Part shown: piece after piece, positions 1 to 64,000 of the stretch
Layout of the letters: each line of letters begins with the position of its first letter
How positions within the stretch are numbered: the first letter of the stretch is position 1
From: Protoeuglena noctilucae
Taxonomy: Eukaryota
Direction of reading: 5' to 3'
Assembly: GCA_958009085.1 (NCBI GenBank)
Contig: OY253669.1
Coordinates: 372,001 to 436,000 of the forward strand
Length of the DNA: 64,000 nt
Made by a program: the position numbers and the translations under genes
Notes under the pieces: model-generated
What the model saw: the letters and a program-made list of their open reading frames with translations, nothing else
The model's database searches: none
Told to the model about the DNA's origin: nothing

Positions 1-275
1 TCCACGTTCATGGGCCTGCGACGGGTCGAGAGGGTGCTCACTTGGCAGGAACGACACCATCGTTCGTCGCACAGTCGGGCTCCACGCGCGGAAGGCCCAG
101 GCGGGCTCAGGGCGGTGAGCCCTAACAACCGGCTTCGTTCGCGCGCGCTGGGACGCGAGGCGGTCCGCGCAGTCCTTCCACTCAAGCAAACGCCAATATA
201 TCGCAGAAACTCCGCCTCCGCACCGCCGCACGGTGGCGCAGAGCCCAATGTCGCGCAAGCCGGCGGCCCGCGCAC

Positions 276-364
276 CTGCATCTCAGCAGGACCTGCACGT
301 TCACTCCCGCCTCGTCATCGGGGCCGCTCGCTTTCGAACGAGCGGTGGATGGTCGCGACGACAT
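276..364 (-). CDS. Kinesin-5 (BimC/Eg5-like) first exon; the gene continues off the left edge
   Basis: MSSRPSTARSKASGPDDEAGVNVQVLLRCR ends at an AG|GTGCG donor. VNVQVLLRCR is the typical start of plant/algal kinesin-5 motor domains. Confidence 0.75.
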
Positions 365-798
365 GACAAGCAGGCGCTCAGAGGCCGGGCCGCGGCTTGA
401 GAGCGTGGGGAGGCCAGGCCTAGGTCAGGGCGTCTCTGCCGATCTCGCAAGAGCGCACCCACGCTGAATTACACAGCCAGGACAGGTGCCGTCACCCTCC
501 TCCCGCGCGGCCGGTCGAACAGGGGTCGCCCCAGCTTCAGAAACAGTGCTGAATGGAGGAGCCGAATTCGCTTTCATTCGATTTCGTTGCCGCGCGAGTC
601 CTGTCGCCGTGGTCGCCTGATGACATCGCAGGCGCCGCCTGCGTTGCCTCCTGTGCGCGTGACAGTGCGGGGGTCGAGGGGCGAGTTTTGAATTGCTGCG
701 CCGGAATGAACGCATCTCGCCAGTCGCAACGGACGCTTTTTGCTTGGTAGATTGTGGGAGCTGCTCCCGGCGTCGGGGTTTGGTCCCTGTGTTTGCAG

Positions 799-2478
799 AT
801 GGATGACGCGAAGGGCACGCCGCAACGGCGGGGCGAGGCGCGGGACTACGAGCGTGAGTCGTCTGCCCCGCACTGCCATGTGAATGTGCGATTGTGTGCC
901 AGCGAGCCGCGGTGGAAGTGGGGAAGCTGCGCCCGCAGGATTGAGCGGCATTGTCCAGCTTCTCTTCGCGGGAATCCTTCTCCTCCTTTCGATCAACGAC
1001 GTCCGCAAGCGGATACCCTGGGCCGCGCTTGGGATAACGAAGGAGGACCAATGGTGGCTCGAGCAGGCGCTGCACGTGCTACAGAAGTGCGCCATCACCC
1101 TGGTCGTCTCTGCGGGGAATAAGGACTACGTGCACTTTTGGCCGCTGCACCTCCTTCTGTCTTTCGTCGGCTCATCCGGGGGTAGCCACCTGGTCGCTTT
1201 CCTGGCTGGCGAGCCGTTCCGCATCCTCACGTGAGCGTGTGCCCCATCGCTGACCTGACCTAACGGCGGCGGATGGCTTGGTCAGCCTCCCACGGGGGCC
1301 TGGTCGAGACCCAGGCCCCGGCGCGCGTCTCTGCTGCAGGGATGGCTCCTCGGCCGGGTGGTTTCTGACCTCGTGGTATCTCGCGGCGTTCATGCCCGTC
1401 GGACACGTGGTGCGCGAGTGGCGGTTCGTTCGCACGCCCCTGGTCGCCATCTACAACTACGTGAGCCTCAAGGCCAGCGTCGACCGCGTCAACAAGACCG
1501 TGGAGACGCGGCCGGGTGAGCCAACGGCACCCGTGCTGACCTGGGCGCTGACTCATGACACAGCTGCAGCCAAGCAGTCAAGCCAGGAGCATTGCTGCGC
1601 CTCACTCCCGCAGGCGTGTGGTTCGCCGCGGTGCTCTTCGGCTCCCTGTCGTCGGGAGGGGGCGGGAGCCTCATGATGCTGGTCAAGTGGTTCTTTGGCC
1701 TCCACTCCCACCCCGGCCCGCTCTTCGTGCCACACTTCCAGGTCCGCCGCAGCATCCTCCTCACCCTGAGCTACCTAACCCTCTGCCACTGGCTCCCTAT
1801 CCCCCGCGGCCCGCGGTTCGCCACGCACGTGCGCGACGCGTTCGTGTTCCTCCTCGCGATGCACGCCGCGCTCGTCTCGCTCGGATTTGACGGCGACTTC
1901 ACGATCAAGGCGAGGCAGCCGCGCATGCACCCCCCGCGCGGATGGGGCTGGAGACCAGGCACACGATCCCACCCGCACCGCAGCGACTGGCGTCTGTGGC
2001 AACCCGCATGCAGGCGTGGCAGGCCATCTACTTCATCACGCGGATCCCGGACCCGGCGCTCGGCGCGGCAGCTTGGCCGTCCAAGCCGCCCTCGACGCAC
2101 GCCCACAAGGTCCCGGTGCCACGCAACGGGCTCGTGTGCGCCCACACGCTGGGCCATCCCGAGGCCGACCGCGTCTGGGAAGAGTTCTTGAGTCGGCACG
2201 TGGAGCGGTCGAAGGGCGATGCCTCGGGTGTGGGCGACGGGGCCGGGGGGTCCCGGAGGCGGAGCGGGGCAGCGGGGAACACCGGCGTGGGCAATGGGCA
2301 GAGCGGCACGCCTGGGGTTGGGGGAGGTGGGGCCCAGGGAAAGGACTTGCGGCGGAGGCAGGACAGCGACGACGCCATTCGTGGCGCCATTCACCGGATG
2401 ATCCAGGACGAGGCGATGGCTGAGGCGATGGTGGGGCAACGGCTGCGTCTCACGCCAGAGACGAAGAAAGCCAAGTGA
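799..2478 (+). CDS. Trimeric intracellular cation channel (TRIC/TMEM38-like), 5 exons
   Basis: The spliced multi-TM protein has two GG repeats (FVGSSGGSHLVAFLAGEPF; FGSLSSGGGGSL) and WFLTSWYLAAFMP, as in TRIC channels. The last intron (1910-2013) is GC-AG. Confidence 0.65.
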
Positions 2479-2619
2479 TGCAATGCGGGGTTTCAATGGG
2501 GTACCCGACATCTAGCCTTGGTAGGGCAGCCAGCTGGGCTGCATAGGCACGAGGATGAATCAGAGAAGTGTAACGCCCGATGCGGGCAAAAGGCGAGGCG
2601 TACAGTGACACCTTTGGGG

Positions 2620-3600
2620 CTAGACCAGCCGGCGGCCAAAGGGCCAGGTGGCGAACCCGCGCCGGCACGCGACGAAAGCAGCGAGGCCCGCGGCAGCGCC
2701 GCCGAGGTGCGCCCAGTGGCTGATGCCGTCACGGGCGGAGACTTGCATGAGCTCGAGGGCCAGGAAGCCCATGGCATAGACGCGCGCTGGGACGGGCACG
2801 AGCATCACGAAGATGGTGCCCGTTGGGTTGGCTGCCGCGTAGAAGATCGTGTAGCCGACGACGGCCGAGGAGGCGCCCCTGACGCCGGCGTTGAAGGCCG
2901 ACGCGCGGTTGTGGAGCCACGCGCCCGCTGCTGAGCAGGCCATGTACATGGCCACGAGGCGCGACGCCCCGATGGCGGCGCCAACTGCTCCCCCAAAGAA
3001 GTAGAGGCCCAGCATGTTGACGGCGAGGTGGGAGGCGTCGGCGTGGTGGAAGCCAGAGGTGACGAGAGTCCAGATGGGGCGAGTCCGGGAACAGACAAAG
3101 TTGCGGTCGATGAAGAGACGGAGGCGGTAGTTGCCCGTCGACCGGGCGTACTGCTCGGCGCCGAACACGGCCAGGTTTGCCCCCATGAGACCGTACTGCG
3201 TGCCGGGGGGTCCAGGTGAGCGGAGCTGAGGTCGCATGGACGAACCAGTCCGCGAGGCACGTGTGTGGCAAGTGCGGGACTTACCAGAGCTGAGTTCACC
3301 AAGTGGGGGTCGCGGTCCATCACCACCCGTGCGCGCGACCAGAAGGACACGCCGGGAGGTGACCGGTACTCCAGCCCGCTGCCCCAGCCAGAGGCGCACG
3401 AGCGGGCCCAGCCTGCATCTTTCAGGCCCTGCGAGGGTGGGGGAGGAAGGATGGTCTCGCTAACGAGTCAAAGACCAGCATTACCTCGTAAGGAGTCACT
3501 GAGCGATGGCTAGGGCGCAAAGGGGGCGCGTCGAGCCGCACCTTGCCCCAGGCCGACCAGAGGGACGAGGCGCGGTCCCGCAGCTGCGATGGACAGCCCA
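2620..3600 (-). CDS. Rhomboid-family intramembrane serine protease (5' end uncertain)
   Basis: Motifs WTLVTSGFHH, HLAVNM, catalytic GASS and HWAHLGG. Upstream exons join in frame through GT-AG introns; the start codon was not resolved. Confidence 0.85.
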
Positions 3601-4074
3601 GCTGGCGCAGCCACCGACGCGCAATCGTCAGTGTTACTTCTCAGAATACCCTGAAACACTTGAAGCGCGGACTTGCCGAGATCTTGATGAGACTCTCCGC
3701 AAAATACCGCCAAGCGAGTGTATTCGGCTGTAAGCCCGAGCAGGGCGGCCAGCGCCGCCCCCGTGGATACCGATCGGCGGCTGGCCGTCATTTGTCATCG
3801 CCGGGTGCGGTTCTCTCCGACAGCGTCACTTCTGGCACAGGTTTCTACCCTCCTTTGCGTTGGACTGGATGGCTCAGGCTGTATCTACGCGTGATACTTC
3901 GATGTGCGAGAGAGAACAGCCACCGCATCCCATCCAAGCTGGCGTGAGCCCCTCAAACTGGTTGATTTGCGAGCAACTGAGGGAGCTGCGGCCCCCAGCT
4001 CAACCCTCTCCTCCCTTCTTCTCGCACTCCGTTGGCAGATATCGCTAGAGGCCGAGGTCATCTTACTCGCTTTG

Positions 4075-5786
4075 ATGGCGGCGCGCTTCCGCGTGGGGGC
4101 GCCGCTGTGCGCGCTGCACTGCAGCACGTGCCTCCCCCCGCTGCGGCCGTGCCGCCCGCACAGCTCCTTGGCGCCAACGGTTAGGCGGCCTTGGGCCAAG
4201 AGAGCGACGTTCTTAGAGAAGGTGTTGGCATCGGCAAACGGCTCAGAGGCGCCTCCGTCGGATGGCGCAGCCCAGGCTCCCCGGTGCGGACAGGCCCTTG
4301 CGGCGCGCCCCCGCCGCGCTCGTCCTCTCGGCCGCCCTTCGACGCTCCGTGGCGCCGCCGTGTCTCACGCAGGCTCCTGGGCCTTCTCTCCGGCGTGCCC
4401 ATGGTCCACGACCCAGCTGACACCCTCAGCGGGGCCCGTCGCCGTGCCAACAAGGTCCCCGCGAACAAGATGATCAAGAACGCGAAGCAGCAGGCGTGCA
4501 GCTGGGCCGCCAAGTCGGTGGACGAGTTCGCGGTGCAGCTAACGGGGCCTCTCAAGACGTACGTGGGCAAGTTTCCACCCCCGCACCGCCTGCACCCGTT
4601 TGAGGCGGAGCTCCTGGACCTGAGCGTCGGCACGGAGCGCTACGTGCGGGCGGTGCAGAACGTGAACAACCTGCGCAAGTCCGTGGGCCAGACGGGGAAG
4701 GACTGGGCGGCGCGGGCGTCGCACGCGCCCAGCAAGAGGGATGCAGAGGCGGCACGGGAGGAGGCCTTCGACCTGCTGGCGTCCGTGTGGGAAAACGGAT
4801 GCCGGTCTGTCGAGAACCTCAAGGACATCGCCAGGGCAAGCGCACGCATGGCGGGGCGGCGGCTGGGGCATCGTGTGGAGTCCGCTTGTGACGCTGTGAG
4901 GTGGCATGGAACGTGTGAGGCGCCTCTTGCCCGCAGACCTTGCGCACGCTGCCGGTGGTGGACCTGGGGAGCCCGATTGTGGCGCTGGTCGGGGCGCCCA
5001 ACGTGGGCAAGAGCTCGCTCGTCAACCTGTTGTCGTCCGGCCGGCCTGAGGTGTGCAATTACCCCTTCACCACCCGGAGCATTAAGATGGGCCACTTCTA
5101 CGTCGGCAAGCGCCTCCACCAGGTCACAGGTGAGATGGCCGCTGTGCCATGCGTCCAAGCTACCGTCCGCCAAGGGCCTGTTTAAGCCGCAAGTATCGAG
5201 TCACAGCATCGAGCCACGCGCAGACACTCCGGGGCTGCTGGCGAGGGAGGACGAGGAGCGTAACAACATGGAGAAGCTGACGCTGGCGGTGCTCCACCGC
5301 CTCCCGAGCGTCCCCGTCCTCGTCATTGACGTCACGGAGGAGTGCGGCACGTCGGTGAGCAGGCGATCGCCCGGCTGCGTGACAGGGATCGTATACATGG
5401 CGAGCAGAAGCCACATGGGTGCTGGCGGGAGTCGGTGGCATGGCACATGTGCGAGTGCGACACGGCAGGCGCAATGGTGTCCGACGCTCCCCGATGGTGC
5501 GCAGATCGCCGACCAGCTGTTGATCCGGAGAGAACTGAGGGAGAGGCTGCCGGCGAAGGAGTGGATCGACGCCGTCTCTAAGGCGGACCTCCTGACCGCC
5601 GCGCACCGGAGGGTGGTCGCTGCCGAGGTGCCCGGCGCCATCCTCGTTTCCAGCGTGACGCAGCAGGGGGTCCCGGAGCTGCAGGCCGCCGTGGTGGAGG
5701 CGATCGCGAGGGAGGAGGCCCGGGCGGCCGCTGCGTTGGCCCAGAGCTCGGAGACCGACGCCGGCCTCGCCCCTACCCTGCCCTGA
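4075..5786 (+). CDS. NOG1-like (Obg family) GTP-binding protein, probably organelle-targeted
   Basis: LHPFEAELL helical domain, G1 [10 protein letters not shown]2 NYPFTT, G3 DTPG (split by an intron), G4 SKAD, and an N-terminal transit-like peptide. Intron 4836-4936 is GC-AG. Confidence 0.9.
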
Positions 5787-5950
5787 GGCCGTCCTGACTA
5801 GCCGCAACGGACAGCACGCTTTTGCCATTGGATGTCCAGTGCCATTCCTGCACACTTGATACCCAAAGAATCGGATAGGTCCAGGCCCCTCGGGGCCCAT
5901 CGTGACGGACGTGCCGTTGAACACGAGCGGCGGCGCAAGTCATGGCAGGG

Positions 5951-7353
5951 TTACTTGGTCTTCTTGCCAGCGGGGACCTTGGCGGGCTCCGAGAACGCCG
6001 CGGGGATCTTGGTGGCGCTTTGCCTGAGGAGGAACATGTACAGCCGCAGCCTGCAGGGAGGGGAGGAGCACATGGGTTGTGAAGCACGGTGCACGTGCAC
6101 ATCAAGCAGGCAGCCGGCCCGCATGCGGCCCTGGCACTCACCATAGGGGGAAGTAGACAACGAGGAGGACCTTGAGGAAGGTGGGGTAGTGGAAGCTGAC
6201 GTTGCCCATGTTCGGCAGAGAGATGGAGTTGATGTTCTTGTTGGACGCATAGGGGATGGCGCTGTAGAGGAGCCACATCTCCGCGAGCACGCCGATGGGA
6301 TACAGGGGGAGGAAGGCTGCGGCGATTGGCGGGGCACGGGTAGCTCCGGCGCGCAGGCTTGGCTGGCACAATGGCAGCCTGGTGCGTTGCGGTGCCCGTG
6401 CAGCGCACCTGTGTAGCGCACCAGCGTGACGATGGGAACCTCCAGGCGCACCGACAGCAGCGCCATGTACGGATACCGGCAGATCTCTGCGATGGCCCAC
6501 ACCGTGAGAAGGAGGCCCACGATGGGGGAGGTCTGCAGGCTCGCCACCTTGCCGATTACGAGGAAGAGCACGTGCGAGCGGCCCATCCACTGCATCATGG
6601 CGTTCAGGGGGCTGCCACGGACGAGGCCCAGTGCCGCGTGCGCCACCTCGAGGCCGGCGAAGAGCTGGCAGTAGGCGATCTGCGGTGCGGCGGGCGACGG
6701 CGCGTCGCGCGACGTCCCTGGCTCGCCAAAGCCAGCGCGTCGTCGACATTCAAACGGTCTTCGTCTCACCAGGGGGCCAGCCGTCGCGAAGACCTTGCTG
6801 AGACCCGGGGTCTTTGTGTTGAGGAAAGCGACAACCGGCTTGACGAGGGCGAGGAGGCCGCTGAGGACCTGCGCGAGGGTCGTATACTTGGCCTTCCTGC
6901 AAAGTATGGAGCGCGCGAGCATTTGCCACCAAGTCCAGCGCGGGGCGGGGCCGGGGCGGCCCCAGAACTCAAAAACGCTTGTTCACCTGGCCCATGCGAG
7001 GTGGGCCTCGAGCTCCTGAACGCCCTGGTCCGGAGGGATCGTAACCTTGGCATTCTTCGGAATGCTGGTGATCGCCTCCATGCAGAGGGCCAGGCAGGCG
7101 GCCCAGGCCATCGCCTGGACGACGCTGCAGGGAGAGAGACATTGTGGGCTCCTTTGCTACAGGCCGGTGGATCGGCGCGGGGATCCAGTAAGCACATCGC
7201 AGAAGCGTTCACGCGGTGCGTCCGCATAGAGGTCCGACCGTCCCCCAGGCCGCGGAACGCCGAACGCGGAGTCCCATGGCCCATCGGGACGTCCAGCCGC
7301 GCGCATCTGCGCGCTCGCCTGTACGCCAGCATGTGGACCTTTGCTGGCTTCAT
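5951..7353 (-). CDS. HACD: Very-long-chain 3-hydroxyacyl-CoA dehydratase (PTPLA/HACD/PAS2 family)
   Basis: LEVAHAALGLV, WAIAEICRYPY, RYTAFLPLYPIGVLAE and a C-terminal ER-retrieval signal KKTK. The first intron (7125-7318) is GC-AG. Confidence 0.9.
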
Positions 7354-7762
7354 GGTGCCCGCAGTAGCGTGCGATTGCCAAGCAAGGGCCAGTTCCAATC
7401 CACCCGTCCAGCGGCCACTACGGGCGACTTGCGATTCGATGAAGCCGACGATGGTGTCCTGAGGAACTTCTTACTCTACATGCCATAGCAGCACGCGGTG
7501 AATGTGTCCGCGGAAGACGATTTGGTGGAACTCTGGCGCGTCCCCGCCAGCTGCTCGTGACGTCCGGGTCGCTGACCGTGCCTTCCTCCTCGCGCCCAGG
7601 CCAGTTGCGTTGGAAGTCTGCTGCACGTTCGTTCCCTTGCTTTGCTTCAGCAACTGCGGGACAGCGAGTGCTGCGGGGCAGCCCAGAGTAAGCCCCACAC
7701 GGGGCCGGGGCCGTGGGCGCAGGGAAGGGCGATGGGCGGGCCGAAGTGAGTGGCGACGGACG

Positions 7763-8276
7763 ATGCCGTGAGCGTTTGTTTGGTTGCCGAGCTCGGACTC
7801 CTCAGACCGCGTGCCTCTCGGCCCACGCAGCAAGGAGAAGGTGCTGCGGTATGCTCGGAGGGCGGGGTTCTGGGGCCGGGGGCGGACGGTGTTTAAGGTG
7901 GCGCGGAAACGCATGTACAAGGCCCTAAGCAACTCCCAGTACGATCGGCACGCCAAGAGATGGGAGTTCCGGGCCAACTGGATCGAGGTGCGGGGGACGG
8001 CAGCCAGGACCCTCGGCGGCGCCCACGCTCTCTGGCGGGCTGCCGACCTGTAAATGCAGTTCTCCTGCTACCCTGGAAGCGCAGAGGATGAACGCGGCGG
8101 CGCGTCAGCACGGCCTGAGCTACTCCCGGTTCCAGTACGCCCTGCGGCTGGACAACGTGCAGCTGGACCGGAAGATTCTTGCCGACTTGGCCGTCACGGA
8201 GCCCTTCACCTTCCGGGCGCTCGTGACGCGCTGCAAGGACGTCTTGGCGGAGGTGGACAAGGGCCAGAAGAGGTGA
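7763..8276 (+). CDS. RPL20: Organellar (probably mitochondrial) ribosomal protein bL20
   Basis: MP|KEKVLRYARRAGFWGRGR...WIE|RMNAAARQHGLSYSRF...LDRKILADLAVTEPFTF. The predicted first coding exon is only 5 nt (ATGCC). Confidence 0.9.
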
Positions 8277-8551
8277 CGAGCTGCAAGCGTGCGTGCCCCA
8301 CGGCGCTGCGACCGTCTAGAAGACCTCGCCGTGCTGCTTTGAGGCAGCGCTGAGGCGCGCGCTTATCACGAGACGGGAAGGCATGCGCTCTCTTCGGCAC
8401 TTCACATGCAGGCGCAAGCAGCAGCGGCGGGAGGCGGAGGCGGTACGAGAAAAGCAAGTGTCGAGGCACCTCGAAAGCGCGGTGCAGCTGACGGAGAAGC
8501 AGCGAGAGTACATTCGTAACCTGGCTCTGGGGCGGGCATAGCGACCCATGT

Positions 8552-10679
8552 CTACCACTGTGCGCCGAGGTCGTGCCCGTCGCCGAGGGAGCCCGACCCA
8601 TGGCTGAGGCGCCTCTGGCGCGTCCCGTTGCCGCCTGGTCGCGTGCCCTTTGCCTTCTCCTCATGCACGTGCGTCCTGCGACGGCGTAATGTTCATATGT
8701 GCGGGTCTTAAGGCATGAGCCTTGTCGGCCGCTGCCGGCGCCTTGCTCGGGCATTGCCGTGCGGTGGATTTCCCCTCACCTGCTGCTGGACGCCTCCGAA
8801 AGGGCGGCCGTCGAGGGCTCGGGGGCCGCAGGGGCGCCGCCGCCAAAGTCCCGCGCGGAGAGCTTGAGGCCCAGGCGGGCCGCCATGCCAGCTGCAGCAG
8901 CGTGCCGAGAGGGCGATGCGGCCGCGTCTCTGGCCTTGCCGGGCACGAAGGGCGCGGCGAGAATCGTGGCGGCCAGGCTGGACGCCGCTGGCGCGTAGGA
9001 CGGGGCCACAGGAAGCGGCGCGACTGCTGGCGATGAGCGGAGCACGATTGGGATCTCCTAGGTGCTTGAGAGCTCTTGAATGGTCGTACACGAGAATCTC
9101 GGTCCGCGAGCGCTCACCTGGCAGCCGGTAGGGCCCCTGGGGCGGTTCTCGTGACGCAGAACGTGATCGCACCAGCACCATCACCACCTGCCGTGGCCCC
9201 TGGCCCGCCTCGCCCCGCCCCTGCACAGGCTTCTTGGTCCGGCTCCGGCCACGCCGCTTGCCCCCGCGCGCCCGGGACCCCGCCCCATCGACGACTCCCG
9301 TGCCACTGGGGTCGTCGGCCCCGCCGTTCTGGGCTCTCGCCGCCCGCATCGCCTCCAGCTCCTCCCGGGCCAGCCGCAGCTCCGCCAGCAGCTCCTCCCT
9401 GCTCGCCCCGTCGCCCGTCGCCCCGCTGGCGCCCTCGGCCACCCCCAGGGTCGCAACGGATGCCCCGCCTGTCGCAGCTGCGCCGCGTGTCAGGGCAGGC
9501 GCAGCGGACGACGCCCGCTCGGAGCCCATCGGCCTCGTCCCTGCGCCCTGACGCTCTCTCAGCCCCGGGTCCCTCGACAACGACCGCCGCAGCCTCTCCA
9601 GGAGCCCATCCACGTCGCAAGGTGGCACCCTCCCGGCCGCCACTGCGTCCCTGGCTCCTGCGTCGGTCGTCTCCTCTCGCGCCGCATCGCCCTTCGCCCC
9701 TCCTCGAACTGCGGGTCGAAGCATCTTTAGTGGCTTGGTAGCAACAGCGCACGTTGGGGGAGGCACGTCGGCAGCCGATGCCCTCGTCATGCGGTGAGCT
9801 CAGGTCACCTGAGGCCCACTCGAGCGCCTCCTCGGAGCCGACGGACTCGCCATCGTCCGTGGCGTCCGTCGCGTCCCCCGCGCCAGCCACAGGGATGGGC
9901 GCCTCTCTGTATGACGGCACTTCTGGGTCCGCATGGCGAGGGGCTCCCGACGACGTCACGGTTGGCAGCGGGGGCAGTTGGGCGGGACGAAAGCTGCCGG
10001 CAATGGCCTCTGGAGCGCCTTGCCCTGGCGGCCGCACGGGGGCCGCCGGCGGCATCAAACGACCCCACCCACCGGCCGGTGGCGCCATCGGTGGTGGGTG
10101 CGCGAGCGCCCTGGCCGGCGGAGCGCCGAGGGGAGAAGCCCGCAGGGGCGGGCGGGGGCCCCGCGATGGAGCGGCGGTCAAAGGTGCAGCCCTCGCGCCA
10201 TCGATCGACGGGCGCGCGTGGCTCGGCGCGGAGACCCTGGAGCTTCCTGCCGAGACCTCGGCTGCCCCGTTGGCAGCGGCCGTCACGTGCGTCCCGGCAG
10301 CGGTGACGACCGTCTTGGGGTGGGGCGGGGGACGAAGCGGCGGAGGTGCTAGCGGCGCCACGGCCGTGGTTGATGATGCCTGGGCGCGCTTCCTCTGCTG
10401 CTGCTGCTTGTACAGGTCGAAGATCCGGCGGCCCTCCTCCCGGGCCTCGAGGCGTGCCTGGCTGACTGGGGACGCCTTCACTCCGTCCTCCGGGGTAAGC
10501 GCGTCGTCATCCACGGGCGTGTTCTCCCTCGTGGTGGTGGCGGAGGCCGGGTGGCCCGGACGGTCCCCCGGGCTGGCAGGTTTGCGAGCTCCGGGCGAGG
10601 TGGACGGCCATGCCTGCTGGGCGTCGGGATGCAGCTCAGCGACCGCGTCAACTCTCGACCCGATGCTCTGCGCTGCCAT
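8552..10679 (-). CDS. Hypothetical low-complexity Pro/Ala-rich protein with short coiled-coil segments
   Basis: Four exons join in phase through GT-AG introns. Helical segments RLEAREEGRRIFDLYKQQQQRKR and REELLAELRLAREELEAMRAARA. No family recognised. Confidence 0.5.
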
Positions 10680-11312
10680 TTGTAGGGCCCCTGCGATCGC
10701 GGCGAGCCAGGATTGGCGTTCCTTGGGACCTGGCCCACTATGAACGCTGGGGCTCCCCGTGAGATCCGCCACGGATCTCTGGTGCAACGAAGCAAAGGGG
10801 AATCGAATATATGGCAATGGCGCGCAAGTCCCGCAAGCAGCCGGTCCCTCGCGGCTGCAGGGAGCCTGGCACACTGCCATCATGGATCGTGCATCCGACG
10901 GTCCGCTGCACTAACAGGGCATACGAGGCACTGCCATTCATGCACCTGCCTTACCTTGCATGACTGCCGGGCAAGTACCCTGACCCGTGGCTATCCTGCG
11001 GGCCTCGCGAGGACCAAACGCGGGACAGGTTCGATGCGCGCGCAGGGGAGTGTCGATGCGCCTTCCGGCTGGCTCCAGAGACGCACGAGAAGCAGAGGTT
11101 GGCATCGATGTGGCCACAGGGTCGGCGAATTTCAAATGACGGGGTCCGACAGCAAGATTGACGCGTCAGAACAATTATTCTGCGGGCTCGTCAGCTCCCT
11201 GGGGCCAGTCTGCGCCGCAGCACTCTGTTGACGCACTCCTGACGCGTGACTTAAAGACTGTCAAACGGCATCACAACACTGCTAGCGTTGCCAGCCCATC
11301 CTGTTTGTTCCC

Positions 11313-12187
11313 ATGCCGCTTCTCCGCCACTTGCCGCCAGGGCAGCTAGCGCGCTTCCGCGAGTTCACGGGCAGGTTTTTTCCGCATCGCACATCGCGCT
11401 GGCCCTTACGCTCGCACGTGCGGGCGGATAGCACGCCCGATGGAGCGCATGCGTCGACGTCCGCGCCCCAGGGGCCGAAGCCAGAGTTGCTGTGGGCCAA
11501 GCATTGCGCGGAGTGTGGGGGCAAGAACGCCCTGGTCGTGCCCAAAGGGGACAACCGGTGGCGTCACGTGTGCGAGACGTGCGGGGCCACGAGGTACTTC
11601 AACCCCGTGATGGTCGTCGGCTGCCTCGTCGAGCATGACGGCAAGGTCATGCTGTGCCGAAGGGCGATAGAGCCCTGCGTCGGCAGGTGGGGGCTGCCGG
11701 CAGGGTACCTGGAGTGGGGCGAAACGACGGCCGAGGGGGCGCAGCGGGAGGTCTGGGAGGAGGCGACGGCAAGGGTCCGGGTGCTGGCTCCGTTCGCCCA
11801 CCTGGACATCCCGGCAATCGGGCAGACGTACCTGCTGTTCCGGGCCGCGTTGGCCGCTCCCTTCACGTTCTCTGCGGGGCCCGAGTCTCAGGAAGTGGGG
11901 CTGTTTGGCCTGGACGAGCTGCCGTGGAATGACATTGCGTTCTCATCCACGTCCGTGGCCCTGAAGGCGAGGGGCTCTGGGTGAAGCCCTACTGCCATGG
12001 TGCCGTGCGCAAGTGGACGCGTGCCGGACTCCTTTGCGCCTTGTGCTGTGACCCGCAGTGGTACGTGGAGGACGCCCAGCGGGGCGATGAGTTCGGGCCA
12101 CACTACGGCGTCATCGACAAGCTGCCCAAAGCAGGGCCGAGCGGCGCGTTCCAGCTGCGGAAGCACGCGCTGCCGGCAGAACAGTGA
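11313..12187 (+). CDS. NUDT23: Nudix hydrolase with Zn-ribbon, NUDT23-like (plastid FAD/ADP-ribose pyrophosphatase type)
   Basis: CAECG...CETCG Zn ribbon, Nudix box GYLEWGETTAEGAQREVWEE, LPWNDIAFSS and a transit-like N-terminus. Single GC-AG intron 11967-12058. Confidence 0.9.
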
Positions 12188-12643
12188 CACTCCACGTTGC
12201 AAAGCAAAGGTGGGAGAGCATTCCACTACTAAACACTGTATCAGGGATAGGCTGCAGCGTGGGGCGCGCCATGTGCATACACCTGCCACGCGACGGACGT
12301 GACGCTGCACCGCAGGCGGCACCGCTCTGTGCCCAGCGGACGGCAAGGTGGCTGGTGACGACGGTGACCAGCACGAGGCTCGAGTTGTCCAAATCTGAAC
12401 AACGTATGCGCGGCGGCTCGTGGATGTAATGCCCCACCGGGTGCTAGCAAGGGCCCACAGCGCCGTTTATAGCTGCAAGAGCAGAACAGGATATCCTGCT
12501 AGGCGTGCGGGCAGGGAGACGGTGAGCATGAAACGATAAAAGCCCCCCGGCATTGCCACCAACAACAGCTGTTTGCAGCTGGCAAGACGGGGCATGCTGA
12601 CGGCCAGCCAGGTGGACCTGAGACAGCGACTTTGCTGACGTCG

Positions 12644-14105
12644 TCAGATGAGGTCCCGCGGCTCGAATCGGTCCAGCTCGAATCGCTCGACAAACGCCTC
12701 GAAGATGCGGCTCTCTGGGCCGTGGAAGGCACGCTCTGCCCTGCGGGTCCCGACGTTGGAGAAGCAGCACGTCGCACGCGTCCCATAGCACCTGACCGCT
12801 CTCGACCTGCACGGTGGTCCCTCACCTGATGCTGATGGCCCCAAACTCCGTGTACGCAATCTCCTCCCAAGGGACGTCCCCGTGCGTCTGGTGGTCCTCT
12901 GTGGATCCCCGGGGCGCCCCCGGGCCCACCTCGCGGTCGTCCTCCGCCTGGCCGCCCCTCACATGCGGGCGGTCGTGCACCGGCCCCGACCCAGCCGCCC
13001 AGTCCATCGGCGCCGCGCTCGAGCCCTCAATGGCGCTCGCCTCCAAGTCGCCCCGTATGTACAGCCGCAGCCGGTCCTGCGCGACGCGTCACGGGGTGCG
13101 GTCGGCGGTGCACGGCCTGACCGCACGCAGCGTGGCGAGGCAACCCAACCCCAGCGCAGCCCGCTCGCCTTGCACGCGGCGTTGGCGGCGGATACGGTCG
13201 AGAAGACCCCCAGCACCTCGCTGCGCAGCGCGCGGACGGGGAAATCCCCGCCCTGGCATTCCTGCAGCACACTGAAGATGGCCACCCACAGGCCGTCGAG
13301 TGCGGGCGCGACCGACGCCGGCGTGCCTCCAATGTTGCGGCTGACGTCCTCCAAGTCATGCGGCGGCGGGCCCCCGACGCGATGAGGGCCCCCGTTGGGA
13401 CTGCGGCGCCGCTTGCCGTGGCGGGGCTGGCGGTAACTGCTCTGGGTGTGCGTGGCCGACAAGACCGGGAGGCGGTGCATGCCGGGCGTGGCGGGCAGCG
13501 GCGACCGGGCCTCCATCCCGTTTGCGACCTGCAAGGGCACAAAATGAGACCCTGTGGGTGGCTGTGCAGCCGGTACGACCCCATGGCTTGTGACCCGCAC
13601 CCCGCCGCACCGCACCTCTTCGATCGGCTCGCTGTTCTGACCTATCCCTGGGCGCCCAGCCTCCCCGACCATCACATCCTCGTCAGCGCGGCCCCCTGTC
13701 GCCGGCTGCTGCACCACCTCAAAAGGGTCCGCACGGCCCCTACCCATGCCCGCCGTCGTCTTGCCCGCGGAGGGGCTCTTGCCGATGCCCATCAGCGACA
13801 CCGCAGAAGGCACGCCCAGCGCTCCGCCGGAGTGAGCGGGGCGATGCTCCTGAGGGCCCGGAAAGTCCTGAGAGACCCTGCGCGGTCGTCGAACGTGGGA
13901 ACGGTGAGGGCCCTGCTGGGCATGGGCGCAGTATCGCCGGGCAGGGTGACGTGTGCTAAGGCACTCACCCAGAGGACGTCGGTTGCACGACGGCGCCGGA
14001 CCTGCGAGGAAGCGGGGTTCTCAGGGAGGTAAGAGCTCCCGTGCCCAGCTGCCTGAGCGAGCGCAGGGAGCTCGGCCGCGACATGAGCCTCCAGAGAGCA
14101 CTCAT
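12644..14105 (-). CDS. Hypothetical protein
   Basis: Exons splice in phase (…VLGVFSTVSAANAACK|DRLRLYIRG…; …FEAFVERFELDRFEPRDLI*). One GC-AG intron (13077-13168). The 5' structure is tentative. Confidence 0.45.
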
Positions 14106-14557
14106 GGCAGATACATCGACTCGTGAAGAAGTCGCGCCGCCAAATCAACGCGAAATCGCCACTATCCGGCGGTAACAGTGGGTGGGACCGGTCACCTCGC
14201 CCCCGTCCGCCGCGTGGTGCTCCGCTCGGAGACACGGTCACCGCCCCGCATCTTGCTTACGTTAGGATGTGAGAGCGGCCTCTAGATGGGCTCGAAGGAG
14301 CGCCCAGGGAAACTTATGGACTTTTGACGCTGCTCTTCTTCGCCAGGTAGAGGAAGCGTGTATCCTGTGGCACTGCTATGCTGCTGAAGTGGCTGAGTTC
14401 ATTCTTCATCGGCTTGACGGGGCCTCAGTTTGTCAGTAGGGCACCCTCCGAACCCTACTGACAGCTCCCAATCTCAACAGAGCCTGGCCGACGCAAGCAC
14501 CGTCACCGTTCAACCGGTGATGGGCACAGCGTTAACCTGGAGTGCCCGCGGGTGGGC

Positions 14558-16911
14558 ATGAGGCGAAAGAGTCCTCGTTTCCCCGCTGACCCGCCCGAGA
14601 CCTCCCAGTTCGTGGAGCTTGCCGAGCAAACTGCTTTGATTGAGCAGCATTCCCACTCATCCAGCTCTCTTCTTCACTCATCAGAGCAACCCCACGCTCC
14701 TGCCACTCGATGGCCAACGAGGCTGCTTGGGCTCCTCATCGCCGCTGCGGTCGCAGGAGCCCTCCTCTTTCTCGCGGATTCTTGGCGAGAGGATAGACCC
14801 CATAGCGCCTGCAGCGATGGCCACGCCTCGCCGGCTGCGCTGTGGGCGGCGTTGCCGGAGGCCACGCGCGCTGCTGCCACGGCATACGGCTTCCCCGTCA
14901 CCGGGGCGTCTGCCCTGTCAGAGTCGCTGGTCTCAGCCGGCCTCCTCCTCCTCCTCGACTTCTCGGAGCGCGACGCACTCAACGCCTTCGCGGCTGCGGC
15001 TGCTGACTCCCCGGGATGCCCCCTCTGCCTGGGGCTCTCCGCGCTGGCCCACGTGAGCCTCCGCAGCCTTGACGGGATGTCAAAGGTTGCTGATACAAGC
15101 CCGTCACGTGAGCTGCCGACCTTGTGCGCGCAGGGCCCGTCGCTCAACAGGGTGCCGCTGGAGTCGGGCAAGGAGGGGTTTGGGTGGGCAGCGGACGACA
15201 TGGCAGAGGCCGTGCACGCTGCCCGGGACGCCGTGGGGTTGGCAAGGGCCGTGGGTATCGACCGTGGCGATGCCGATCCTGACTGGCTCTTGCTGCAAGC
15301 CCTCTCCGACAGGTGTGACGGCGGGAGGGGTCATTGAGGCTTGCACCGGCACAGCTCTCGGAGTTCAGAGCCACCTCCTCTCTTCTCTCTATGGCTTCCA
15401 GGTTTGTGTCGGGGGCGGTGGCGGGCGAGGCACGGCGCGAGGACGAGCGGGCATTCCAGGATCGACTGCTGCAGCTCGCAACCCACGAGGAGGGCACACC
15501 ATGGAGTGCGTGGATGCTGGTGACAGGTGCGGGGAGGTGCACGACCCATGGCACTGGTTGCAGGAACCCAACTCAATGCCATGTCTGTGTCCTCCATCCA
15601 GCGGCCCAGTCCCTCCTGCTGCCCGTCGCGTGGGACTACTTTGTTGCGGCGGGCGGGGATGGTGAACCCCATGTACTGAGAGAGGAGGCAGCCAGGGCGG
15701 ATGAGCTCCTGCGGCAAGCTCTGGCATGGGCCCCAGGCCACCCTGGCGCCCTGCATCTCGCCACGCATCTGTGGGAGATTGCGGGCGACACCGAGGTGAG
15801 CCGTGCAATGGCTCAGCACCCGCTCTGGGTGAGATCTTGGCTGGCGCCGGACCAGCGCCCTCGCACTCCGCCGCAGGGCCGCGCCACTTGCGAGGCGTTC
15901 GGTGACGCCCTCGCGTCCCGCGGGGGCTACGGGCTGGGGCACCTGGCGCACATGCCCAGTCACGCATACGTGCGTGTGGGACGCTGGGCGGACGCCGTGG
16001 CGTCCAACGTCCAGGCGCACGCGCTGGACGTGGCGGCTGGACGGGCTTGCCGCACGCCATACGCTCCCGAGCACAACCTTGCCATGCTCGTCCTTGCTGC
16101 GTCCATGGAAGGGGACGTGCACACGGCGCTCGAGTACGCAGAGCGCAAGGAGAGGGTGCGCGCGGAGGCTCCGGGGTTCCCGATAGCCTCCGGCGTGGAT
16201 TGCGTGACGACGCGCTTCGTGCTCGTCCGCTTCGTTCGGTGGGACGATGTGCTGGCACTGCCCCCGCCGGGCAAAGGCTGCAGGGGAGGTGTGTCGTCGC
16301 ACGGCGGCGCGGCCGTGGCGCGCGCGGTCCATCACTGGGCGCGGCTGCTGGCCCTCCTGGCGACGGAGCGCGGGGCAAGGGGAGGCGGCCCCCGCACGCG
16401 CTCCCTCCCCGGTGCGCCGCCGCCGCTGTGGGTGGCGGAGTGGGACGGCCTGCGGGCCGCGTCGGATGCCGTGCCGCCGGACCTGCACACCGCTCCCGGG
16501 CAAGGCAAGGGCATTTACTCGGCCAACAACGCCGAGCTCCTGGAGGTGCTGCTGGCCCAGGCCCGAGCGGCCCTGGGGCTGGCCGGGCTGGAGGGGGGCG
16601 ACCCGGTCGAGGACATGGCGCGGGCCGTGCGTGCCGAGGAGGCGATTGGGTACAGGGAGCCCGCGGTCGTGCACCAGCCCCCCCGCCAGTGCCATGGCGC
16701 GGTGCTCCTCCACCGCGGGCGGCCCCAGGAGGCGAGGGAGATCTTTGCGGAGGACCTCGCGCGGTTCCCCGACAACCCGTGGAGCCTCTCGGGGCTCGCA
16801 CTGGCCCTGGATGCGCTCGGCGACGCTGGTGGGGCGGCCGAGGCCCGGGCGCGGGCTGAGCGAACCTGGCCCGGCCACCTACAGCCCTGCCCGGCCCTGC
16901 TGCCCCTCTGA
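14558..16911 (+). CDS. Membrane-anchored TPR-like protein of a family I recall mainly from bacteria and fungi
   Basis: HPGALHLATHLWE, GHLAHMPSHAYVRVGRWADAVASN, YAPEHN, FAEDLARFPDNPWSLSGL, and an N-terminal TM segment LLGLLIAAAVAGALLFL. Confidence 0.75.
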
Positions 16912-17004
16912 CGATCACAGAAAACGTAGCAGGCACGGTCCACTTGAAACGGAAGCGGTGGGATGAGGCTAAGGCGCAGGGAAGGGGGGCGAGTCTAAAA
17001 ACGC

Positions 17005-17583
17005 TTACTGAGGCTTGCCGAAGAGGTTGTTGTCGCCCCTGCGTGCACGGAGGGGAGCCTTGGCGTAGAGAAGCGCGGAGACACGAGCCCCGCGGGCGGA
17101 GAGGGGCCAGGGGGCCCCCGTTCCTGCGCTTGAGCCCGCAAACGTCGCAGGCGAACGCACCAGGGGAACTGCTTGTTGCGGATGCGCAGGTACGGCGCGT
17201 CGATCTTCTCCACCTCGTGATGAGGATGCGTCATGTGCGAGACGAGGTCGAAGAGGCCTGGGCGGGCCGCGAAGCAAGTCTTGAGCGACGTGTCACCCTG
17301 GCGCGCGCAGGACGCGGCCCCAGGCCCCACGGGATGGCTTCAGGAGACAAATTACGCATCCCGCCTCACCCAGGGCGCAGGCGATGGGGACGGCGACGAA
17401 AGTGAACTTCTTCCACAGGTCGGCCTCCTTTGCGCTGAAGGCCTTGTCCGGCCCGTGCTCCATGCCCCAAAGCGTCTCATACCGCTCCGACCTGGCCGTG
17501 ATCCGGGGCCCCGCGGCGTGCCCCATGCCCCGCGCCTGCGCGGGGAGGGCCCCCGCGAGCCGCTGCGTCGCCTTTTTCAGCAT
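17005..17583 (-). CDS. COX6A: Cytochrome c oxidase subunit 6a (COX13-like)
   Basis: Mitochondrial presequence, EADLWKKFTFVAVP, YLRIRNKQFPW|GDNNLF; three exons. Confidence 0.9.
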
Positions 17584-17718
17584 CTCGGCCCGCGTGCCAT
17601 TCGCTTGTGCGACCCGGCACGGCGTCGCGCGTTTTTGACGACGCACATCTCAATGCCCTACCAGGGTATTCTGCCAGAAACTTTCAATTCGCTTCACTGT
17701 CGCTGCCTGGAGCAGCCG

Positions 17719-18425
17719 TTACCACGACCAGCGCGGCCCGAACGTCCCCTCCCGCATGGGCACGTCGGCAGGGAGCACTACGCCCGCCACCCACTGCACG
17801 ACGTCAGGCGCATCCGGATGGCGCGCCTTGTAGTCCGGCGGAAGCCTCCCCCGCATGTTGATCTCGGGGCTGCCGGGCCCCTCGGTGAACTTGAGCCAGC
17901 AGTTGCCCCGGGAGTGCTGCCCGTTATACGCGTCGGGCTCGAAGCACTTGGGCGCCGCGCAGTAGGCGAACGCATTGCATGGCAGGCCCGCGAAGCCCCT
18001 GTCGCCCTTGACGGGCACGTGCGCCTTGCACGCTTCGGCGCAGTCCTCCCACTCGGCGTAGAAAGTGTCCAGGCCCCAGCCCACTGCGGCCCAACATCGC
18101 AGCTGCGGTGCACGCCCGCCGCGCGCGCCCAGCCTGCGCCCAGCCGCAGCCACCCACCTGCCACGCCGTCGATGTCGCTCCCGAGCTCGTAGTGGACGTC
18201 GAGGTCGCGCGTGTCCCCGCCTCGGTCGACGTAATCCCGGAACCACTGGGCCGTGGGGCTGTCGTTTAGGCACTGCGGGTCGACGTGGGCGTAGCCGTCG
18301 ACCGCCGGCGAGCCGCAGACGCGCTGGTAGAGCGGGTGCTCCTCTTGCTCGCCGCCTGCGGCCTGGCCCGCCACGAGCAGGGTGAGGAGGAGCAGGGGCA
18401 GCCACTGCGCTAGTGAGACCGACAT
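17719..18425 (-). CDS. Secreted PAN/apple-like Cys-rich protein
   Basis: Signal peptide MSVSLAQWLPLLLLTLLVAGQAAG, then DCAEACKAH, CNAFAYC...C...CWLK and VQWVAGVV; one intron. Confidence 0.7.
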
Positions 18426-19180
18426 TCCGCGGCAATCCTCGCGTCGATGGCCCAGTAGGCCTCTCTCAACGCATTCCTGCGGGGGCACAGCGGCCCAAAC
18501 ACCGGATGCAGCTTGGTCTCCCCGCGGACGACAAACGACAGGTGCACCGAGACATCTGCGCCACGACGGAAGGGGTTGGAAGCTTGCCGGTGGCCATCAC
18601 CATCGTGCAGCTGAATGGGGGGCCAGGCCGGTACCTGTCGGCGTCAGGCACTCGTGGACGACGACGCTGTGAAGCTTCTCGGCCGGTATCAGGTGGCGCT
18701 TGGGAGGGATGAGCGGCAGCCGGTAGCGCACCTCGGTCGACACGCCGACGCCGTGAGCGACGAGCACGGACGCGCTCGCCACCTGCGCGATGCGTGAGCA
18801 TGTAGACTGCGCTTCGACAGATGTGATGCGATATGAATATCGCTCGCTGCGCTGGTGGCCGGCGCACCTGGGACAGGTGCGCGACGGACAATGCCAGGAG
18901 CAGGGCCCCGGAGGCGACGGCGTGCTCCCCGCGGCGTGCCCAGAGAGCCCAAGCAAGCCAGATAGACGACGCGACGATCGCGACTGGAGCCAGTCCGGGC
19001 AGGACAGACCTGAGCGAACGGGAGGCGCAACTGGGATGGCCGCTGACGCGCAGTGAGCCTAGGGGCCCTGTCTCCGGCGTACGAGGGTCACCTATCGATG
19101 CTCCGACAGCAGGAGATGTGGACGACGCTTGGGCTAACTTCCTCGACGCGGATGGCCAGCTCCGCGGGCTGACCAAACAT
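18410..19180 (-). CDS. PIGH: GPI-GlcNAc transferase subunit H (PIG-H/Gpi15)
   Basis: Four exons: two TM helices, then ASVLVAHGVGVSTEVRY...LIPAEKLHSVVVHECLTPT|DVSVHLSFVVRGETKLHPVFGPLCP, which follows the PIG-H pattern. The stop at 18410-18412 lies inside the next gene. Confidence 0.75.
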
Positions 19181-19432
19181 GCAAGGCTCGGTAGGTCCTT
19201 GCTTCGAGGTTCTCCTAGTGACGGGTAGGTGCTAACGTATATCACTGTGGCATACGACCAACAGACGACCCATCAACCAACAAATGCAAGCCCCAAACAG
19301 TGAAACAGCAGCGTGCTGCCAGTTGGTTTCGCTGGGATCGTCAAGCTTACATACGGCACCGGGGACTGGGCCTAGGGCTAACACGAGCACATCCCAGTCG
19401 GCGAGACGCCAGGGCTAGATGCGCCGGCTGCG

Positions 19433-22400
19433 ATGAGCGACTTTGCCACCCCTCCTGGCAAGGACCCCAGCCCCGCCGAGGCTCAGGTGCGTCACTGCGC
19501 TAGCGGATGCATCTACGTACGAGCTCCACGTCCTCAGCGGGGACGGTAACGACAGCGGCCCTCAGGACTTCCCGCAGGGCGGTCATGAACCAGCGCGCCC
19601 GGTAATTTCTCCCCCCGCGGGCATCACGGACACGAGCCAGTCCGTAAGGAGCCCCTCGTCAGCGCTTTCCGATGTGGCAGCTGCTCGGAGGGCGGCAGAA
19701 GCCCTGGTGCAGGCAGAAGTGCGCGCGAGGATGGCCGCGGTGCATGAGCTCGACAGTTTGCGCGGGAAGGTGAGTCTGCAAGGGGCATGTCCTTGATGCA
19801 CGAGCGGCTTGTTTGTCGCCGCAACCACGCGGCAGGCTCGCGCCACGCCGCGGTTCTCGTGGACCCCCCCAACAACCGTTACGCCTTGCAGCTGGTGTAC
19901 GAGGCCACGCGCCGTGAGCTGCTGGAGACGCAAGTATCTGAGCTTCAGGAGTTGTTGCGGTGAGTTTGCGGCTTCTGCCGGCGGTCCTTTGCCTCGCATC
20001 CTCAGGCATGCGATGGCACCTTGGGCCAGTTACCGCGCCGATGCTGCATGGATCGGCGCCCTGCAGGTCAAGGGATGCCGAGAGAGCAGAGTCGCGGAGT
20101 CTGCGCGACCAGGAGGCGCAGCACGAGATCGCACGCCTCAGTGCCGACCTCAATGACGCCATGCGCGAGCGCGCGGACGAGCTGCGGCGGAGGACGGCGG
20201 CAGAGAGCGTGGTTTATGATCTACAAAGGAGGCTGGCGGACTTGACGAAGGAGCTCGAGGCCGGCAGGCGCGGCATACGCCGGCCATAGCGAGAGCGTGA
20301 TATGCCCTCTGCCCTTCGCCCCGCCCGTCAGGCCCTCCAGGCCCTCCGCGTCCGCAGAGCGGGGGAGCAGGACGCGAAGGCAGCCGCTGCGAAGTTGCAG
20401 GAGGCGGAGGGCATCCGCGAGGCTTTGGCGGGGCAGGCGCGCGCGATGGACGAGAGGGAGGGGCGGCTGAGGGCCGCAGAAGGGGCCGCGAACGAGGAGA
20501 GGGCGCGCCTCGAGCGACGCGCGGCGGAGGTGCAGGCGAGGGAGGAGGCGCACGCGCAGGCGGAGGCCCGTGCGCTGGAGCGGGAGGCCTCGCTGCGGGC
20601 CCGGGAGGTCGCGGTCGAGCGGAGGGAAGTTGAGGCGCGGCAGGCGCTCGCGGAAGCGCAACTGGGCGGGGAGGCCTCTGCGGAGCGGGCCCGGGCGGCC
20701 GAGGTGCGTAGCTCCGCGAGCCTGCGGTCACGGCACTGCCAAGGGGCCGGGCCCCATGCAGAGGGCGCGCTGTCGGTCGTTCCCACAGGCTCGACTGGTG
20801 GAGGCCAGTGCCGCATTGGCGCGGACGCGGGACGACTGGGAGGTCCGGCTGCGGGACGCGGAGGCGGCGTCCGCCCTGCGCATGAGTCGGGTCGAGGCAG
20901 AGCTTGCAGACGCCCAGGGTCAGCTGGCGCAGGCGCGCACGCAGCTGGCGCAGGTCAGGGAGAGGGAGGCGGCCCTGGAAGCGCGCCTGCGGGAGGTGAC
21001 GTCAGGACAAGACGCCCTGGAGGCGCGCGCGCGGTCGGCGGAGCAGGGGCGGTCAGCGGGCGAGACGGCATGGGCCGCAGAGCGCGCCGAGCTGTTGGAG
21101 CGGTGCGCGCGGGCCGAGGGCCAGGCGCGGGAGGCGCAGCAGGCGGCGGCGGTGACCGAGTCTCAGTCGGCGGGTCTGCGGGCTGCGAAGGAGATTCGCG
21201 ACCAAGAGCTGCAGGTGCTGCGGACGCGGCTGGCAGCGGCGGCGGGCGACCGGGTGGGGAAGGAGGACGCGGAGCAGCGCTGCGTGGCCCTCGCGGCGCG
21301 GCTCGCGGAGCAGCAGGCGCGGGCGGACCGGGCGGAGCGAGCGGTGGCTGAGGCGGCGACGGCGGTGGAGGCCGAGCGGAGGCGGTCTGCCAAGGCCGAC
21401 ACGGCGTGCGCGCAAGCACACGACGCCTCCGGGGCGCTGCGTGCCGAGCTCAGCGCGGTGCAGGCGGCTCTGGATAGGGCACGGGAGAGCGTGGCGGATC
21501 AGGAGGCGGCGAACCTGGCGTTGCGCGCCCGGGTCCAGACGCTGAGCGAGGAGCTGCAGGCGCGAGGGAGCCCCCGTCCTGAAGGTCGCCAGGAGGGTCG
21601 CGCACCTCCAAGGTGCGCGCGATGCGGGGGCCGCGTGTGCAGCGCACCTCAACTCCATTCATCTCCTCATCCGCTGCTCGTGTCCCGCGGTGCAGGAACG
21701 AGGTGCCAGCGACACAGAGGGACGACGCTGCGGAGCTGTCCCCTTCGGTCGCTGGCTCTGCGGCACCGGCCGCGTCGCCCCGTGCTGGTAAGCGTGCCGT
21801 GACGGAGCGCGCCTCGACGACGGGGAGCCGGTCGCCGTGGCCGAGAGACGGCGCCGGCACGCCACCGAGCGCGAGCAAGGGCCCCGGGGAGGAAGTGCCG
21901 GCCCTGCCATCGGCGTCCCCCACATCGAGGACGCCCACCCGGCGCCTGACTGGCAGCGGGACGGCGCGGCGTGCGCCCCTCCACGCGAACGGCCAGCCGG
22001 ACACGGGCGCCGCGCTGCTCGACGCGGAGCGCCGCGCGCGGGAGGCTGCCGAGTCGCAGGCTCGGGAGGTGGCCCGGATGCACGAGGCGGCGCTGGCCGA
22101 GGCGGAGGGTCTGCGGGAGGAGGTGGCGCGGCTGCGGCAGGCGGAGCAGGGCCTGCGCGCGGCACAGCTGGAGGCGGAGGCCGCCGGGGTCGAGGCTCGG
22201 CGGGAGCGCCGGGCGGCGGTGGAGTGGCAGCGGCGGTGCGCGGCGGCCGAGGAGCGCACCGAGGCGATGCGCGAGGCTCTGGCCGACGTGGAGGTCAAGC
22301 TGCAGGCGGTGCAGGGCGAGGTGCGGTCCACGGAGGCCCGGATGCGCGCCGCGCAGTCCGCGTACCGAGCAGCCCACGCCGCGCACCACCAGACGAAGGA

Positions 22401-23268
22401 GCAGCTGGCCCTCGTGGCGCAGCTGCAGGCCGAGCAGCAGGGGCACCTGCGCCTCCTGGCGGAGCGGGGCTCGCCCCTCGCGGCCTCCGCCCCGCCCGCG
22501 GTTGCCAACGGAACCGGCAGCCAAGCACCAGCATCGTCGCATGGGCCGCCCCGCGTGTCTCCCGCGTCGCGAGGCCGGGCTTCCGCGGACGGCCCGCCCT
22601 CGCGAAGTCCGCGTGCAGCCAACGCCGTGGACAGGGCCGCGCTTTCTGACCCCAGAGGTCCCGTGCGGACCCTCTTCTCGAGCCTGCCCAAGGGCATCGG
22701 CGCCAGTGGCTCTCCCGGGGTGTCCAGAGCCGCCCCCGAGTCCGCTACGCCGAACGGTGCAGGCCCGGATGGCGACCGCGACGAGCGGCGTGCGGGCGGC
22801 GGCGCGGCTGCGGGGGCGCAGGAGCCGGCATCGGCACGGGACGTTACGAGTGGCACGGTCAAGAGCTCGGAGGGGTCGGAGGGGTCGGTGCCGTACCGGC
22901 CATTGGAGCACGGGGGTGTGCTGGAGCGCCTGGGTTCGCAGGCGGGGGGGTTGACGCTGGAGCAATTGGCGGAGATAGGCGAGGACCAGCTGGACCACTT
23001 GGCGGGGGCGCTGGCGGGCTCCGTGTCCCTCGGGCGGTCGGGGGAGGCGGAGGGGGCCGCGGCCGACAGCCCGAGCACGAGCACGTTCACGCTGCGGGAC
23101 TCCATGGGGCGCTCTGCGCCGTCGACGGGGGCCGCGTCGCTTCAAGCGCGGACGCTAGCGTCGGCGTCGAAGGGCGGCGGCAGCTCCCGGGCGCGCAGCG
23201 CGAAGCAGGTGCAGAGCGCGGGGAAGGCAGCGGCGACGACCAAGAGGGGGTGTGCGGCGAGGCAGTGA
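19433..23268 (+). CDS. Large coiled-coil protein of unknown function
   Basis: Long E/A/R/Q heptad-rich exons join in phase. One probable GC-AG intron (20268-20357). Confidence 0.65.
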
Positions 23269-23467
23269 CAGGCGCTTTGTGGCAGCGGCGCTGGGGAGGA
23301 CTTAGTGGCTGCTCTTGCGCCCCGGCTGATGGTGATTAGCATAGGTCTTCGTGATGTGCTCCTTGTGAGGTGCATCCTCGACGTGGCCCCTGCGGGTGCG
23401 ACGGTTAGTTTTAGTTTTAAAGCACAGCATAGCGTCGATGACCTTGCACGCCACGGTGCGCGCCCTC

Positions 23468-23774
23468 TCACGTCTTCTCGTCGATCTTCCGGCCGAAGAG
23501 GTGGGAGGTCGTCTGGAAGACTTGCGGCGGGCTCTTGTCGGTGGACATGAAGTTCAGGAAGTGGTCTGCGGAGGGAATTGAAGGTTTTGAGGAACTGCTA
23601 ACCTCCTTCGAGCGGCTGGGCGGGACAGGCCCCGAGGTCGTGACGGCGGGGGCGACTGCGGAGGGAGCAGCAGCACCCGAGCACCGCGCCCGCGACAAAG
23701 CTCATAGCCACGCTCTCGCCATTTGCCCGGGACGACTGTCCCTTGGGCCCTTTTGACGAGGACGACGACGGCAT
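23468..23774 (-). CDS. Possible ~50-aa small protein
   Basis: MPSSSSSKGPKGQSSRAN|DHFLNFMSTDKSPPQVFQTTSHLFGRKIDEKT needs a GC donor and uses a good CCGCAG acceptor. No homology recognised. Confidence 0.3.
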
Positions 23775-24025
23775 CCTCGCGGAGTTTTTCGTGATGCGCC
23801 GCCAGCTAGTGCCGTAATCCGCCGTCAGCTGGGACCGGGCTGTAGCGAATGCCAGTTGCTGGAGTACAAGTGTCTCAACCTGCGTCCTCGAGCGCAGTCT
23901 TTCGTTGCGGCAGCGCTTGTGCAGCACCTGCCGGAGACCGGCGTTTCAGCTGTCTTCTAAAAAGCGTCTCGAGCTGGGCCCGCTGTCACATTCACCACCT
24001 CTACCTGCACTCGTGCATAGTCAGC

Positions 24026-24763
24026 ATGTCCATCGCGATCTCCTCCACCCGCCCGTTCGCGGGCGTCCTGACCCCCGCGCGTCGGCCTCTCACGCGCAGG
24101 GCCGTGAAAGTGGCGTTCAAGATCACCTTCAAGACGCCCGAGGGTGAGTGTGGTTTGAGAGTGTCCGATAGTCAGCGAAGATGGGGAGAATCGCCCGTGG
24201 GGTCTCGGCGTTGTGAGGTCCATGGGTATAGCTGTCCCACCGCAAGGGGGGCGCAGCTGGCGTCATCAAAACACCATTGGCCCCCATCGGCAGCGCATCT
24301 GACTATCGAACAACTTGAGTTTTCTCCAGCGTGCTCATCCCCACCATAGCCCTTCTCTCTTGCCCGCAAAGGAGACAAGACAATGGAGTGCCCCGACGAT
24401 ACTTACATTTTGGACGCGGCGGACGCGGCGGGGATCGATCTCCCTTACTCCTGTAGGTCGGGCACGTGCTCGTCGTGTGCTGGCAAGGCGAGTGCGCTTG
24501 GATCATGCTCGTGGGCATGCCAGCACGACAGCATTGCATGCGTCTCTCGGGTCAACGATAGGTTTCAACACAACCAGTGGGAGTGACCCTGACCCCTGAC
24601 CCGCGAGTCCCTGCCGCAGATCGTCAAGGGGTCCGTGGACCAGAGCGAGCAGCAGATGCTCAACGACGAGCAGCTGGCGGCCGGGTACGCTCTGCTGTGC
24701 GTTTCGTACCCCCAGTCCGACCTCGTGATTGAGACTGACAAGGAGTCGGAGGTTATGGGCTAA
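24026..24763 (+). CDS. FDX: Plastid [2Fe-2S] ferredoxin (plant type)
   Basis: Transit peptide, then [45 protein letters not shown]...[10 protein letters not shown]. Intron 2 (24488-24619) is GC-AG. Confidence 0.95.
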
Positions 24764-24936
24764 AAGTTAGTAGGTGTCCCGCGCCTCGTCCGCCACCACG
24801 TACGTGGCCCTGGTGCCATACGCGGTCGCCTGAACTCGGTTCTTCTCCCCACTGCAAGCGCAAGGGCCAGTGCAGTGTGCAGGTGGCTCCCGAGCCCGCC
24901 ATCCCTACCCTACGAGGCGACATCGCGCAGCCGCTC

Positions 24937-27833
24937 TCACGTGCGCCCGTCGTAGATCTTCTCTAATGTCTGGACAGCCTTGAAGAACACCACCACGACC
25001 GTGATGTTGTCGCGGCTCCCTCGCGTCAGCGCCTCCGTGGCGATCCGCTTGCCGCACTGCGGGCCACGCATCGACATGTATGGCCTCGTAGCCCAGCAAG
25101 CCCTGGCCTATCCATGCGGCCGGCTGACCCACCCATTCCACGACGCATCGCACACCGTCACACCCCTCACCATGGCTGGGTCCTTGACTGTGTCCTTCAC
25201 GAGCCCCACCGCGTCGTCGTTGGGCACCGTGTCCCACACCCCGTCCGACGCCAGAATCAAAAACTCGTCCTCTTGCGTCAGGCGCACGTGACGCACCTCC
25301 GGCTCCGCCGTCACGCCCTCTGCAGGGAGTGGCGAGCCACACGGCCATGAGACAGATTGACCGCCAACAACGCCACCTTACCGCACCTCGTCTCATCACA
25401 CCACCTCACCCCACGCCTGCTCCCGTCACTCACCGGCCTTGGCGTCAAAGTCGCCCAGCGATCGCGTGACCTGCAGCGTGGCGGTGCCCACGCGCCAGCC
25501 GTCGTGCAGGGACCGCAGCGTGCCGCCCACCGACGCGACGCGAGCTCTCTCCGCGGGGTCTGCGGCCGTGTGGTCCCTCGTGAGGGCCTCCGCGCAACCA
25601 CCCCGGCACAGCACAGCACGGCAGTCCCCTGCATTCGCCACCCACAGATCCTCCCCGCCAACCACCAGCGCCACCGCAGCAGCCGCGCCCGGGTGCTGCC
25701 GTGGCCACGCAGCCGACGGACCCATGCGCGCCACGCGATCCACCCAAGCACGGTCCAACTCCGCACGCAGTCCGAGGTCTGTCGCCAGGAAGGCCTCCCG
25801 CAGCGCCTCGGCCGCCCCGCTAGCCCCGGCACACGCCCCCAGGTGTCTCAGGAAGTGGCCCCTTGCATACTCAGCCGCCTCGTGACCCCGGTGTCCGTCA
25901 AACACCCCCACCAGCAGGCTCCCCTCACAGCCCCACAACGCCCTCTCCACGATGCACCGGTCCTCCATAGCCTCCCTGGGCCCGATCGTCTCGAACGAGC
26001 CCGCCATCAGCGAGGTAGATGCGCCGTCCGCACGCGACGCGCATAGCCACGCCGGCGCTGAGGTCAGCGGCGTCGCGTCAACTCCACGCATGTCCGGCGA
26101 TGCTCGCTCGGGGCTGCCGGCCATGGCGCCGCTTGCGTCCACACGCCCCTCCGTGTCCCATGGCGAGCTGCCCGTGTCGAGCGGCAGGGGTCCCTCAGTC
26201 AAGGACGAGCACCGCGACTCTTCCACTGGCAGCGTCTCTGTCGTCGAACCCAACACCGTTGCCTCCAGCTCCACCAGCTGCGGGCACACCAACGCTTGCC
26301 AGATATGTCAACACAACCCATTGCATAGCACGACTGCCCTCAGCTGTGCTCCACCCCCGCCCTCGCTTGCCTGCTGGACGACGTCGCGCATTGGGGGACG
26401 TTTCCCCGGCTCCCCGTGCCAGCAACGCTCCAAGAGGGCAGCGAACGCCTGAGGGGCCCAACGCGGCACGATGGGCCGAAGTCCCTCAGCCGCCACCGCC
26501 GCCGCCAGCTCCTGCCGCCCGTACCCCATCTCCAGCACGGTGTGGCACTCGGGGTTGTCCTTGGTGCAGTCGCTGAACGGAAGCACCCCGGTTAGCACCT
26601 CGTTCGCCATCACGGCAAAGGCGTACACGTCGCTGGCGGGGCTGTGGATGCCGTGCAGGAGCAGCTCCGGGGCCTGCAACGAGGTGAGGAGAGAGAGGTG
26701 AAGTAAGGCGCTTTGGGACTCCATGCAGTGCACATGAACGCTCAATACAGGTGGCACAAGTGGCAGCCGCAGCCCAACATGTGTGCATGCCAAGGAAATT
26801 CCCCTTCCCGCATCACATCGATCCAGCACGGCTAACCTGATAAGGTGCGTGCCCACCACGCGTGCTCACCATATACTCGAGCGTGCCGACCATGCGACGC
26901 CGGAGGAAGCCCCCGGTGGGGTGGCCGGCGCCGCGCAGGGTCTCCGACGTCGGCCGTTCGCTGTCCAGGTCCTCCACGCGCTCCGCGAGACCAAAATCGG
27001 CGAGGACGGCATCTCCGCGGCTCGCAGAGAGGAGCACGTTCCCCGGCTTGATGTCCCGGTGCACCACGCCGTGCTCGTGGCAGTGCGCGACCGCCTCCGC
27101 GACCTGTCGTGCGATGCGGACTGTCTCGAGCGGAGACGGCCGCCACCCGCGCCGGTGCAGAGCGTCGGCGAGCGTCCCGTCGTGCAGCGCCAGCGCCACC
27201 ACGTAGTCGGGGGGCAGGGCGCGGGCGCCCAGGATCCCCACGATTCGCGGGTGCGCGAGCTCTGCCAGGAACGCCACTTCCTTGCGAAAGCGCTCCAGGT
27301 CGTCGCGAGAGCTGATCCTGAGCCGCTTCAGCGCGGCGGGGCGACCCTCCGCGGTGCCGCGGTGCACCGTGCTGGTCGCGCCCGAGGCAATCTCCTCCCC
27401 AAACTTCAGTGCCTCCTTGCCTAACCCCAGGGGCGTCGCGGCCGAGTTACCGACGTCTGCCGCCTGCGGACAGGCGGGTGAAGGGCATGTGGTGAGCGCG
27501 TCCAATTCGCGTCCGCACGAGCCCCCTAGCAGCGTGTGTGAACGTCCATCCATTTACAAACACACATTCAAGCTATGTGGAGAGCGGGGACCGCAATATG
27601 CGGCTGTGCGCGCGCGCGCAAAGCCCCGAGAGTCCTGCCCTCCCCGGCCATTTTTCATCGGCTGCAAGGCGCGCACGGCGATGTCGACGGCACACGCCGC
27701 CATCACATGAAGCTGAGACCTCGATTCCAGTCGAAAGGGGCGCCCTTGACCTCCCCTCCCTCACCGCTGCAAACTCCCCCCGGCGGACCAGCCGGCCCAT
27801 CTCCTCCAGCGCATCGCGAACAGATGCGGTCAT
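24937..27833 (-). CDS. Protein kinase + PP2C phosphatase fusion (At2g40860-type)
   Basis: Kinase motifs HRDIKPGN, DFG, GTLEYM|APE; PP2C motifs MEDR, FDGH, NAGD, ASDGVWD, GSRDNITV. Intron 26278-26370 is GC-AG. Exon 1 is tentative. Confidence 0.92.
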
Positions 27834-27932
27834 TGCGCCAAAGACGGCTGTTTTCGCCGAATGCACGCACAGCTGCCCGGCCGGGTTCTTCGCACACTTC
27901 AAGCGTGTCTGCAGTCTGATGTGGACGAGCTG

Positions 27933-30900
27933 TCATGCCGGGGATCCGCGCGCCCCCATGATGCTGGGGAGCTGGGCCACGCGCCGCCACCCCGACATGC
28001 TGGAGGGCGCGGCATGGGCCGCAGATTCCATCGACCTGCGCCGGTTGTGCTGCGATTCCAGCGATGCCCTCCGGTGTACCTGTGGCGGGGAATGGAGCCC
28101 AGCAGTGGTTGGCACAACACGCGTTGAGAAACTGCAGCGCAGCCACGGCGAGCATTCACGATCTCACGTCGCTCTTCATGGCCTGGGCAAAGACGCTCTC
28201 GGCGGGCGGGGCCTCAGCTGGTGCGAGGGTCGCGGCGTTCGCAGGCGCAGGGACACCTGCCAGCGACCTCCGGCGACCCCGCAGAGCCTGCGTGGACAAG
28301 GACAGCGGCACCCTGTGGCGTCAGGGAGGCCCTCACTTCCCTCTCGGCAAACGGCCACGCAGCTCCCCGCACCTCCACTGAGGCATCTGACGTGCTCGTC
28401 AGAAGGGAGGAGGCCGCCAGCGCGTCCCCGTTGATGTTCGTCGTCCCCGCAGCAGGCGCGCCTGTCTTCCCCACCGCAGCGACCCGCAGCGCCACTCCAG
28501 GCGCAGCATCCGAGGGAGCAGACATGCGCACCGCCCCGACCGAAGCCAGGCGCGAGATCGGCGCGGCTGCGACGGCGGGCAGCGGATCCCGAGGCAGTCG
28601 CGTGTTGCCCGGCCGGGCTCGCTCGGCCAAGTCCAGCAAAGGGTGAGTTGGCAGGTCCTCTGTCTCCAACAGAGACGCCGGTGAGGCTTTGGGGGCGGCC
28701 GTGGCCGCCGTCATCGACGTGATGCGGGTCGCGGCCCAGCGGGGCTGCAGCGCGGCTTCGTGGACGAGGCAGTGCAGGTCAATGGGGGCGCGCCAGGGGA
28801 TGGCCAGGCGGCCCAGCTTGACCTCCTGCAGGCCCTCCGCCTGCACCGCGCCCCGCCCCTGGAATCACGTCCGAGGCGTCTTGGGGTCAGCAACGACGTC
28901 GGCCACTCCGCGGAGGCCACTGACACCAGCCTTTGGCCTGCCAAGCATAGCCTAGGTGCATGCCAGAGAGACCGAAAGATGCGCTCCTCACCAGCTCGTC
29001 TTGCATGATGGCGCTGAGGGCAGGCGCCGAGACGAGGATGGCGTCCGCCGGCGCCCATCCCTCCATGTTATCCAGATCGGACAAGAGGTCGCCGAGGAGT
29101 AAGTCGAGTTCGAACCTCCCTGGGTCCTCCCCCACGATGCCCTGGCTCCCCTCGTCGCCCGCATCCCACCCTCCATCGCCCGAATGCGCCCGCCATGCAT
29201 TCGTGCCCTCCACGAAGGCGTCCGCGTTCATCCTTCGCCTCTCTGCCGCATGCCCTGCCGCATGCCCGGCCTCCGTGCCTGGCCCGCCCCCCGCCCGCTC
29301 CTCTTGAACCGCAGCCATGCCACCTGCCGCGCCGTCGCTGGGGCGGCCGCGCGAGCCCCGCGGCGCCCTCTGCGTCCCCGCGAACGTGTCCCACCCGACC
29401 GACGACACCTCGTCGGCGAAGCTGATCCTCCGGGGCAGCGGACCCGCCGGGTCCTGGGCCGTGTCCGACTCTCCCGATGTTCGGTTCTCAGGCCGACTCC
29501 GGATCTCGGGACCCATGGACCCCGCCGCGCCCTCAGAGCTGTCCAGGCTCTCCCGCTGCACCGTCTGCTGGGCTTCTTCCACTCCATCAAGCACCCCCGC
29601 TTCGTCTCCCAAGCTGACTGCGACGTCGCCCCCTCCGCTCTCGCAACCAGATGCGGGCGGCGCCAGCACCGCCCTGTACCCGTGCCCGACGTGCAGGGAG
29701 ATGCGGAGGGGCAGGCGCGAGCTGTCCGGAAGGTAGAAGCGCGAGGCGCTGCGGAGGAGGGCCACCGCGGCCTGGAGCGCACGCACGGGCGCGGAGGTGC
29801 CCTTGCCGTGGCGTAGGCCCGACAGGGCGACGATGGCGGAGGAGGAGTGGAAGGCCGCGTGCAGGCCATGGGTGCGGAGCAGGGACTCGCAGGACCACAC
29901 GAAGTCCTCCAGGGCCCTGCGGGGCGGACGGGTGGCAGTGGTCGTGCGGGAGAGGCGTGGAAGGGTGGAGGGCGGCATCGAGTTGCCTGGTACTCACTGG
30001 ATGGCGTCGACGGGCGCGGACTTGTCTGCCAAGCACGAGGCGTTTTGCAAGGAGCCCCGGTGCAGCAAGATGCTGACCCGAAGCGCCGTGAGCGTCTCCG
30101 AGACGACATACTGGATCACGGGCTTGGGGCTGCGGGTGGCGACGGGGGCGGTCCGTGCGTCAATGCCGTGCCATGCCGCTGCATGCCAACGGTGACATAC
30201 GCAGGCTCGGTCTGAATGGCCTCACCGGAGAGGCTGCCGTCCCTCAAACCAGAGAGGCACGGGCTGCCCGAACGGCGTCCTGGGCGGCTTGTTGAGGGCT
30301 GCATAGAAGCGCCAACACGAGTGGCACACCCCCGACGCGCCGGGGGCCTTTCTCTGGTGCGCGGCCGCAGCTGCCGCCGTCCCGTGCAGAGCCGTGCCCT
30401 GCGAGGCAGCGCACAGCACGTTTACAAATGGCTTTGAAGCCGGGGCCATTGGTCGACCCCGTTGGCCCGACCCTCCTCATGTTGCAACCTGGCCAGCAGC
30501 GCACATCACCTTGGGCGCCGCGGCGTTCTGCAGCTCTTTCTGGAACTTCTCGGCCTGCCGCGCCCGCATGTCCTCCCGCAGCATCACGGTGTGCAGGGCG
30601 CGCACGAGGTCCGAGGCAAAGTGCGCGCACGTGAGCATGAACTCCCTGCGAGAGGCAGCGGAGAGGAACAGGGTGCTATGAGCGCAGATGACACGCGGGC
30701 CGGCATGTACAACAACAGCCGCGTCGGGTCATCACACCGTCGGTAGCTGAACGGCAGCGCAGCGACGGGGTCGGCCTGGTCGAAGCTGAACACCGCCTCC
30801 GGGTTGATAAACACCAGGGTGACGACGCCGATAGGCTTGCCCTGGGAGCTGAAGACAGGCGCCGCGAGCGCGGCCGTGGGACGCAGTCCTTCCTTGACCA

Positions 30901-32290
30901 TGAGCACCTTGAGGGACTGCGGGGGTGGCAAGATGGCCGCGATGGCGATGAGAGCAGTGGACATCCGATGTCTGCCCACAAGATGCGGCCTGCCTCTTAC
31001 CGGGAAGGGCAGGCTGCTGGCGGCGTAGCGCATGTCCTCGACAAGCAAGCACGACTCGCGTGTGATGGCCGCCAGGGTCGTGTCGACTTCCTGCACGGTG
31101 CGGCGTGCAACCTGTACCCCCAGGAACTTGGCCCAGGAGGCCGCGGGCGGAGCCTCTGCGGTATAAGAGTCACTTGCAGTGTCTAGGTGCAGCCTTGACA
31201 TCGCCACATGAAGGGAGAGGGAGCCACGACCAATCACCTTCGAACTGGGGCTGCCGGCCGTCCTCCAGTGGGCGCTCCAGCTGAGCCAAGTCCCGGCGCT
31301 CATGCTGCGGCCAAGGCAGCGACGTCAATTCGCTCCTGTGTAGCTAGCCCACCACCGCGGCCATTCGGCGCCTGTCCTGCCTGGCACACCGCACCTCGAG
31401 GAGCTTCCCCGTGATGCCTGCAAAGTCTGGACTCAGGGACCTCATCCTGGCCGTCTTGATGTCCATCTCCTCCGTCTCCTGAGCACAAGTTGCAGTCAAG
31501 CTGGCAGTCAACATCCCAAGCGCGGCTGTCTGCGGCTGTCTGCGGGTGCCAAGCGCGGTATCCAGGTTTATCGGCCTCGCCTTCAAGCCGATCTCGATCA
31601 TGTCGAAACGGGGAATGACCGAGGCGCCCATCTGATCCAAGCATGCCGCGAAGAGAGAGGGCACGGCCTTTGCCACGGACTCGACCGTCGAGACCGCCGC
31701 CTGGAATCCGTGCACGCATCTTGTGGCCTGTATCGGAGGTTTGCAGCGCTGCTGAAATGTCCTTGGAACGCTCAATTGCGCGATGCACAGGCCCCGCATC
31801 CGAGTCAGCGCAGCGCCGCATGCAGGCTGTCACCGACGTGAGGAAAGCGCGGCTTTCGGTGCGACACTGCTCCAGAGTTTTCTCAAGGCTCGCAGCCGGC
31901 ACGGCCGTGATGCAGTCAGCGAGCTGCGACATGGATTTGCAGCGCACATCTCCAGGGCCTAAGGGACCAAATCTAAGCCCATCGCTTCCCAGGAGACTGC
32001 TGCGGTGGAATGTGCGAGTGCGATGTGACGTGTGGAGCGGAGGGAGAGGGGGGGAATCAGAGGAGAACGGCAGGTCACGTCGTTGACCGACCGCAGTCGT
32101 CAGTACTACCTGCCAGACCGGGCGTTCGGTCGATTATACCTCGTCAACGCCCCGACCTTTGCAAAAGACGTATGCGTGGATACAGGACGCACAGACAGGT
32201 GTTGCTCCCAAGGCCAAGCAGACCCCGACAACCTTGCCCTGCGTGCTTTCAAGGAGACCCGCGCCCCTTCCTCGCCCGTGTTCTCTCTAG
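27933..32290 (-). CDS. GAF-domain protein with a degenerate class III adenylyl/guanylyl cyclase domain (ends approximate)
   Basis: GAF-like LLVEDMRY...ALAAPVFSSQGKPIGVVTLV; cyclase-like LPDSSRLPLRISLHVG ... LLGDLLSDLDNME...AILVS. Many exons join in phase. Confidence 0.6.
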
Positions 32291-32463
32291 TGCACCTCTA
32301 GCGACAGTACTTTGTCCCGCGCGCGCTTCGCGCCGCAACCGCGCCACCAGGGGTGATGGCCGCGGTCACCGTGGCCCTATATGCGCCCGCCTGGGGCGTG
32401 TTTTCCCATGGGAGCCGCGTCAGGCATTGTCAGGGGCACCCCAGAAGTGTTGCAGTCAGAGCG

Positions 32464-34127
32464 ATGGTGGATTCGGGCGCAGAGGAGCAGGCGGCGGTGC
32501 GTGTGTTCTATCGGTGAGCATTCGCGAGCATTTTCGCCTGATGGAGGCGTCCTTTGGCTGGACGATTGCACGGATGGCTCGAGTGTCGCGTTTGCTTCGT
32601 CTGGAAACCCAGCGCCCCCGCGATACACAGCAACACGTCCGCCGGCAAGCTGGCGTTGCACGGATCGATGAACGGCGCGCCGTGGGTCGACTTGGCGGTC
32701 GGAGAGCCGGTGCGGTCCTCGTCTGGCGCATGGACTGAGTTCCGCGTTCCTGTCCCCAACAGGCGAGCGGGCCGCGCGTTGCGACGACTTCGATGACGAC
32801 CGACGACGGCGGGCACGGCCGGTCATCATCCCGTCTCCGCCCTCCCTCCTCGCAGTGCAAACGGTGGCGTGAAGGTGGACTTCGCAGTGCGTTGCAGCAC
32901 CGGGTGCTGGGACAACAACTGGGGCAACAACTATCAAATCGAGGCGGAGGCTGGGCTCACGGTGCGGGTGCAGAACGGCCAGTACGTCGTGCAGGAGAAG
33001 CCAGGAATCCTCGTCGTCAGCGACATCGACGGTGAGCGCGTTTCCAGTGCCGAACATCTCACACCTGGCAGAGGTATGACGTGCTGTGTGGCATGCTGGC
33101 GCGGCCCGCATGCAGGGGGCCCCTGTTTCGCACCGACCCTTGCCCTTCACCTGCCCCACGACCCTTCGCCGCTTCCAGGCACGATGATTGGGGACGACGC
33201 GACGACGCGGCGGTTCGTCCAGTGGTGGGTCGAGCACGCGGTCCCACGGGGCAGCAAGCTGGTCTACTCCTCGGGGAGACACCTGGAGCTGTTCCAGGTG
33301 AGCGGAGGGCGTTAGGTCGTGCACGGCGAACGACGCCCCAGGGCCCGCGCCAACACGACTCGCCCATCTTGACGGCGGCTCACACCCGCGCGTCCCGCCG
33401 CCCCAGAGCTTGCTTCGGGAGAAGCAGGGCGTCATGGCCCCGCCCGACGCCTACATCGGGAGCGTGGGGACGCGCGTGCACTTCTGGTCCGACTCGGGCC
33501 GGCTTGAGGTGGACCCGGAGTGGGAGGAGCTGCTGGAGGAGTTCTGGAGCGAGCAGGTCGTCAAGGACGCGGCCTATGGTCAGATTAGCGCCTTCCCGAG
33601 CCAGGTGTCGTTCCGGCCCAAGGAGGAGCTGAGCAAGCACAAGATCACGCTCAACGTCGAAGCCGCCGTGCTGCCACGCGTGGAGGCGGGGCTGCGCCGG
33701 CAGATTTACGGCAGCGGGGCCCGCGCCGAGCTCATCTCGAGCGGGACGGGTGGCTGGCGGTACCTCGACATTGTGCCTGCCAACGCCGGGAAGCTGCTGA
33801 GCCTGCAGTACGTCCAGGAGTGCTTTGGCTTTGACGACGACTGCACCGTCGCGTGCGGGGACAGCGGCAACGACATCCTCATGCTGTCGGGAACGTGCTA
33901 CGGGTGAGCCGCGCGGATGGGGTGCGCTGCGCGTGCGATGCGAGCGGGGGGCGCGCCGGGTGCACTCACCGCGCTGGTGCCCATGCCCGCGCAGTGTCAT
34001 GGTGGGCAACGCCCAGGAGCAGCTGCTGGACTGGGCCGAGACCCAGAACCGGGACAACTTATACCGGGCGCAGGGGAAGGTGGCGGATGGGATTCTCGAG
34101 GGCATTGAGCACTTCGGGCTCATGTAG
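32464..34127 (+). CDS. SPP: Sucrose-phosphate phosphatase-like HAD hydrolase with an N-terminal carbohydrate-binding module
   Basis: CBM-like VRVFYR...LHGSMNGAPW...WDNNWGNNY; HAD motifs VSDIDG|TM, YSSGR, LDIVPANAGK, CGDSGNDILM. Intron 32763-32855 is GC-AG. Confidence 0.85.
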
Positions 34128-34332
34128 GCCGTCGACTGTCAGTCCGCAGCCCCTCCTGACATGGGGCAGCTCATCAGTTGCGTGGCCCGCAATGCCCGCA
34201 CTCGCTGCTTGAGCGAGCTGAGCCACCACACACGCCGGCAGCACTTGTCACATGCTCTGAACCCCAAGCCCAGGGGCGTCGTTCCTCGCCATCGGTTTTC
34301 AAGCTGCGGCCTCAGCTAGGTGGTCAGCGTGA

Positions 34333-35330
34333 TCAGTTGACGGTGATCTTGCCCGTCATGCCAGCGCCCTGGTGGGGCTCGCAGTAGTAGCCGTACGAGC
34401 CGGCCTTGTCGAGCTTGAGCTCGTACGTCTCCCCGGGGGCGTTGAAGTAGTCCTCGTGGGAGATCTTGTCGGCGTTCACGCCAGCGGGCACGGCGTCCTC
34501 GTCGAACACGACGTTGTGGGGGAATCCGGCGTTGTTCACGACTGCGGGGGGGCGCGGGAGCGGAGATCCGGAGGGGTGACGGGCTGGGATAGGGTCCGGC
34601 CGGACGGGAGCCGCGATGGCCGAGCGCCGGGCGCGACGGGCCGCATTCGTCGAGATGGGGGGGGAATCCGCGAGCGCTGGCTCAGCAGGGGGGCGCGCGG
34701 GCCCGGGGGAGGGCCGAGCCGTTACTCACAGGTGATGGTCTCCCCGGCCTTCACGGACACGCTGGAGGGCTCGAAGACGAGGCCACCGTTGTCAGCGCCC
34801 ATCTTGATCGTCACGGCGCTGGCCTGGAAGGCGACCGCGAGGGAGGCAGCGGCGACACCGGCGAACTTGGCGGCATCCGCAGCCTGCGAGGGGGAAAGCG
34901 GGGCTCAAGCGCTCGTTTCGAGCGCAAGCGTTTCCCCGGTCGCGGTCGCGGGGTCGCCAGGGCCGCCCGTCCCCCGCATCGGGCGCGAAAAATGTCTGGA
35001 CGCTCCGGGGCGGATGCGGGCCACCCCGGGCCCCGCCGCGCGCGCTGCCGCAAGATGCACAAAGATGGGGCTTGGGAGTTTGTGGGCCCCGCGGATCTCG
35101 GCCCGGGTCGGCCCCAGGGCGCAGATCGACGGGCGAGTCCCCATCACTGGCGACCATCCTCGTCGGGGCCCCCAGCCACGGGGCGGGGGCGCCGGCCGAC
35201 GAAAGGCGCGCGATCGCGAGGTGAATATGCGGGGATACAGGGCGAGCATCCAGCGTGGACGGGGAGGACGCACCTTGGAGGCCACGACGGCCACCTTGGC
35301 CGGGGCAGCGGCGAGCTGAGCCTTGATCAT
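34333..35330 (-). CDS. PETE: Plastocyanin
   Basis: Bipartite transit peptide ending ASA, then [27 protein letters not shown] and [11 protein letters not shown]; three exons. Confidence 0.98.
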
Positions 35331-35798
35331 GGTGACGGGTACGGTGCTGGGCGTGCGCGTGACCGACTGTGCCGGGTTTCGGGGAGCCCGGCGCGCTTCC
35401 AGCCGGGTCGCGTCCGACATCAGAAACATTTATCTTCAACTTGCATCGGCTGTGGGCTCAACGAACGCGGAAAGAGGACGGCAGGCGGGAGACCGGACGG
35501 ATCTCACTCAAAGGACACGCTCACGGGGGCGCGAGCGCCTCAGGGGGGGCAGCCACGGATCACGGGGGGGAAGCGGCCAGCGTCTCCTGGCAGGGCGGCC
35601 GGGAAGGGACGGACTCGTACGGCGCAGTTGCGTGGCGATCGCGGCGGGCGGCTGGGATGGAGCTGCCGCCCAGGGCCGGCACTGCCGACGTGGAGGGCCC
35701 CGGCCTGGGTGCGGGGCTGGGTAAGGATGCTTTTCTACCCAAAGCTGCAGTCCACGAGCGTGCATCGAAATCCCCCTGGCCGCCGCATCCGGAGCATC

Positions 35799-36799
35799 TC
35801 ACCTGGCGTCCAGGGCGGTCGTCAGGGTGTCCTTGGTCAGCCGCGTGACGGGACAGGTGCAGGCGCAGTGCACGGCCGCGTCGAACGCCTCCGAGCCCGA
35901 CAGCGTGATGGGGCTGCCCGTGTCCGGCACGCGGCAGTCGAACGTCTGCGCCAAGAGTCCGGGGGACCACGTCACGTCAGGGCACCCCTGGCCACCGTCT
36001 CGGCCAGCGGTGCCGCGAGCTCGGGTCACCATGTTGACGGGGACGCCGGGGGGGATGTCGAAGAGCACGCGCAGCTCGTCCTCGAAGCGTTCCCGCGCCC
36101 CCGGGCCGCTCCCCACTTTGATGTGCCGAGTCTCCCCGTTCACCATCACGGTCATCACAGGCGTGTGGCGGGTCCCGTCCGCGTTCAGCAGAATGCGTCG
36201 CCAGTCCGGCAGCTCGTCGTTGCAGAAGCGGCAGTGCTTCTCCTCCCTGCGGGGGTCGAGAGGGTGCGGCCGACGGCATGCTGCTTGTCGCTCTGAGCAC
36301 GACTCGGCACTCGCCGCCGTGACAGCCGCCACCCTCGCACCTCGTCCCCGCCACCTGCGCGCATGAGAACGAGGCGGACGTCAGGCCAATGTTGTGATGG
36401 ACCCGTTCATTCACGGCGCTGCCAGCGGCCACCACGGAGTGCCTAGGGTGCGGAGTCAGGTCAAGCGCCCCTTGCCTGCAGCTGCCACCTTGCGAGGCAC
36501 CGAAGGTGCGCCATCCGTGGACATTTACAAGGCCTGCGTAGCATGGCGACAGCGTGGGGTGGCAGAGCGTTCTCCCTGGCAAGCCAGCGCAGCGAGATGT
36601 GACGGGAGCAGGGGCTCCCTGGCGCCCCCGCGAAGGCAGGCTGCCGCAGGCCGCACCCGGGGTTCGGCGACAATTCATCATTTTTGATCGTGGCCAAGAG
36701 CTGCCGCTGCTTCGTGCTCGCTTACCTGTGCAATTCGTCGGGCCCCGAGCCCGGCTCCCCGAGGCAAATGTAGCAGCATTCGTCGTCGCACGGGTCCAT
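35799..36799 (-). CDS. RING-CH (RINGv/MARCH-like) zinc-finger protein
   Basis: CYIC...R|PCKCPRMAHLRCLARWQLQ|VAGTR|EEKHCRFC. Contains a 14-nt microexon and a GC-AG intron (36355-36475). The 3' end may extend slightly further. Confidence 0.8.
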
Positions 36800-37157
36800 C
36801 GCTTCCCCACGCGTCGCGCTTTGCCAACCAGGAAGCCGGCTTGAGGGCGCGATGGTGCGCGGGGCGGCGCACCGGCGAACCCTAGCGTCACCGGCCTCTG
36901 CGCGCGCGCAGGGTGCGAAAACGTCGACTGCAGCGGGCTGTCCGAATCAAACTGCTCCCTTTCCGCATCGGCTGCCACTCACGTACCGACCTTCGGCTGA
37001 AACGACCTGCAGCTGGCTGCGTACTGTGGTGCTGGAGGTTCGCCGCAGCCGATGGGCGCTGACCTGCAGATGCTGACGACAAAGTACGCGTCAGGAGAGC
37101 CAGCTGGGGTCTCATGCTCCAGGGTCTTACGGTTGTGCCCCACTCTTGCGGAGGGCA

Positions 37158-40100
37158 ATGAGCAAGTCGCCCATGACAATGGCGCTGGGGCCAGCGCCGG
37201 CGTCGCCAGGGTCTCTCCTTGAGCCCCTCCGGAAGTCCGTGGCTGCTGTTCTCTGGCCAGCCCTTCTGGCCTTGCTCGCCCTCTACGCCGCGGTACTCGC
37301 GGCGAGCGGTGGGGAGTATGACCTGGGGCTCCCCCAGGAGGTCGTGGCTTCTGCCACCGCTAGCCTCGGGCCAGCCACCGTGGCACAGGCCGCAGGCGGC
37401 GCGTGTCCTGACAGTCCCACGCCGTTCGTCGTCTTTTTCAGTGGGCACGCCGGCTCCTCTGCCCTCATGGACTCGCTGTCCCGCATCCCTGGCGTACTGG
37501 CAAGTGACCTGGGTCGTGATGAGAATGCAGAGTGCACAAGCTCGGCTTCATTGCTAGTGAAGCCCTGACTGCGCGTGGGCGGCCCGCAGAGTGCGCCAGC
37601 AGGGTGCTGAGCTGACTGGCACGTCGCTAAACAACCACATGCCGTTGTCCAAACTCGCAGGTTCCTGCCTTTGAGCCGTTGGACGCCCCCGGGCTGACTG
37701 AGTCCCAGAAACTGGCGTGGATCCAGGCCGCCTTTGCGCCACCCCCGCCGGGGTCCGGGAACGACGCGTGGGGCGCGTGGAGGGACGCGCTGGCCGAGAA
37801 CGGTGCGCGGCTGACCCTTCCAGAGGACTTCGCTGCCCAAGGACTTCCCTGCGTCCGAGCGGTCGGGTTCAAGATGCGCCCTTACGAGGGAGCGATGCAA
37901 TCCGCACCCCACACGGCGGCCACAGGGCTCGACCCGTGGGCCCTGCGTGATGAGCTGAGCAGGCGAGGGGCACGGACAGCAGGGCAGCTGACAACGAGGG
38001 TGGCGGCAGGCACGCGTGACTTGCAGCGGCCGTTGACAATGCAGGCACCAGGCGCGGGTCGTGGTCGTGATGCGGAGGAACCGCGTCCTGCAAGCTCTCA
38101 GCTGGTATCGCGCGCGCGTCCTGGGGGTGAACCAGTGGTCGCCCCTGGCCCTTCGCCGGGCCCTCGAGGAGGCCGGGTACGTCGCAGACCCGCAAGTGCT
38201 GGCGTGGCTGCTCGAGTTCTTCGACGACGCCAACCGACGCATCGAGAACGCGGCCGTCTTCCATGGGCGGCCGACCCTGCTCGTCTGGCACGAGGACCTG
38301 CTGGCGGACCCACACAGCACGATCTGCAGGGTGGCAGCGTTCCTGGGCCTCTCGGGTGCGTTCCGCGTCCTCGAGGACGTCAAAGTAGACCGCGTGTATA
38401 TCTCGCCACTAAGCAGGCTCTCCATGACGCTCACGTGTGCAACGTCGCAGATGTGGACGACCCTTCGCCGTCCAAATTCGTCAAGGCGACTCCGGATGCG
38501 GAGGCCCTCGACGCCGTGGCCAACGTAGGAGACCTCGCCGAAATGTTCCATGACACGCCCTATTGTGCCGACCTGGGCCCAGACCTGTGCCGGGAGGCGC
38601 AGGAATTTGCACGGCATGACCCCACGGGATGGCGGGACGTGCAGGCGGCCGCGCGGATCGCGCTGACAAGGCTGCGACGCGATCAGGCGCAGCAGGGGCG
38701 GGTCACTGAGGGCTTTCAAACACGCGACAAACACAGGCGCGGCTGGTCTTGCGTCGAGCGTGACATGGCCGCCACAGGAGGGGCCTTCGCCGAAATGACG
38801 CCCCAGGTGAGCCAAGCCGAGTGTATCATAGTCAGCCACGCTTTGGCTTCATTGCGATGCACGGGTGGGACTCTGGGTGACGCTGGGCAACGCATGTTAT
38901 CTCCTGCAGGAGTGCGGGGCCGTGGTCGACCAGCTCAATTCGCAGAGAGTGCTGGACGCGCACCGTATGCCCTCAGCGTCCGTCGTGCCCGTCTTCTTCA
39001 AGCACGAGCATAAGGCCGGGGGCACCACCCTCTGCGCCCTAGCCGGGGCAGTCACAGGTGCATGTGCGTGTTTCTGATGCAAGCAACTGGAACCCACCAA
39101 GTGGAGTGGCTCAAGCGATGTCCGGCTATCTCATTATTTCGTGCGCCCTCGATATCTGGCTATCTCGTCACTGTGCATGGCGCCCTCCCTCTCTGCAGAG
39201 ACCGCCCAGGGTACCCTGCTCGAGGACCCGTCCTGGGGGACCAATTGCGTCCCTCCAGAGACGTTCCAGCCGGGACAAGCCCTCTGGCGCCTCGACTTGT
39301 CGGCGTGGCAGGAGCCGACGGCTATGCTGCCCTGGGGAGGCAAGGCATGCTGGGCGCAGAACCTGTCGGTTGTGGCCCAGCGCGCCGTGTTTGATCATTT
39401 CACAGGCGAGGAGGGCGGCTGTGAGCGCCTGCATGCCTTGTCTCACCGTCGCTTAACAGAAGTGGGGGTACGGCAGGTATGCCACCTGAGCCCCTTGCCC
39501 AGCGAACCGCAGGGCTGGGCTTCTTGGCGAGCGAGGGCGCGATGCCAGACCCGGTCGCTCTGGACGTCCCGTACGCGACGGTCACGATGCTGCGGGACCC
39601 CCTGGACCGCACCTTAAGCTCGTACCATTGGTGGGCCTCTGTGGTCGACCGATTCAGTGACCGCGACGGCGGGAGGGACGCCGCCATCTGCCAGGCATTC
39701 TGGGCACCGCCGGGGTCCACTCTTGAGCAGGTCATGCGCGCTCCCCACCTGCGCCTTTGCGCGTTTGTGGCAGAGGCACGGGTCACGCAGATGGCAGCAG
39801 CAGGAAAGGTGCCAGTCCCTTCTCCGCAGTTCCTCGCCGTCTACCCGGATAACTGGCAGACGCGGTCTCTCCTGGGGCGGTCGGCGATGGCGGGCCGCTT
39901 CCAGGGGCCCTTTTCTGGGGGCCGTCTCAGCAGAGAGGACTTGAGGGTGGCTGTCGCGCGCCTGCACTACTTCACGGCCGTGCTGATCGTCGAGGACATG
40001 GAGGGGTCCCTCACCAAGATGCAGCGCATGTTCGGGTGGCGGCTTCCCGAAGACGCAGCCATGCAGCATCGCCTGCGGCGTGCACAAGGGCCCACGGATG

Positions 40101-40363
40101 CGCGCGCCGAGCTGCGGGGCCAGCGCGAGCTCCAGCACCTGCATGACATGCACGACATCGACCTGTTGTTCTACGAGCACGCAGTCGAGCTTCACTGCGA
40201 GTGAGGGCGCGTATGCTCTGGGAGGTGAGGCGCCGCGTGCCACCCCTGGTTGCTGAGGGAAGCTTTCCTGCCCTGACTTCGCAGACAGTTGGAGATGCTA
40301 GTCCTCACCAGCATCTTCTGCATGACGAGGCGTGGAGAAGAACAGCTGCTCAGGGAGTCTTGA
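37158..40363 (+). CDS. Type II membrane protein with two sulfotransferase domains
   Basis: TM anchor. Domain 1: FSGHAGSSAL, GFKM, RRNRVLQALS, WHEDLLADP (Stf0-like). Domain 2: FKHEHKAGGTTL, TMLRDPLDRTLSSY. The stop is at 40204 or, via one more intron, 40363. Confidence 0.75.
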
Positions 40364-40538
40364 GCAAAGGGTGGGCTCTGGCAAGGTCTTGCCCTGCGCC
40401 AGTCGCAGGCAGTGGCAGGGGGGGGAATATCCCTGCCCCTGGGGGGGCCTCCTGGATGTACTCTGCGATCGTGTGTCCAAGCGATACTTGACACTAGCTC
40501 TACAGCACTAGAGCATCGCCAGCACCGGACGGTTTATC

Positions 40539-41588
40539 ATGCCGGGCACTGCAGTCGTTGTGGGCGCGAGCCGCGGCATCGGCCTGGAGCTGACCCGGCA
40601 GCTGAAGGACAAGGGCTACAAGGTCTTCGCGACGTGCAGGACGGCCACCCCGGAGCTGGCCAAGATCGGCGCCAAGGTCATCGAGTCCGTCGATGTCGCG
40701 TGAGGGCCGCGTGCGCGCGGATCACGATGATTTGGATGCGATGCGTGTGCCTGGCCTTTGTTTCCGACCATTAAGATGCCGGCGAGGTCGCAAGGAATGC
40801 GCTTAAGGCCCAGATGCGCGTCGATGGGCCGACGACGTAATCCTGCGGCCGTGGACGTGTGCGCGGCCCGGGCGGCTTAGGAGCTGAATGCATGCCATCC
40901 CTATCGCGTACATGCATCGCACATGCGTCCTCAGCACGAGTTAGCTCCCACGCGCAGGAAGGACGAGTGCATGCCCGTGCTCGCCAGCGCTCTGAACGGG
41001 GAGGAGATTGAGGTGCTGATCTGCAATGCCGGCATCCTGCGCTTGGAGCCGGGGAACTTCGAGGAGCTCCCCACGCACTTCAACAGCATGATGGAGACGT
41101 ACAACGTCAACACGATCGGGCCCATCCGCTGCGTGTGGGCGCTGCGGAACCAGCTGCAGAAGGGCTCCAAGGTCGCCATAATCACCAGCCGTGTCGGGTC
41201 CCTGGCGGACAACGGGTCCGGCGGGATGTACGGGTACAGGATGTCCAAGACGGCCGTCAACATGGCGGGGGTCAACCTGGCTCACCAGATGAAGGACAAG
41301 GGCGTGGCCGTGGGGCTCATCCACCCCGGCATGGTCGAGACGGACATGACGTCGAGTTTCGGCGCCAAGGTGGGCCTCAACAATCATTTGCACTCACGAT
41401 TGCTCCCTCACACGGCACCCTTGTCGCTGTGTAACGCGCATGTGCTGCCGTCTCCGCAGGCGGGCCAGGGCACGTGCATCAGTACGGTGGACTCGGCATC
41501 GGGCATCATCGCCCGCATTGAGAAGGATCTCAGCATGGACACCACCGGCCACTTCTGGCACCAGAACGGCCAGGAGCTGCCCTGGTAA
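40539..41588 (+). CDS. Short-chain dehydrogenase/reductase, CsgA (C-factor)-like
   Basis: VGASRGIG, CNAG, ITSRVGS, YGYRMSK, HPGMVETDM, GHFWHQNGQELPW. Confidence 0.92.
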
Positions 41589-41739
41589 AGGGAGGGGTCG
41601 AGACCAAGCCTTGAACGGGACGCGCGTGCTTTGCCGATGCAGCGCCGTGCCTTGAAAGGCGAGGATGCACGAACCGAGAAACGAGTGAAGCCATGTCAAA
41701 CACTGGCCTAGACATAAACGAAGTCCATGGCAGCGGCGT

Positions 41740-44700
41740 TCACCGCCGTCCGCGCCCCCGCCCCCGCCCCTGCCGGGCCGGCGCTGCCCCGACCTCCACG
41801 TCGCCCCCCGCCATCTCCGGGTCGCTCTTGATCGCGTTCTGAGCGTCCAGGAACAGCGCCAAGTCCCGCACCTGCTCCTTCAGGTCTGCGAGCTCCGCGT
41901 CCCGCTTGCGCACCTCGGCTGTCATCTCCTCCACGCGCGCACGCCACGCGCCCTGGTCCGCCAGCACTGCAGGGGGACGGGACATCAAACAATGAGTCAA
42001 GCTGCCACCCAGAGATGTCGACGCGAGGCATCTAATGGCACTGACCGCCAACGCGGCCCCCGTACCGCGCGTGCACGCCGGGGTGCCCGTGCGACACCCA
42101 GCACCCCAGCACACGCATCTTTCACAATCAATTCCCAAACCTCACCCGTGTCCGCCAGGTTCTTGAGGAAGTCCCTTTCCTTCCGCAGCTCCCCCACCGT
42201 CGCACGCTCCTTGGCCAGCTTCCCCTCCAGCTCCTGCACCTTGGCCTGCAGAGCCCCGCGCCCGCGCGCTGTCTCCTGTTCCGCCGACAGCGCCTCGTCC
42301 AGTTTGTCCTCCAGGATCTGCGCAGGACACACGGCCACACCTCGCATCGCATCGCTAAGACCAACATCGCCAAGAGCAACGGTGTTGGCAAGTCCCTGAG
42401 GCCGCTCTGAGCTGAGCTGTGAACCCTGCTGGCGTGCCCTTGATAAACGGGACCAGTTTCATGCACTCCATGTCCAGACATGGAGAGACGCAGCAGAGGC
42501 GTGCGCCTCACCCGCTGCCGCCGCAGCAGGTCCTCTGCCTGCCGCTCCATCTGCCCCTCGAACCACAGCCGCTGCGACTCGAGCTGCGACGTGAGAAGGT
42601 GCTCGTACTCCCGCGTCACCGCCTCCATGCGGCTCTCCAGGACCACATCCTCCTCGCTCCTGTGCGCCCACTCCGCCTCCATCCCCGCCCCGCCCTCCAC
42701 CTTCATCCCGGACTTGCTGGGCTTTCTCCCACCAGGCTTGCCCTCCTCTTCCGTCTCTCGCCTCGCCTTGGCGTCCGCGCCCCCCACCTCGTCCCCGCCC
42801 GGCCCCAGCGACCCCACGAACTCCCCGGCTGCCCCACCTCCCGAAGACACCTCAACGATGAAGGTCTCTCCCGCAGCCCCCGCCGCCTTGGACTGCACGA
42901 GGCGGTGCACCCACCCATCTCCGACGTAGTCCCATACTCGCTGAGTGTCCAGCTCCAAAGCGTACGAGTGGCCATGGGCCTCCCAGTGCGCGCGGGCGTG
43001 GCCCCCGGAGTAGCGCCCGCACCCCACGGCGCCGCATATGAGGCACATCCAGAGGCTGTCGGACGCCCCGCACGTGGCGCACCTGGCGGTGCCGGTCGGT
43101 TGCAAGCAGAAGCGGCAGACGGGGCACGAGGTGTCGCCCCACTTGAGCAGGCACTCGTTGTGGAACGCGTGGTTGCAGACGGTCACGACCACGCCAGAGA
43201 CGTGCTCGTCCAGCCGCTCCAGGCACACAGGACACGAGGGCAGCTCCGTCTGGGCCGGCGCCCCCACCGTCGGGCCTTGCGTTGACGCCGCCGGGCACAG
43301 CGACGCGGTACCGTCGGAGAACTCGACCCCGCGGATGAAGCCGAGACGGCACACCACCTGGAAACAAACGCGTGCGTGGGATGAGCATGGTTGCAAGGCA
43401 CGGGTGGGCAGGTGTCGACAAGAGATGTGTCACTGCAAGGTGCTTGTCCTCTCACCTCAGGCTCCAGGGAAGAAAAGGGCCTTCCATTACACTCCCGAAA
43501 GAAGTCGTCGGCCGACTCCTGATCCTCAAACGCCAGCAGGGCCAGGTAAACGCTCGGCTCGCACGCGGGGTGGCGCTGCACCACACGCAGGGAGCGCACG
43601 TGGTGCAGGAAGGCCCCCAGGAAGCGACAGAACTGCGGAGCGAAGGGCAAGATAAAAGAGGGTCAGTCTTGCTGTAAACAGGAACACAGGGCAACAACGC
43701 GACGCTGCTGCACAGGTCGCAGTGGCACTTTGTGTGACTTCGCATCTCTCACCTCAGAAAGCGCCATGTCGGAGGGGACCGACAGACACGCCACCTCCGT
43801 GCCCCTGCCCTCTGGCAGCGCGCGTGCTGGGCGCGTGGAGGCCGCGTCGTCACGAGATGTGGAGTCCCGGAAGAGGTGGACGACACCGAAGATGCGCTCG
43901 ACGGCGGGGTTGCCAGACACGATTTCCATCGAGTCGGCGCCGGCGAGGGTCCGGGGAGCCCAACGGCGGAGTGGCATCGGGGGGGGTGGGGGCGGGTGGG
44001 AGTGCGGGGGTGGAGTCCCGGCCCCGCTCGCCGTCGCAGTGTGGGAGCCCTCGGCGCCGGCCCGGGACCGCGGGTGAGGCGTGGACGGAGCGGAGGACCC
44101 GTCAGCGACGCCCGCGCGCGACCTGGGGCTCAGCGGCCAGTCCCGCGAGGGCGGCCCGGGCAGAGGTGGGTGGCGAAGGTCCATGGACGCCGTCCGCCCG
44201 CGATTGAAGGACCCACGCGCACCGCGCGACTCGCTCGGCGGCACGGGCGGCGTCAAGGACCTGGCCGCGCCCGCCTCGTCGCCCCGAGATGTGCCCGGGC
44301 GCTCCGTCGGGACAACGTCGGTTCTCCGCGACGCCTCCCCCGCGGCCCCGGCGGCCGCTGCGCCCTCTCGGCGAGCTTGTGCAGCATCAGGTTGTTGTGA
44401 GGTCGACGGAAGCGGGGGAGGAGGCGGCGGAGGACGCGCGGGGGGGGCTTGGAAACGCTGAGGCACCCAGGGCTGCGCGTTCGGGGCAAGCCGCGACGCG
44501 GGCTTCCCGCGCAGACCCGGGCTAGGAGGACCCGGAGAAGATGCCTCTCCCCCGCTCGATGACGACGTGGACCATTCGACCACCAGCGAGCGGCCCTCGC
44601 CCCGGGGAGAGACGCTCCGCGCCTGCCGTGCTTCGGGACCTGCACACGGCCGCGCCACGCGAAAGGGTCCGTTGACGAAGCAGAAATCTTGTGAAAAGTA

Positions 44701-44848
44701 AGACATGCGCTGCTTCGACGGACGCGCATTGCGAGGAGCGATGCTCACCTGTCCGGGGCACGGTCGCCTTGGAAGCTTGCTCCTCAGCCATCACTTCGGC
44801 GAGAGATCCCCCTGACCGATGCCGTACCTCCACCTTGACGCTGTACAT
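41740..44848 (-). CDS. BRAP2: BRCA1-associated protein 2-like E3 ligase (BRAP2/BRIZ)
   Basis: BRAP2 domain (NGRPFSSLEPE), RING ELPSCPVCLERLD, zf-UBP LWMCLICGAVGCGRY...QRVWDYVGD and a C-terminal coiled coil. Confidence 0.93.
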
Positions 44849-45083
44849 GGATCTACCTGCGCCCCTTTGCGCCGGAGTGGCGCCCAGGGCCACGAACCCT
44901 ACGCCTCGGGGAGGCTTTGATGTTTGTGCGCGGAGGGCCGCTCCAATCGATGTGGCACACGACACGGGTTTGCCAAACGACGTCTGTGCATCAGACGACA
45001 AAGCATTCTCTTCTGACTGTTTAACTCTGGCGCAAGCCACTGCAAGGCGCGGCGACGACGCGGCGACACTCGGCTGCCATGGT

Positions 45084-46613
45084 TCACCACTTGCCCCAGT
45101 CGTCGTCCCCACCTTGGCCCCAATTTGCATTCCCGCCAGGCTTCGTCCCCGCGCCCGGACCCGACAGGAGGTCCTGCCCCGGACCCCGTGCCGGAGCCCC
45201 CTGCCCCGTCCCACCGCTGTGCAGGTCACCCGAGCTGTGCGCGCCGGTCGCTTGCTGCAGCCGCGACGGCACGAACACCTCCCGCTCCTCAAAGCCCTCA
45301 AAGCCCCCCTCCGACTGCGCGCTGGCGAACGCCCGGGTGGACGGGTCCTGGTGGGACCCGAACGTGGCCCCACCGACGTCTCGGTCAGACGCACTGTGCG
45401 CCACGCCGTGCCCGCCCCCGCCATGGCCCTCGTCGTCATACTCCGCCGCCAGGGGCCGCCCCGCCTGCTGCCACCCGTGCGACGGCGCGCCCCGCCCGTC
45501 CCCCTGCCCGTCGCTCGCTAACTCCCGCAGGGAGCTCGCGGCAGTCTTGGCGAAGCTCTTGAGGTATCCCCATCCCTGCATGCCCAGCGCCGCCGCCGAC
45601 TGCCCGATTTCCTTAGCACGCTGGTCCAATTGCTTCTCCTGCATCGGGCACAGGAAAGTACATGGGGGTCGGCAATGCCCAGCGCAGGCATTAAATGCCG
45701 CGTAAAATAAGCAGTCCGCCAGGCATCACCTGTGCGATGCGCCGCCCGTGCTCCAGCCCCGTCTTGGCCGCCTGCGCGGCCATGGTCGCGCCCTGGCTCA
45801 CGGCCCACCAGCCGAGGCTTAGGCCCTTGTGCAGGTGCGTCGAGAGGTCGTCGAGCTTGGTCCCGCCCGCGCCGTGCTCGTTCCAGGGCTCAGACGACAC
45901 CGCGCCCAGCCCAGAGCTGGGGTCGTTGCCGGCCCACTGGCCGCCGAGGGGCGGGGGCGGTGCGCTGGGCGCCGGCTGCCGCACGCCCATGTTGTCGGGG
46001 GACGGCGGGGGCGGGCTGTAGGCCTCGCCGCGGGCCTGCGCACGGATCAGCTCGCGGAAGAACCCCGCGGCGGGCGTGTTGTACTTGTCCTTGATTGGGG
46101 TCTCCTTCGGCACGTCGTACATGGCGAGGAAGTCGTTGAGCTGGCCGTTGCCGCCCAGCTGCATCCGACGGAGCTCGTCGTCCTTCCATGAGTCCATCGT
46201 GACGGAGCGCACGAAGGAGATGTGGACGCCCAGGCCGCGGTGCTGACCTGCACGGGGATTGTGCTCGATAGAAGCGTTCTTATGCGCATCATTATCTATG
46301 CAGCGACTCAGGGCGGCGCTGCGGGCGCTCACCGCTGCACTCGAGGCACATGAAGGTGCCGTAACTCACGCTCGCCCACTGCGGGCTCTTCTGGGCGCAG
46401 TCCACGCAAACCTGCAGATTCACGGACAAGTATGAGCGTGATGCCGTCCCCGCGGCTCCGCAAACGCCACAGCGCGCGAAGGACGGTGCGACGTGCTGCT
46501 GCGGACCCCTGAGCGACGATCAAGGTACCGCGTTGCCCAACGCGCGGCATCACCTTGTTCTCCGGTCGGTTCTGCAGCTCCCGCAGGAGCCTCAGAGCCT
46601 CCGGCTGCGCCAT
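45084..46613 (-). CDS. ADP-ribosylation factor GTPase-activating protein (ArfGAP1/AGD6-like)
   Basis: ENK|VCVDCAQKSPQWASVSYGTFMCLECSG|QHRGLGVHISFVRSVTMDSW; C-terminus DDDWGKW. Confidence 0.93.
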
Positions 46614-46895
46614 CGTTCGCCCCTTGTCAATCCCAGTCTCTGTGAGCCCTCCTTGCGCTGAACAGTGTGCATCAGGTGGTGGCCCGCGCACAGACAACAA
46701 CCTAGATTGGGAGCAGCGCATGGCCGCACGTTGCCGACCATCGCTCTGGCTGGCAGCTGGCACTGGCGTCGGCGCGCCTGAATCGAGGCTCGCCGCCGCG
46801 CAGTCGGAGCAAGCTCTTGAGCGTTGGTGTTGGAATGTGCTCAGATGTCCGGTTCCCGTTTTGGCTGAGGTATGCACGCTTACGTTCACATCTGC
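46505..46895. repeat. Direct repeat copy 1 (ArfGAP exon 1 + bidirectional promoter + diverged methyltransferase exon 1)
   Basis: 46542-46762 is identical to 48854-49074 (221 nt, offset 2312). The flanks align with substitutions and indels. Confidence 0.95.
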
Positions 46896-47190
46896 AGCGA
46901 CATGTGCCTCGGAGAGCCTGTGAAGGGACAGGGGCCTACCTTTCCGTCTCGATTGCAAGGTTGATTCCCGTGCATCCACCGTCGGTGGAAGCAAGGCGAA
47001 CCATTCGCAATTATTGCCAATGGGTCTGGAGGGGTTTTCCCCAGCCACTGGCAACGCGCCGTCGCCACACCTTTGGGGCTGCCACGCCTGGCGATGTCAC
47101 GAATCTGCAGAAATCCGCCGCGTCCATTTGCTGTTCAGACCGAAGGTGTTCTCGACGGGAGCGTCCCTTACTAAGCCGCACACTCATCCG

Positions 47191-48270
47191 ATGATCGCGC
47201 TCGTCGTAGGTGGGAGTAGGGGCATCGGCCTCGGCCTCGTCCGCGTGTACCTCCAGGCCGGGTACACGGTCTACGCGACGTGCCGAAAGCCCGCGGCGGA
47301 GCTGCAGAACTTGGGGGCTGTGGTGATCGAGGGCGTGGACGTGGCCACCGAGGATGGCGTTCAACGCATCCAGGCAAGAGCGGTGCTAAACGACACTCGA
47401 GGTGCAGTTGCGCAGCGCTGTGGTCCCGTTGGTGTTCCCAATGCGCCGGGCGGAGGGGCGCAGCCTGGCAAAGTGTCCCAAATTCGCCAGATCTCGCCCT
47501 CCGCACGCGCCCGCTTCTATGCGCCCGCTTCCGACACGCCTGCAGAAGGCGATGGAGGGCAAGAAGATTGACGTGCTGGTCCTCAACTCGGGTGTGCTGC
47601 ACGTCGCGGCCCCCGGGGACGCCACCTTCGCCCAGGAGATGAAGGACAGCGTCGCGGTCAACGCCACAGCCCCCGCCGTCATCCTCCACACCCTCCTTCC
47701 CAATCTCCAGGTGCCACACTGTCTGCGGCCATCACTGAGCCACTGTTGAGAGGCGCTGTCCGCCGTGACGGGAGATGCTCTGGTCATGTTTGCATCGTCG
47801 GTCTGCCTCCCCGCGCTGCGCAGTCGGGCTCCAAGGTGCTGGTTATGTCGACCCGCGCCGGCAGCTCCGCCTATGCTATGGGCGGCATGCTGCCGTACCG
47901 GGCGAGCAAGGCGGCCCTTAACAGCGTCATGCTCAATATGGCCAGCACTCTCAAGCCCCAGGGGGTAGCCCTCGTGATGGTGTGCCCCGGGCCTGTGGTC
48001 ACCGACATGCTGCAGGCAGCGTTTGGGGAAGGCGTCAAGGTTGGCGATGCCACCCCTGTCGGTCCAGCGCAGGCCGTCGAGGATGTCGCGCCGCAGCTGG
48101 TGAGGACTCTGCGACGGATGGCTTGCGCAAGCGACCTTCCCATGCTGCGTTCCGTCTTGCTCACCTCTCTGAAGCGCCCCGGTCCGCAGAAGGCGGTGGT
48201 AGACGAGCTGACGGTGGAGACCACGGGGCGGTTTGTGGGCGTGCCCGGCGAAGTGGAGGCCGTCTTCTAG
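47191..48270 (+). CDS. Second CsgA-like short-chain dehydrogenase/reductase
   Basis: VGGSRGIG, VLNSG, MSTRAGS, PYRASK, CPGPVVTDM. Intron 47374-47545 is GC-AG. Confidence 0.9.
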
Positions 48271-48818
48271 TCGCGCCCCACTCTTCTCTGCCGAGTCGGG
48301 CATTCATGCAGTGAGGCCGTGTAGCGGTCAGCGGCAGGCACCCGCTTGTGCGTGTCTGCATTGCCCCGTTCAACAAAAGCCCGGCGTCACGACTTGCGCG
48401 TGGGATGGCGCCTCTGGAGACGTCAGCTATGCTGGCCATGGGCGGCTGGCAAACCGTCGCGCCGCCGCCAGTGTTGCTACCCATCTTGCTTGCGCCTGCA
48501 TCGATCGTCGGCCGCTATGATCCGTATCGGCCATTGGGGCCGTCAACCACAGCGTCACTCGACTAGACCCAGTGTTGGCGTAGACTACTTACTACGGTAG
48601 TGAGTGTCCCTCAGGCTTGGCCTGCGGGGTGACCGCAACGCACATGGCCATGTCCTGGACCGTGAGGGATAGCAATGCTTTCCCTCTCGCCGCGTCGACA
48701 ATGTGCACGTCAGACAAACCCCGCACACCTGCCCTAGACGTCCCCGTCACGCACGCACCGTTTGCGAAGACGCGAAGGGAGCCATTGCCCTTCTGCTCCA
48801 GGACGTGGCCCCGCGCAG

Positions 48819-49233
48819 ACCCGTGAGCGACGATCGAGGTGCCACGCTGCCCAGCGCGGCATCACCTTGTTCTCCGGTCGGTTCTGCAGCTCCCGCAGGA
48901 GCCTCAGAGCCTCCGGCTGCGCCATCGTTCGCCCCTTGTCAATCCCAGTCTCTGTGAGCCCTCCTTGCGCTGAACAGTGTGCATCAGGTGGTGGCCCGCG
49001 CACAGACAACAACCTAGATTGGGAGCAGCGCATGGCCGCACGTTGCCGACCATCGCTCTGGCTGGCAGCTGGCAGCTGGCGTTGACGCGCCTGATCGAAG
49101 CAAGCCAGCCTCGGAGACAAAGCCAATCGCGCCGCCGCGCAGTCGGAGCAAGCTCCTGAGCGTTGGTGGTGGAATGTGCTCAGATGTCCGGTTCCTGTTG
49201 CGGCTGAGGTATGCAGATGTGAGGACATCTGCG
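48819..49233. repeat. Direct repeat copy 2
   Basis: Matches copy 1 and carries an extra ~20-nt segment near 49100-49128. Confidence 0.95.
48866..48925 (-). other. Duplicate ArfGAP first exon (possible alternative first exon)
   Basis: MAQPEALRLLRELQNRPENK plus a GTGATG donor, identical to 46554-46613. No local copy of exon 2 follows. Confidence 0.8.
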
Positions 49234-50552
49234 CAGCCGGTGGTCATGTACCGAGAGAGGGCCCAAAGCTGTCTCGTGATGTCTCGTTCTCTTCGCAGGG
49301 TCCCCGTCCGGCCTATCCTGGACGAGGCTCTGGGCGGGGAGATGACCGAGGAGGCCCAGCTGCGGCTGGAACGGGGGCTGCAGGACCCCCAGTGGACTGC
49401 ACACGAGCAAGGTCCCTACGCCATGCAGCTCCTCAACGCGGTCCTGGAGCGCGCCATGAGACAGGGCAGGGGCCTGTCGGACGAGCTGGCGGCTGAGCTG
49501 GTGAAATGGACGCGGGACCTGGAGCAGCGGGCGGAGCCTGGGTGGAGGGGGTCGCCCGTGGCCACGATGCTGCGCCGCACCGTCACCTGGCAGCCGTCAG
49601 ACAGCCCAAGCGAGAAAACTCTGACTGTGCGGGTATCGACCGACATGCTGGCCGGCAACACGGGCTGCCATCTGTGGCCGGCAGGCCTGGCGCTGGCGCA
49701 GGTGGTGGAGGAGAACAGGGCGTGTTTCCAAAACCGCGTCTGTCTTTCCCTGGGCTGTGGCGTCGGGCTGGACGGCATGGTGTGCTTGGGGGTTGGCGCC
49801 CGAGCCGGTGAGTGGCGGGCGCAAGTGGCATCCTGGTTGGCACGCTGCCTGGACGGTGCACTGCTGAACGGCTCTGGTTCGCCCCGGCCCTCGCAGTGGT
49901 GTTTGCGGATGCCTCGTCCGAAGCCCTCGCCAACACCGAGTTAGGCCTGTCGCTGAACGGCGTGAACTTCACGCGCGTGGCGGACGCGGCCGAGTGGGTG
50001 CCCCAGGAAGGCGCGGCGGTATGGAAAGTCCGTTTTGAGGCAAGCAGAGCGGGCACGTGCCATGGTAGGCGGCCTTGGGCGTGTGGGGGCCACGGCAAGC
50101 GCCCAGCTGCCCCTCGCCCGCAGGACGTCGATGTGGAGCTGCCTGAGGGGGCGCAGCTGCTGGCGGCGGACGTGCTCTACGGGCCTGAGCTGGCAGACGC
50201 GGTCGCCGACATGCTGGAGCGCCTGGCTCGCCGCAACGCTGCCATGCGGGGCATCACCTGCTGGTTGGCGGCCGCTGTCCGGGACCCCGATATGTTTGGG
50301 CGGTTTGCTGCCCGCGTCGAGTCGAGGTGTGTGTAGTCCGCACCGCGCTGTTGCGGTACCAGGATAAGGCGTGGATTGGCACCCGCCCGTGGCTGCCTTC
50401 GCAGTCCTGTGCTGCAATCCCGGACCCTCAACGACGACGCCAGCCACGATCTCTTCCCTGGTACGGATGCCCTCTTCTCTGGTTTCACCGAGTCTCCCAT
50501 CAAGGTACTCGCAATTACATTCAAGGACCAGCAGGGGTCGGATGCTTCCTAA
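49174..50552 (+). CDS. Methyltransf_16 family protein-lysine methyltransferase (EEF2KMT/FAM86-like)
   Basis: GNTGCHLWPAGLAL, CLSLGCGVGLDG, VVFAD, LLAADVLY. Exon 1 MCSDVRFLLRLR lies in repeat copy 2. Confidence 0.85.
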
Positions 50553-51462
50553 CTCGTCGCCTCTGCAGCAACCGGCGTCTGGCTCGCCCGCCATTGCATC
50601 ACCTTGTGCCCCTTTGCCCACTCGAAGCCAAGCCGCCAATAGACGCGGCGCTCCTCTGGCCTGCACCTCGCCAAACGAGGACAATGTGTCAAATGCAACG
50701 CGACTAAGCACGGAGCAGCAATGGCAACATCGCCCGCCACCCTTGCCTCGCAAACACGACGAACGTCTCTGGACCCCTCTTGCCCCATCGCCTGCGCGAC
50801 TTCAACAGCCTGCGCACCAGCGCCTCCGATGCGACCTCGGCGTCCTCGGCTGCTTGCGAGTCCACCGTCACGTCCAGCACCAGCGCAGAAAACACCCCGT
50901 CTGCGAGAGCGACCGGTCTAGTGTCATCCAGCTGTGCCTCGCGTATGCCGGCGACGGAGCGCGCCAGGATTTCACCTGAAACGCAGCGCGCGAAGCCGAG
51001 CAACACGCCATCGACCTCGATGGCCGCGACCGCGTAGCTGTGGCGCAGAGCCACGGCCCATTTGCGCGGGTCGTGCATCGCCCCACTCGCGTCCTTCCCC
51101 GCACGAGCCATCAGCTCTGCCACTGCCTCCGCAGACACGCCATCGAGCCCCAGCCACCGAACTGCCCGGGCCGGGCCGCCCGCGCGTCGAATAAGGTCAG
51201 GAGCCCTCTTCAAGCCACAACGTATGCCGGAAGAGAGCAACCTGCCAGACGTCGAGGCGGCGCTCGCGGCGAATTCGCGCATGCGGGCCGGTGGAGCACG
51301 TGTGAAGTGTGCACTGCTGGCTCGACGAACAGCGGCAGGCTTGCAACGGAATGCGGCATCACCAGCGTTTTTGGACAAACGCATCACAACTGAGGATGTC
51401 GACATCAGGCGCCGGTGGGCAGCTGGGGGGTAACCCTGACCCATCAGGGAAGTCGTTTCCAT
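50549..51462 (-). CDS. GNAT acetyltransferase, plastid NSI/SNAT-like
   Basis: KWAVALRHSY, LLGFARCVS|DGVFSALVLDVTVD, FAR|PEERRVYWRLGF, and a transit-like N-terminus. Confidence 0.75.
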
Positions 51463-51630
51463 GGCACCCAGGTCGATGCTGCTCGTGATGCAGCACGAAG
51501 TGCAGCCTCCAGTCGCTCACCTCTACACCCCAGCTCGCATCTTAACCCAGTAGCGCCTTTCCTGCGAGCGTTTCCTGGTGGAGTTGTTACGCGCCGGCGA
51601 CCTGGCCCAGCACGCAGGTGCAGGAGATCC

Positions 51631-52641
51631 ATGGGCCCCGTGAAGCAGTGGGTTCCGCTGGAATCCAATCCGGAGGTGCTGAACGAGTACGCTTCGCAGC
51701 TGGGCCTCAACATTCAGGAGTTGGCGTTCTGCGACGTCTGGGGACTCGATGACGAGCTCCTCGATGCGGTTCCCAAGCCCGTGTGCGCGGTGCTGATGCT
51801 TTATCCCATCACAGGCGAGCGCGGTGGACGCAGGCGGGTCTCCAACCGTTCCCTGCGCACCCGTGACCATTTCGTGAGCCGCGGAGTCCCTCCGCGATAT
51901 CTTTGCAGAGAAGTCGGAGAAGGCCATGGAGGACGAGGAGAAGCGCCTTGCTCAGAGCGGCCAGGAGGTGTCGTCGCGCGTGTTCTACATGCGCCAGACC
52001 ATCAGCAACGCGTGCGGGACCATCGCGCTTCTCCACGCCGTGGGGAATAACATGGACAAGACGGCTGTCCTCGACGACAGCTTCTTTAAGGAGTTCTTCG
52101 GCCGCACGAAGGGCATGACGCCCGCGGAGATCGGCGCGTACTTGGAGAACCCGCCCGCAGACGGCCCAAACATCGAGGTGGCCCACTCGGCGGCTGCATC
52201 CCTGGGCCAGACGGCCCCGCCCCAGCCGGGAGAGGTCAACTTGCACTTCGTCACGTTCGTCACCGTCGACGGGAACCTCTACGGTGAGCTTGGCACCCCT
52301 CGTCTGCAACTGTCGCCGTGGCATGGACACCCGAGGAGCGACGGTGCCACTGCACTGCCTCTGCAGAGCTGGACGGGCGCAAGAAGTCGCCGGTGAACCA
52401 CGGCCCTTCGACGCCGGAGACTCTGCTGAACGATGCAGGCAAGGCCGCGGCTGCGTGGCGAATCTGTGAGAAGTGGGGAGTGCGACCAGCCATGCCATGC
52501 CGTAGAGCTCGCCCGCCCGCGGCATGGGTCATTCCGTTGCTCTTGTCCGCAGTCCGCGTGGTGAAGCGCTTCATCCAGGAGAGCAACAGCATCGAGTTCA
52601 ACCTCATGGCATTCACGAAGCCAGGCACGTGGAACGTTTGA
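51631..52641 (+). CDS. UCH3: Ubiquitin C-terminal hydrolase (UCHL3-like)
   Basis: WVPLESNPE, QTISNACGTIALLH, LHFVTF, YELDGRK. Two GC-AG introns (51815-51908, 52439-52552). Confidence 0.95.
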
Positions 52642-52698
52642 AACTGGCGGAGCGGCAGGGGGCGGGGGGGCGTGGGAGGCGCTATATCGCCAAACGCG

Positions 52699-55668
52699 TC
52701 ACTCGTCGCCTGGCATGAGCTCGCTGGGAGGCATTTTGGCCACCATCGACAGGAGCGGCGCAGAGCTCGAGTTCTCGACCACAATCACGTGGATGTCCTG
52801 CGGGGCAGGCCGGGACAAGACGAATGCGAAACCGGCTGCTGTTTGAAGAGGCGGAGGGCCGCTGCGAGGACGACACGGGCGGCACAACAGGCTGCCACCT
52901 GTCAAGCGCTTTGGGTGCCCACGCATGCACAGCCGGTCGCAGCAGGCATGCGCGAGCAAAGCACTGTCCCGCACCCCCGCTCACCTCCGGCGGCGCCGCG
53001 GGGACGAGCGCTTTGACGGAGAGCTCGAAGGTGTAGAGCGTGCTGGGGACGAGCAGCGGCACGGGCACGACGGGCGGGTCGACTTCGTACGTCTCCCGGC
53101 TGTAGTTGATCACCATGAGAAGGCCGCGCACGCACTTGTCGCCCGTGTTCTGGAGCTGCAGCGTGACGAGGAAGGTCGGACCCAGGCCCATCACGTTGGC
53201 ATTCATCCGGAGGCTCGCCCCCGAGCCGTAAGACACGGCGCCCTTGCCGTCGCTCAGCACTTTGATGAACGTGCGGGCCGCTGCGCGACACGAAAGGGTC
53301 AGCAGTCGTTTTGCCCCTCACAGCTGCACGCGCTGGCCGCGCTGGAGCCAAAGGTCGCGACGACCCCACACCTGCATGCGGATCATGCCAAGCAGGCTAT
53401 GCTCGTCTCACCCGTCAGTCGCATCTTGCACAGATCCCTCTGAAACAGCCGGTGCATGTCGATGGCCGCCTCCCGCTCCCTCTGCGGCAACAACCACGCG
53501 GCACGCTTTGAACGCCCCCCAGCGTTACCCGCAACGGGGCTCCCAGTCCGCGCCATCACACAGTGCCCTCACCTGCGTCAGCTCGACGAATATCTTGGTC
53601 TTCTTGGGGATCTCGAGCGGCTTGACGTTCTCCGCGGTCGTGTGCACGTGGCCGTTGGCCAGGGGGTTGTGGCGGGGAATGAACTTGATGTCGAGGCCCC
53701 CGTTCGCAAACACAGACACCAGGGTGCTGTCCTCTCGGCCGTAGCGGCCAAACGCCATGGCGACCACCGGGCCGGGCATCTCGACTGCGTGTGCACCACG
53801 GGCCGCCACAGAAGTGAGGCTTCTCTGGGCCCAGTCCCAGTGCAGCAATGATCATAGCACAGACAGCAGCAAGTGCTCGCATGTACCAGCCACTGTTGCA
53901 GCGCGCCCACTCGCCTTCCCCGACGAGGTCCGTCTTGCGGTAGACGCGGATGGTCTTATCGGCGCACGACGCGGCAATGCCAACCTCTGCCATGTGCCGC
54001 ACCAGCCCACCGCCGGGCATGATGGGGATTCCCGTGATGGCCAGGATGGGCGACCCCGTGTAAATGCTGTAGCGCTTGGTGCCCGTGAAGGTGTAACACG
54101 ATATAGACTCGTCCATGCAAGCCACGACGAAGCTGTCCCTGCGGTGGGGTATGGAGAGCCATGCATGTCCAGCCCAACGCCGCCGGCATCGCACAGCCCT
54201 GCCCCGCGATCCCCGCCACGCAGGCAGCAGGCCCGTCGCAAGGTGGAAGTGCGCCAGCGGCCGCTGCACGGCGCCGTTTGGGGCGCATGGCACACGCATT
54301 GCCGCCTGGGCACGGACCTCAGCACGACGAGGCCCACGGCGGGGGCGGGTAGGGGAATCTTGAGGGAGTTCTCGAGCTTGGGGCCCGTGAGGACGTGGGC
54401 ACGGCCGTTGCGGGAGACGAAGACGACGACGGGACCGGTGGAGAGGGACCCGGCGGACCCGATGAAGGCGGGAGCCACCCCGACAGACCGGTCAATGACG
54501 ACGTCCGCCCCCGTTTTCTCGAGCACCAGCACCCGGCCGTCCTCGGTCGCCACCACCAGGTTGGACTCGCCGGCGACGTCGGGCCGGTCGGACATGACAT
54601 CGGTCAGCGCCGCGACTGCGAAGGGAACAACGACGATGGCTTGCGACACTGCCCCTGTCGATGCGGCCGGTGCGCGATCGCGAGCTGGTCGCGGGGGTTA
54701 CCTGAGGCGCTGGGGAAGCGCAGTGGCAGGCCCGACGACTTCTCGATGTACTCCTGTTGCGCCGCCTCTCCTTCCAACGCCACCAGCTCTAGCGTCTTCT
54801 GTGTCACCCGCACTGCCGCCGCCAGCTCCCCCAGGGTCTTCACCCCATCTTGCAACGACACCTGGCCCGACTCCAGAGCCTCCCACGCTGCGGATAAGCA
54901 CAAAGGGGCCGGCCATCGTCACAACGACCTCCTTGCCGCGCCACCCTCGCCCCATGCCCCGCCCCCTCTTGCCCCCTCGCCTGACTTCTCCTCTTGGCTG
55001 ACGTCAGGCACGGGCACAGTGAAGCGGAAGAATGGCCGCATCCTCCGATAGATGTACACGTTGGGCCCGATGGCCACCGCCAGGTTCGGGAGACGCCGCC
55101 CGCCTATGGACGACATCCCCGGCTCGGACACCGAGAAGGTCGCAAGCGCTGCGGAGAGGAATGCGCCCTCGGTGAATGCCGGGCCCGGTTCCGGCGCAGG
55201 GAATGCCGCGCCGATTGAGCCAGGCATGGGCGCGCTCATGCAGCCTGGCTTAGCTGGGCGAAGCTACCCCGCACCGCGCTGCTGGACTATACGGTCGCTG
55301 TGGTGGCAACGCGCATTGAGTTGCTTGTCTGGAACGAGCGTGCCGCGTGCCTCACCTGATGGGACGTCGCTGAGCGGGTTCTCGGCCGCCATCATAGTCC
55401 CCCGAAACACCTTCAGCTTCCTCGACACCGTCGCGACGACAAGGCGGCTGTCATTGTCCCCATACAGGTCACACATCGTGAACATCGTGCTGTATGTGTC
55501 TGCACGGGGGAGACACGTCCGACCACCTCAACACGGCGGGCGATGTGCGCGCCCAGAGAGGCCCACTGGCGGATGGGAGCCAGCGAACGCACCTAAACCA
55601 GTCATGTTGTCTGAGAAGGCATCCAGGAAAAGCTTCTGCTTGCCCACGGCGTTGACAGTGTTCACCAT
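52699..55668 (-). CDS. BBS1: Bardet-Biedl syndrome 1 protein (BBSome core)
   Basis: DLYGDNDSRLVVA...KLKVFRGT, VYIYRRMRPFFRF, FGRYGREDSTL, IPKKTKIFVELTQ|RERE, MHRLFQRDL, GLGPTF. Confidence 0.93.
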
Positions 55669-56576
55669 CTTGCCCGCCTTCTGCCACCGCGCCGCTGGCG
55701 TGATGACGCCCCCGGGCACGACCCCTGCGATAAGTGACGCATATGTCAGCGTGTCGTGCTACTGCGTGCCTCGCTACGCGTCCCCAGCGAGCTCTCCGGC
55801 CGTGCATGTCAGCGCGTGTGCCTCCCCCGCGCGCCCACCTTGCGGGGTCGCCGCCACCTCCCCTTCTGCGCCCGCCATTGTCCACGCAACCGCGCGACCG
55901 GCGCACTAGGCAGCGACCGGGGCGCGGCCTCCCCTTCCGCACGTGGGGCTTGACCCTGACGACGATGCCTGGGCCAGCGCGCAAGCCATCCGAGGAGCAA
56001 GGCTAAGGCCTAGCTTCGATTAATCGACCGATACCAAGACAGGGGCCTTGTACGTCTTCCCTTTGCCAAAACAAGGAGTGAAAAGTGCAGAGCAGACACG
56101 GATGGCCTTTCTTGCAAGACGCAAAGCTGGTCTCGGGGGAGGATGACACGGTAATGTTGCAGGAGACGCCGGGGGCTTGGGACAGACGACCGTGGGCGGC
56201 ACGTCGTCAGAACTGTGGCGTGCGTTGCAAGTTCGGGGAATCACAGGGCCTTTGCGGCGCCGAAACCCTGGCAAGTCTGTACATGCCTGCGTGTCCGGTC
56301 GACGGCGCCTCGCGGTTGCGGGTCAAGCCGGCTGCGGCAAGCAAAGTTGTGTCGCGCCCTGCTCAGCGCGTTGGGAGCGCTTCTGGTCTTGAGCGTTTGT
56401 CGTACACTTATGGGATCCAAGAGCTGCCCTCCATGAGGGTCAGCGGTGGCGGGCCTGCCCCCACGGCGCGCTGAGCCCCCAGCGTGAGGTGCGGACGTTC
56501 CCAGCGCGCATTGGGTCTTTGCCGCTCGTCCGTAGCTTGACAACGAAATCGTTTGGTTCCAGCAGCAACGGGAGCC

Positions 56577-57039
56577 ATGGCGCAGGAGCGGAGGGTCACG
56601 TTTGCGCGTGGTCCCTTTGCGACCGAGGATGGCCACCCGCCGCACGAGGGGCTGACCGCACAGGCGAAGGAGCACTGGTACCCAAAGATCAACGCTTCGC
56701 CTGAGCCCATCACGGTGAGACTGGCGGCCGCTGCCTTTCGCCACAAGGCCTCGTCCTGGCCGCGTCCTTCGCACCGTCTTGCTGCGTCTTCCGCAGTCTC
56801 GACACATCACGTCCCTGGCCAAGTTTCTCGGCCTGCCCGAGTACCAGGCGACGATCGACAAGCTGAAGCGCTTTGTTGGCGACCTGCCACCGCTTCAGCG
56901 CCCTGACCCGGCAGCGTTGGCCAGCCAGGCCACGTCGCCCCCACCCACTCCCACCATGGACACTCCATTGGCGCGAGGGAAGCGGAAGCGGGAGGAGGCC
57001 GGTCCGGGCCGTGCAGCAACACCTTCTGATGGTGGTTGA
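56577..57039 (+). CDS. Small hypothetical protein with a possible NLS
   Basis: Two exons in phase (…PEPIT|SRHITSLAKFLGLPEY…); GKRKR near the C-terminus. Confidence 0.5.
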
Positions 57040-57322
57040 CGCCGCATTCAATGCCATGTGTGGCGCGTAGTCCGCTAGAGGCACGTCATGCTACGCTCCC
57101 TACGCTGCGCTGCAGGCGGGCAAGCGGCTCTGGCATGCGCCCACGTCAACCCGCCCGCTGGCAAGCGCTGCGAGAGGGCAAGAGACGGGGGCAGCAGCCA
57201 CGTGGCCACGTGAGACTCCCCAGGGCGTTTGCCCGACAGCACGCGGGGTCCGTGCAATGCGCCCTCGATGACTGCAATATCCTTCCCGTTCTTGCCCAGC
57301 GACATCCAGCTTGCTCAGCTCT

Positions 57323-58130
57323 TCACGTGGCCATCACCACGTCGTTTGCACCCGGCCCCGCTCGCTTGCTTTTTGGGCCGTTGTCCGGGGCCCCCATCCC
57401 AGCTGCCGCCTCCGCGTCCCGCTGGTTGTGCGGCCGATCGCCTAGCAGCTCCTTCACGCGCTTCTTATGCGGCTTGGTCTTCTCGTGCTTCACCAGGGTG
57501 TCATTGTCCACAAAGTACCTGAAAGTAGAACAAAGCCTTTCGTTAGGGTATCAAGCAAGCTGCACGACAGCCCCCGGCCCCCTGCACGGCGCGAAGGTCA
57601 CCGTGCACACGCCACGCAGTAGAACTTCCCCTCGCCGGGAACGTCCTCGTCCAACTCTGCCCTGCGACGAGGTCAGAACACGGCGACTCCGCCTCCTCCC
57701 CCACGCTCCGCGCGGCTGCGAGAGTACACCGAACCCCGAGTTCTCGCATGCATAGCGCACCTATCCGTCGTCCCCATGGGGCCGTATTTCCCAGCGACGA
57801 CGTTGTACTCCTTCCGAACGTCCTCCCAGACCTGATCGACGTGACGCGCCTCAAACGCCTTGCGCGCCCGGGTCTTGTGTATCACCGACCGCGACTTCTT
57901 CCCCGTCCCTACGCGTAACGAGCCACGGGCGGGGCAGTTGAGGAATGCGTCGCACGCACGGGACCCCTTTGCGCAGAGTGCTGCTGGAGGGCTCTGCCGA
58001 CGCGCGTGGCCATGGAATAAGCCGCAGCTTCGCGAGAGCCGTACACGACACCGCATCATTCGGCGGGGTACCTGAACAGCTCCACTCGCCCCTCACCTGA
58101 ACCGGTCCCACGCCGGCCTTTCTTCCCCAT
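57323..58130 (-). CDS. BUD20: Zinc finger protein ZNF593/Bud20 (60S biogenesis)
   Basis: [30 protein letters not shown]...[14 protein letters not shown]. Confidence 0.92.
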
Positions 58131-58753
58131 CCCGCCACAATCGCCGGGAGCGAGCCCGCGGCGGAGGCCCAGTCAGCTGCGGACGGTAACCTGGCTACCG
58201 CTCTAGCCGTCAAGTTCCTGGCAGGCGTGGCGTGTTGATGCGGCGCGGGGAAGCGTGCAAAGATGAGTGTGACCTAGGGCACGGGCGAGCAGGGCTTGGG
58301 GCGCAGGAGAAGGTGACCAGCGTATTTCGCGAGTCGCGAACTGCGTATCCGTGGCGCGCGGGCACTGAAGCAAGGCCCGACGCTGCGCCGCCAGGGAGTC
58401 CTGCGCCTGCAGCACAGCATGAGTGGACGCGTCTGCGATTGCACATCCGCTGGCGGCCACGGCAAAGACTTCCTCTCCATCATCTCCTGCCGTCCTCTAG
58501 CAAAGCGGTGGCCGTGGATTGCGGCGCGCCGAGGGACTTGGGTGCAGCCTAGTGGGCATTGCCGCGATCCTGCTTGAGGAGGACATTTAGCTGCAAGCTC
58601 GGACTGCGACGCCATGCAGTGACGCCCGTGTAGTTGCTGGGCGTGCTGTGCGGCCTCGGTTAGCGCCTCTGCATCGTCCGCACGCCATCGCTTGCCCCTC
58701 CGTGCGTAGAGAGGGGCACCGGCTGGATCTCTCCGCCTGTTTGTCTGGACAGG

Positions 58754-61700
58754 ATGACTCTACCGGGGGTGCCTCTGCCATGGGCGTTCGACGGCGGGCT
58801 GGGGCCGGATGGCGCTGAAAGGTGGGGCGTCGCTCAAGCGCGGGTGGCCGCCGTGATCCACCCCGGGGCGGGAAGAATTGCCCTCTGCGTCTGCGCTCGG
58901 AATCCCTAGTCAACGCGCTAGGCATCGCGTCAGGATCGCGGGCACGCGAGCCCCGCGTCGCATTCGATCAGTTGCAGGCTTCCCGGAGAGCTGCAGCCGA
59001 GCCCGAGCGCCCGCCCGGCGACGACGGTCGCTCAGGTGGCGCGTGGCGACCTTGAGCTGCGGCGGTACGCGGCGGCCAACGACGGGCTGGATCTCTACGA
59101 GCGCGTGAAGCACATTCGCGCCTCCCCGGCGTCTCCGCCGCTCTCCGCGGGCCCCTCGCAGCTGCGCCTGCTGCCCGGAGGCGTCCTTCCGCTGCCCCAA
59201 GCCGTAGCGGTGCGGTACCAGCAGGGAGCGCGGGCGTGCTTCTGCGGGCTTCTTCCAGAAATCCACCACGCTTGGGCCAGCATCGACTCGAGCCTCTTCC
59301 TTTGGCGCTACGACACGCGCGGCGCCGTGCCGGTGGAGTACGCTGCCGAACAACACCACATCTCGTGAGACGCCGCGCCCGCCCGCCGCAGCACGCTGTC
59401 TTGATGCTCCCAGGCCGCCGCAAGACGCCGCCTTGCCGTGCGCCCCCGCAGCGCCGTGGGTCTTGTCCGCCCCAAGCCGGGCGTCCTCGTCGCGTCTATC
59501 GAGCATCTGCTCGTCGTCTGCACGACCCGGGAGGTCGCTCTGCTGGGCGTCCACTGGCCGTCACGGTCAGGCAACATCGCGCTCAACCCCCTGCCTCTCT
59601 TCAGCGTCCCCACCGAGACGCCCGCCTGCTGCGTCGCATCCACGCCGTCCGGGCGCATCTTCCTGGGCAGCGCCGATGGCCTGGTGCACGAGGTGAGGCC
59701 TAGGCCGGCCACACGGCATGCTGTACCGGCGGCACTGCGGCAGAGGTGGTGCCTGGCGTCGTCTCATCATCAACAATCAAGACTGTACCGAGCGGCCTTC
59801 GCGAGACGCGGCCGGGTGCGCTTGCCGCCCTTGCATTGCCCGCTTCCATCTCTTGACAAGAGACCGTCGTTCTCGCACAGGTCAAGTATGGTGCGTCCGG
59901 ATGGCGCGCCCAGAGGTGCTTCCTGGTCCGCATTCCCCCGGGCCTGTCCAAGTGGGTCCCGAACGTGGTGCGGCAGGTCGTCCTGGGCGCTCTGCCGTTC
60001 CTGGCGGGTGCTCCCCGGGAGGTGGAGCAGCTGGTGGTGGACGAGGCAGGCACGACCCTGGTGGCACGCACGCGCACGGGCGTCGCCGTCTTCCACATCT
60101 CCGGCACCGACGGGGCCACGCGGTGAGCGAGAGCAGGCGCAGCGCAGGGCACCTGGTCTTCTCGGTTGCATGTTGTCGCGCGACGCTCCCCATTGCTCCC
60201 GCACTGCTTGAGCACATTTGCGTCCCTGTCGAGCCACCCTGTCTTATCTCACGTTCGCATCGTCTAATCTCACGTTCGCGGTTCGGCCTCTCCCACAGCG
60301 TCGGGGAGATGCCCGAGCTTGTCAAGCGGTGTCGGGAGGAGCGGTCTCTGCAAAAGGACCTCGGCTCTTCCCCGAGCGAAGAGCTGATCTACGCAGCTCC
60401 CATCCCGGACTACGAGACGGACCGCCTCGGCCTCCTGGTGGTCACCAAGGACGGCCTGCGGGTGCTTTTGTCCACATCCAAGCGCAGCGGGGCTCCCACC
60501 GACCTCCACCTGCGTGCCGTGCTGCCCCCGCTGCCCGCTGGGCCCCAGGGGGCGGCGGCGCGGCCCACGTGCGCCGCGGCGTACCAGCACGCGGCGCTCG
60601 CCGTGTGCACGGTCCCCGGAAACGGCGAGGCGGGGACGTGCGACGTGGCGGCCTCCTTCCAGCGACAGCAGCCGGTTACGGAGGCCCCGGGGAGCTTCGC
60701 GGTGCAAGGCATTCCTGGCACCACCGCCACCTCTGCCGCCCTGCCGCCCGGGGTGGTGCTCAAGCCGGGGGTTGTCACCCTCTCGACCCCGCGCAAGGTA
60801 CGTCCTCGTGCGCATGACTTGCCAGGCACATGGAACGGCGGCCACGGCATGCTCGGAGTCGAAACTCTGACGCCGATGTTTGCACTCTCCTGCTCACCCA
60901 TTCTGTCAAGCAGCTGCGCTAAGGCTGCATTGTTGCACGAATTGGCACCTCACCTGCACCTCGCCCCAGGCGCCACCATAGCGCAGCCCGCCCGCGCGTC
61001 CTCGCTCCCCGCAGGCCCCCGTGGAGCAGCTGGCGTTTTTGGCACATGACGGCCTCCCCGGGCAGGCGGTGGTGGCCGTGGGGGCCCCTCGAGACCCTGA
61101 GCTGGTGCAGGCGCTGCAAGGCGCCAAGCGTGAGGCCCAGGCGGCGCTCCTGGGGGAACTCGTCGCGCAGTTCGCCCTTCCCCGGCAGCGATTCGTGGTC
61201 ATGACCGACCAGGGCATCGCCCAGGTGCGCCACGCTGCTGTTAACGGGCTACAGAGCGCTACGGAGGGTCAGCCAAATTCGCGCCAGCTTGCGAGCAACT
61301 GTGGGCGATCCCTTCCATTCGGACTCGTTGTTGCTCCGCAGATCGAGCGGCGTTGGCCCGTGGATGTCCTGGAGGATATCCTGGCCCTTCCGCACCCGTC
61401 CCTTGAGGCGTCCTCGCCTTTGGGGCAGTTCCTCGAGGCTTACGGGGCGCAGGAGACCGCCGCGATGGCCTACTTCCTGCTCAGTCGAGGCACGGCGCCC
61501 GCGGGGGCGCAGCAGGCCGCCAGGGACCTCTTGCGGGCCCCGCAACTGACGCGCGTCGTGGCGCACGCGTCCAGCTCCGGTGCCGACGCCGCGGCCTCGG
61601 GGCCCCCGCCGCGCGCGCTGGTCTTCTCGCCGGCGCCCGGGGCCGCCCGCGCCGCCGCGGCGCGCCAGGGCAGCTTGATCCCGGGGCAGTCGCCGGGTTG

Positions 61701-64000
61701 GGACATCACGCGGCGCGTGGTCAGCTTGCTGCCGACGCCCCTGCGCGGGCGGACCGCAGGCGAGGCGGTTAAGACCCCGCCCGCGGGGGTGCTGCAGTGG
61801 CATCCGCCCCTCGTGTGGCCCGTGCTGGGCTATGGCAACGGGGCAGGGACCTTACGGGCGGAGTGGGATGTGTCAACGGCGACGGCGGCGGGCCCGTCCG
61901 CATGTCGCGAGGGCCTGTGCCTGCTGCTCTCGCGCGCGCTCCTGCTGGCGTGGGACGTGCCCATGTTCGCTGCGGCGAAGTCTGCGTCTGCGGCACGCGC
62001 GTCGGTGGCGGGGGGCACCCCCCGGGGTACGGGCAAGGGGACGGTGGTGGTGAAGCCGCCCGTGCCCCTCGCGATGCTGGCGGAGGCGCGCGACCGCCTG
62101 CACCGCCTGCACGCCGTGCTGGCGCAGAGGTGCGTGGGGCAGGGCCAGAGAGATGGGCACCGGCCCTGCCACCTTGGGTGCAAGCCATGCGGAGAGTCAT
62201 GAATGCCTGGGTTTTGTTTCATAAATCCCATGATCGCCAAGATGGCTCCGTCGCCTGTCCATTGCTCTTTTCTGACCCCACCGCAGGGAGTCTCCGACGT
62301 TCTGGAAGGTGCAGAGCCTGCTGCGAATGGATGGGGACGGCGCGCATTTGGGAAAACGCAAGGGATCTCCGGGGATGTTGTTTGGTGGGGCGGAGGACGC
62401 GCTGGGGCGGCAGACGCCGGGACTGCCTGGGTCAGCCTACAAGCGCATGCGTGGGGCGGACGGCGAGCGTGTGGGGTTGGGCCGGGGGGGCGAGGAAGAT
62501 GCGGAGGCGGTTGAGGAAGAGGCCATGGCGTCTTTGCAGGCGCTCGTGGCCAGGGCGGCCCAGGTAAGGGGCGCGAGTGCCTCAGTTGGAGGTACCATGG
62601 GTGCCTAGTTGGTGGTGGTGGGCAGTGGCCACAGCAGCGTCCCACTGCTCCCCATGACGCCGTCTCATGCCTCTATGCCCACCCACTGTCTCTCCCAGGT
62701 CCTCTCCCTGCTCATCCTGGCATCCCGCCAGCGTCTGAGCCCCATGGAGGCACCCACCGTGGATCTGCTCACGCGTTCCACCCTTCGCGCTTTGGTGGTG
62801 GAGGAGGCGGGGGAGCAGGCGCTGCGGGCCGTCATCCACGCCATGCAGCCGCAGGAGGCGGACGATGCACTGCGACAGGCGCTCGGGGCCGAGTGCCCGT
62901 CCTTCTTCAAGGCGAGTGGGCGTGGCGAGCGGTTGTGCTGCGCTGGCCGGCGTGCGGAGAGAGTGGCAGCCGCAGCCCCCTCGCCGCTGGACGAAGCACA
63001 CGGTGGGCATTTCGGGGCTGAGCGGAAAGTAAGTATGTCAATGCCCATGTGAGAGCCGCGCGGGTGCCTGGCGTGGCTGTGTTTAGCACCTGCATGCGTT
63101 GGCACCGACAGTGCGCAGACTCACTGCAGCATCTGCACCCGAGCGCAGGAAGAGGATCAGAAGGCGCTTCTGGCGACCAAGGCCCTGGCGGAGGCGGATC
63201 GCATGGCAGAGGGGCCGGACAAGCAAGACCGGGCCGCAGCTGCACTGGCGCTGCTCCTGGAGCTGCCGGGCTCGGTGGACCTGGGCGCGGCCGTGCCGAT
63301 CCTGGCGCGCGTCGGGATGATCGACGGATGCGTGCAGCTGGTCGCGAGGCGAGGGATGCTTTGAGATGCTGGACTACTATTGTAGATGTGACGCAACGTG
63401 GGCCTCTGCAGGAGACCAGTGCGCTCAGCTGCGAGTGCCCTGGCCCCGCCCCGCTCGCAGGGCTGCGCATCTTTCCGACCCGGAGCAGCTCGCGGGCCGC
63501 CTGGGCCCGGAGGGAGAGGCGGCGCGGGCCCGCCGCCACCAGTCCTACCGCCACCTGCTGTCGGCCGTGGTGGCGCTCGGCAAGCCGGCCATCGCCAAGC
63601 TCCTCCGGTCGCAAGCCGCGGCCCAGGATCCCTGGCTCGCGGACTTTACGTTCGAGTACCTCGCCGCGGCACGCCAGGGCGACGTGCTGCTGGCCCAGGC
63701 CCCCGCCTCGCGACTGGAGGACTTCTTCCTTCGTGCCGGCGGCATCGACGCGGACCTGACCAGGCCGCTCCCGGCGCTGCTGCCGGCGCAGGAGCAGTGC
63801 TTGCTCCTGCTCTCCGACCTGTACGTCCGGCAGGGGCGGTCCGAGCGGGCGGCGCGTGTGCTCGAGGCGCTGGCGAGGAGGGACGGCCTGGGCATCGCAG
63901 ACCGGAGGGCGCTGCTGGGCCGCGCGAGGTCCGCGGCGGAGTCTGCGGGGGTTCCTAGCGGAGAGATCGCTAACTTGCTAGAAGTGCTGGACCTGCAGGA
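58754..64000 (+). CDS. NUP155: Nucleoporin Nup155/Nup170 (runs off the right edge)
   Basis: GLLPEIHHAWASIDSSLFLWRY, VGLVRPKPGV, GRIFLGSADG, CPSFFK|EED. Two GC-AG introns (62912-63148, 63349-63460). Confidence 0.92.

Follow-up and report, generated by a model that had tools for sequence, protein, structure and literature searches.

The window analysed here, a stretch of 64,000 nt, carries among others the genes for a NOG1-like GTPase, a plant-type ferredoxin, a sucrose-6-phosphate phosphatase (S6PP), a ubiquitin C-terminal hydrolase (UCH), BBS1, plastocyanin and a NUP155-like protein. The presence of plastocyanin, S6PP and BBS1 genes points to a green alga. The computed composition is 67.35% G+C; third codon positions have 85%, and the interiors of predicted introns 65%, with a C/(C+T) of 0.62. 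An ab initio gene parse, neutral at donor position +2 and trained on the 64-kb window alone, yielded 134 introns in 28 genes, about 4 introns per gene. The DNA is that of an intron-rich, compact, very GC-rich marine green alga. An Rfam scan of the window returned no matches, and thus no snRNA was found within it.

An earlier note on this sequence had listed 18 intervals as GC-AG introns. All 18 indeed have GC and AG ends when read on a single strand, which is the plus strand for 13 and the minus strand for 5 (those at 7125, 13077, 26278, 36355 and 50661). Its description of exonic AG followed by intronic GC(A/G)AG was also accurate for nearly all of them: exonic AG is present in 17 of 18 (the exception, at 4836, has GG), and the intronic motif likewise in 17 of 18 (the exception, at 20268, has GCGCG). 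These intervals are collected in Table 1 together with further GC-AG introns and the GT-AG introns used for comparison.

Table 1 GC-AG introns and GT-AG comparators in the window. A slash marks the exon-intron boundary; "both parses" means the +2-neutral parse and the four-way parse with all GN donors allowed; GT values are scores of in-frame GT alternatives.
Position	Strand	Class	Donor	Gene	Support
1910..2013	+	predicted GC-AG	aag/GCGAGG	membrane-protein gene (TRIC in the earlier note)	both parses; best in-frame GT 1.8 vs 6.3
4836..4936	+	GC-AG	agg/GCAAGC	NOG1-like GTPase	NOG1_N HMM, chain 6lss_4, parse
7125..7318	-	predicted GC-AG	cag/GCGAGC	PTPLA/HACD, near 5' end	both parses; in-frame GT ≤ -5.8
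11967..12058	+	candidate GC-AG	aag/GCGAGG	3' of NUDIX domain	both parses
13077..13168	-	predicted GC-AG	aag/GCGAGC	gene without assigned family	both parses; GT ≤ 1.5
20268..20357	+	candidate GC-AG (without RAG)	cag/GCGCGG	coiled-coil gene	both parses; no in-frame GT within ≤90 nt
24488..24619	+	GC-AG	aag/GCGAGT	plant-type ferredoxin	Fer2 HMM coordinates
26278..26370	-	GC-AG	cag/GCAAGC	between kinase and PP2C parts of a single gene	Pkinase HMM, parse; no usable in-frame GT
31479..31580	-	further candidate GC-AG, beyond the earlier list	aag/GCGAGG		both parses only
32763..32855	+	predicted GC-AG	cag/GCGAGC	S6PP, N-terminal part	both parses
36355..36475	-	candidate GC-AG	cag/GCAAGG	RING-variant gene	earlier list; not recovered by parse
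37963..38044	+	predicted GC-AG	cag/GCGAGG		both parses; GT ≤ -4.0
39406..39512	+	further candidate GC-AG, beyond the earlier list	cag/GCGAGG		both parses only
45639..45729	-	GT-AG comparator	cag/GTGATG	ArfGAP	RNA
47374..47545	+	GC-AG, phase 0	cag/GCAAGA	short-chain dehydrogenase-like	RNA X1/X2/X3, not X10; sole canonical reading
47711..47823	+	GT-AG comparator	cag/GTGCCA		RNA
48100..48189	+	GT-AG comparator	ctg/GTGAGG		RNA
49808..49896	+	GT-AG comparator	ccg/GTGAGT		RNA
50040..50123	+	GC-AG	gag/GCAAGC		RNA X1/X2/X3, not X10; unique GC-AG reading
50327..50404	+	GT-AG comparator	gag/GTGTGT		RNA
50661..50746	-	candidate GC-AG	gag/GCAAGG	small gene	both parses; absent among joints listed
51815..51908	+	GC-AG	cag/GCGAGC	UCH	RNA X1/X2/X3, not X10; Peptidase_C12 match on next exon
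52284..52366	+	GT-AG comparator	acg/GTGAGC	UCH	RNA
52439..52552	+	GC-AG	cag/GCAAGG	UCH (same gene as 51815..51908)	RNA X1/X2/X3, not X10
54888..54980	-	GC-AG, beyond the earlier list	cag/GCGAGG	BBS1	BBS1 HMM; both parses
56489..56565	+	GT-AG comparator	gag/GTGCGG		RNA; sole RNA joint missed by parse
56715..56796	+	GT-AG comparator	acg/GTGAGA		RNA
57519..57601	-	GT-AG comparator	acg/GTGACC		RNA
57662..57760	-	GT-AG comparator	tag/GTGCGC		RNA
62912..63148	+	predicted GC-AG	aag/GCGAGT	NUP155-like	both parses; absent among joints listed
63349..63460	+	predicted GC-AG	gag/GCGAGG	NUP155-like	both parses; absent among joints listed

Junctions in RNA and in conserved proteins

RNA evidence came from contigs of three marine metatranscriptome runs (X1, X2 and X3) aligned to positions 44001-64000, with a DNA run (X10) as the control. 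The joints analysed were 14 of the 41 in this interval, those listed, and all counts below rest on these 14. Each has a single canonical reading within its alignment ambiguity, and all were seen in X1, X2 and X3 and in no contig of X10. Ten are GT-AG and four are GC-AG, and the four GC-AG joints, spliced in mRNA, match the coordinates of the earlier note exactly (47374-47545, 50040-50123, 51815-51908 and 52439-52552). The RNA-covered 20 kb contains 7 of the 18 intervals, and 4 of these 7 are among the 14 joints; the other three (50661-50746, 62912-63148 and 63349-63460) are absent among these 14 of 41 and are neither confirmed nor refuted by RNA. A piece of an X1 RNA contig begins at 63459, adjoining the acceptor at 63460 of the predicted NUP155-like intron.

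The earlier note had also held that homology fixes several junctions, which is true of the ferredoxin intron and, more weakly, of the NOG1 intron. In the ferredoxin gene, the exon upstream of 24488 terminates in CSSCAGK and the Pfam Fer2 match covers HMM positions 7-46 up to its last residue, with positions 47-77 beginning at the first residue after 24619. The parse chose a donor at 24483 for this intron, which is contradicted by the Fer2 coordinates. In the NOG1-like gene, NOG1_N (HMM 4-150 of 160) ends at residue 153 of the 154 in the exon before 4836. A PDB search with this exon gave no match at the default threshold and one weak match at E ≤ 10, to human NOG1 chain 6lss_4 (E 0.27), in which chain residue 153 aligns with query residue 151 of 154; the exon after 4936 matches the same chain from residue 159 at query residue 3, so that the numbering is contiguous across the junction. 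The S6PP HMM starts further downstream than 32763-32855 and so leaves that junction unfixed by homology. Outside the earlier list, the BBS1 HMM stops at position 114 in the exon upstream of the 54888-54980 intron and resumes at position 117 with the residue that opens the following exon. The Pkinase HMM has reached 259 of 263 by residue 100 of 101 of the exon upstream of the 26278-26370 intron.

Three further members of the list stand on different footings. A Pfam match was sought on both exons flanking 1910-2013 and none was found. The open frame at 11967-12058 stops directly after 11981, which makes a short unspliced C-terminus an alternative to an intron. The exon upstream of 36355-36475 is coding, as indicated by a RINGv match, and the frame downstream of this candidate may depend on a 14-nt exon at 36341-36354. 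Direct RNA support covers 4 GC-AG junctions and homology 2-3, and the remainder are parse predictions.

Frequency and context of GC donors

The abundance of GC-AG introns in the window is real. Among the 14 RNA joints listed, 4 (29%; exact 95% CI 8-58%) are GC-AG; a true rate of 1% would give this outcome with P = 9e-6. In the parse, 36 of 134 introns are GC-AG before correction and about 17% after correction with decoy dinucleotides, in line with the 15-20% estimated for the window in the earlier note. Its background figure of about 1% in most eukaryotes also agrees with a survey of 61 species, in which GC-AG introns are 1.3% of 2.46 million (PMC3033335).

We found that the donor consensus outside +2 is closer to U1-complementary in GC donors than in GT donors, in both the RNA set and the parse. 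The full AG/GYRAG context is present in 4 of 4 GC donors and 0 of 10 GT donors confirmed by RNA (Fisher p = 0.001), and in 18 of 36 GC donors and 19 of 98 GT donors of the parse (p = 0.0009). The RNA-confirmed GC donors are thus confined to near-perfect matches to the conserved U1 5' end (AG/GCRAG), so that within this one window C at +2 is limited to donors fully complementary to U1. Of the 37 donors in the parse that have the full context, 18 (49%) are GC, near the C/(C+T) of intron interiors; among those without it, GC accounts for 18 of 97, mostly low-scoring and at noise level. A occupies +3 in 28% of 25 strong GC donors versus 7% of 98 GT donors. GC donors elsewhere carry a stronger consensus as well. 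Strong GC introns have a median length of 104 nt, and GT introns one of 96.5 nt.

Weighing the explanations

One reading is that modelling error accounts for most GC-AG introns on the list, with the true junctions elsewhere or no introns at all. The motif AGGCRAG occurs at 33 sites in the window versus 27.4 ± 5.1 in dinucleotide shuffles and is not enriched, as expected of a sequence common by chance at 67% GC; such motifs are easily picked out by eye, so that the motif alone is no evidence and its placement carries the evidence. The parse is also able to invent donors where an intron is required: in the decoy control, the four-way parse with all GN donors allowed, it called 32 GC, 8 GG and 6 GA introns, from which about 13 of the 32 GC calls are possibly false. 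(Runs allowing GT+GG and GT+GA were dropped as a false-positive measure, as the decoys step in for the excluded GC donors while the acceptors stay the same.) The candidate at 36355-36475, not recovered, and that at 11967-12058, with its unspliced alternative, fit this reading too. Against it, the sites chosen by the parse at donor matrix scores of at least 4.5 are 24 of 35 GT, 15 of 33 GC, 1 of 24 GG and 1 of 15 GA, a far higher rate of use for strong-context GC sites than for GG and GA together (15/33 vs 2/39, p = 6e-5). The +2-neutral parse recovers 16 of the 18 intervals, all but 24488 and 36355-36475, and 13 of the 14 RNA joints, whereas a GT-only parse loses 4 of these 13 and its score falls from 4126 to 3646. 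Use of nearby GT donors, which the earlier note had named as a possible refutation, was checked as well: up to 90 nt from each of the 18 donors, no in-frame GT rates above 1.8 on the donor matrix, and the GC donors score 2.1-6.8. All 4 listed introns visible among the RNA joints match exactly, and the ferredoxin junction is fixed to the residue by Fer2. The artefact reading is already refuted for 5-6 introns, and we regard it as very improbable for the majority. Also scarcely credible, and refuted within the window, is the idea that the GC-AG introns form a special class, either U12-type or an introner or transposon family with a GC donor. It is suggested by Micromonas pusilla, a GC-AG-rich alga known for introner elements. 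However, U12 features (an RTATCC-type donor, or a TCCTTRAY branch motif near the 3' end) were found in none of the 19 GC introns examined, and all-against-all BLAST of the 134 predicted introns returned, apart from one antisense overlap, 3 short pairs at the level of chance and no shared-sequence, introner-like family.

As to the cause, the earlier note had offered either relaxed recognition of +2 or GC pressure on strong donors. GC pressure fits the context data, and relaxed recognition finds no support in the sequence pattern: predicted sense exons, as assigned by the parse, hold 11 of the 33 AGGCRAG sites unused and 0 of the 27 AGGTRAG sites, which indicates that T at +2 still matters strongly. 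An altered reader of the 5' splice site (the U1 5' end, the U6 ACAGAGA box, U1-C or Prp8) that tolerates C at +2 and lets GC-AG introns accumulate would account for a share far above the 1.3% mean of the 61 species, and the survey lends it further weight: the share does not follow from GC content by itself, and base modification or U1 snRNP proteins were suggested as possible causes (PMC3033335). A quantitative shift in +2 tolerance would be compatible with our data. However, GC donors here require the full AG/GCRAG context and GT donors do not, and a canonical U1 5' end is reported for Aureococcus and for the two Micromonas species (Iwata & Gotoh 2011, PMC3033335). We consider an altered reader unlikely.

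We propose instead, from the pattern and from precedent, that the abundance probably reflects GC pressure acting on strong donors of ordinary U2-type introns, which would be removed by the standard major spliceosome. Genome-wide G+C pressure would convert T at +2 to C, and selection would accept C only at donors with spare U1 pairing. In fully paired donors, T and C would then drift towards the background C/T ratio, and weaker donors would remain GT; the model takes the spliceosome to be a standard one. The confinement of C at +2 to full U1 complementarity favours such compositional drift over a changed spliceosome. Iwata & Gotoh point out that the trait is not a matter of GC content alone, as Micromonas RCC299 has 64% GC yet only 2.7% GC-AG introns (PMC3033335).

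Comparison with other algae

The pattern itself has been published for other GC-rich algae since 2011, and the present alga is an added intron-rich green case; its abundant GC-AG introns open no new question. In the 61-species survey, the GC-AG share is 39.6% for Aureococcus, 22.2% for Micromonas pusilla and 7.7% for Chlorella sp. (PMC3033335). The window resembles the group of GC-rich algae with abundant GC-AG introns described there (Iwata & Gotoh 2011), with a G+C content above about 65% and a share far above 1-2% within the window. The ordinary GC-AG introns of animals and plants have the same termini, and the frequency here is more than 10-fold higher than the 1.3% of that survey. Micromonas pusilla is likewise a green alga of the sea whose genome is compact and very rich in GC (65.9% G+C), with GC-AG at about one fifth of its introns (PMC3033335). 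The window differs from it in that its introns are dense and without repeat families, and in its BRAP2 exon, whose best named matches are from core Chlorophyta at ≤54% identity, Mamiellophyceae being absent among the 120 matches listed.

Aureococcus anophagefferens combines high G+C with GC-AG shares in the tens of percent, either the survey figure or the 14-17% given for pelagophytes and ascribed to GC content, and Pelagomonas calceolata has about 14% at high G+C (10.1101/2024.10.30.620910). Both are stramenopiles with less than 1 intron per gene, unlike the intron-rich green alga here. Emiliania huxleyi is like the window in its 65% GC and its RNA-verified GC donors (56% GC-AG among 241 junctions mapped by hand, 13 of which were tested by RT-PCR), and its GC content has been put forward as the reason (Feldmesser et al. 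2014, PMC4028052). It differs in being a haptophyte and in having GC at the majority of its donors, whereas GT is the majority here (10 of the 14 RNA joints listed). Chloropicon primus (57.5% GC, 0.5 intron per gene) and Pseudoscourfieldia marina (57% GC, intron-poor) are unlike the window. The pedinophyte YPF701 has 70% GC, 28 Mb and 7,940 genes, and splice sites are unmentioned in the main text of its preprint.

Metagenome contigs searched with the UCH exon for the locus in relatives gave none. A relative with 60% identity in BRAP2 (P0002) is represented by one 7.4 kb contig (L001) of 75% GC, in which the gene is a single uninterrupted 670-codon frame and is thus uninformative on switches between GT and GC donors. 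A tblastx comparison with this contig was dominated by low-complexity GC-rich matches and was left out of the analysis. It is rather doubtful that the share of 17-29% was reached independently, in unique introns of an intron-rich alga without a close named relative among the matches, with T and C at +2 near-neutral under full U1 pairing and with the help of a lineage-specific change in U1 snRNP or Prp8 that would be invisible in the sequence pattern by itself. If that were true, the alga would be a natural system in which to measure how much pairing a donor needs before the identity of +2 ceases to matter.

For annotation, gene finders restricted to GT would mis-model about 1 in 5 introns in this genome. 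Since RNA-supported junctions are lost when GC is forbidden, GC donors have to be permitted wherever this genome and GC-rich algae like it are annotated.

RNA and homology evidence for GC-AG junctions

The earlier note had listed 18 GC-AG introns from the sequence alone, and we indeed found GC...AG ends on one strand in all 18. RNA contigs of three marine metatranscriptome runs (X1, X2 and X3), together with DNA contigs of run X10, were placed on positions 44001-64000, which contain seven of these introns, and 14 listed RNA joints of 41 were examined. With the stated alignment ambiguity allowed, each of the 14 has a single canonical reading, giving 10 GT-AG and four GC-AG introns. The four GC-AG joints agree to the base with the boundaries proposed earlier, and each of them occurs in X1, X2 and X3 alike, whereas the X10 contigs contain none. 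The remaining three listed introns of this region lie outside the 14 listed joints; an X1 contig piece begins at 63459, adjoining the acceptor at 63460. Within a UCH exon, all three RNA runs carry at full depth one extra codon, GAG, after 52231, which is missing from X10 and from the window; it probably reflects an indel between strains or populations within a GAGAG run.

Homology fixes further junctions. The upstream ferredoxin exon ends in ...CSSCAGK at Fer2 HMM position 46, and the first residue of the downstream exon corresponds to position 47. In the NOG1-like gene, the NOG1_N match stops one residue short of the upstream exon's end, and numbering against human NOG1 (chain 6lss_4) is contiguous across the exons, with a weak upstream alignment (E 0.27). 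In BBS1, HMM position 114 falls on one exon, and the exon after it begins with position 117; the intron between the two is GC-AG and was missing from the earlier list.

Coordinates of the introns and exons discussed (window positions)
Feature	Position	Strand	Remark
GC-AG intron	47374-47545		RNA joint
GC-AG intron	50040-50123		RNA joint
GC-AG intron	51815-51908		RNA joint
GC-AG intron	52439-52552		RNA joint
Listed intron	50661-50746		outside listed joints
Listed intron	62912-63148		outside listed joints
Listed intron	63349-63460		outside listed joints
UCH exon	51909-52283		extra GAG in RNA
BBS1 GC-AG intron	54888-54980	minus	not on earlier list
NOG1-like, GC-AG in parse	5400-5504	plus	donor atg|GCGAGC
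Kinase-PP2C gene	25171-27463	minus	predicted
Protein kinase domain exons	26371-27463	minus
GC-AG intron between them	26278-26370	minus
PP2C phosphatase exons	25171-26277	minus
RING-variant GC-AG intron	36355-36475	minus	candidate
RING-variant exon, 14 nt	36341-36354	minus	candidate
RING-variant GT-AG intron	36247-36340	minus	candidate
Ribosomal protein L20 gene	7732-8541	plus	with introns

Frequency of GC donors in the window

To count introns, we used a small two-strand Viterbi parser with a 3-periodic third-order coding model, self-trained on this window, whose donor and acceptor matrices are blind to +1/+2 and to AG. With GT and GC equally allowed, the parse contained 134 introns, 36 of them with GC donors, and recovered 13 of the 14 listed RNA joints and 16 of the 18 listed introns. 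It placed the ferredoxin donor at 24483 instead of 24488, a position that homology contradicts, and it missed the candidate RING-variant intron. In that gene, a 14-nt exon predicted from sequence may join ...CLARWQLQ in frame with ...EEKHCRFC. Elsewhere, a GC-AG intron separates the kinase and PP2C parts of one predicted gene. In the NOG1-like gene, the NOG1 HMM ends at position 32 (~nt 5360) and restarts at 31 at nt 5505; the frame is open between the pieces (5361-5504), where the parse excises a GC-AG intron, and since this leaves 13 residues without a match, the true donor there is uncertain.

Around the 18 listed donors, any in-frame GT within 90 nt scored at most 1.8, and the GC donors themselves scored 2.1-6.8. 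When only GT was allowed, the four GC-AG RNA joints were lost and the summed score fell from 4126 to 3646. With all four GN dinucleotides allowed, the parse called 97 GT, 32 GC, eight GG and six GA donors. Taking GG and GA calls as noise per available site, ~13 GC and ~5 GT calls would be false, which leaves ~19 GC donors among ~111 introns (17%). At strong-flank sites (matrix score at least 4.5), the parse used 24/35 GT, 15/33 GC, 1/24 GG and 1/15 GA. The share among the 14 listed RNA joints is 29% (4/14; exact CI 8-58%), which would have P = 9e-6 under a true rate of 1%. The earlier estimate of 15-20% was a fair one. AGGTRAG is over-represented (27 sites versus 10.0 +/- 3.6 in shuffles), whereas AGGCRAG is not (33 versus 27.4 +/- 5.1), so the AGGCRAG motif alone is no proof.

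Donor context and probable origin of the GC-AG introns

GC donors are confined to near-perfect U1 complements. In the RNA-confirmed set, all four GC donors read AG|GCRAG, whereas none of the 10 GT donors reads AG|GTRAG (p = 0.001); in the parse, this full context occurs in 18/36 GC versus 19/98 GT donors, and +3 is A in 28% of 25 strong GC donors versus 7% of 98 GT donors. GC makes up 49% of full-context donors in the parse, near the background C/(C+T) of 0.62 in predicted intron interiors; G+C at third codon positions is 85%. T at +2 still counts for donor use: in predicted sense exons, as classed by the parse rather than by RNA, AGGTRAG occurs 0/27 times versus 11/33 for AGGCRAG. U12-type signals were found in none of the 19 GC introns examined, and no sequence families among the 134 predicted introns; the GC-AG introns are thus not introner copies. 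Window-wide, introns have a poor branch-site consensus (11/98 GT and 2/25 strong GC predicted introns have CTRAY at 8-50 nt from the 3' end), and acceptors are mostly (C/T)GCAG.

Two interpretations had been offered, an altered spliceosome and GC pressure acting on strong donors. The first is unsupported; Iwata & Gotoh (2011, PMC3033335) found the U1 5' end to be canonical in Aureococcus and both Micromonas. The second is supported by the full-context restriction. Because GC donors are limited to the U1-complementary context, without U12 signals or families, these introns are best read as ordinary ones of the major spliceosome, whose +2 T would have given way to C under compositional pressure wherever U1 pairing is redundant. 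We thus infer GC pressure as the cause and a standard spliceosome. The same paper gives GC-AG shares of 39.6% in Aureococcus, 22.2% in Micromonas pusilla, 7.7% in Chlorella sp. and 1.3% overall; from the 2.7% in Micromonas RCC299, its authors noted that the trait is not accounted for by GC content alone. In Emiliania huxleyi, 56% of the 241 junctions that were mapped are GC-AG (Feldmesser et al. 2014, PMC4028052), and a 2024 preprint (10.1101/2024.10.30.620910) gives 14-17% in Aureococcus and ~14% in Pelagomonas, ascribed to GC content.

The observation is therefore confirmed, yet the phenomenon is already published as a class and is not new. A full-text search on GC-AG introns in green algae, prasinophytes and algae found no further green-algal case; the main text of the pedinophyte genome preprint does not treat splicing, and its supplements could bear on GC-AG introns. 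What is added is modest: here the GC-AG introns of a green alga rich in introns are each unique in sequence, and the context dependence of GC donors is visible within 64 kb alone.

Source and relatives of the DNA

The window (67.35% G+C) encodes plastocyanin, a plant-type ferredoxin, sucrose-6-phosphate phosphatase, the ciliary protein BBS1, a NOG1-like GTPase, PTPLA/HACD, a NUDIX protein, a kinase-PP2C fusion, UCH and a NUP155-like nucleoporin, and so comes from a green alga retaining cilium genes. Of the words sampled from a 10 kb piece, 49-61% occur in X1-X3, and 19/19, 23/27 and 18/19 contigs of the three RNA runs match the window at >=99% identity.

As a query, a 404-residue BRAP2 exon matched nothing at 100% identity except its own ORF; the next-best match, at 60%, was a protein from a metagenome, core Chlorophyta with names reached at most 54%, and Mamiellophyceae were absent among the 120 matches listed. 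The lineage is therefore without a close named relative among those matches. The nearest BRAP2 relative is a single uninterrupted 670-codon frame on a metagenome contig 7.4 kb long with 75% G+C (L001:4213-6222), so this contig comes from an intron-poor relative or is transcript-derived. The window also carries a nuclear gene with introns whose product, a ribosomal protein L20 of bacterial type, is presumably organellar.

Follow-up and report, generated by a model that had tools for sequence, protein, structure and literature searches.

An SDR gene of the green alga Protoeuglena noctilucae lies between two copies of a duplicated ArfGAP/methyltransferase promoter unit

Results

In the marine green alga Protoeuglena noctilucae, a directly repeated unit of ~383 nt in one copy and ~408 nt in the other brackets an intact short-chain dehydrogenase/reductase (SDR) gene within the window, by which we mean the whole 64-kb stretch of DNA analysed here. 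Both copies carry the 5' portions of two flanking genes, an ArfGAP gene on the minus strand and a methyltransferase-like gene on the plus strand. The arrangement is best accounted for by a single insertion of SDR DNA into a head-to-head ArfGAP/methyltransferase pair, with duplication of the target, a reading to which we assign a probability of roughly 60%.

A promoter unit with two first exons is present twice

The earlier note on this DNA had described a unit of ~400 nt that occurs twice, 2312 nt apart, and that consists of ArfGAP exon 1 (minus strand), the intergenic segment and methyltransferase exon 1 (plus strand). Our repeat search and alignment bear out both the unit and its content, with the two exons each found repeated. 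Copy 1 (46494–46876; delimited by repeat search, alignment and script) adjoins the ArfGAP gene body, and copy 2 (48808–49215; delimited by alignment and bridged by a contig of metagenome run X7) adjoins the methyltransferase gene body. The repeat search returned a 221-nt core at 46542–46762 and 48854–49074, with 100% identity and a spacing of 2312 nt, which in copy 1 takes in ArfGAP exon 1 with its 5'UTR and 12 nt of the adjacent intron. To the left of the core the search recovered a 44-nt flank at 84% identity, and to the right an 86-nt part at 94% identity and a spacing of 2339 nt. The aligned copies match at 360 positions and mismatch at 21; a further 31 columns are gaps, chiefly due to one 26–27-nt indel. 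Just beyond the unit boundaries identity drops to 20/64 and 25/64. One 48-nt segment from the core is present twice in the window (0.00 expected from 100 shuffles), and no further repeat of at least 50 nt was found by the repeat search in the 64 kb.

Read along the forward strand, the unit opens with ~60 nt of ArfGAP intron 1, followed by ArfGAP exon 1, and continues through a short spacer into methyltransferase exon 1, its splice donor and no fewer than 5 nt of intron 1 of that gene. The left end of the duplication (~46494) falls inside ArfGAP intron 1 (46412–46553) and the right end (46876/49215) at least 5 nt inside methyltransferase intron 1, and both breakpoints are therefore intronic. 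The indel corresponds to a spacer segment present in copy 2 only (approximate limits 49083–49129), which includes a CCAAT motif (49123–49127) that copy 1 does not have. The direct repeats abut the insert on either side, and their sequence belongs to the target genes.

Identity is unevenly distributed along the copies. With 25 difference events over 385 sites, the longest identical run measures 221 nt, a length that none of 200,000 random placements reached. An identical core of this length within ~85%-identical flanks indicates gene conversion between the copies, and we regard the core as the presumed conversion tract. A random 221-nt tract would cover ArfGAP exon 1 in ~17% of placements, and we therefore draw no inference from the coincidence of the core with this exon. 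Repeated gene conversion could mask a much greater age of the duplication, leaving room for older, multi-step histories.

RNA evidence for the flanking genes and their first exons

RNA evidence consists of contigs from two runs of one study (P3), X8 and X10, and such contigs are a weak guide to transcript ends. Twelve joints are listed, from the RNA runs only, ten of them in both X8 and X10 and two in X8 alone; all fit our exon models, and every intron of the modelled genes at the locus is supported by RNA contigs.

ArfGAP exon 1 (46554–46747, minus strand) includes a coding part of 20 codons, from the ATG at 46613 to the donor after 46554, and a 5'UTR that extends to at least 46747, as judged by length arithmetic on the X8 contig. 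Intron 1 (46412–46553, minus strand, 142 nt; RNA joint 46409->46552, cut +2, in X8) separates it from exon 2 (46333–46411, minus strand; RNA joints), in which the zinc-finger ArfGap domain starts. Pfam PF01412 (ArfGap zinc finger) matches exon 2 with E=4.1e-09 and exon 3 with E=2.1e-12, and the best named relatives of the protein are of the AGD6/7 type, from green algae and plants. The splicing of exon 1 to the exon 2 that adjoins copy 1 agrees with the previous proposal that ArfGAP uses copy 1, an assignment made by adjacency only, exon 1 being identical in the two copies. Copy 2 holds the second coding part of ArfGAP exon 1 (48866–48925, minus strand), a relic or a spare that is identical to the original and has an intact donor.

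Methyltransferase exon 1 (49148–49208, plus strand; extent from RNA contigs) has its ATG at 49174 and its donor at 49209, and is connected to exon 2 (49299–49807, plus strand) by the RNA joint 49206->49297, whose 5' side spans 59 nt in X8 and 51 nt in X10. Over 49148–49206 the RNA contigs show no difference from the copy-2 variant, which upholds the suggestion that this gene uses copy 2. The counterpart in copy 1 (46835–46869, plus strand) is a relic that retains the ATG and GT donor and has three changed codons (codons 8–10, PFW vs LLR). The ends of the ArfGAP and methyltransferase RNA contigs lie ~60–90 nt apart. We describe the gene as a putative EEF2KMT/FAM86-type lysine methyltransferase: exon 2 matches PDB chain 8fzb_A in a phmmer search (E=4.2e-06 over 59 residues) and Pfam Methyltransf_16 at E=0.0098, under the family cutoff, and a Pfam search with exons 3–4 was without match.

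The insert carries a complete SDR gene

The sequence between the copies (46877–48807, 1931 nt) is unique and harbours the SDR gene, complete with 5' and 3' regions of its own. On the plus strand, RNA-contig coverage extends from 47114 to 48815, and the coding sequence is made up of four exons (47191–47373, 47546–47710, 47824–48099 and 48190–48270) that encode 234 aa, intron 1 being of the GC-AG type. A complete, intron-containing SDR gene had been noticed here before, and the model now stands confirmed: it is identical, letter for letter, to database protein P0001, and its three splice joints are each seen in both RNA runs. Pfam PF00106 (adh_short) is matched by three of the four exons (E=3e-06, 0.0012 and 2.7e-10), with exon 2 alone below cutoff. 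P0001 contains GGSRGIG and YRASK, which we take to be the glycine-rich N-terminal motif and the YxxxK active-site motif of SDRs. Judged by its sequence, the product belongs to the classical short-chain dehydrogenases/reductases (adh_short, C-factor-like).

In the non-coding parts of the insert, none of nine ORFs had a Pfam family, and inspection of the insert borders by eye revealed no transposon ends or microhomology. There were no inverted repeats of at least 30 nt between 44000 and 52000, no tRNA in the 64-kb window, and no Rfam match at E up to 0.1 between 40000 and 54000.

A probable single insertion with target duplication

Because each copy carries 5' parts of both genes, the ArfGAP and methyltransferase genes would once have been direct head-to-head neighbours, an adjacency that we infer by logic from the present structure. 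In that ancestral state, an ArfGAP gene of the AGD6/7 type and an EEF2KMT-like gene would have shared a very short two-way promoter. We postulate that 1.9 kb of DNA with a complete SDR gene and its own upstream region was inserted between them, and that the same event duplicated the ~0.4 kb between breakpoints in ArfGAP intron 1 and just within methyltransferase intron 1. The duplication could be regarded as a very long target-site duplication, arising either from fill-in of a staggered break or from a replication template switch. The insertion would have been tolerable because the duplication left neither flanking gene without promoter, first exon or splice donor. At present, ArfGAP is joined to copy 1 and the methyltransferase to copy 2, the two spare half-units would be relics, and SDR transcription would proceed from a start within the insert, ~370 nt from the ArfGAP start. 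The copies may still exchange sequence, the 221-nt tract with ArfGAP exon 1 having been homogenised by conversion and the remainder having drifted to ~85% identity. A metagenome scan with methyltransferase exon 2 yielded three loci, all unrelated (73% GC, a single 28-residue match, no ArfGAP or SDR), and a protein search with the same exon gave no match among 1570 candidates.

The same arrangement could have been reached in two steps, if a larger tandem duplication had put a nearby SDR gene beside a second promoter unit and the duplicated gene bodies had then been deleted (a join-point rearrangement). The sole other SDR gene in the window (40539–41589) lies on the same strand, 6.6 kb to the left and beyond ArfGAP, which is the position that such a model predicts, and gene conversion could make the promoter copies appear younger than their real age. 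This paralog, however, is only 38% identical to the insert SDR, which argues that the latter is not a recent local copy, and it has none of the insert SDR's three intron positions. In a 69-row tree the partner of the insert SDR is a Pedinophyceae protein (SH-aLRT 95), not the paralog. Neither a donor nor a closer SDR copy was found within the 64-kb window, and at least two events would be required. We consider a two-step history unlikely, and retain the single insertion with target duplication as our preferred reading.

Transcription of the SDR gene and of the copied unit

The earlier note had also supposed that the duplication gave the SDR gene a ready-made promoter. The plus-strand half of copy 1 would then drive the gene, from a transcript that begins at the methyltransferase-like exon 1 and is either read through or spliced as a leader. 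The RNA contigs, weak evidence as they are on this point, speak against it. First, SDR contigs start at 47114 (X10) and 47124 (X8), inside the insert and at least 238 nt past copy 1. Second, neither of the two RNA runs has contig depth on 46809–47009, which leaves the methyltransferase-like exon of copy 1 uncovered, and the contigs contain no joint from the copy-1 donor (46869) to the SDR gene and no loose ends. RNA-seq often under-covers 5' ends, and the ATG and GT donor kept in copy 1, together with a possible acceptor (CTGCAG, ending at 47110) directly before the contig starts, would suit a captured promoter; yet those runs did yield, in assembled form, the 59-nt exon 1 of the methyltransferase, a gene with less coverage. 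Lastly, the CCAAT-containing spacer segment of 26–27 nt has been lost from copy 1, and a separate CCAAT lies within the insert at 47017, ~95 nt ahead of the SDR contig start. The SDR gene thus seems to be transcribed without the copied promoter, and we hold its capture to be improbable.

In X10, a contig depth of 4.77 was recorded on 48819–49019. This could reflect ArfGAP exon 1 sequence assigned to copy 2, or else RNA derived from the left flank that is specific to copy 2 (48808–48853) and is a partial copy of ArfGAP intron 1.

Copy 2 might serve as a second, distal ArfGAP promoter and first exon, and not be a relic, in which case splicing would occur across 2.45 kb to exon 2. This reading is based on the identity of exon 1 in copy 2, its intact donor, and a CCAAT ~65 nt upstream that is present in copy 2 alone. 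An mRNA with the distal start would equal the normal mRNA letter for letter and would therefore be invisible to contig data. If such a promoter operated, ArfGAP would have an alternative first intron with the SDR gene antisense inside it, and the perfect exon-wide identity would be maintained by use plus conversion. We regard this role for copy 2 as distinctly unlikely.

Recombination between the copies and authenticity of the assembly

Integration of a circle offers a further route to the present structure: a circular DNA with the SDR gene and one unit would have recombined with the chromosomal unit, and the reverse reaction would give clean excision and presence/absence alleles. The repeat-insert-repeat geometry fits exactly, and the presumed conversion tract would show that the copies recombine. 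At the analogous BRCA1 locus, recombination between duplicated copies causes recurrent deletions, according to the available part of PMC8268747. Against this, an empty-site allele looked for in the two DNA-type runs, X3 and X7, gave no joint in either set of contigs, which drop rare variants, and the ~15% divergence outside the core shows that the arrangement has long been stable. How the circle first acquired its unit is also left unexplained, and we view this route as very unlikely.

An assembly artefact, namely a repeat collapsed or wrongly joined during assembly of metagenome data, might be feared for a window apparently of marine metagenome origin with a 221-nt perfect repeat longer than short reads, but its probability is negligible, because the copies differ by 25 events outside the core, which is not expected from an assembler artefact. 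The duplication held up in independent culture data as well, where the unitigs of run X3 (45324–46571, the core as a single 221-nt unitig, 46733–48883 and 49045–51000) give exactly the assembled graph and reproduce both junction sets. A contig of run X7 (48598–49441) crosses copy 2, RNA contigs connect each gene with its own copy, and the sole alternative reading of the graph would put the SDR gene on a free circle. The independent culture data set contains 0.99 of the words sampled from the window. Two depth measures were set aside. Depth in X3 (core 324 vs neighbours 212–292, not double) is no test of copy number, as contig depth is not copy number; and the zero depth of X7 on 46407–46808 is no evidence for absence of copy 1, given a coverage of ~4x with other gaps.

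Discussion

The locus provides a small, RNA-supported example of how a gene can come to lie within a shared promoter, one considerably shorter than 100 nt, with neither neighbour destroyed, through duplication of the module of promoter and first exons. It also illustrates gene conversion in a compact algal genome, between copies of 0.4 kb that lie 2.3 kb from each other, and both effects are relevant to the interpretation of gene-order changes in small eukaryotic genomes. For annotators it carries a caution, since the spare first exons still possess a start codon and a donor and might wrongly be built into gene models.

The algal locus resembles the outcome of staggered-break repair (paired nicks, 'patch-mediated' breaks) in that the insert is bracketed directly by the duplicated target stretch; the likeness is one of structure, from which we infer the mechanism. 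As described in the available part of PMC5103219, staggered breaks yield duplications of adjoining sequence, and in Arabidopsis paired nicks with 52-nt overhangs led to insertions that copy adjoining sequence. The reported cases are mostly short tandem duplications, whereas here ~400 nt would have been duplicated round a foreign 1.9-kb gene. As in promoter capture by partial duplication, a gene lies immediately downstream of a duplicated module of promoter and first exon, although the SDR RNA contigs begin in the insert and contain none of that module, a weak test given the nature of contigs.

Among known systems, the duplicated BRCA1/NBR1 promoter of primates comes closest. In catarrhines (BRCA1-NBR2 and BRCA1P1-NBR1), the available part of bioRxiv 10.1101/2025.11.08.687349 places the ends of the promoter duplication in introns of both genes, just as in the alga. 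From what these partly available sources report (bioRxiv 10.1101/2025.11.08.687349; PMC8268747), the differences are of scale and content: the unit measures 0.4 kb in the alga vs ~4.4–14 kb in primates, and the alga has one compact, intact, expressed protein-coding gene between the copies where primates have 28–32 kb of repeat-rich sequence. The primate spare halves are transcribed (NBR2, BRCA1P1), whereas no such RNA contig was found in the alga, and the host here is a green alga. What the two loci share, as far as those sources extend, is a head-to-head pair whose common promoter was duplicated along with both first exons; one copy stays with each full-length gene, the leftover halves persist as relics, and the copies, separated by unrelated sequence, recombine and convert. 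This type of rearrangement is known, and the algal locus adds a small instance of it; it opens no new question, as the primate BRCA1/NBR1 locus already displays the architecture.

The duplicated unit and its assembly

Repeat search of the window, which is GC-rich (64–75% per 2 kb) and whose genes contain introns, located a 221-nt core at 100% identity (46542–46762 and 48854–49074, spacing 2312), with a 44-nt left flank at 84% identity and a right part of 86 nt at 94% identity (spacing 2339). Aligned in full, the unit spans ~46494–46876 and ~48808–49215. The alignment counts 360 matches and 21 mismatches, and its 31 gap columns stem mostly from one 26–27-nt segment present only in copy 2; immediately beyond these limits identity drops to 20/64 and 25/64. 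A 48-nt stretch taken from the core is found at two places in the window (0.00 expected, 100 shuffles), and the 64 kb hold no further repeat of at least 50 nt. The direct repeat reported in the earlier note is confirmed, as is its content: both units hold an exon 1 of ArfGAP and of the methyltransferase, and between them lies a complete SDR gene of four exons, whose 234-residue model is identical to database protein P0001.

The repeat is not an assembly artefact, the objection that the earlier note had asked to be checked, since 25 differences separate the copies outside the core and independent contigs uphold the duplication. Unitigs from X3, a DNA run of an independent culture (45324–46571, the core, 46733–48883 and 49045–51000), connect as the assembled order predicts, and the one other way to read their graph would have the SDR carried by a free circle. 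In the metagenome run X7, one contig (48598–49441) spans the whole of copy 2, starting in the SDR 3′ region and ending in methyltransferase exon 2. Of the window's sampled words, 0.99 are present in runs of the named culture from a different study. The core is one unbroken unitig in X3 (roughly 300x), and both cores are therefore truly identical in that culture.

Use of the two copies by the neighbouring genes

RNA evidence came from X8 and X10, two metatranscriptome runs of one study, the X8 sample being a possible source of the window. The 12 splice joints listed, all from the RNA runs (10 in both, 2 only in X8), confirm ArfGAP introns 1–3, three SDR introns and four methyltransferase introns, with 2 more in a convergent minus-strand gene. 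Three of these 12 RNA-confirmed introns in 45–51 kb are GC-AG (47374–47545, 50040–50123 and ~50661–50746, allowing for the tool's cut shift; donors include CAG|GCAAGA and GAG|GCAAGC), an unusually high share.

ArfGAP exon 1 (minus strand, ATG 46613, donor after 46554) codes 20 residues; the Pfam ArfGap domain is recognised in exons 2 (E=4.1e-09) and 3 (E=2.1e-12), and among named proteins the AGD6/7 type of green algae and plants comes closest (62–68% identity over the domain). Sequence comparison places a second copy of exon 1, identical including the donor, at 48866–48925 (minus). Methyltransferase exon 1 (plus strand, ATG 49174, donor 49209) lies in copy 2, with the gene body to the right of this copy; its counterpart in copy 1 (46835–46869, plus) keeps ATG and donor and differs at codons 8–10. 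Exon 1 in the methyltransferase contigs (59 nt in X8, 51 nt in X10) shows zero differences from copy 2, and because copy 1 differs there, this gene uses copy 2. The proposed division of the copies is thus borne out by RNA for the methyltransferase, whereas ArfGAP, with exon 1 identical in both copies, is assigned to copy 1 by adjacency only; by length arithmetic its X8 contig extends to ~46747, within the core. Divergent RNA contig ends are only ~60–90 nt apart in unit coordinates, which makes the shared promoter very short. The sole CCAAT in the spacer between both genes' start regions (49123) falls in the segment missing from copy 1, a motif observation and not a test.

Methyltransferase exon 2 resembles human EEF2KMT (PDB chain 8fzb_A, E=4.2e-06). 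As it scores no better than E=0.0098 against Pfam Methyltransf_16, and exons 3–4 have no Pfam match, we name the gene EEF2KMT-like, a putative identity. Its RNA contig passes the TAA stop (50550) and enters two introns of the convergent minus-strand gene (50550–51000), so the 3′ ends of both genes overlap or abut. Between the window's second SDR and ArfGAP, inspection of the ORF list by eye revealed an extended reading frame whose cysteines fall into RING and zinc-finger-like patterns (42128–43700, minus).

The SDR gene between the copies

The 1931-nt insert (46877–48807) carries the SDR gene on the plus strand, three of its four exons matching Pfam adh_short. The earlier note held that this gene had captured the copied promoter; the RNA contig pattern is the opposite of that prediction, and capture is not supported. 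SDR contigs, which are unable to fix transcript ends, start inside the insert at 47114 (X10) and 47124 (X8), 46809–47009 has no contig depth in either run, and in both runs no splice joint starts from the methyltransferase-like donor of copy 1, nor are any loose ends reported. A CCAAT motif lies at 47017, ~95 nt ahead of the contig start, again an observation and not a test. The SDR contig runs 545 nt beyond the stop to the edge of copy 2 (48271–48815), a long 3′UTR for so compact a locus, in which neither TGTAA nor AATAAA occurs and one TGTAG is found at 48320.

The window holds a single further SDR gene (40539–41589, plus; C-factor-like, 232 aa, 2 introns), 6.6 kb upstream and in the same orientation; it shares 38% identity and no intron position with the SDR between the copies. 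A full HMMER search (E up to 0.001) returned 24,395 relatives, of at most 44% identity except for same-gene fragments; the nearest named proteins are all eukaryotic (one Pedinophyceae green alga, two oomycetes, one chytrid), which argues against an obvious bacterial import. In a 69-row tree (the two window proteins, database proteins P0002 and P0003, and members of P0127–P0199 of 195–275 residues) the SDR is sister to the Pedinophyceae protein (SH-aLRT 95), apart from the local paralog. Identity, unshared introns and tree placement rule out a fresh local duplicate; paralog distance, database search and tree together indicate a gene of long standing in green algae, relocated to this site.

Probable gene conversion between the copies

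Beyond the claims of the earlier note, the copies bear the mark of gene conversion. Across 385 sites the copies show 25 difference events. Their longest identical run is 221, a length not reached in any of 200,000 trials with the events placed at random; flank identities are 37/50, 39/72 (indel included) and 63/68. Recent conversion between the copies is the simplest cause of the tract, and the duplication is older, given ~15% divergence outside it. Differences between window and culture are far below this value (11 of 13 contigs at least 99% alike). ArfGAP exon 1 is covered nearly exactly by the tract, which is uninformative, as a randomly placed one would cover it in ~17% of cases by our calculation.

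Origin of the arrangement and comparison with BRCA1/NBR1

Because each copy has 5′ parts of both genes, ArfGAP and the methyltransferase must, judging from copy structure, once have been direct head-to-head neighbours. A plausible history, which we favour, is a single insertion with duplication: SDR-bearing DNA would have entered the pair at offset breaks in the first introns of ArfGAP and the methyltransferase, and the ~0.4 kb between them would have been copied to both sides by staggered-break fill-in or template switch. Staggered breaks are known to give duplicated adjoining sequence (PMC5103219). Only such geometry would leave each neighbour its promoter, first exon and donor, and so let the arrangement survive. 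Less likely rivals to this insertion are a tandem duplication with later deletion, the integration of a circle and, as treated above, promoter capture and artefact; simple tandem duplication cannot yield repeat–insert–repeat with an unrelated middle sequence.

Our literature search for this structure, which is no proof of its absence from print, gave the BRCA1 locus as the sole relevant match. In primate BRCA1/NBR1 the shared promoter and first exons of both genes are duplicated with ends in introns, each gene retains one copy, and recombination and conversion take place between the copies (bioRxiv 10.1101/2025.11.08.687349; PMC8268747). It is the nearest known system, alike in its duplicated shared promoter, first exons and intronic ends, although the algal locus is 10- to 30-fold smaller and has a working gene between the copies. 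We regard the locus as a small further case of a known architecture.
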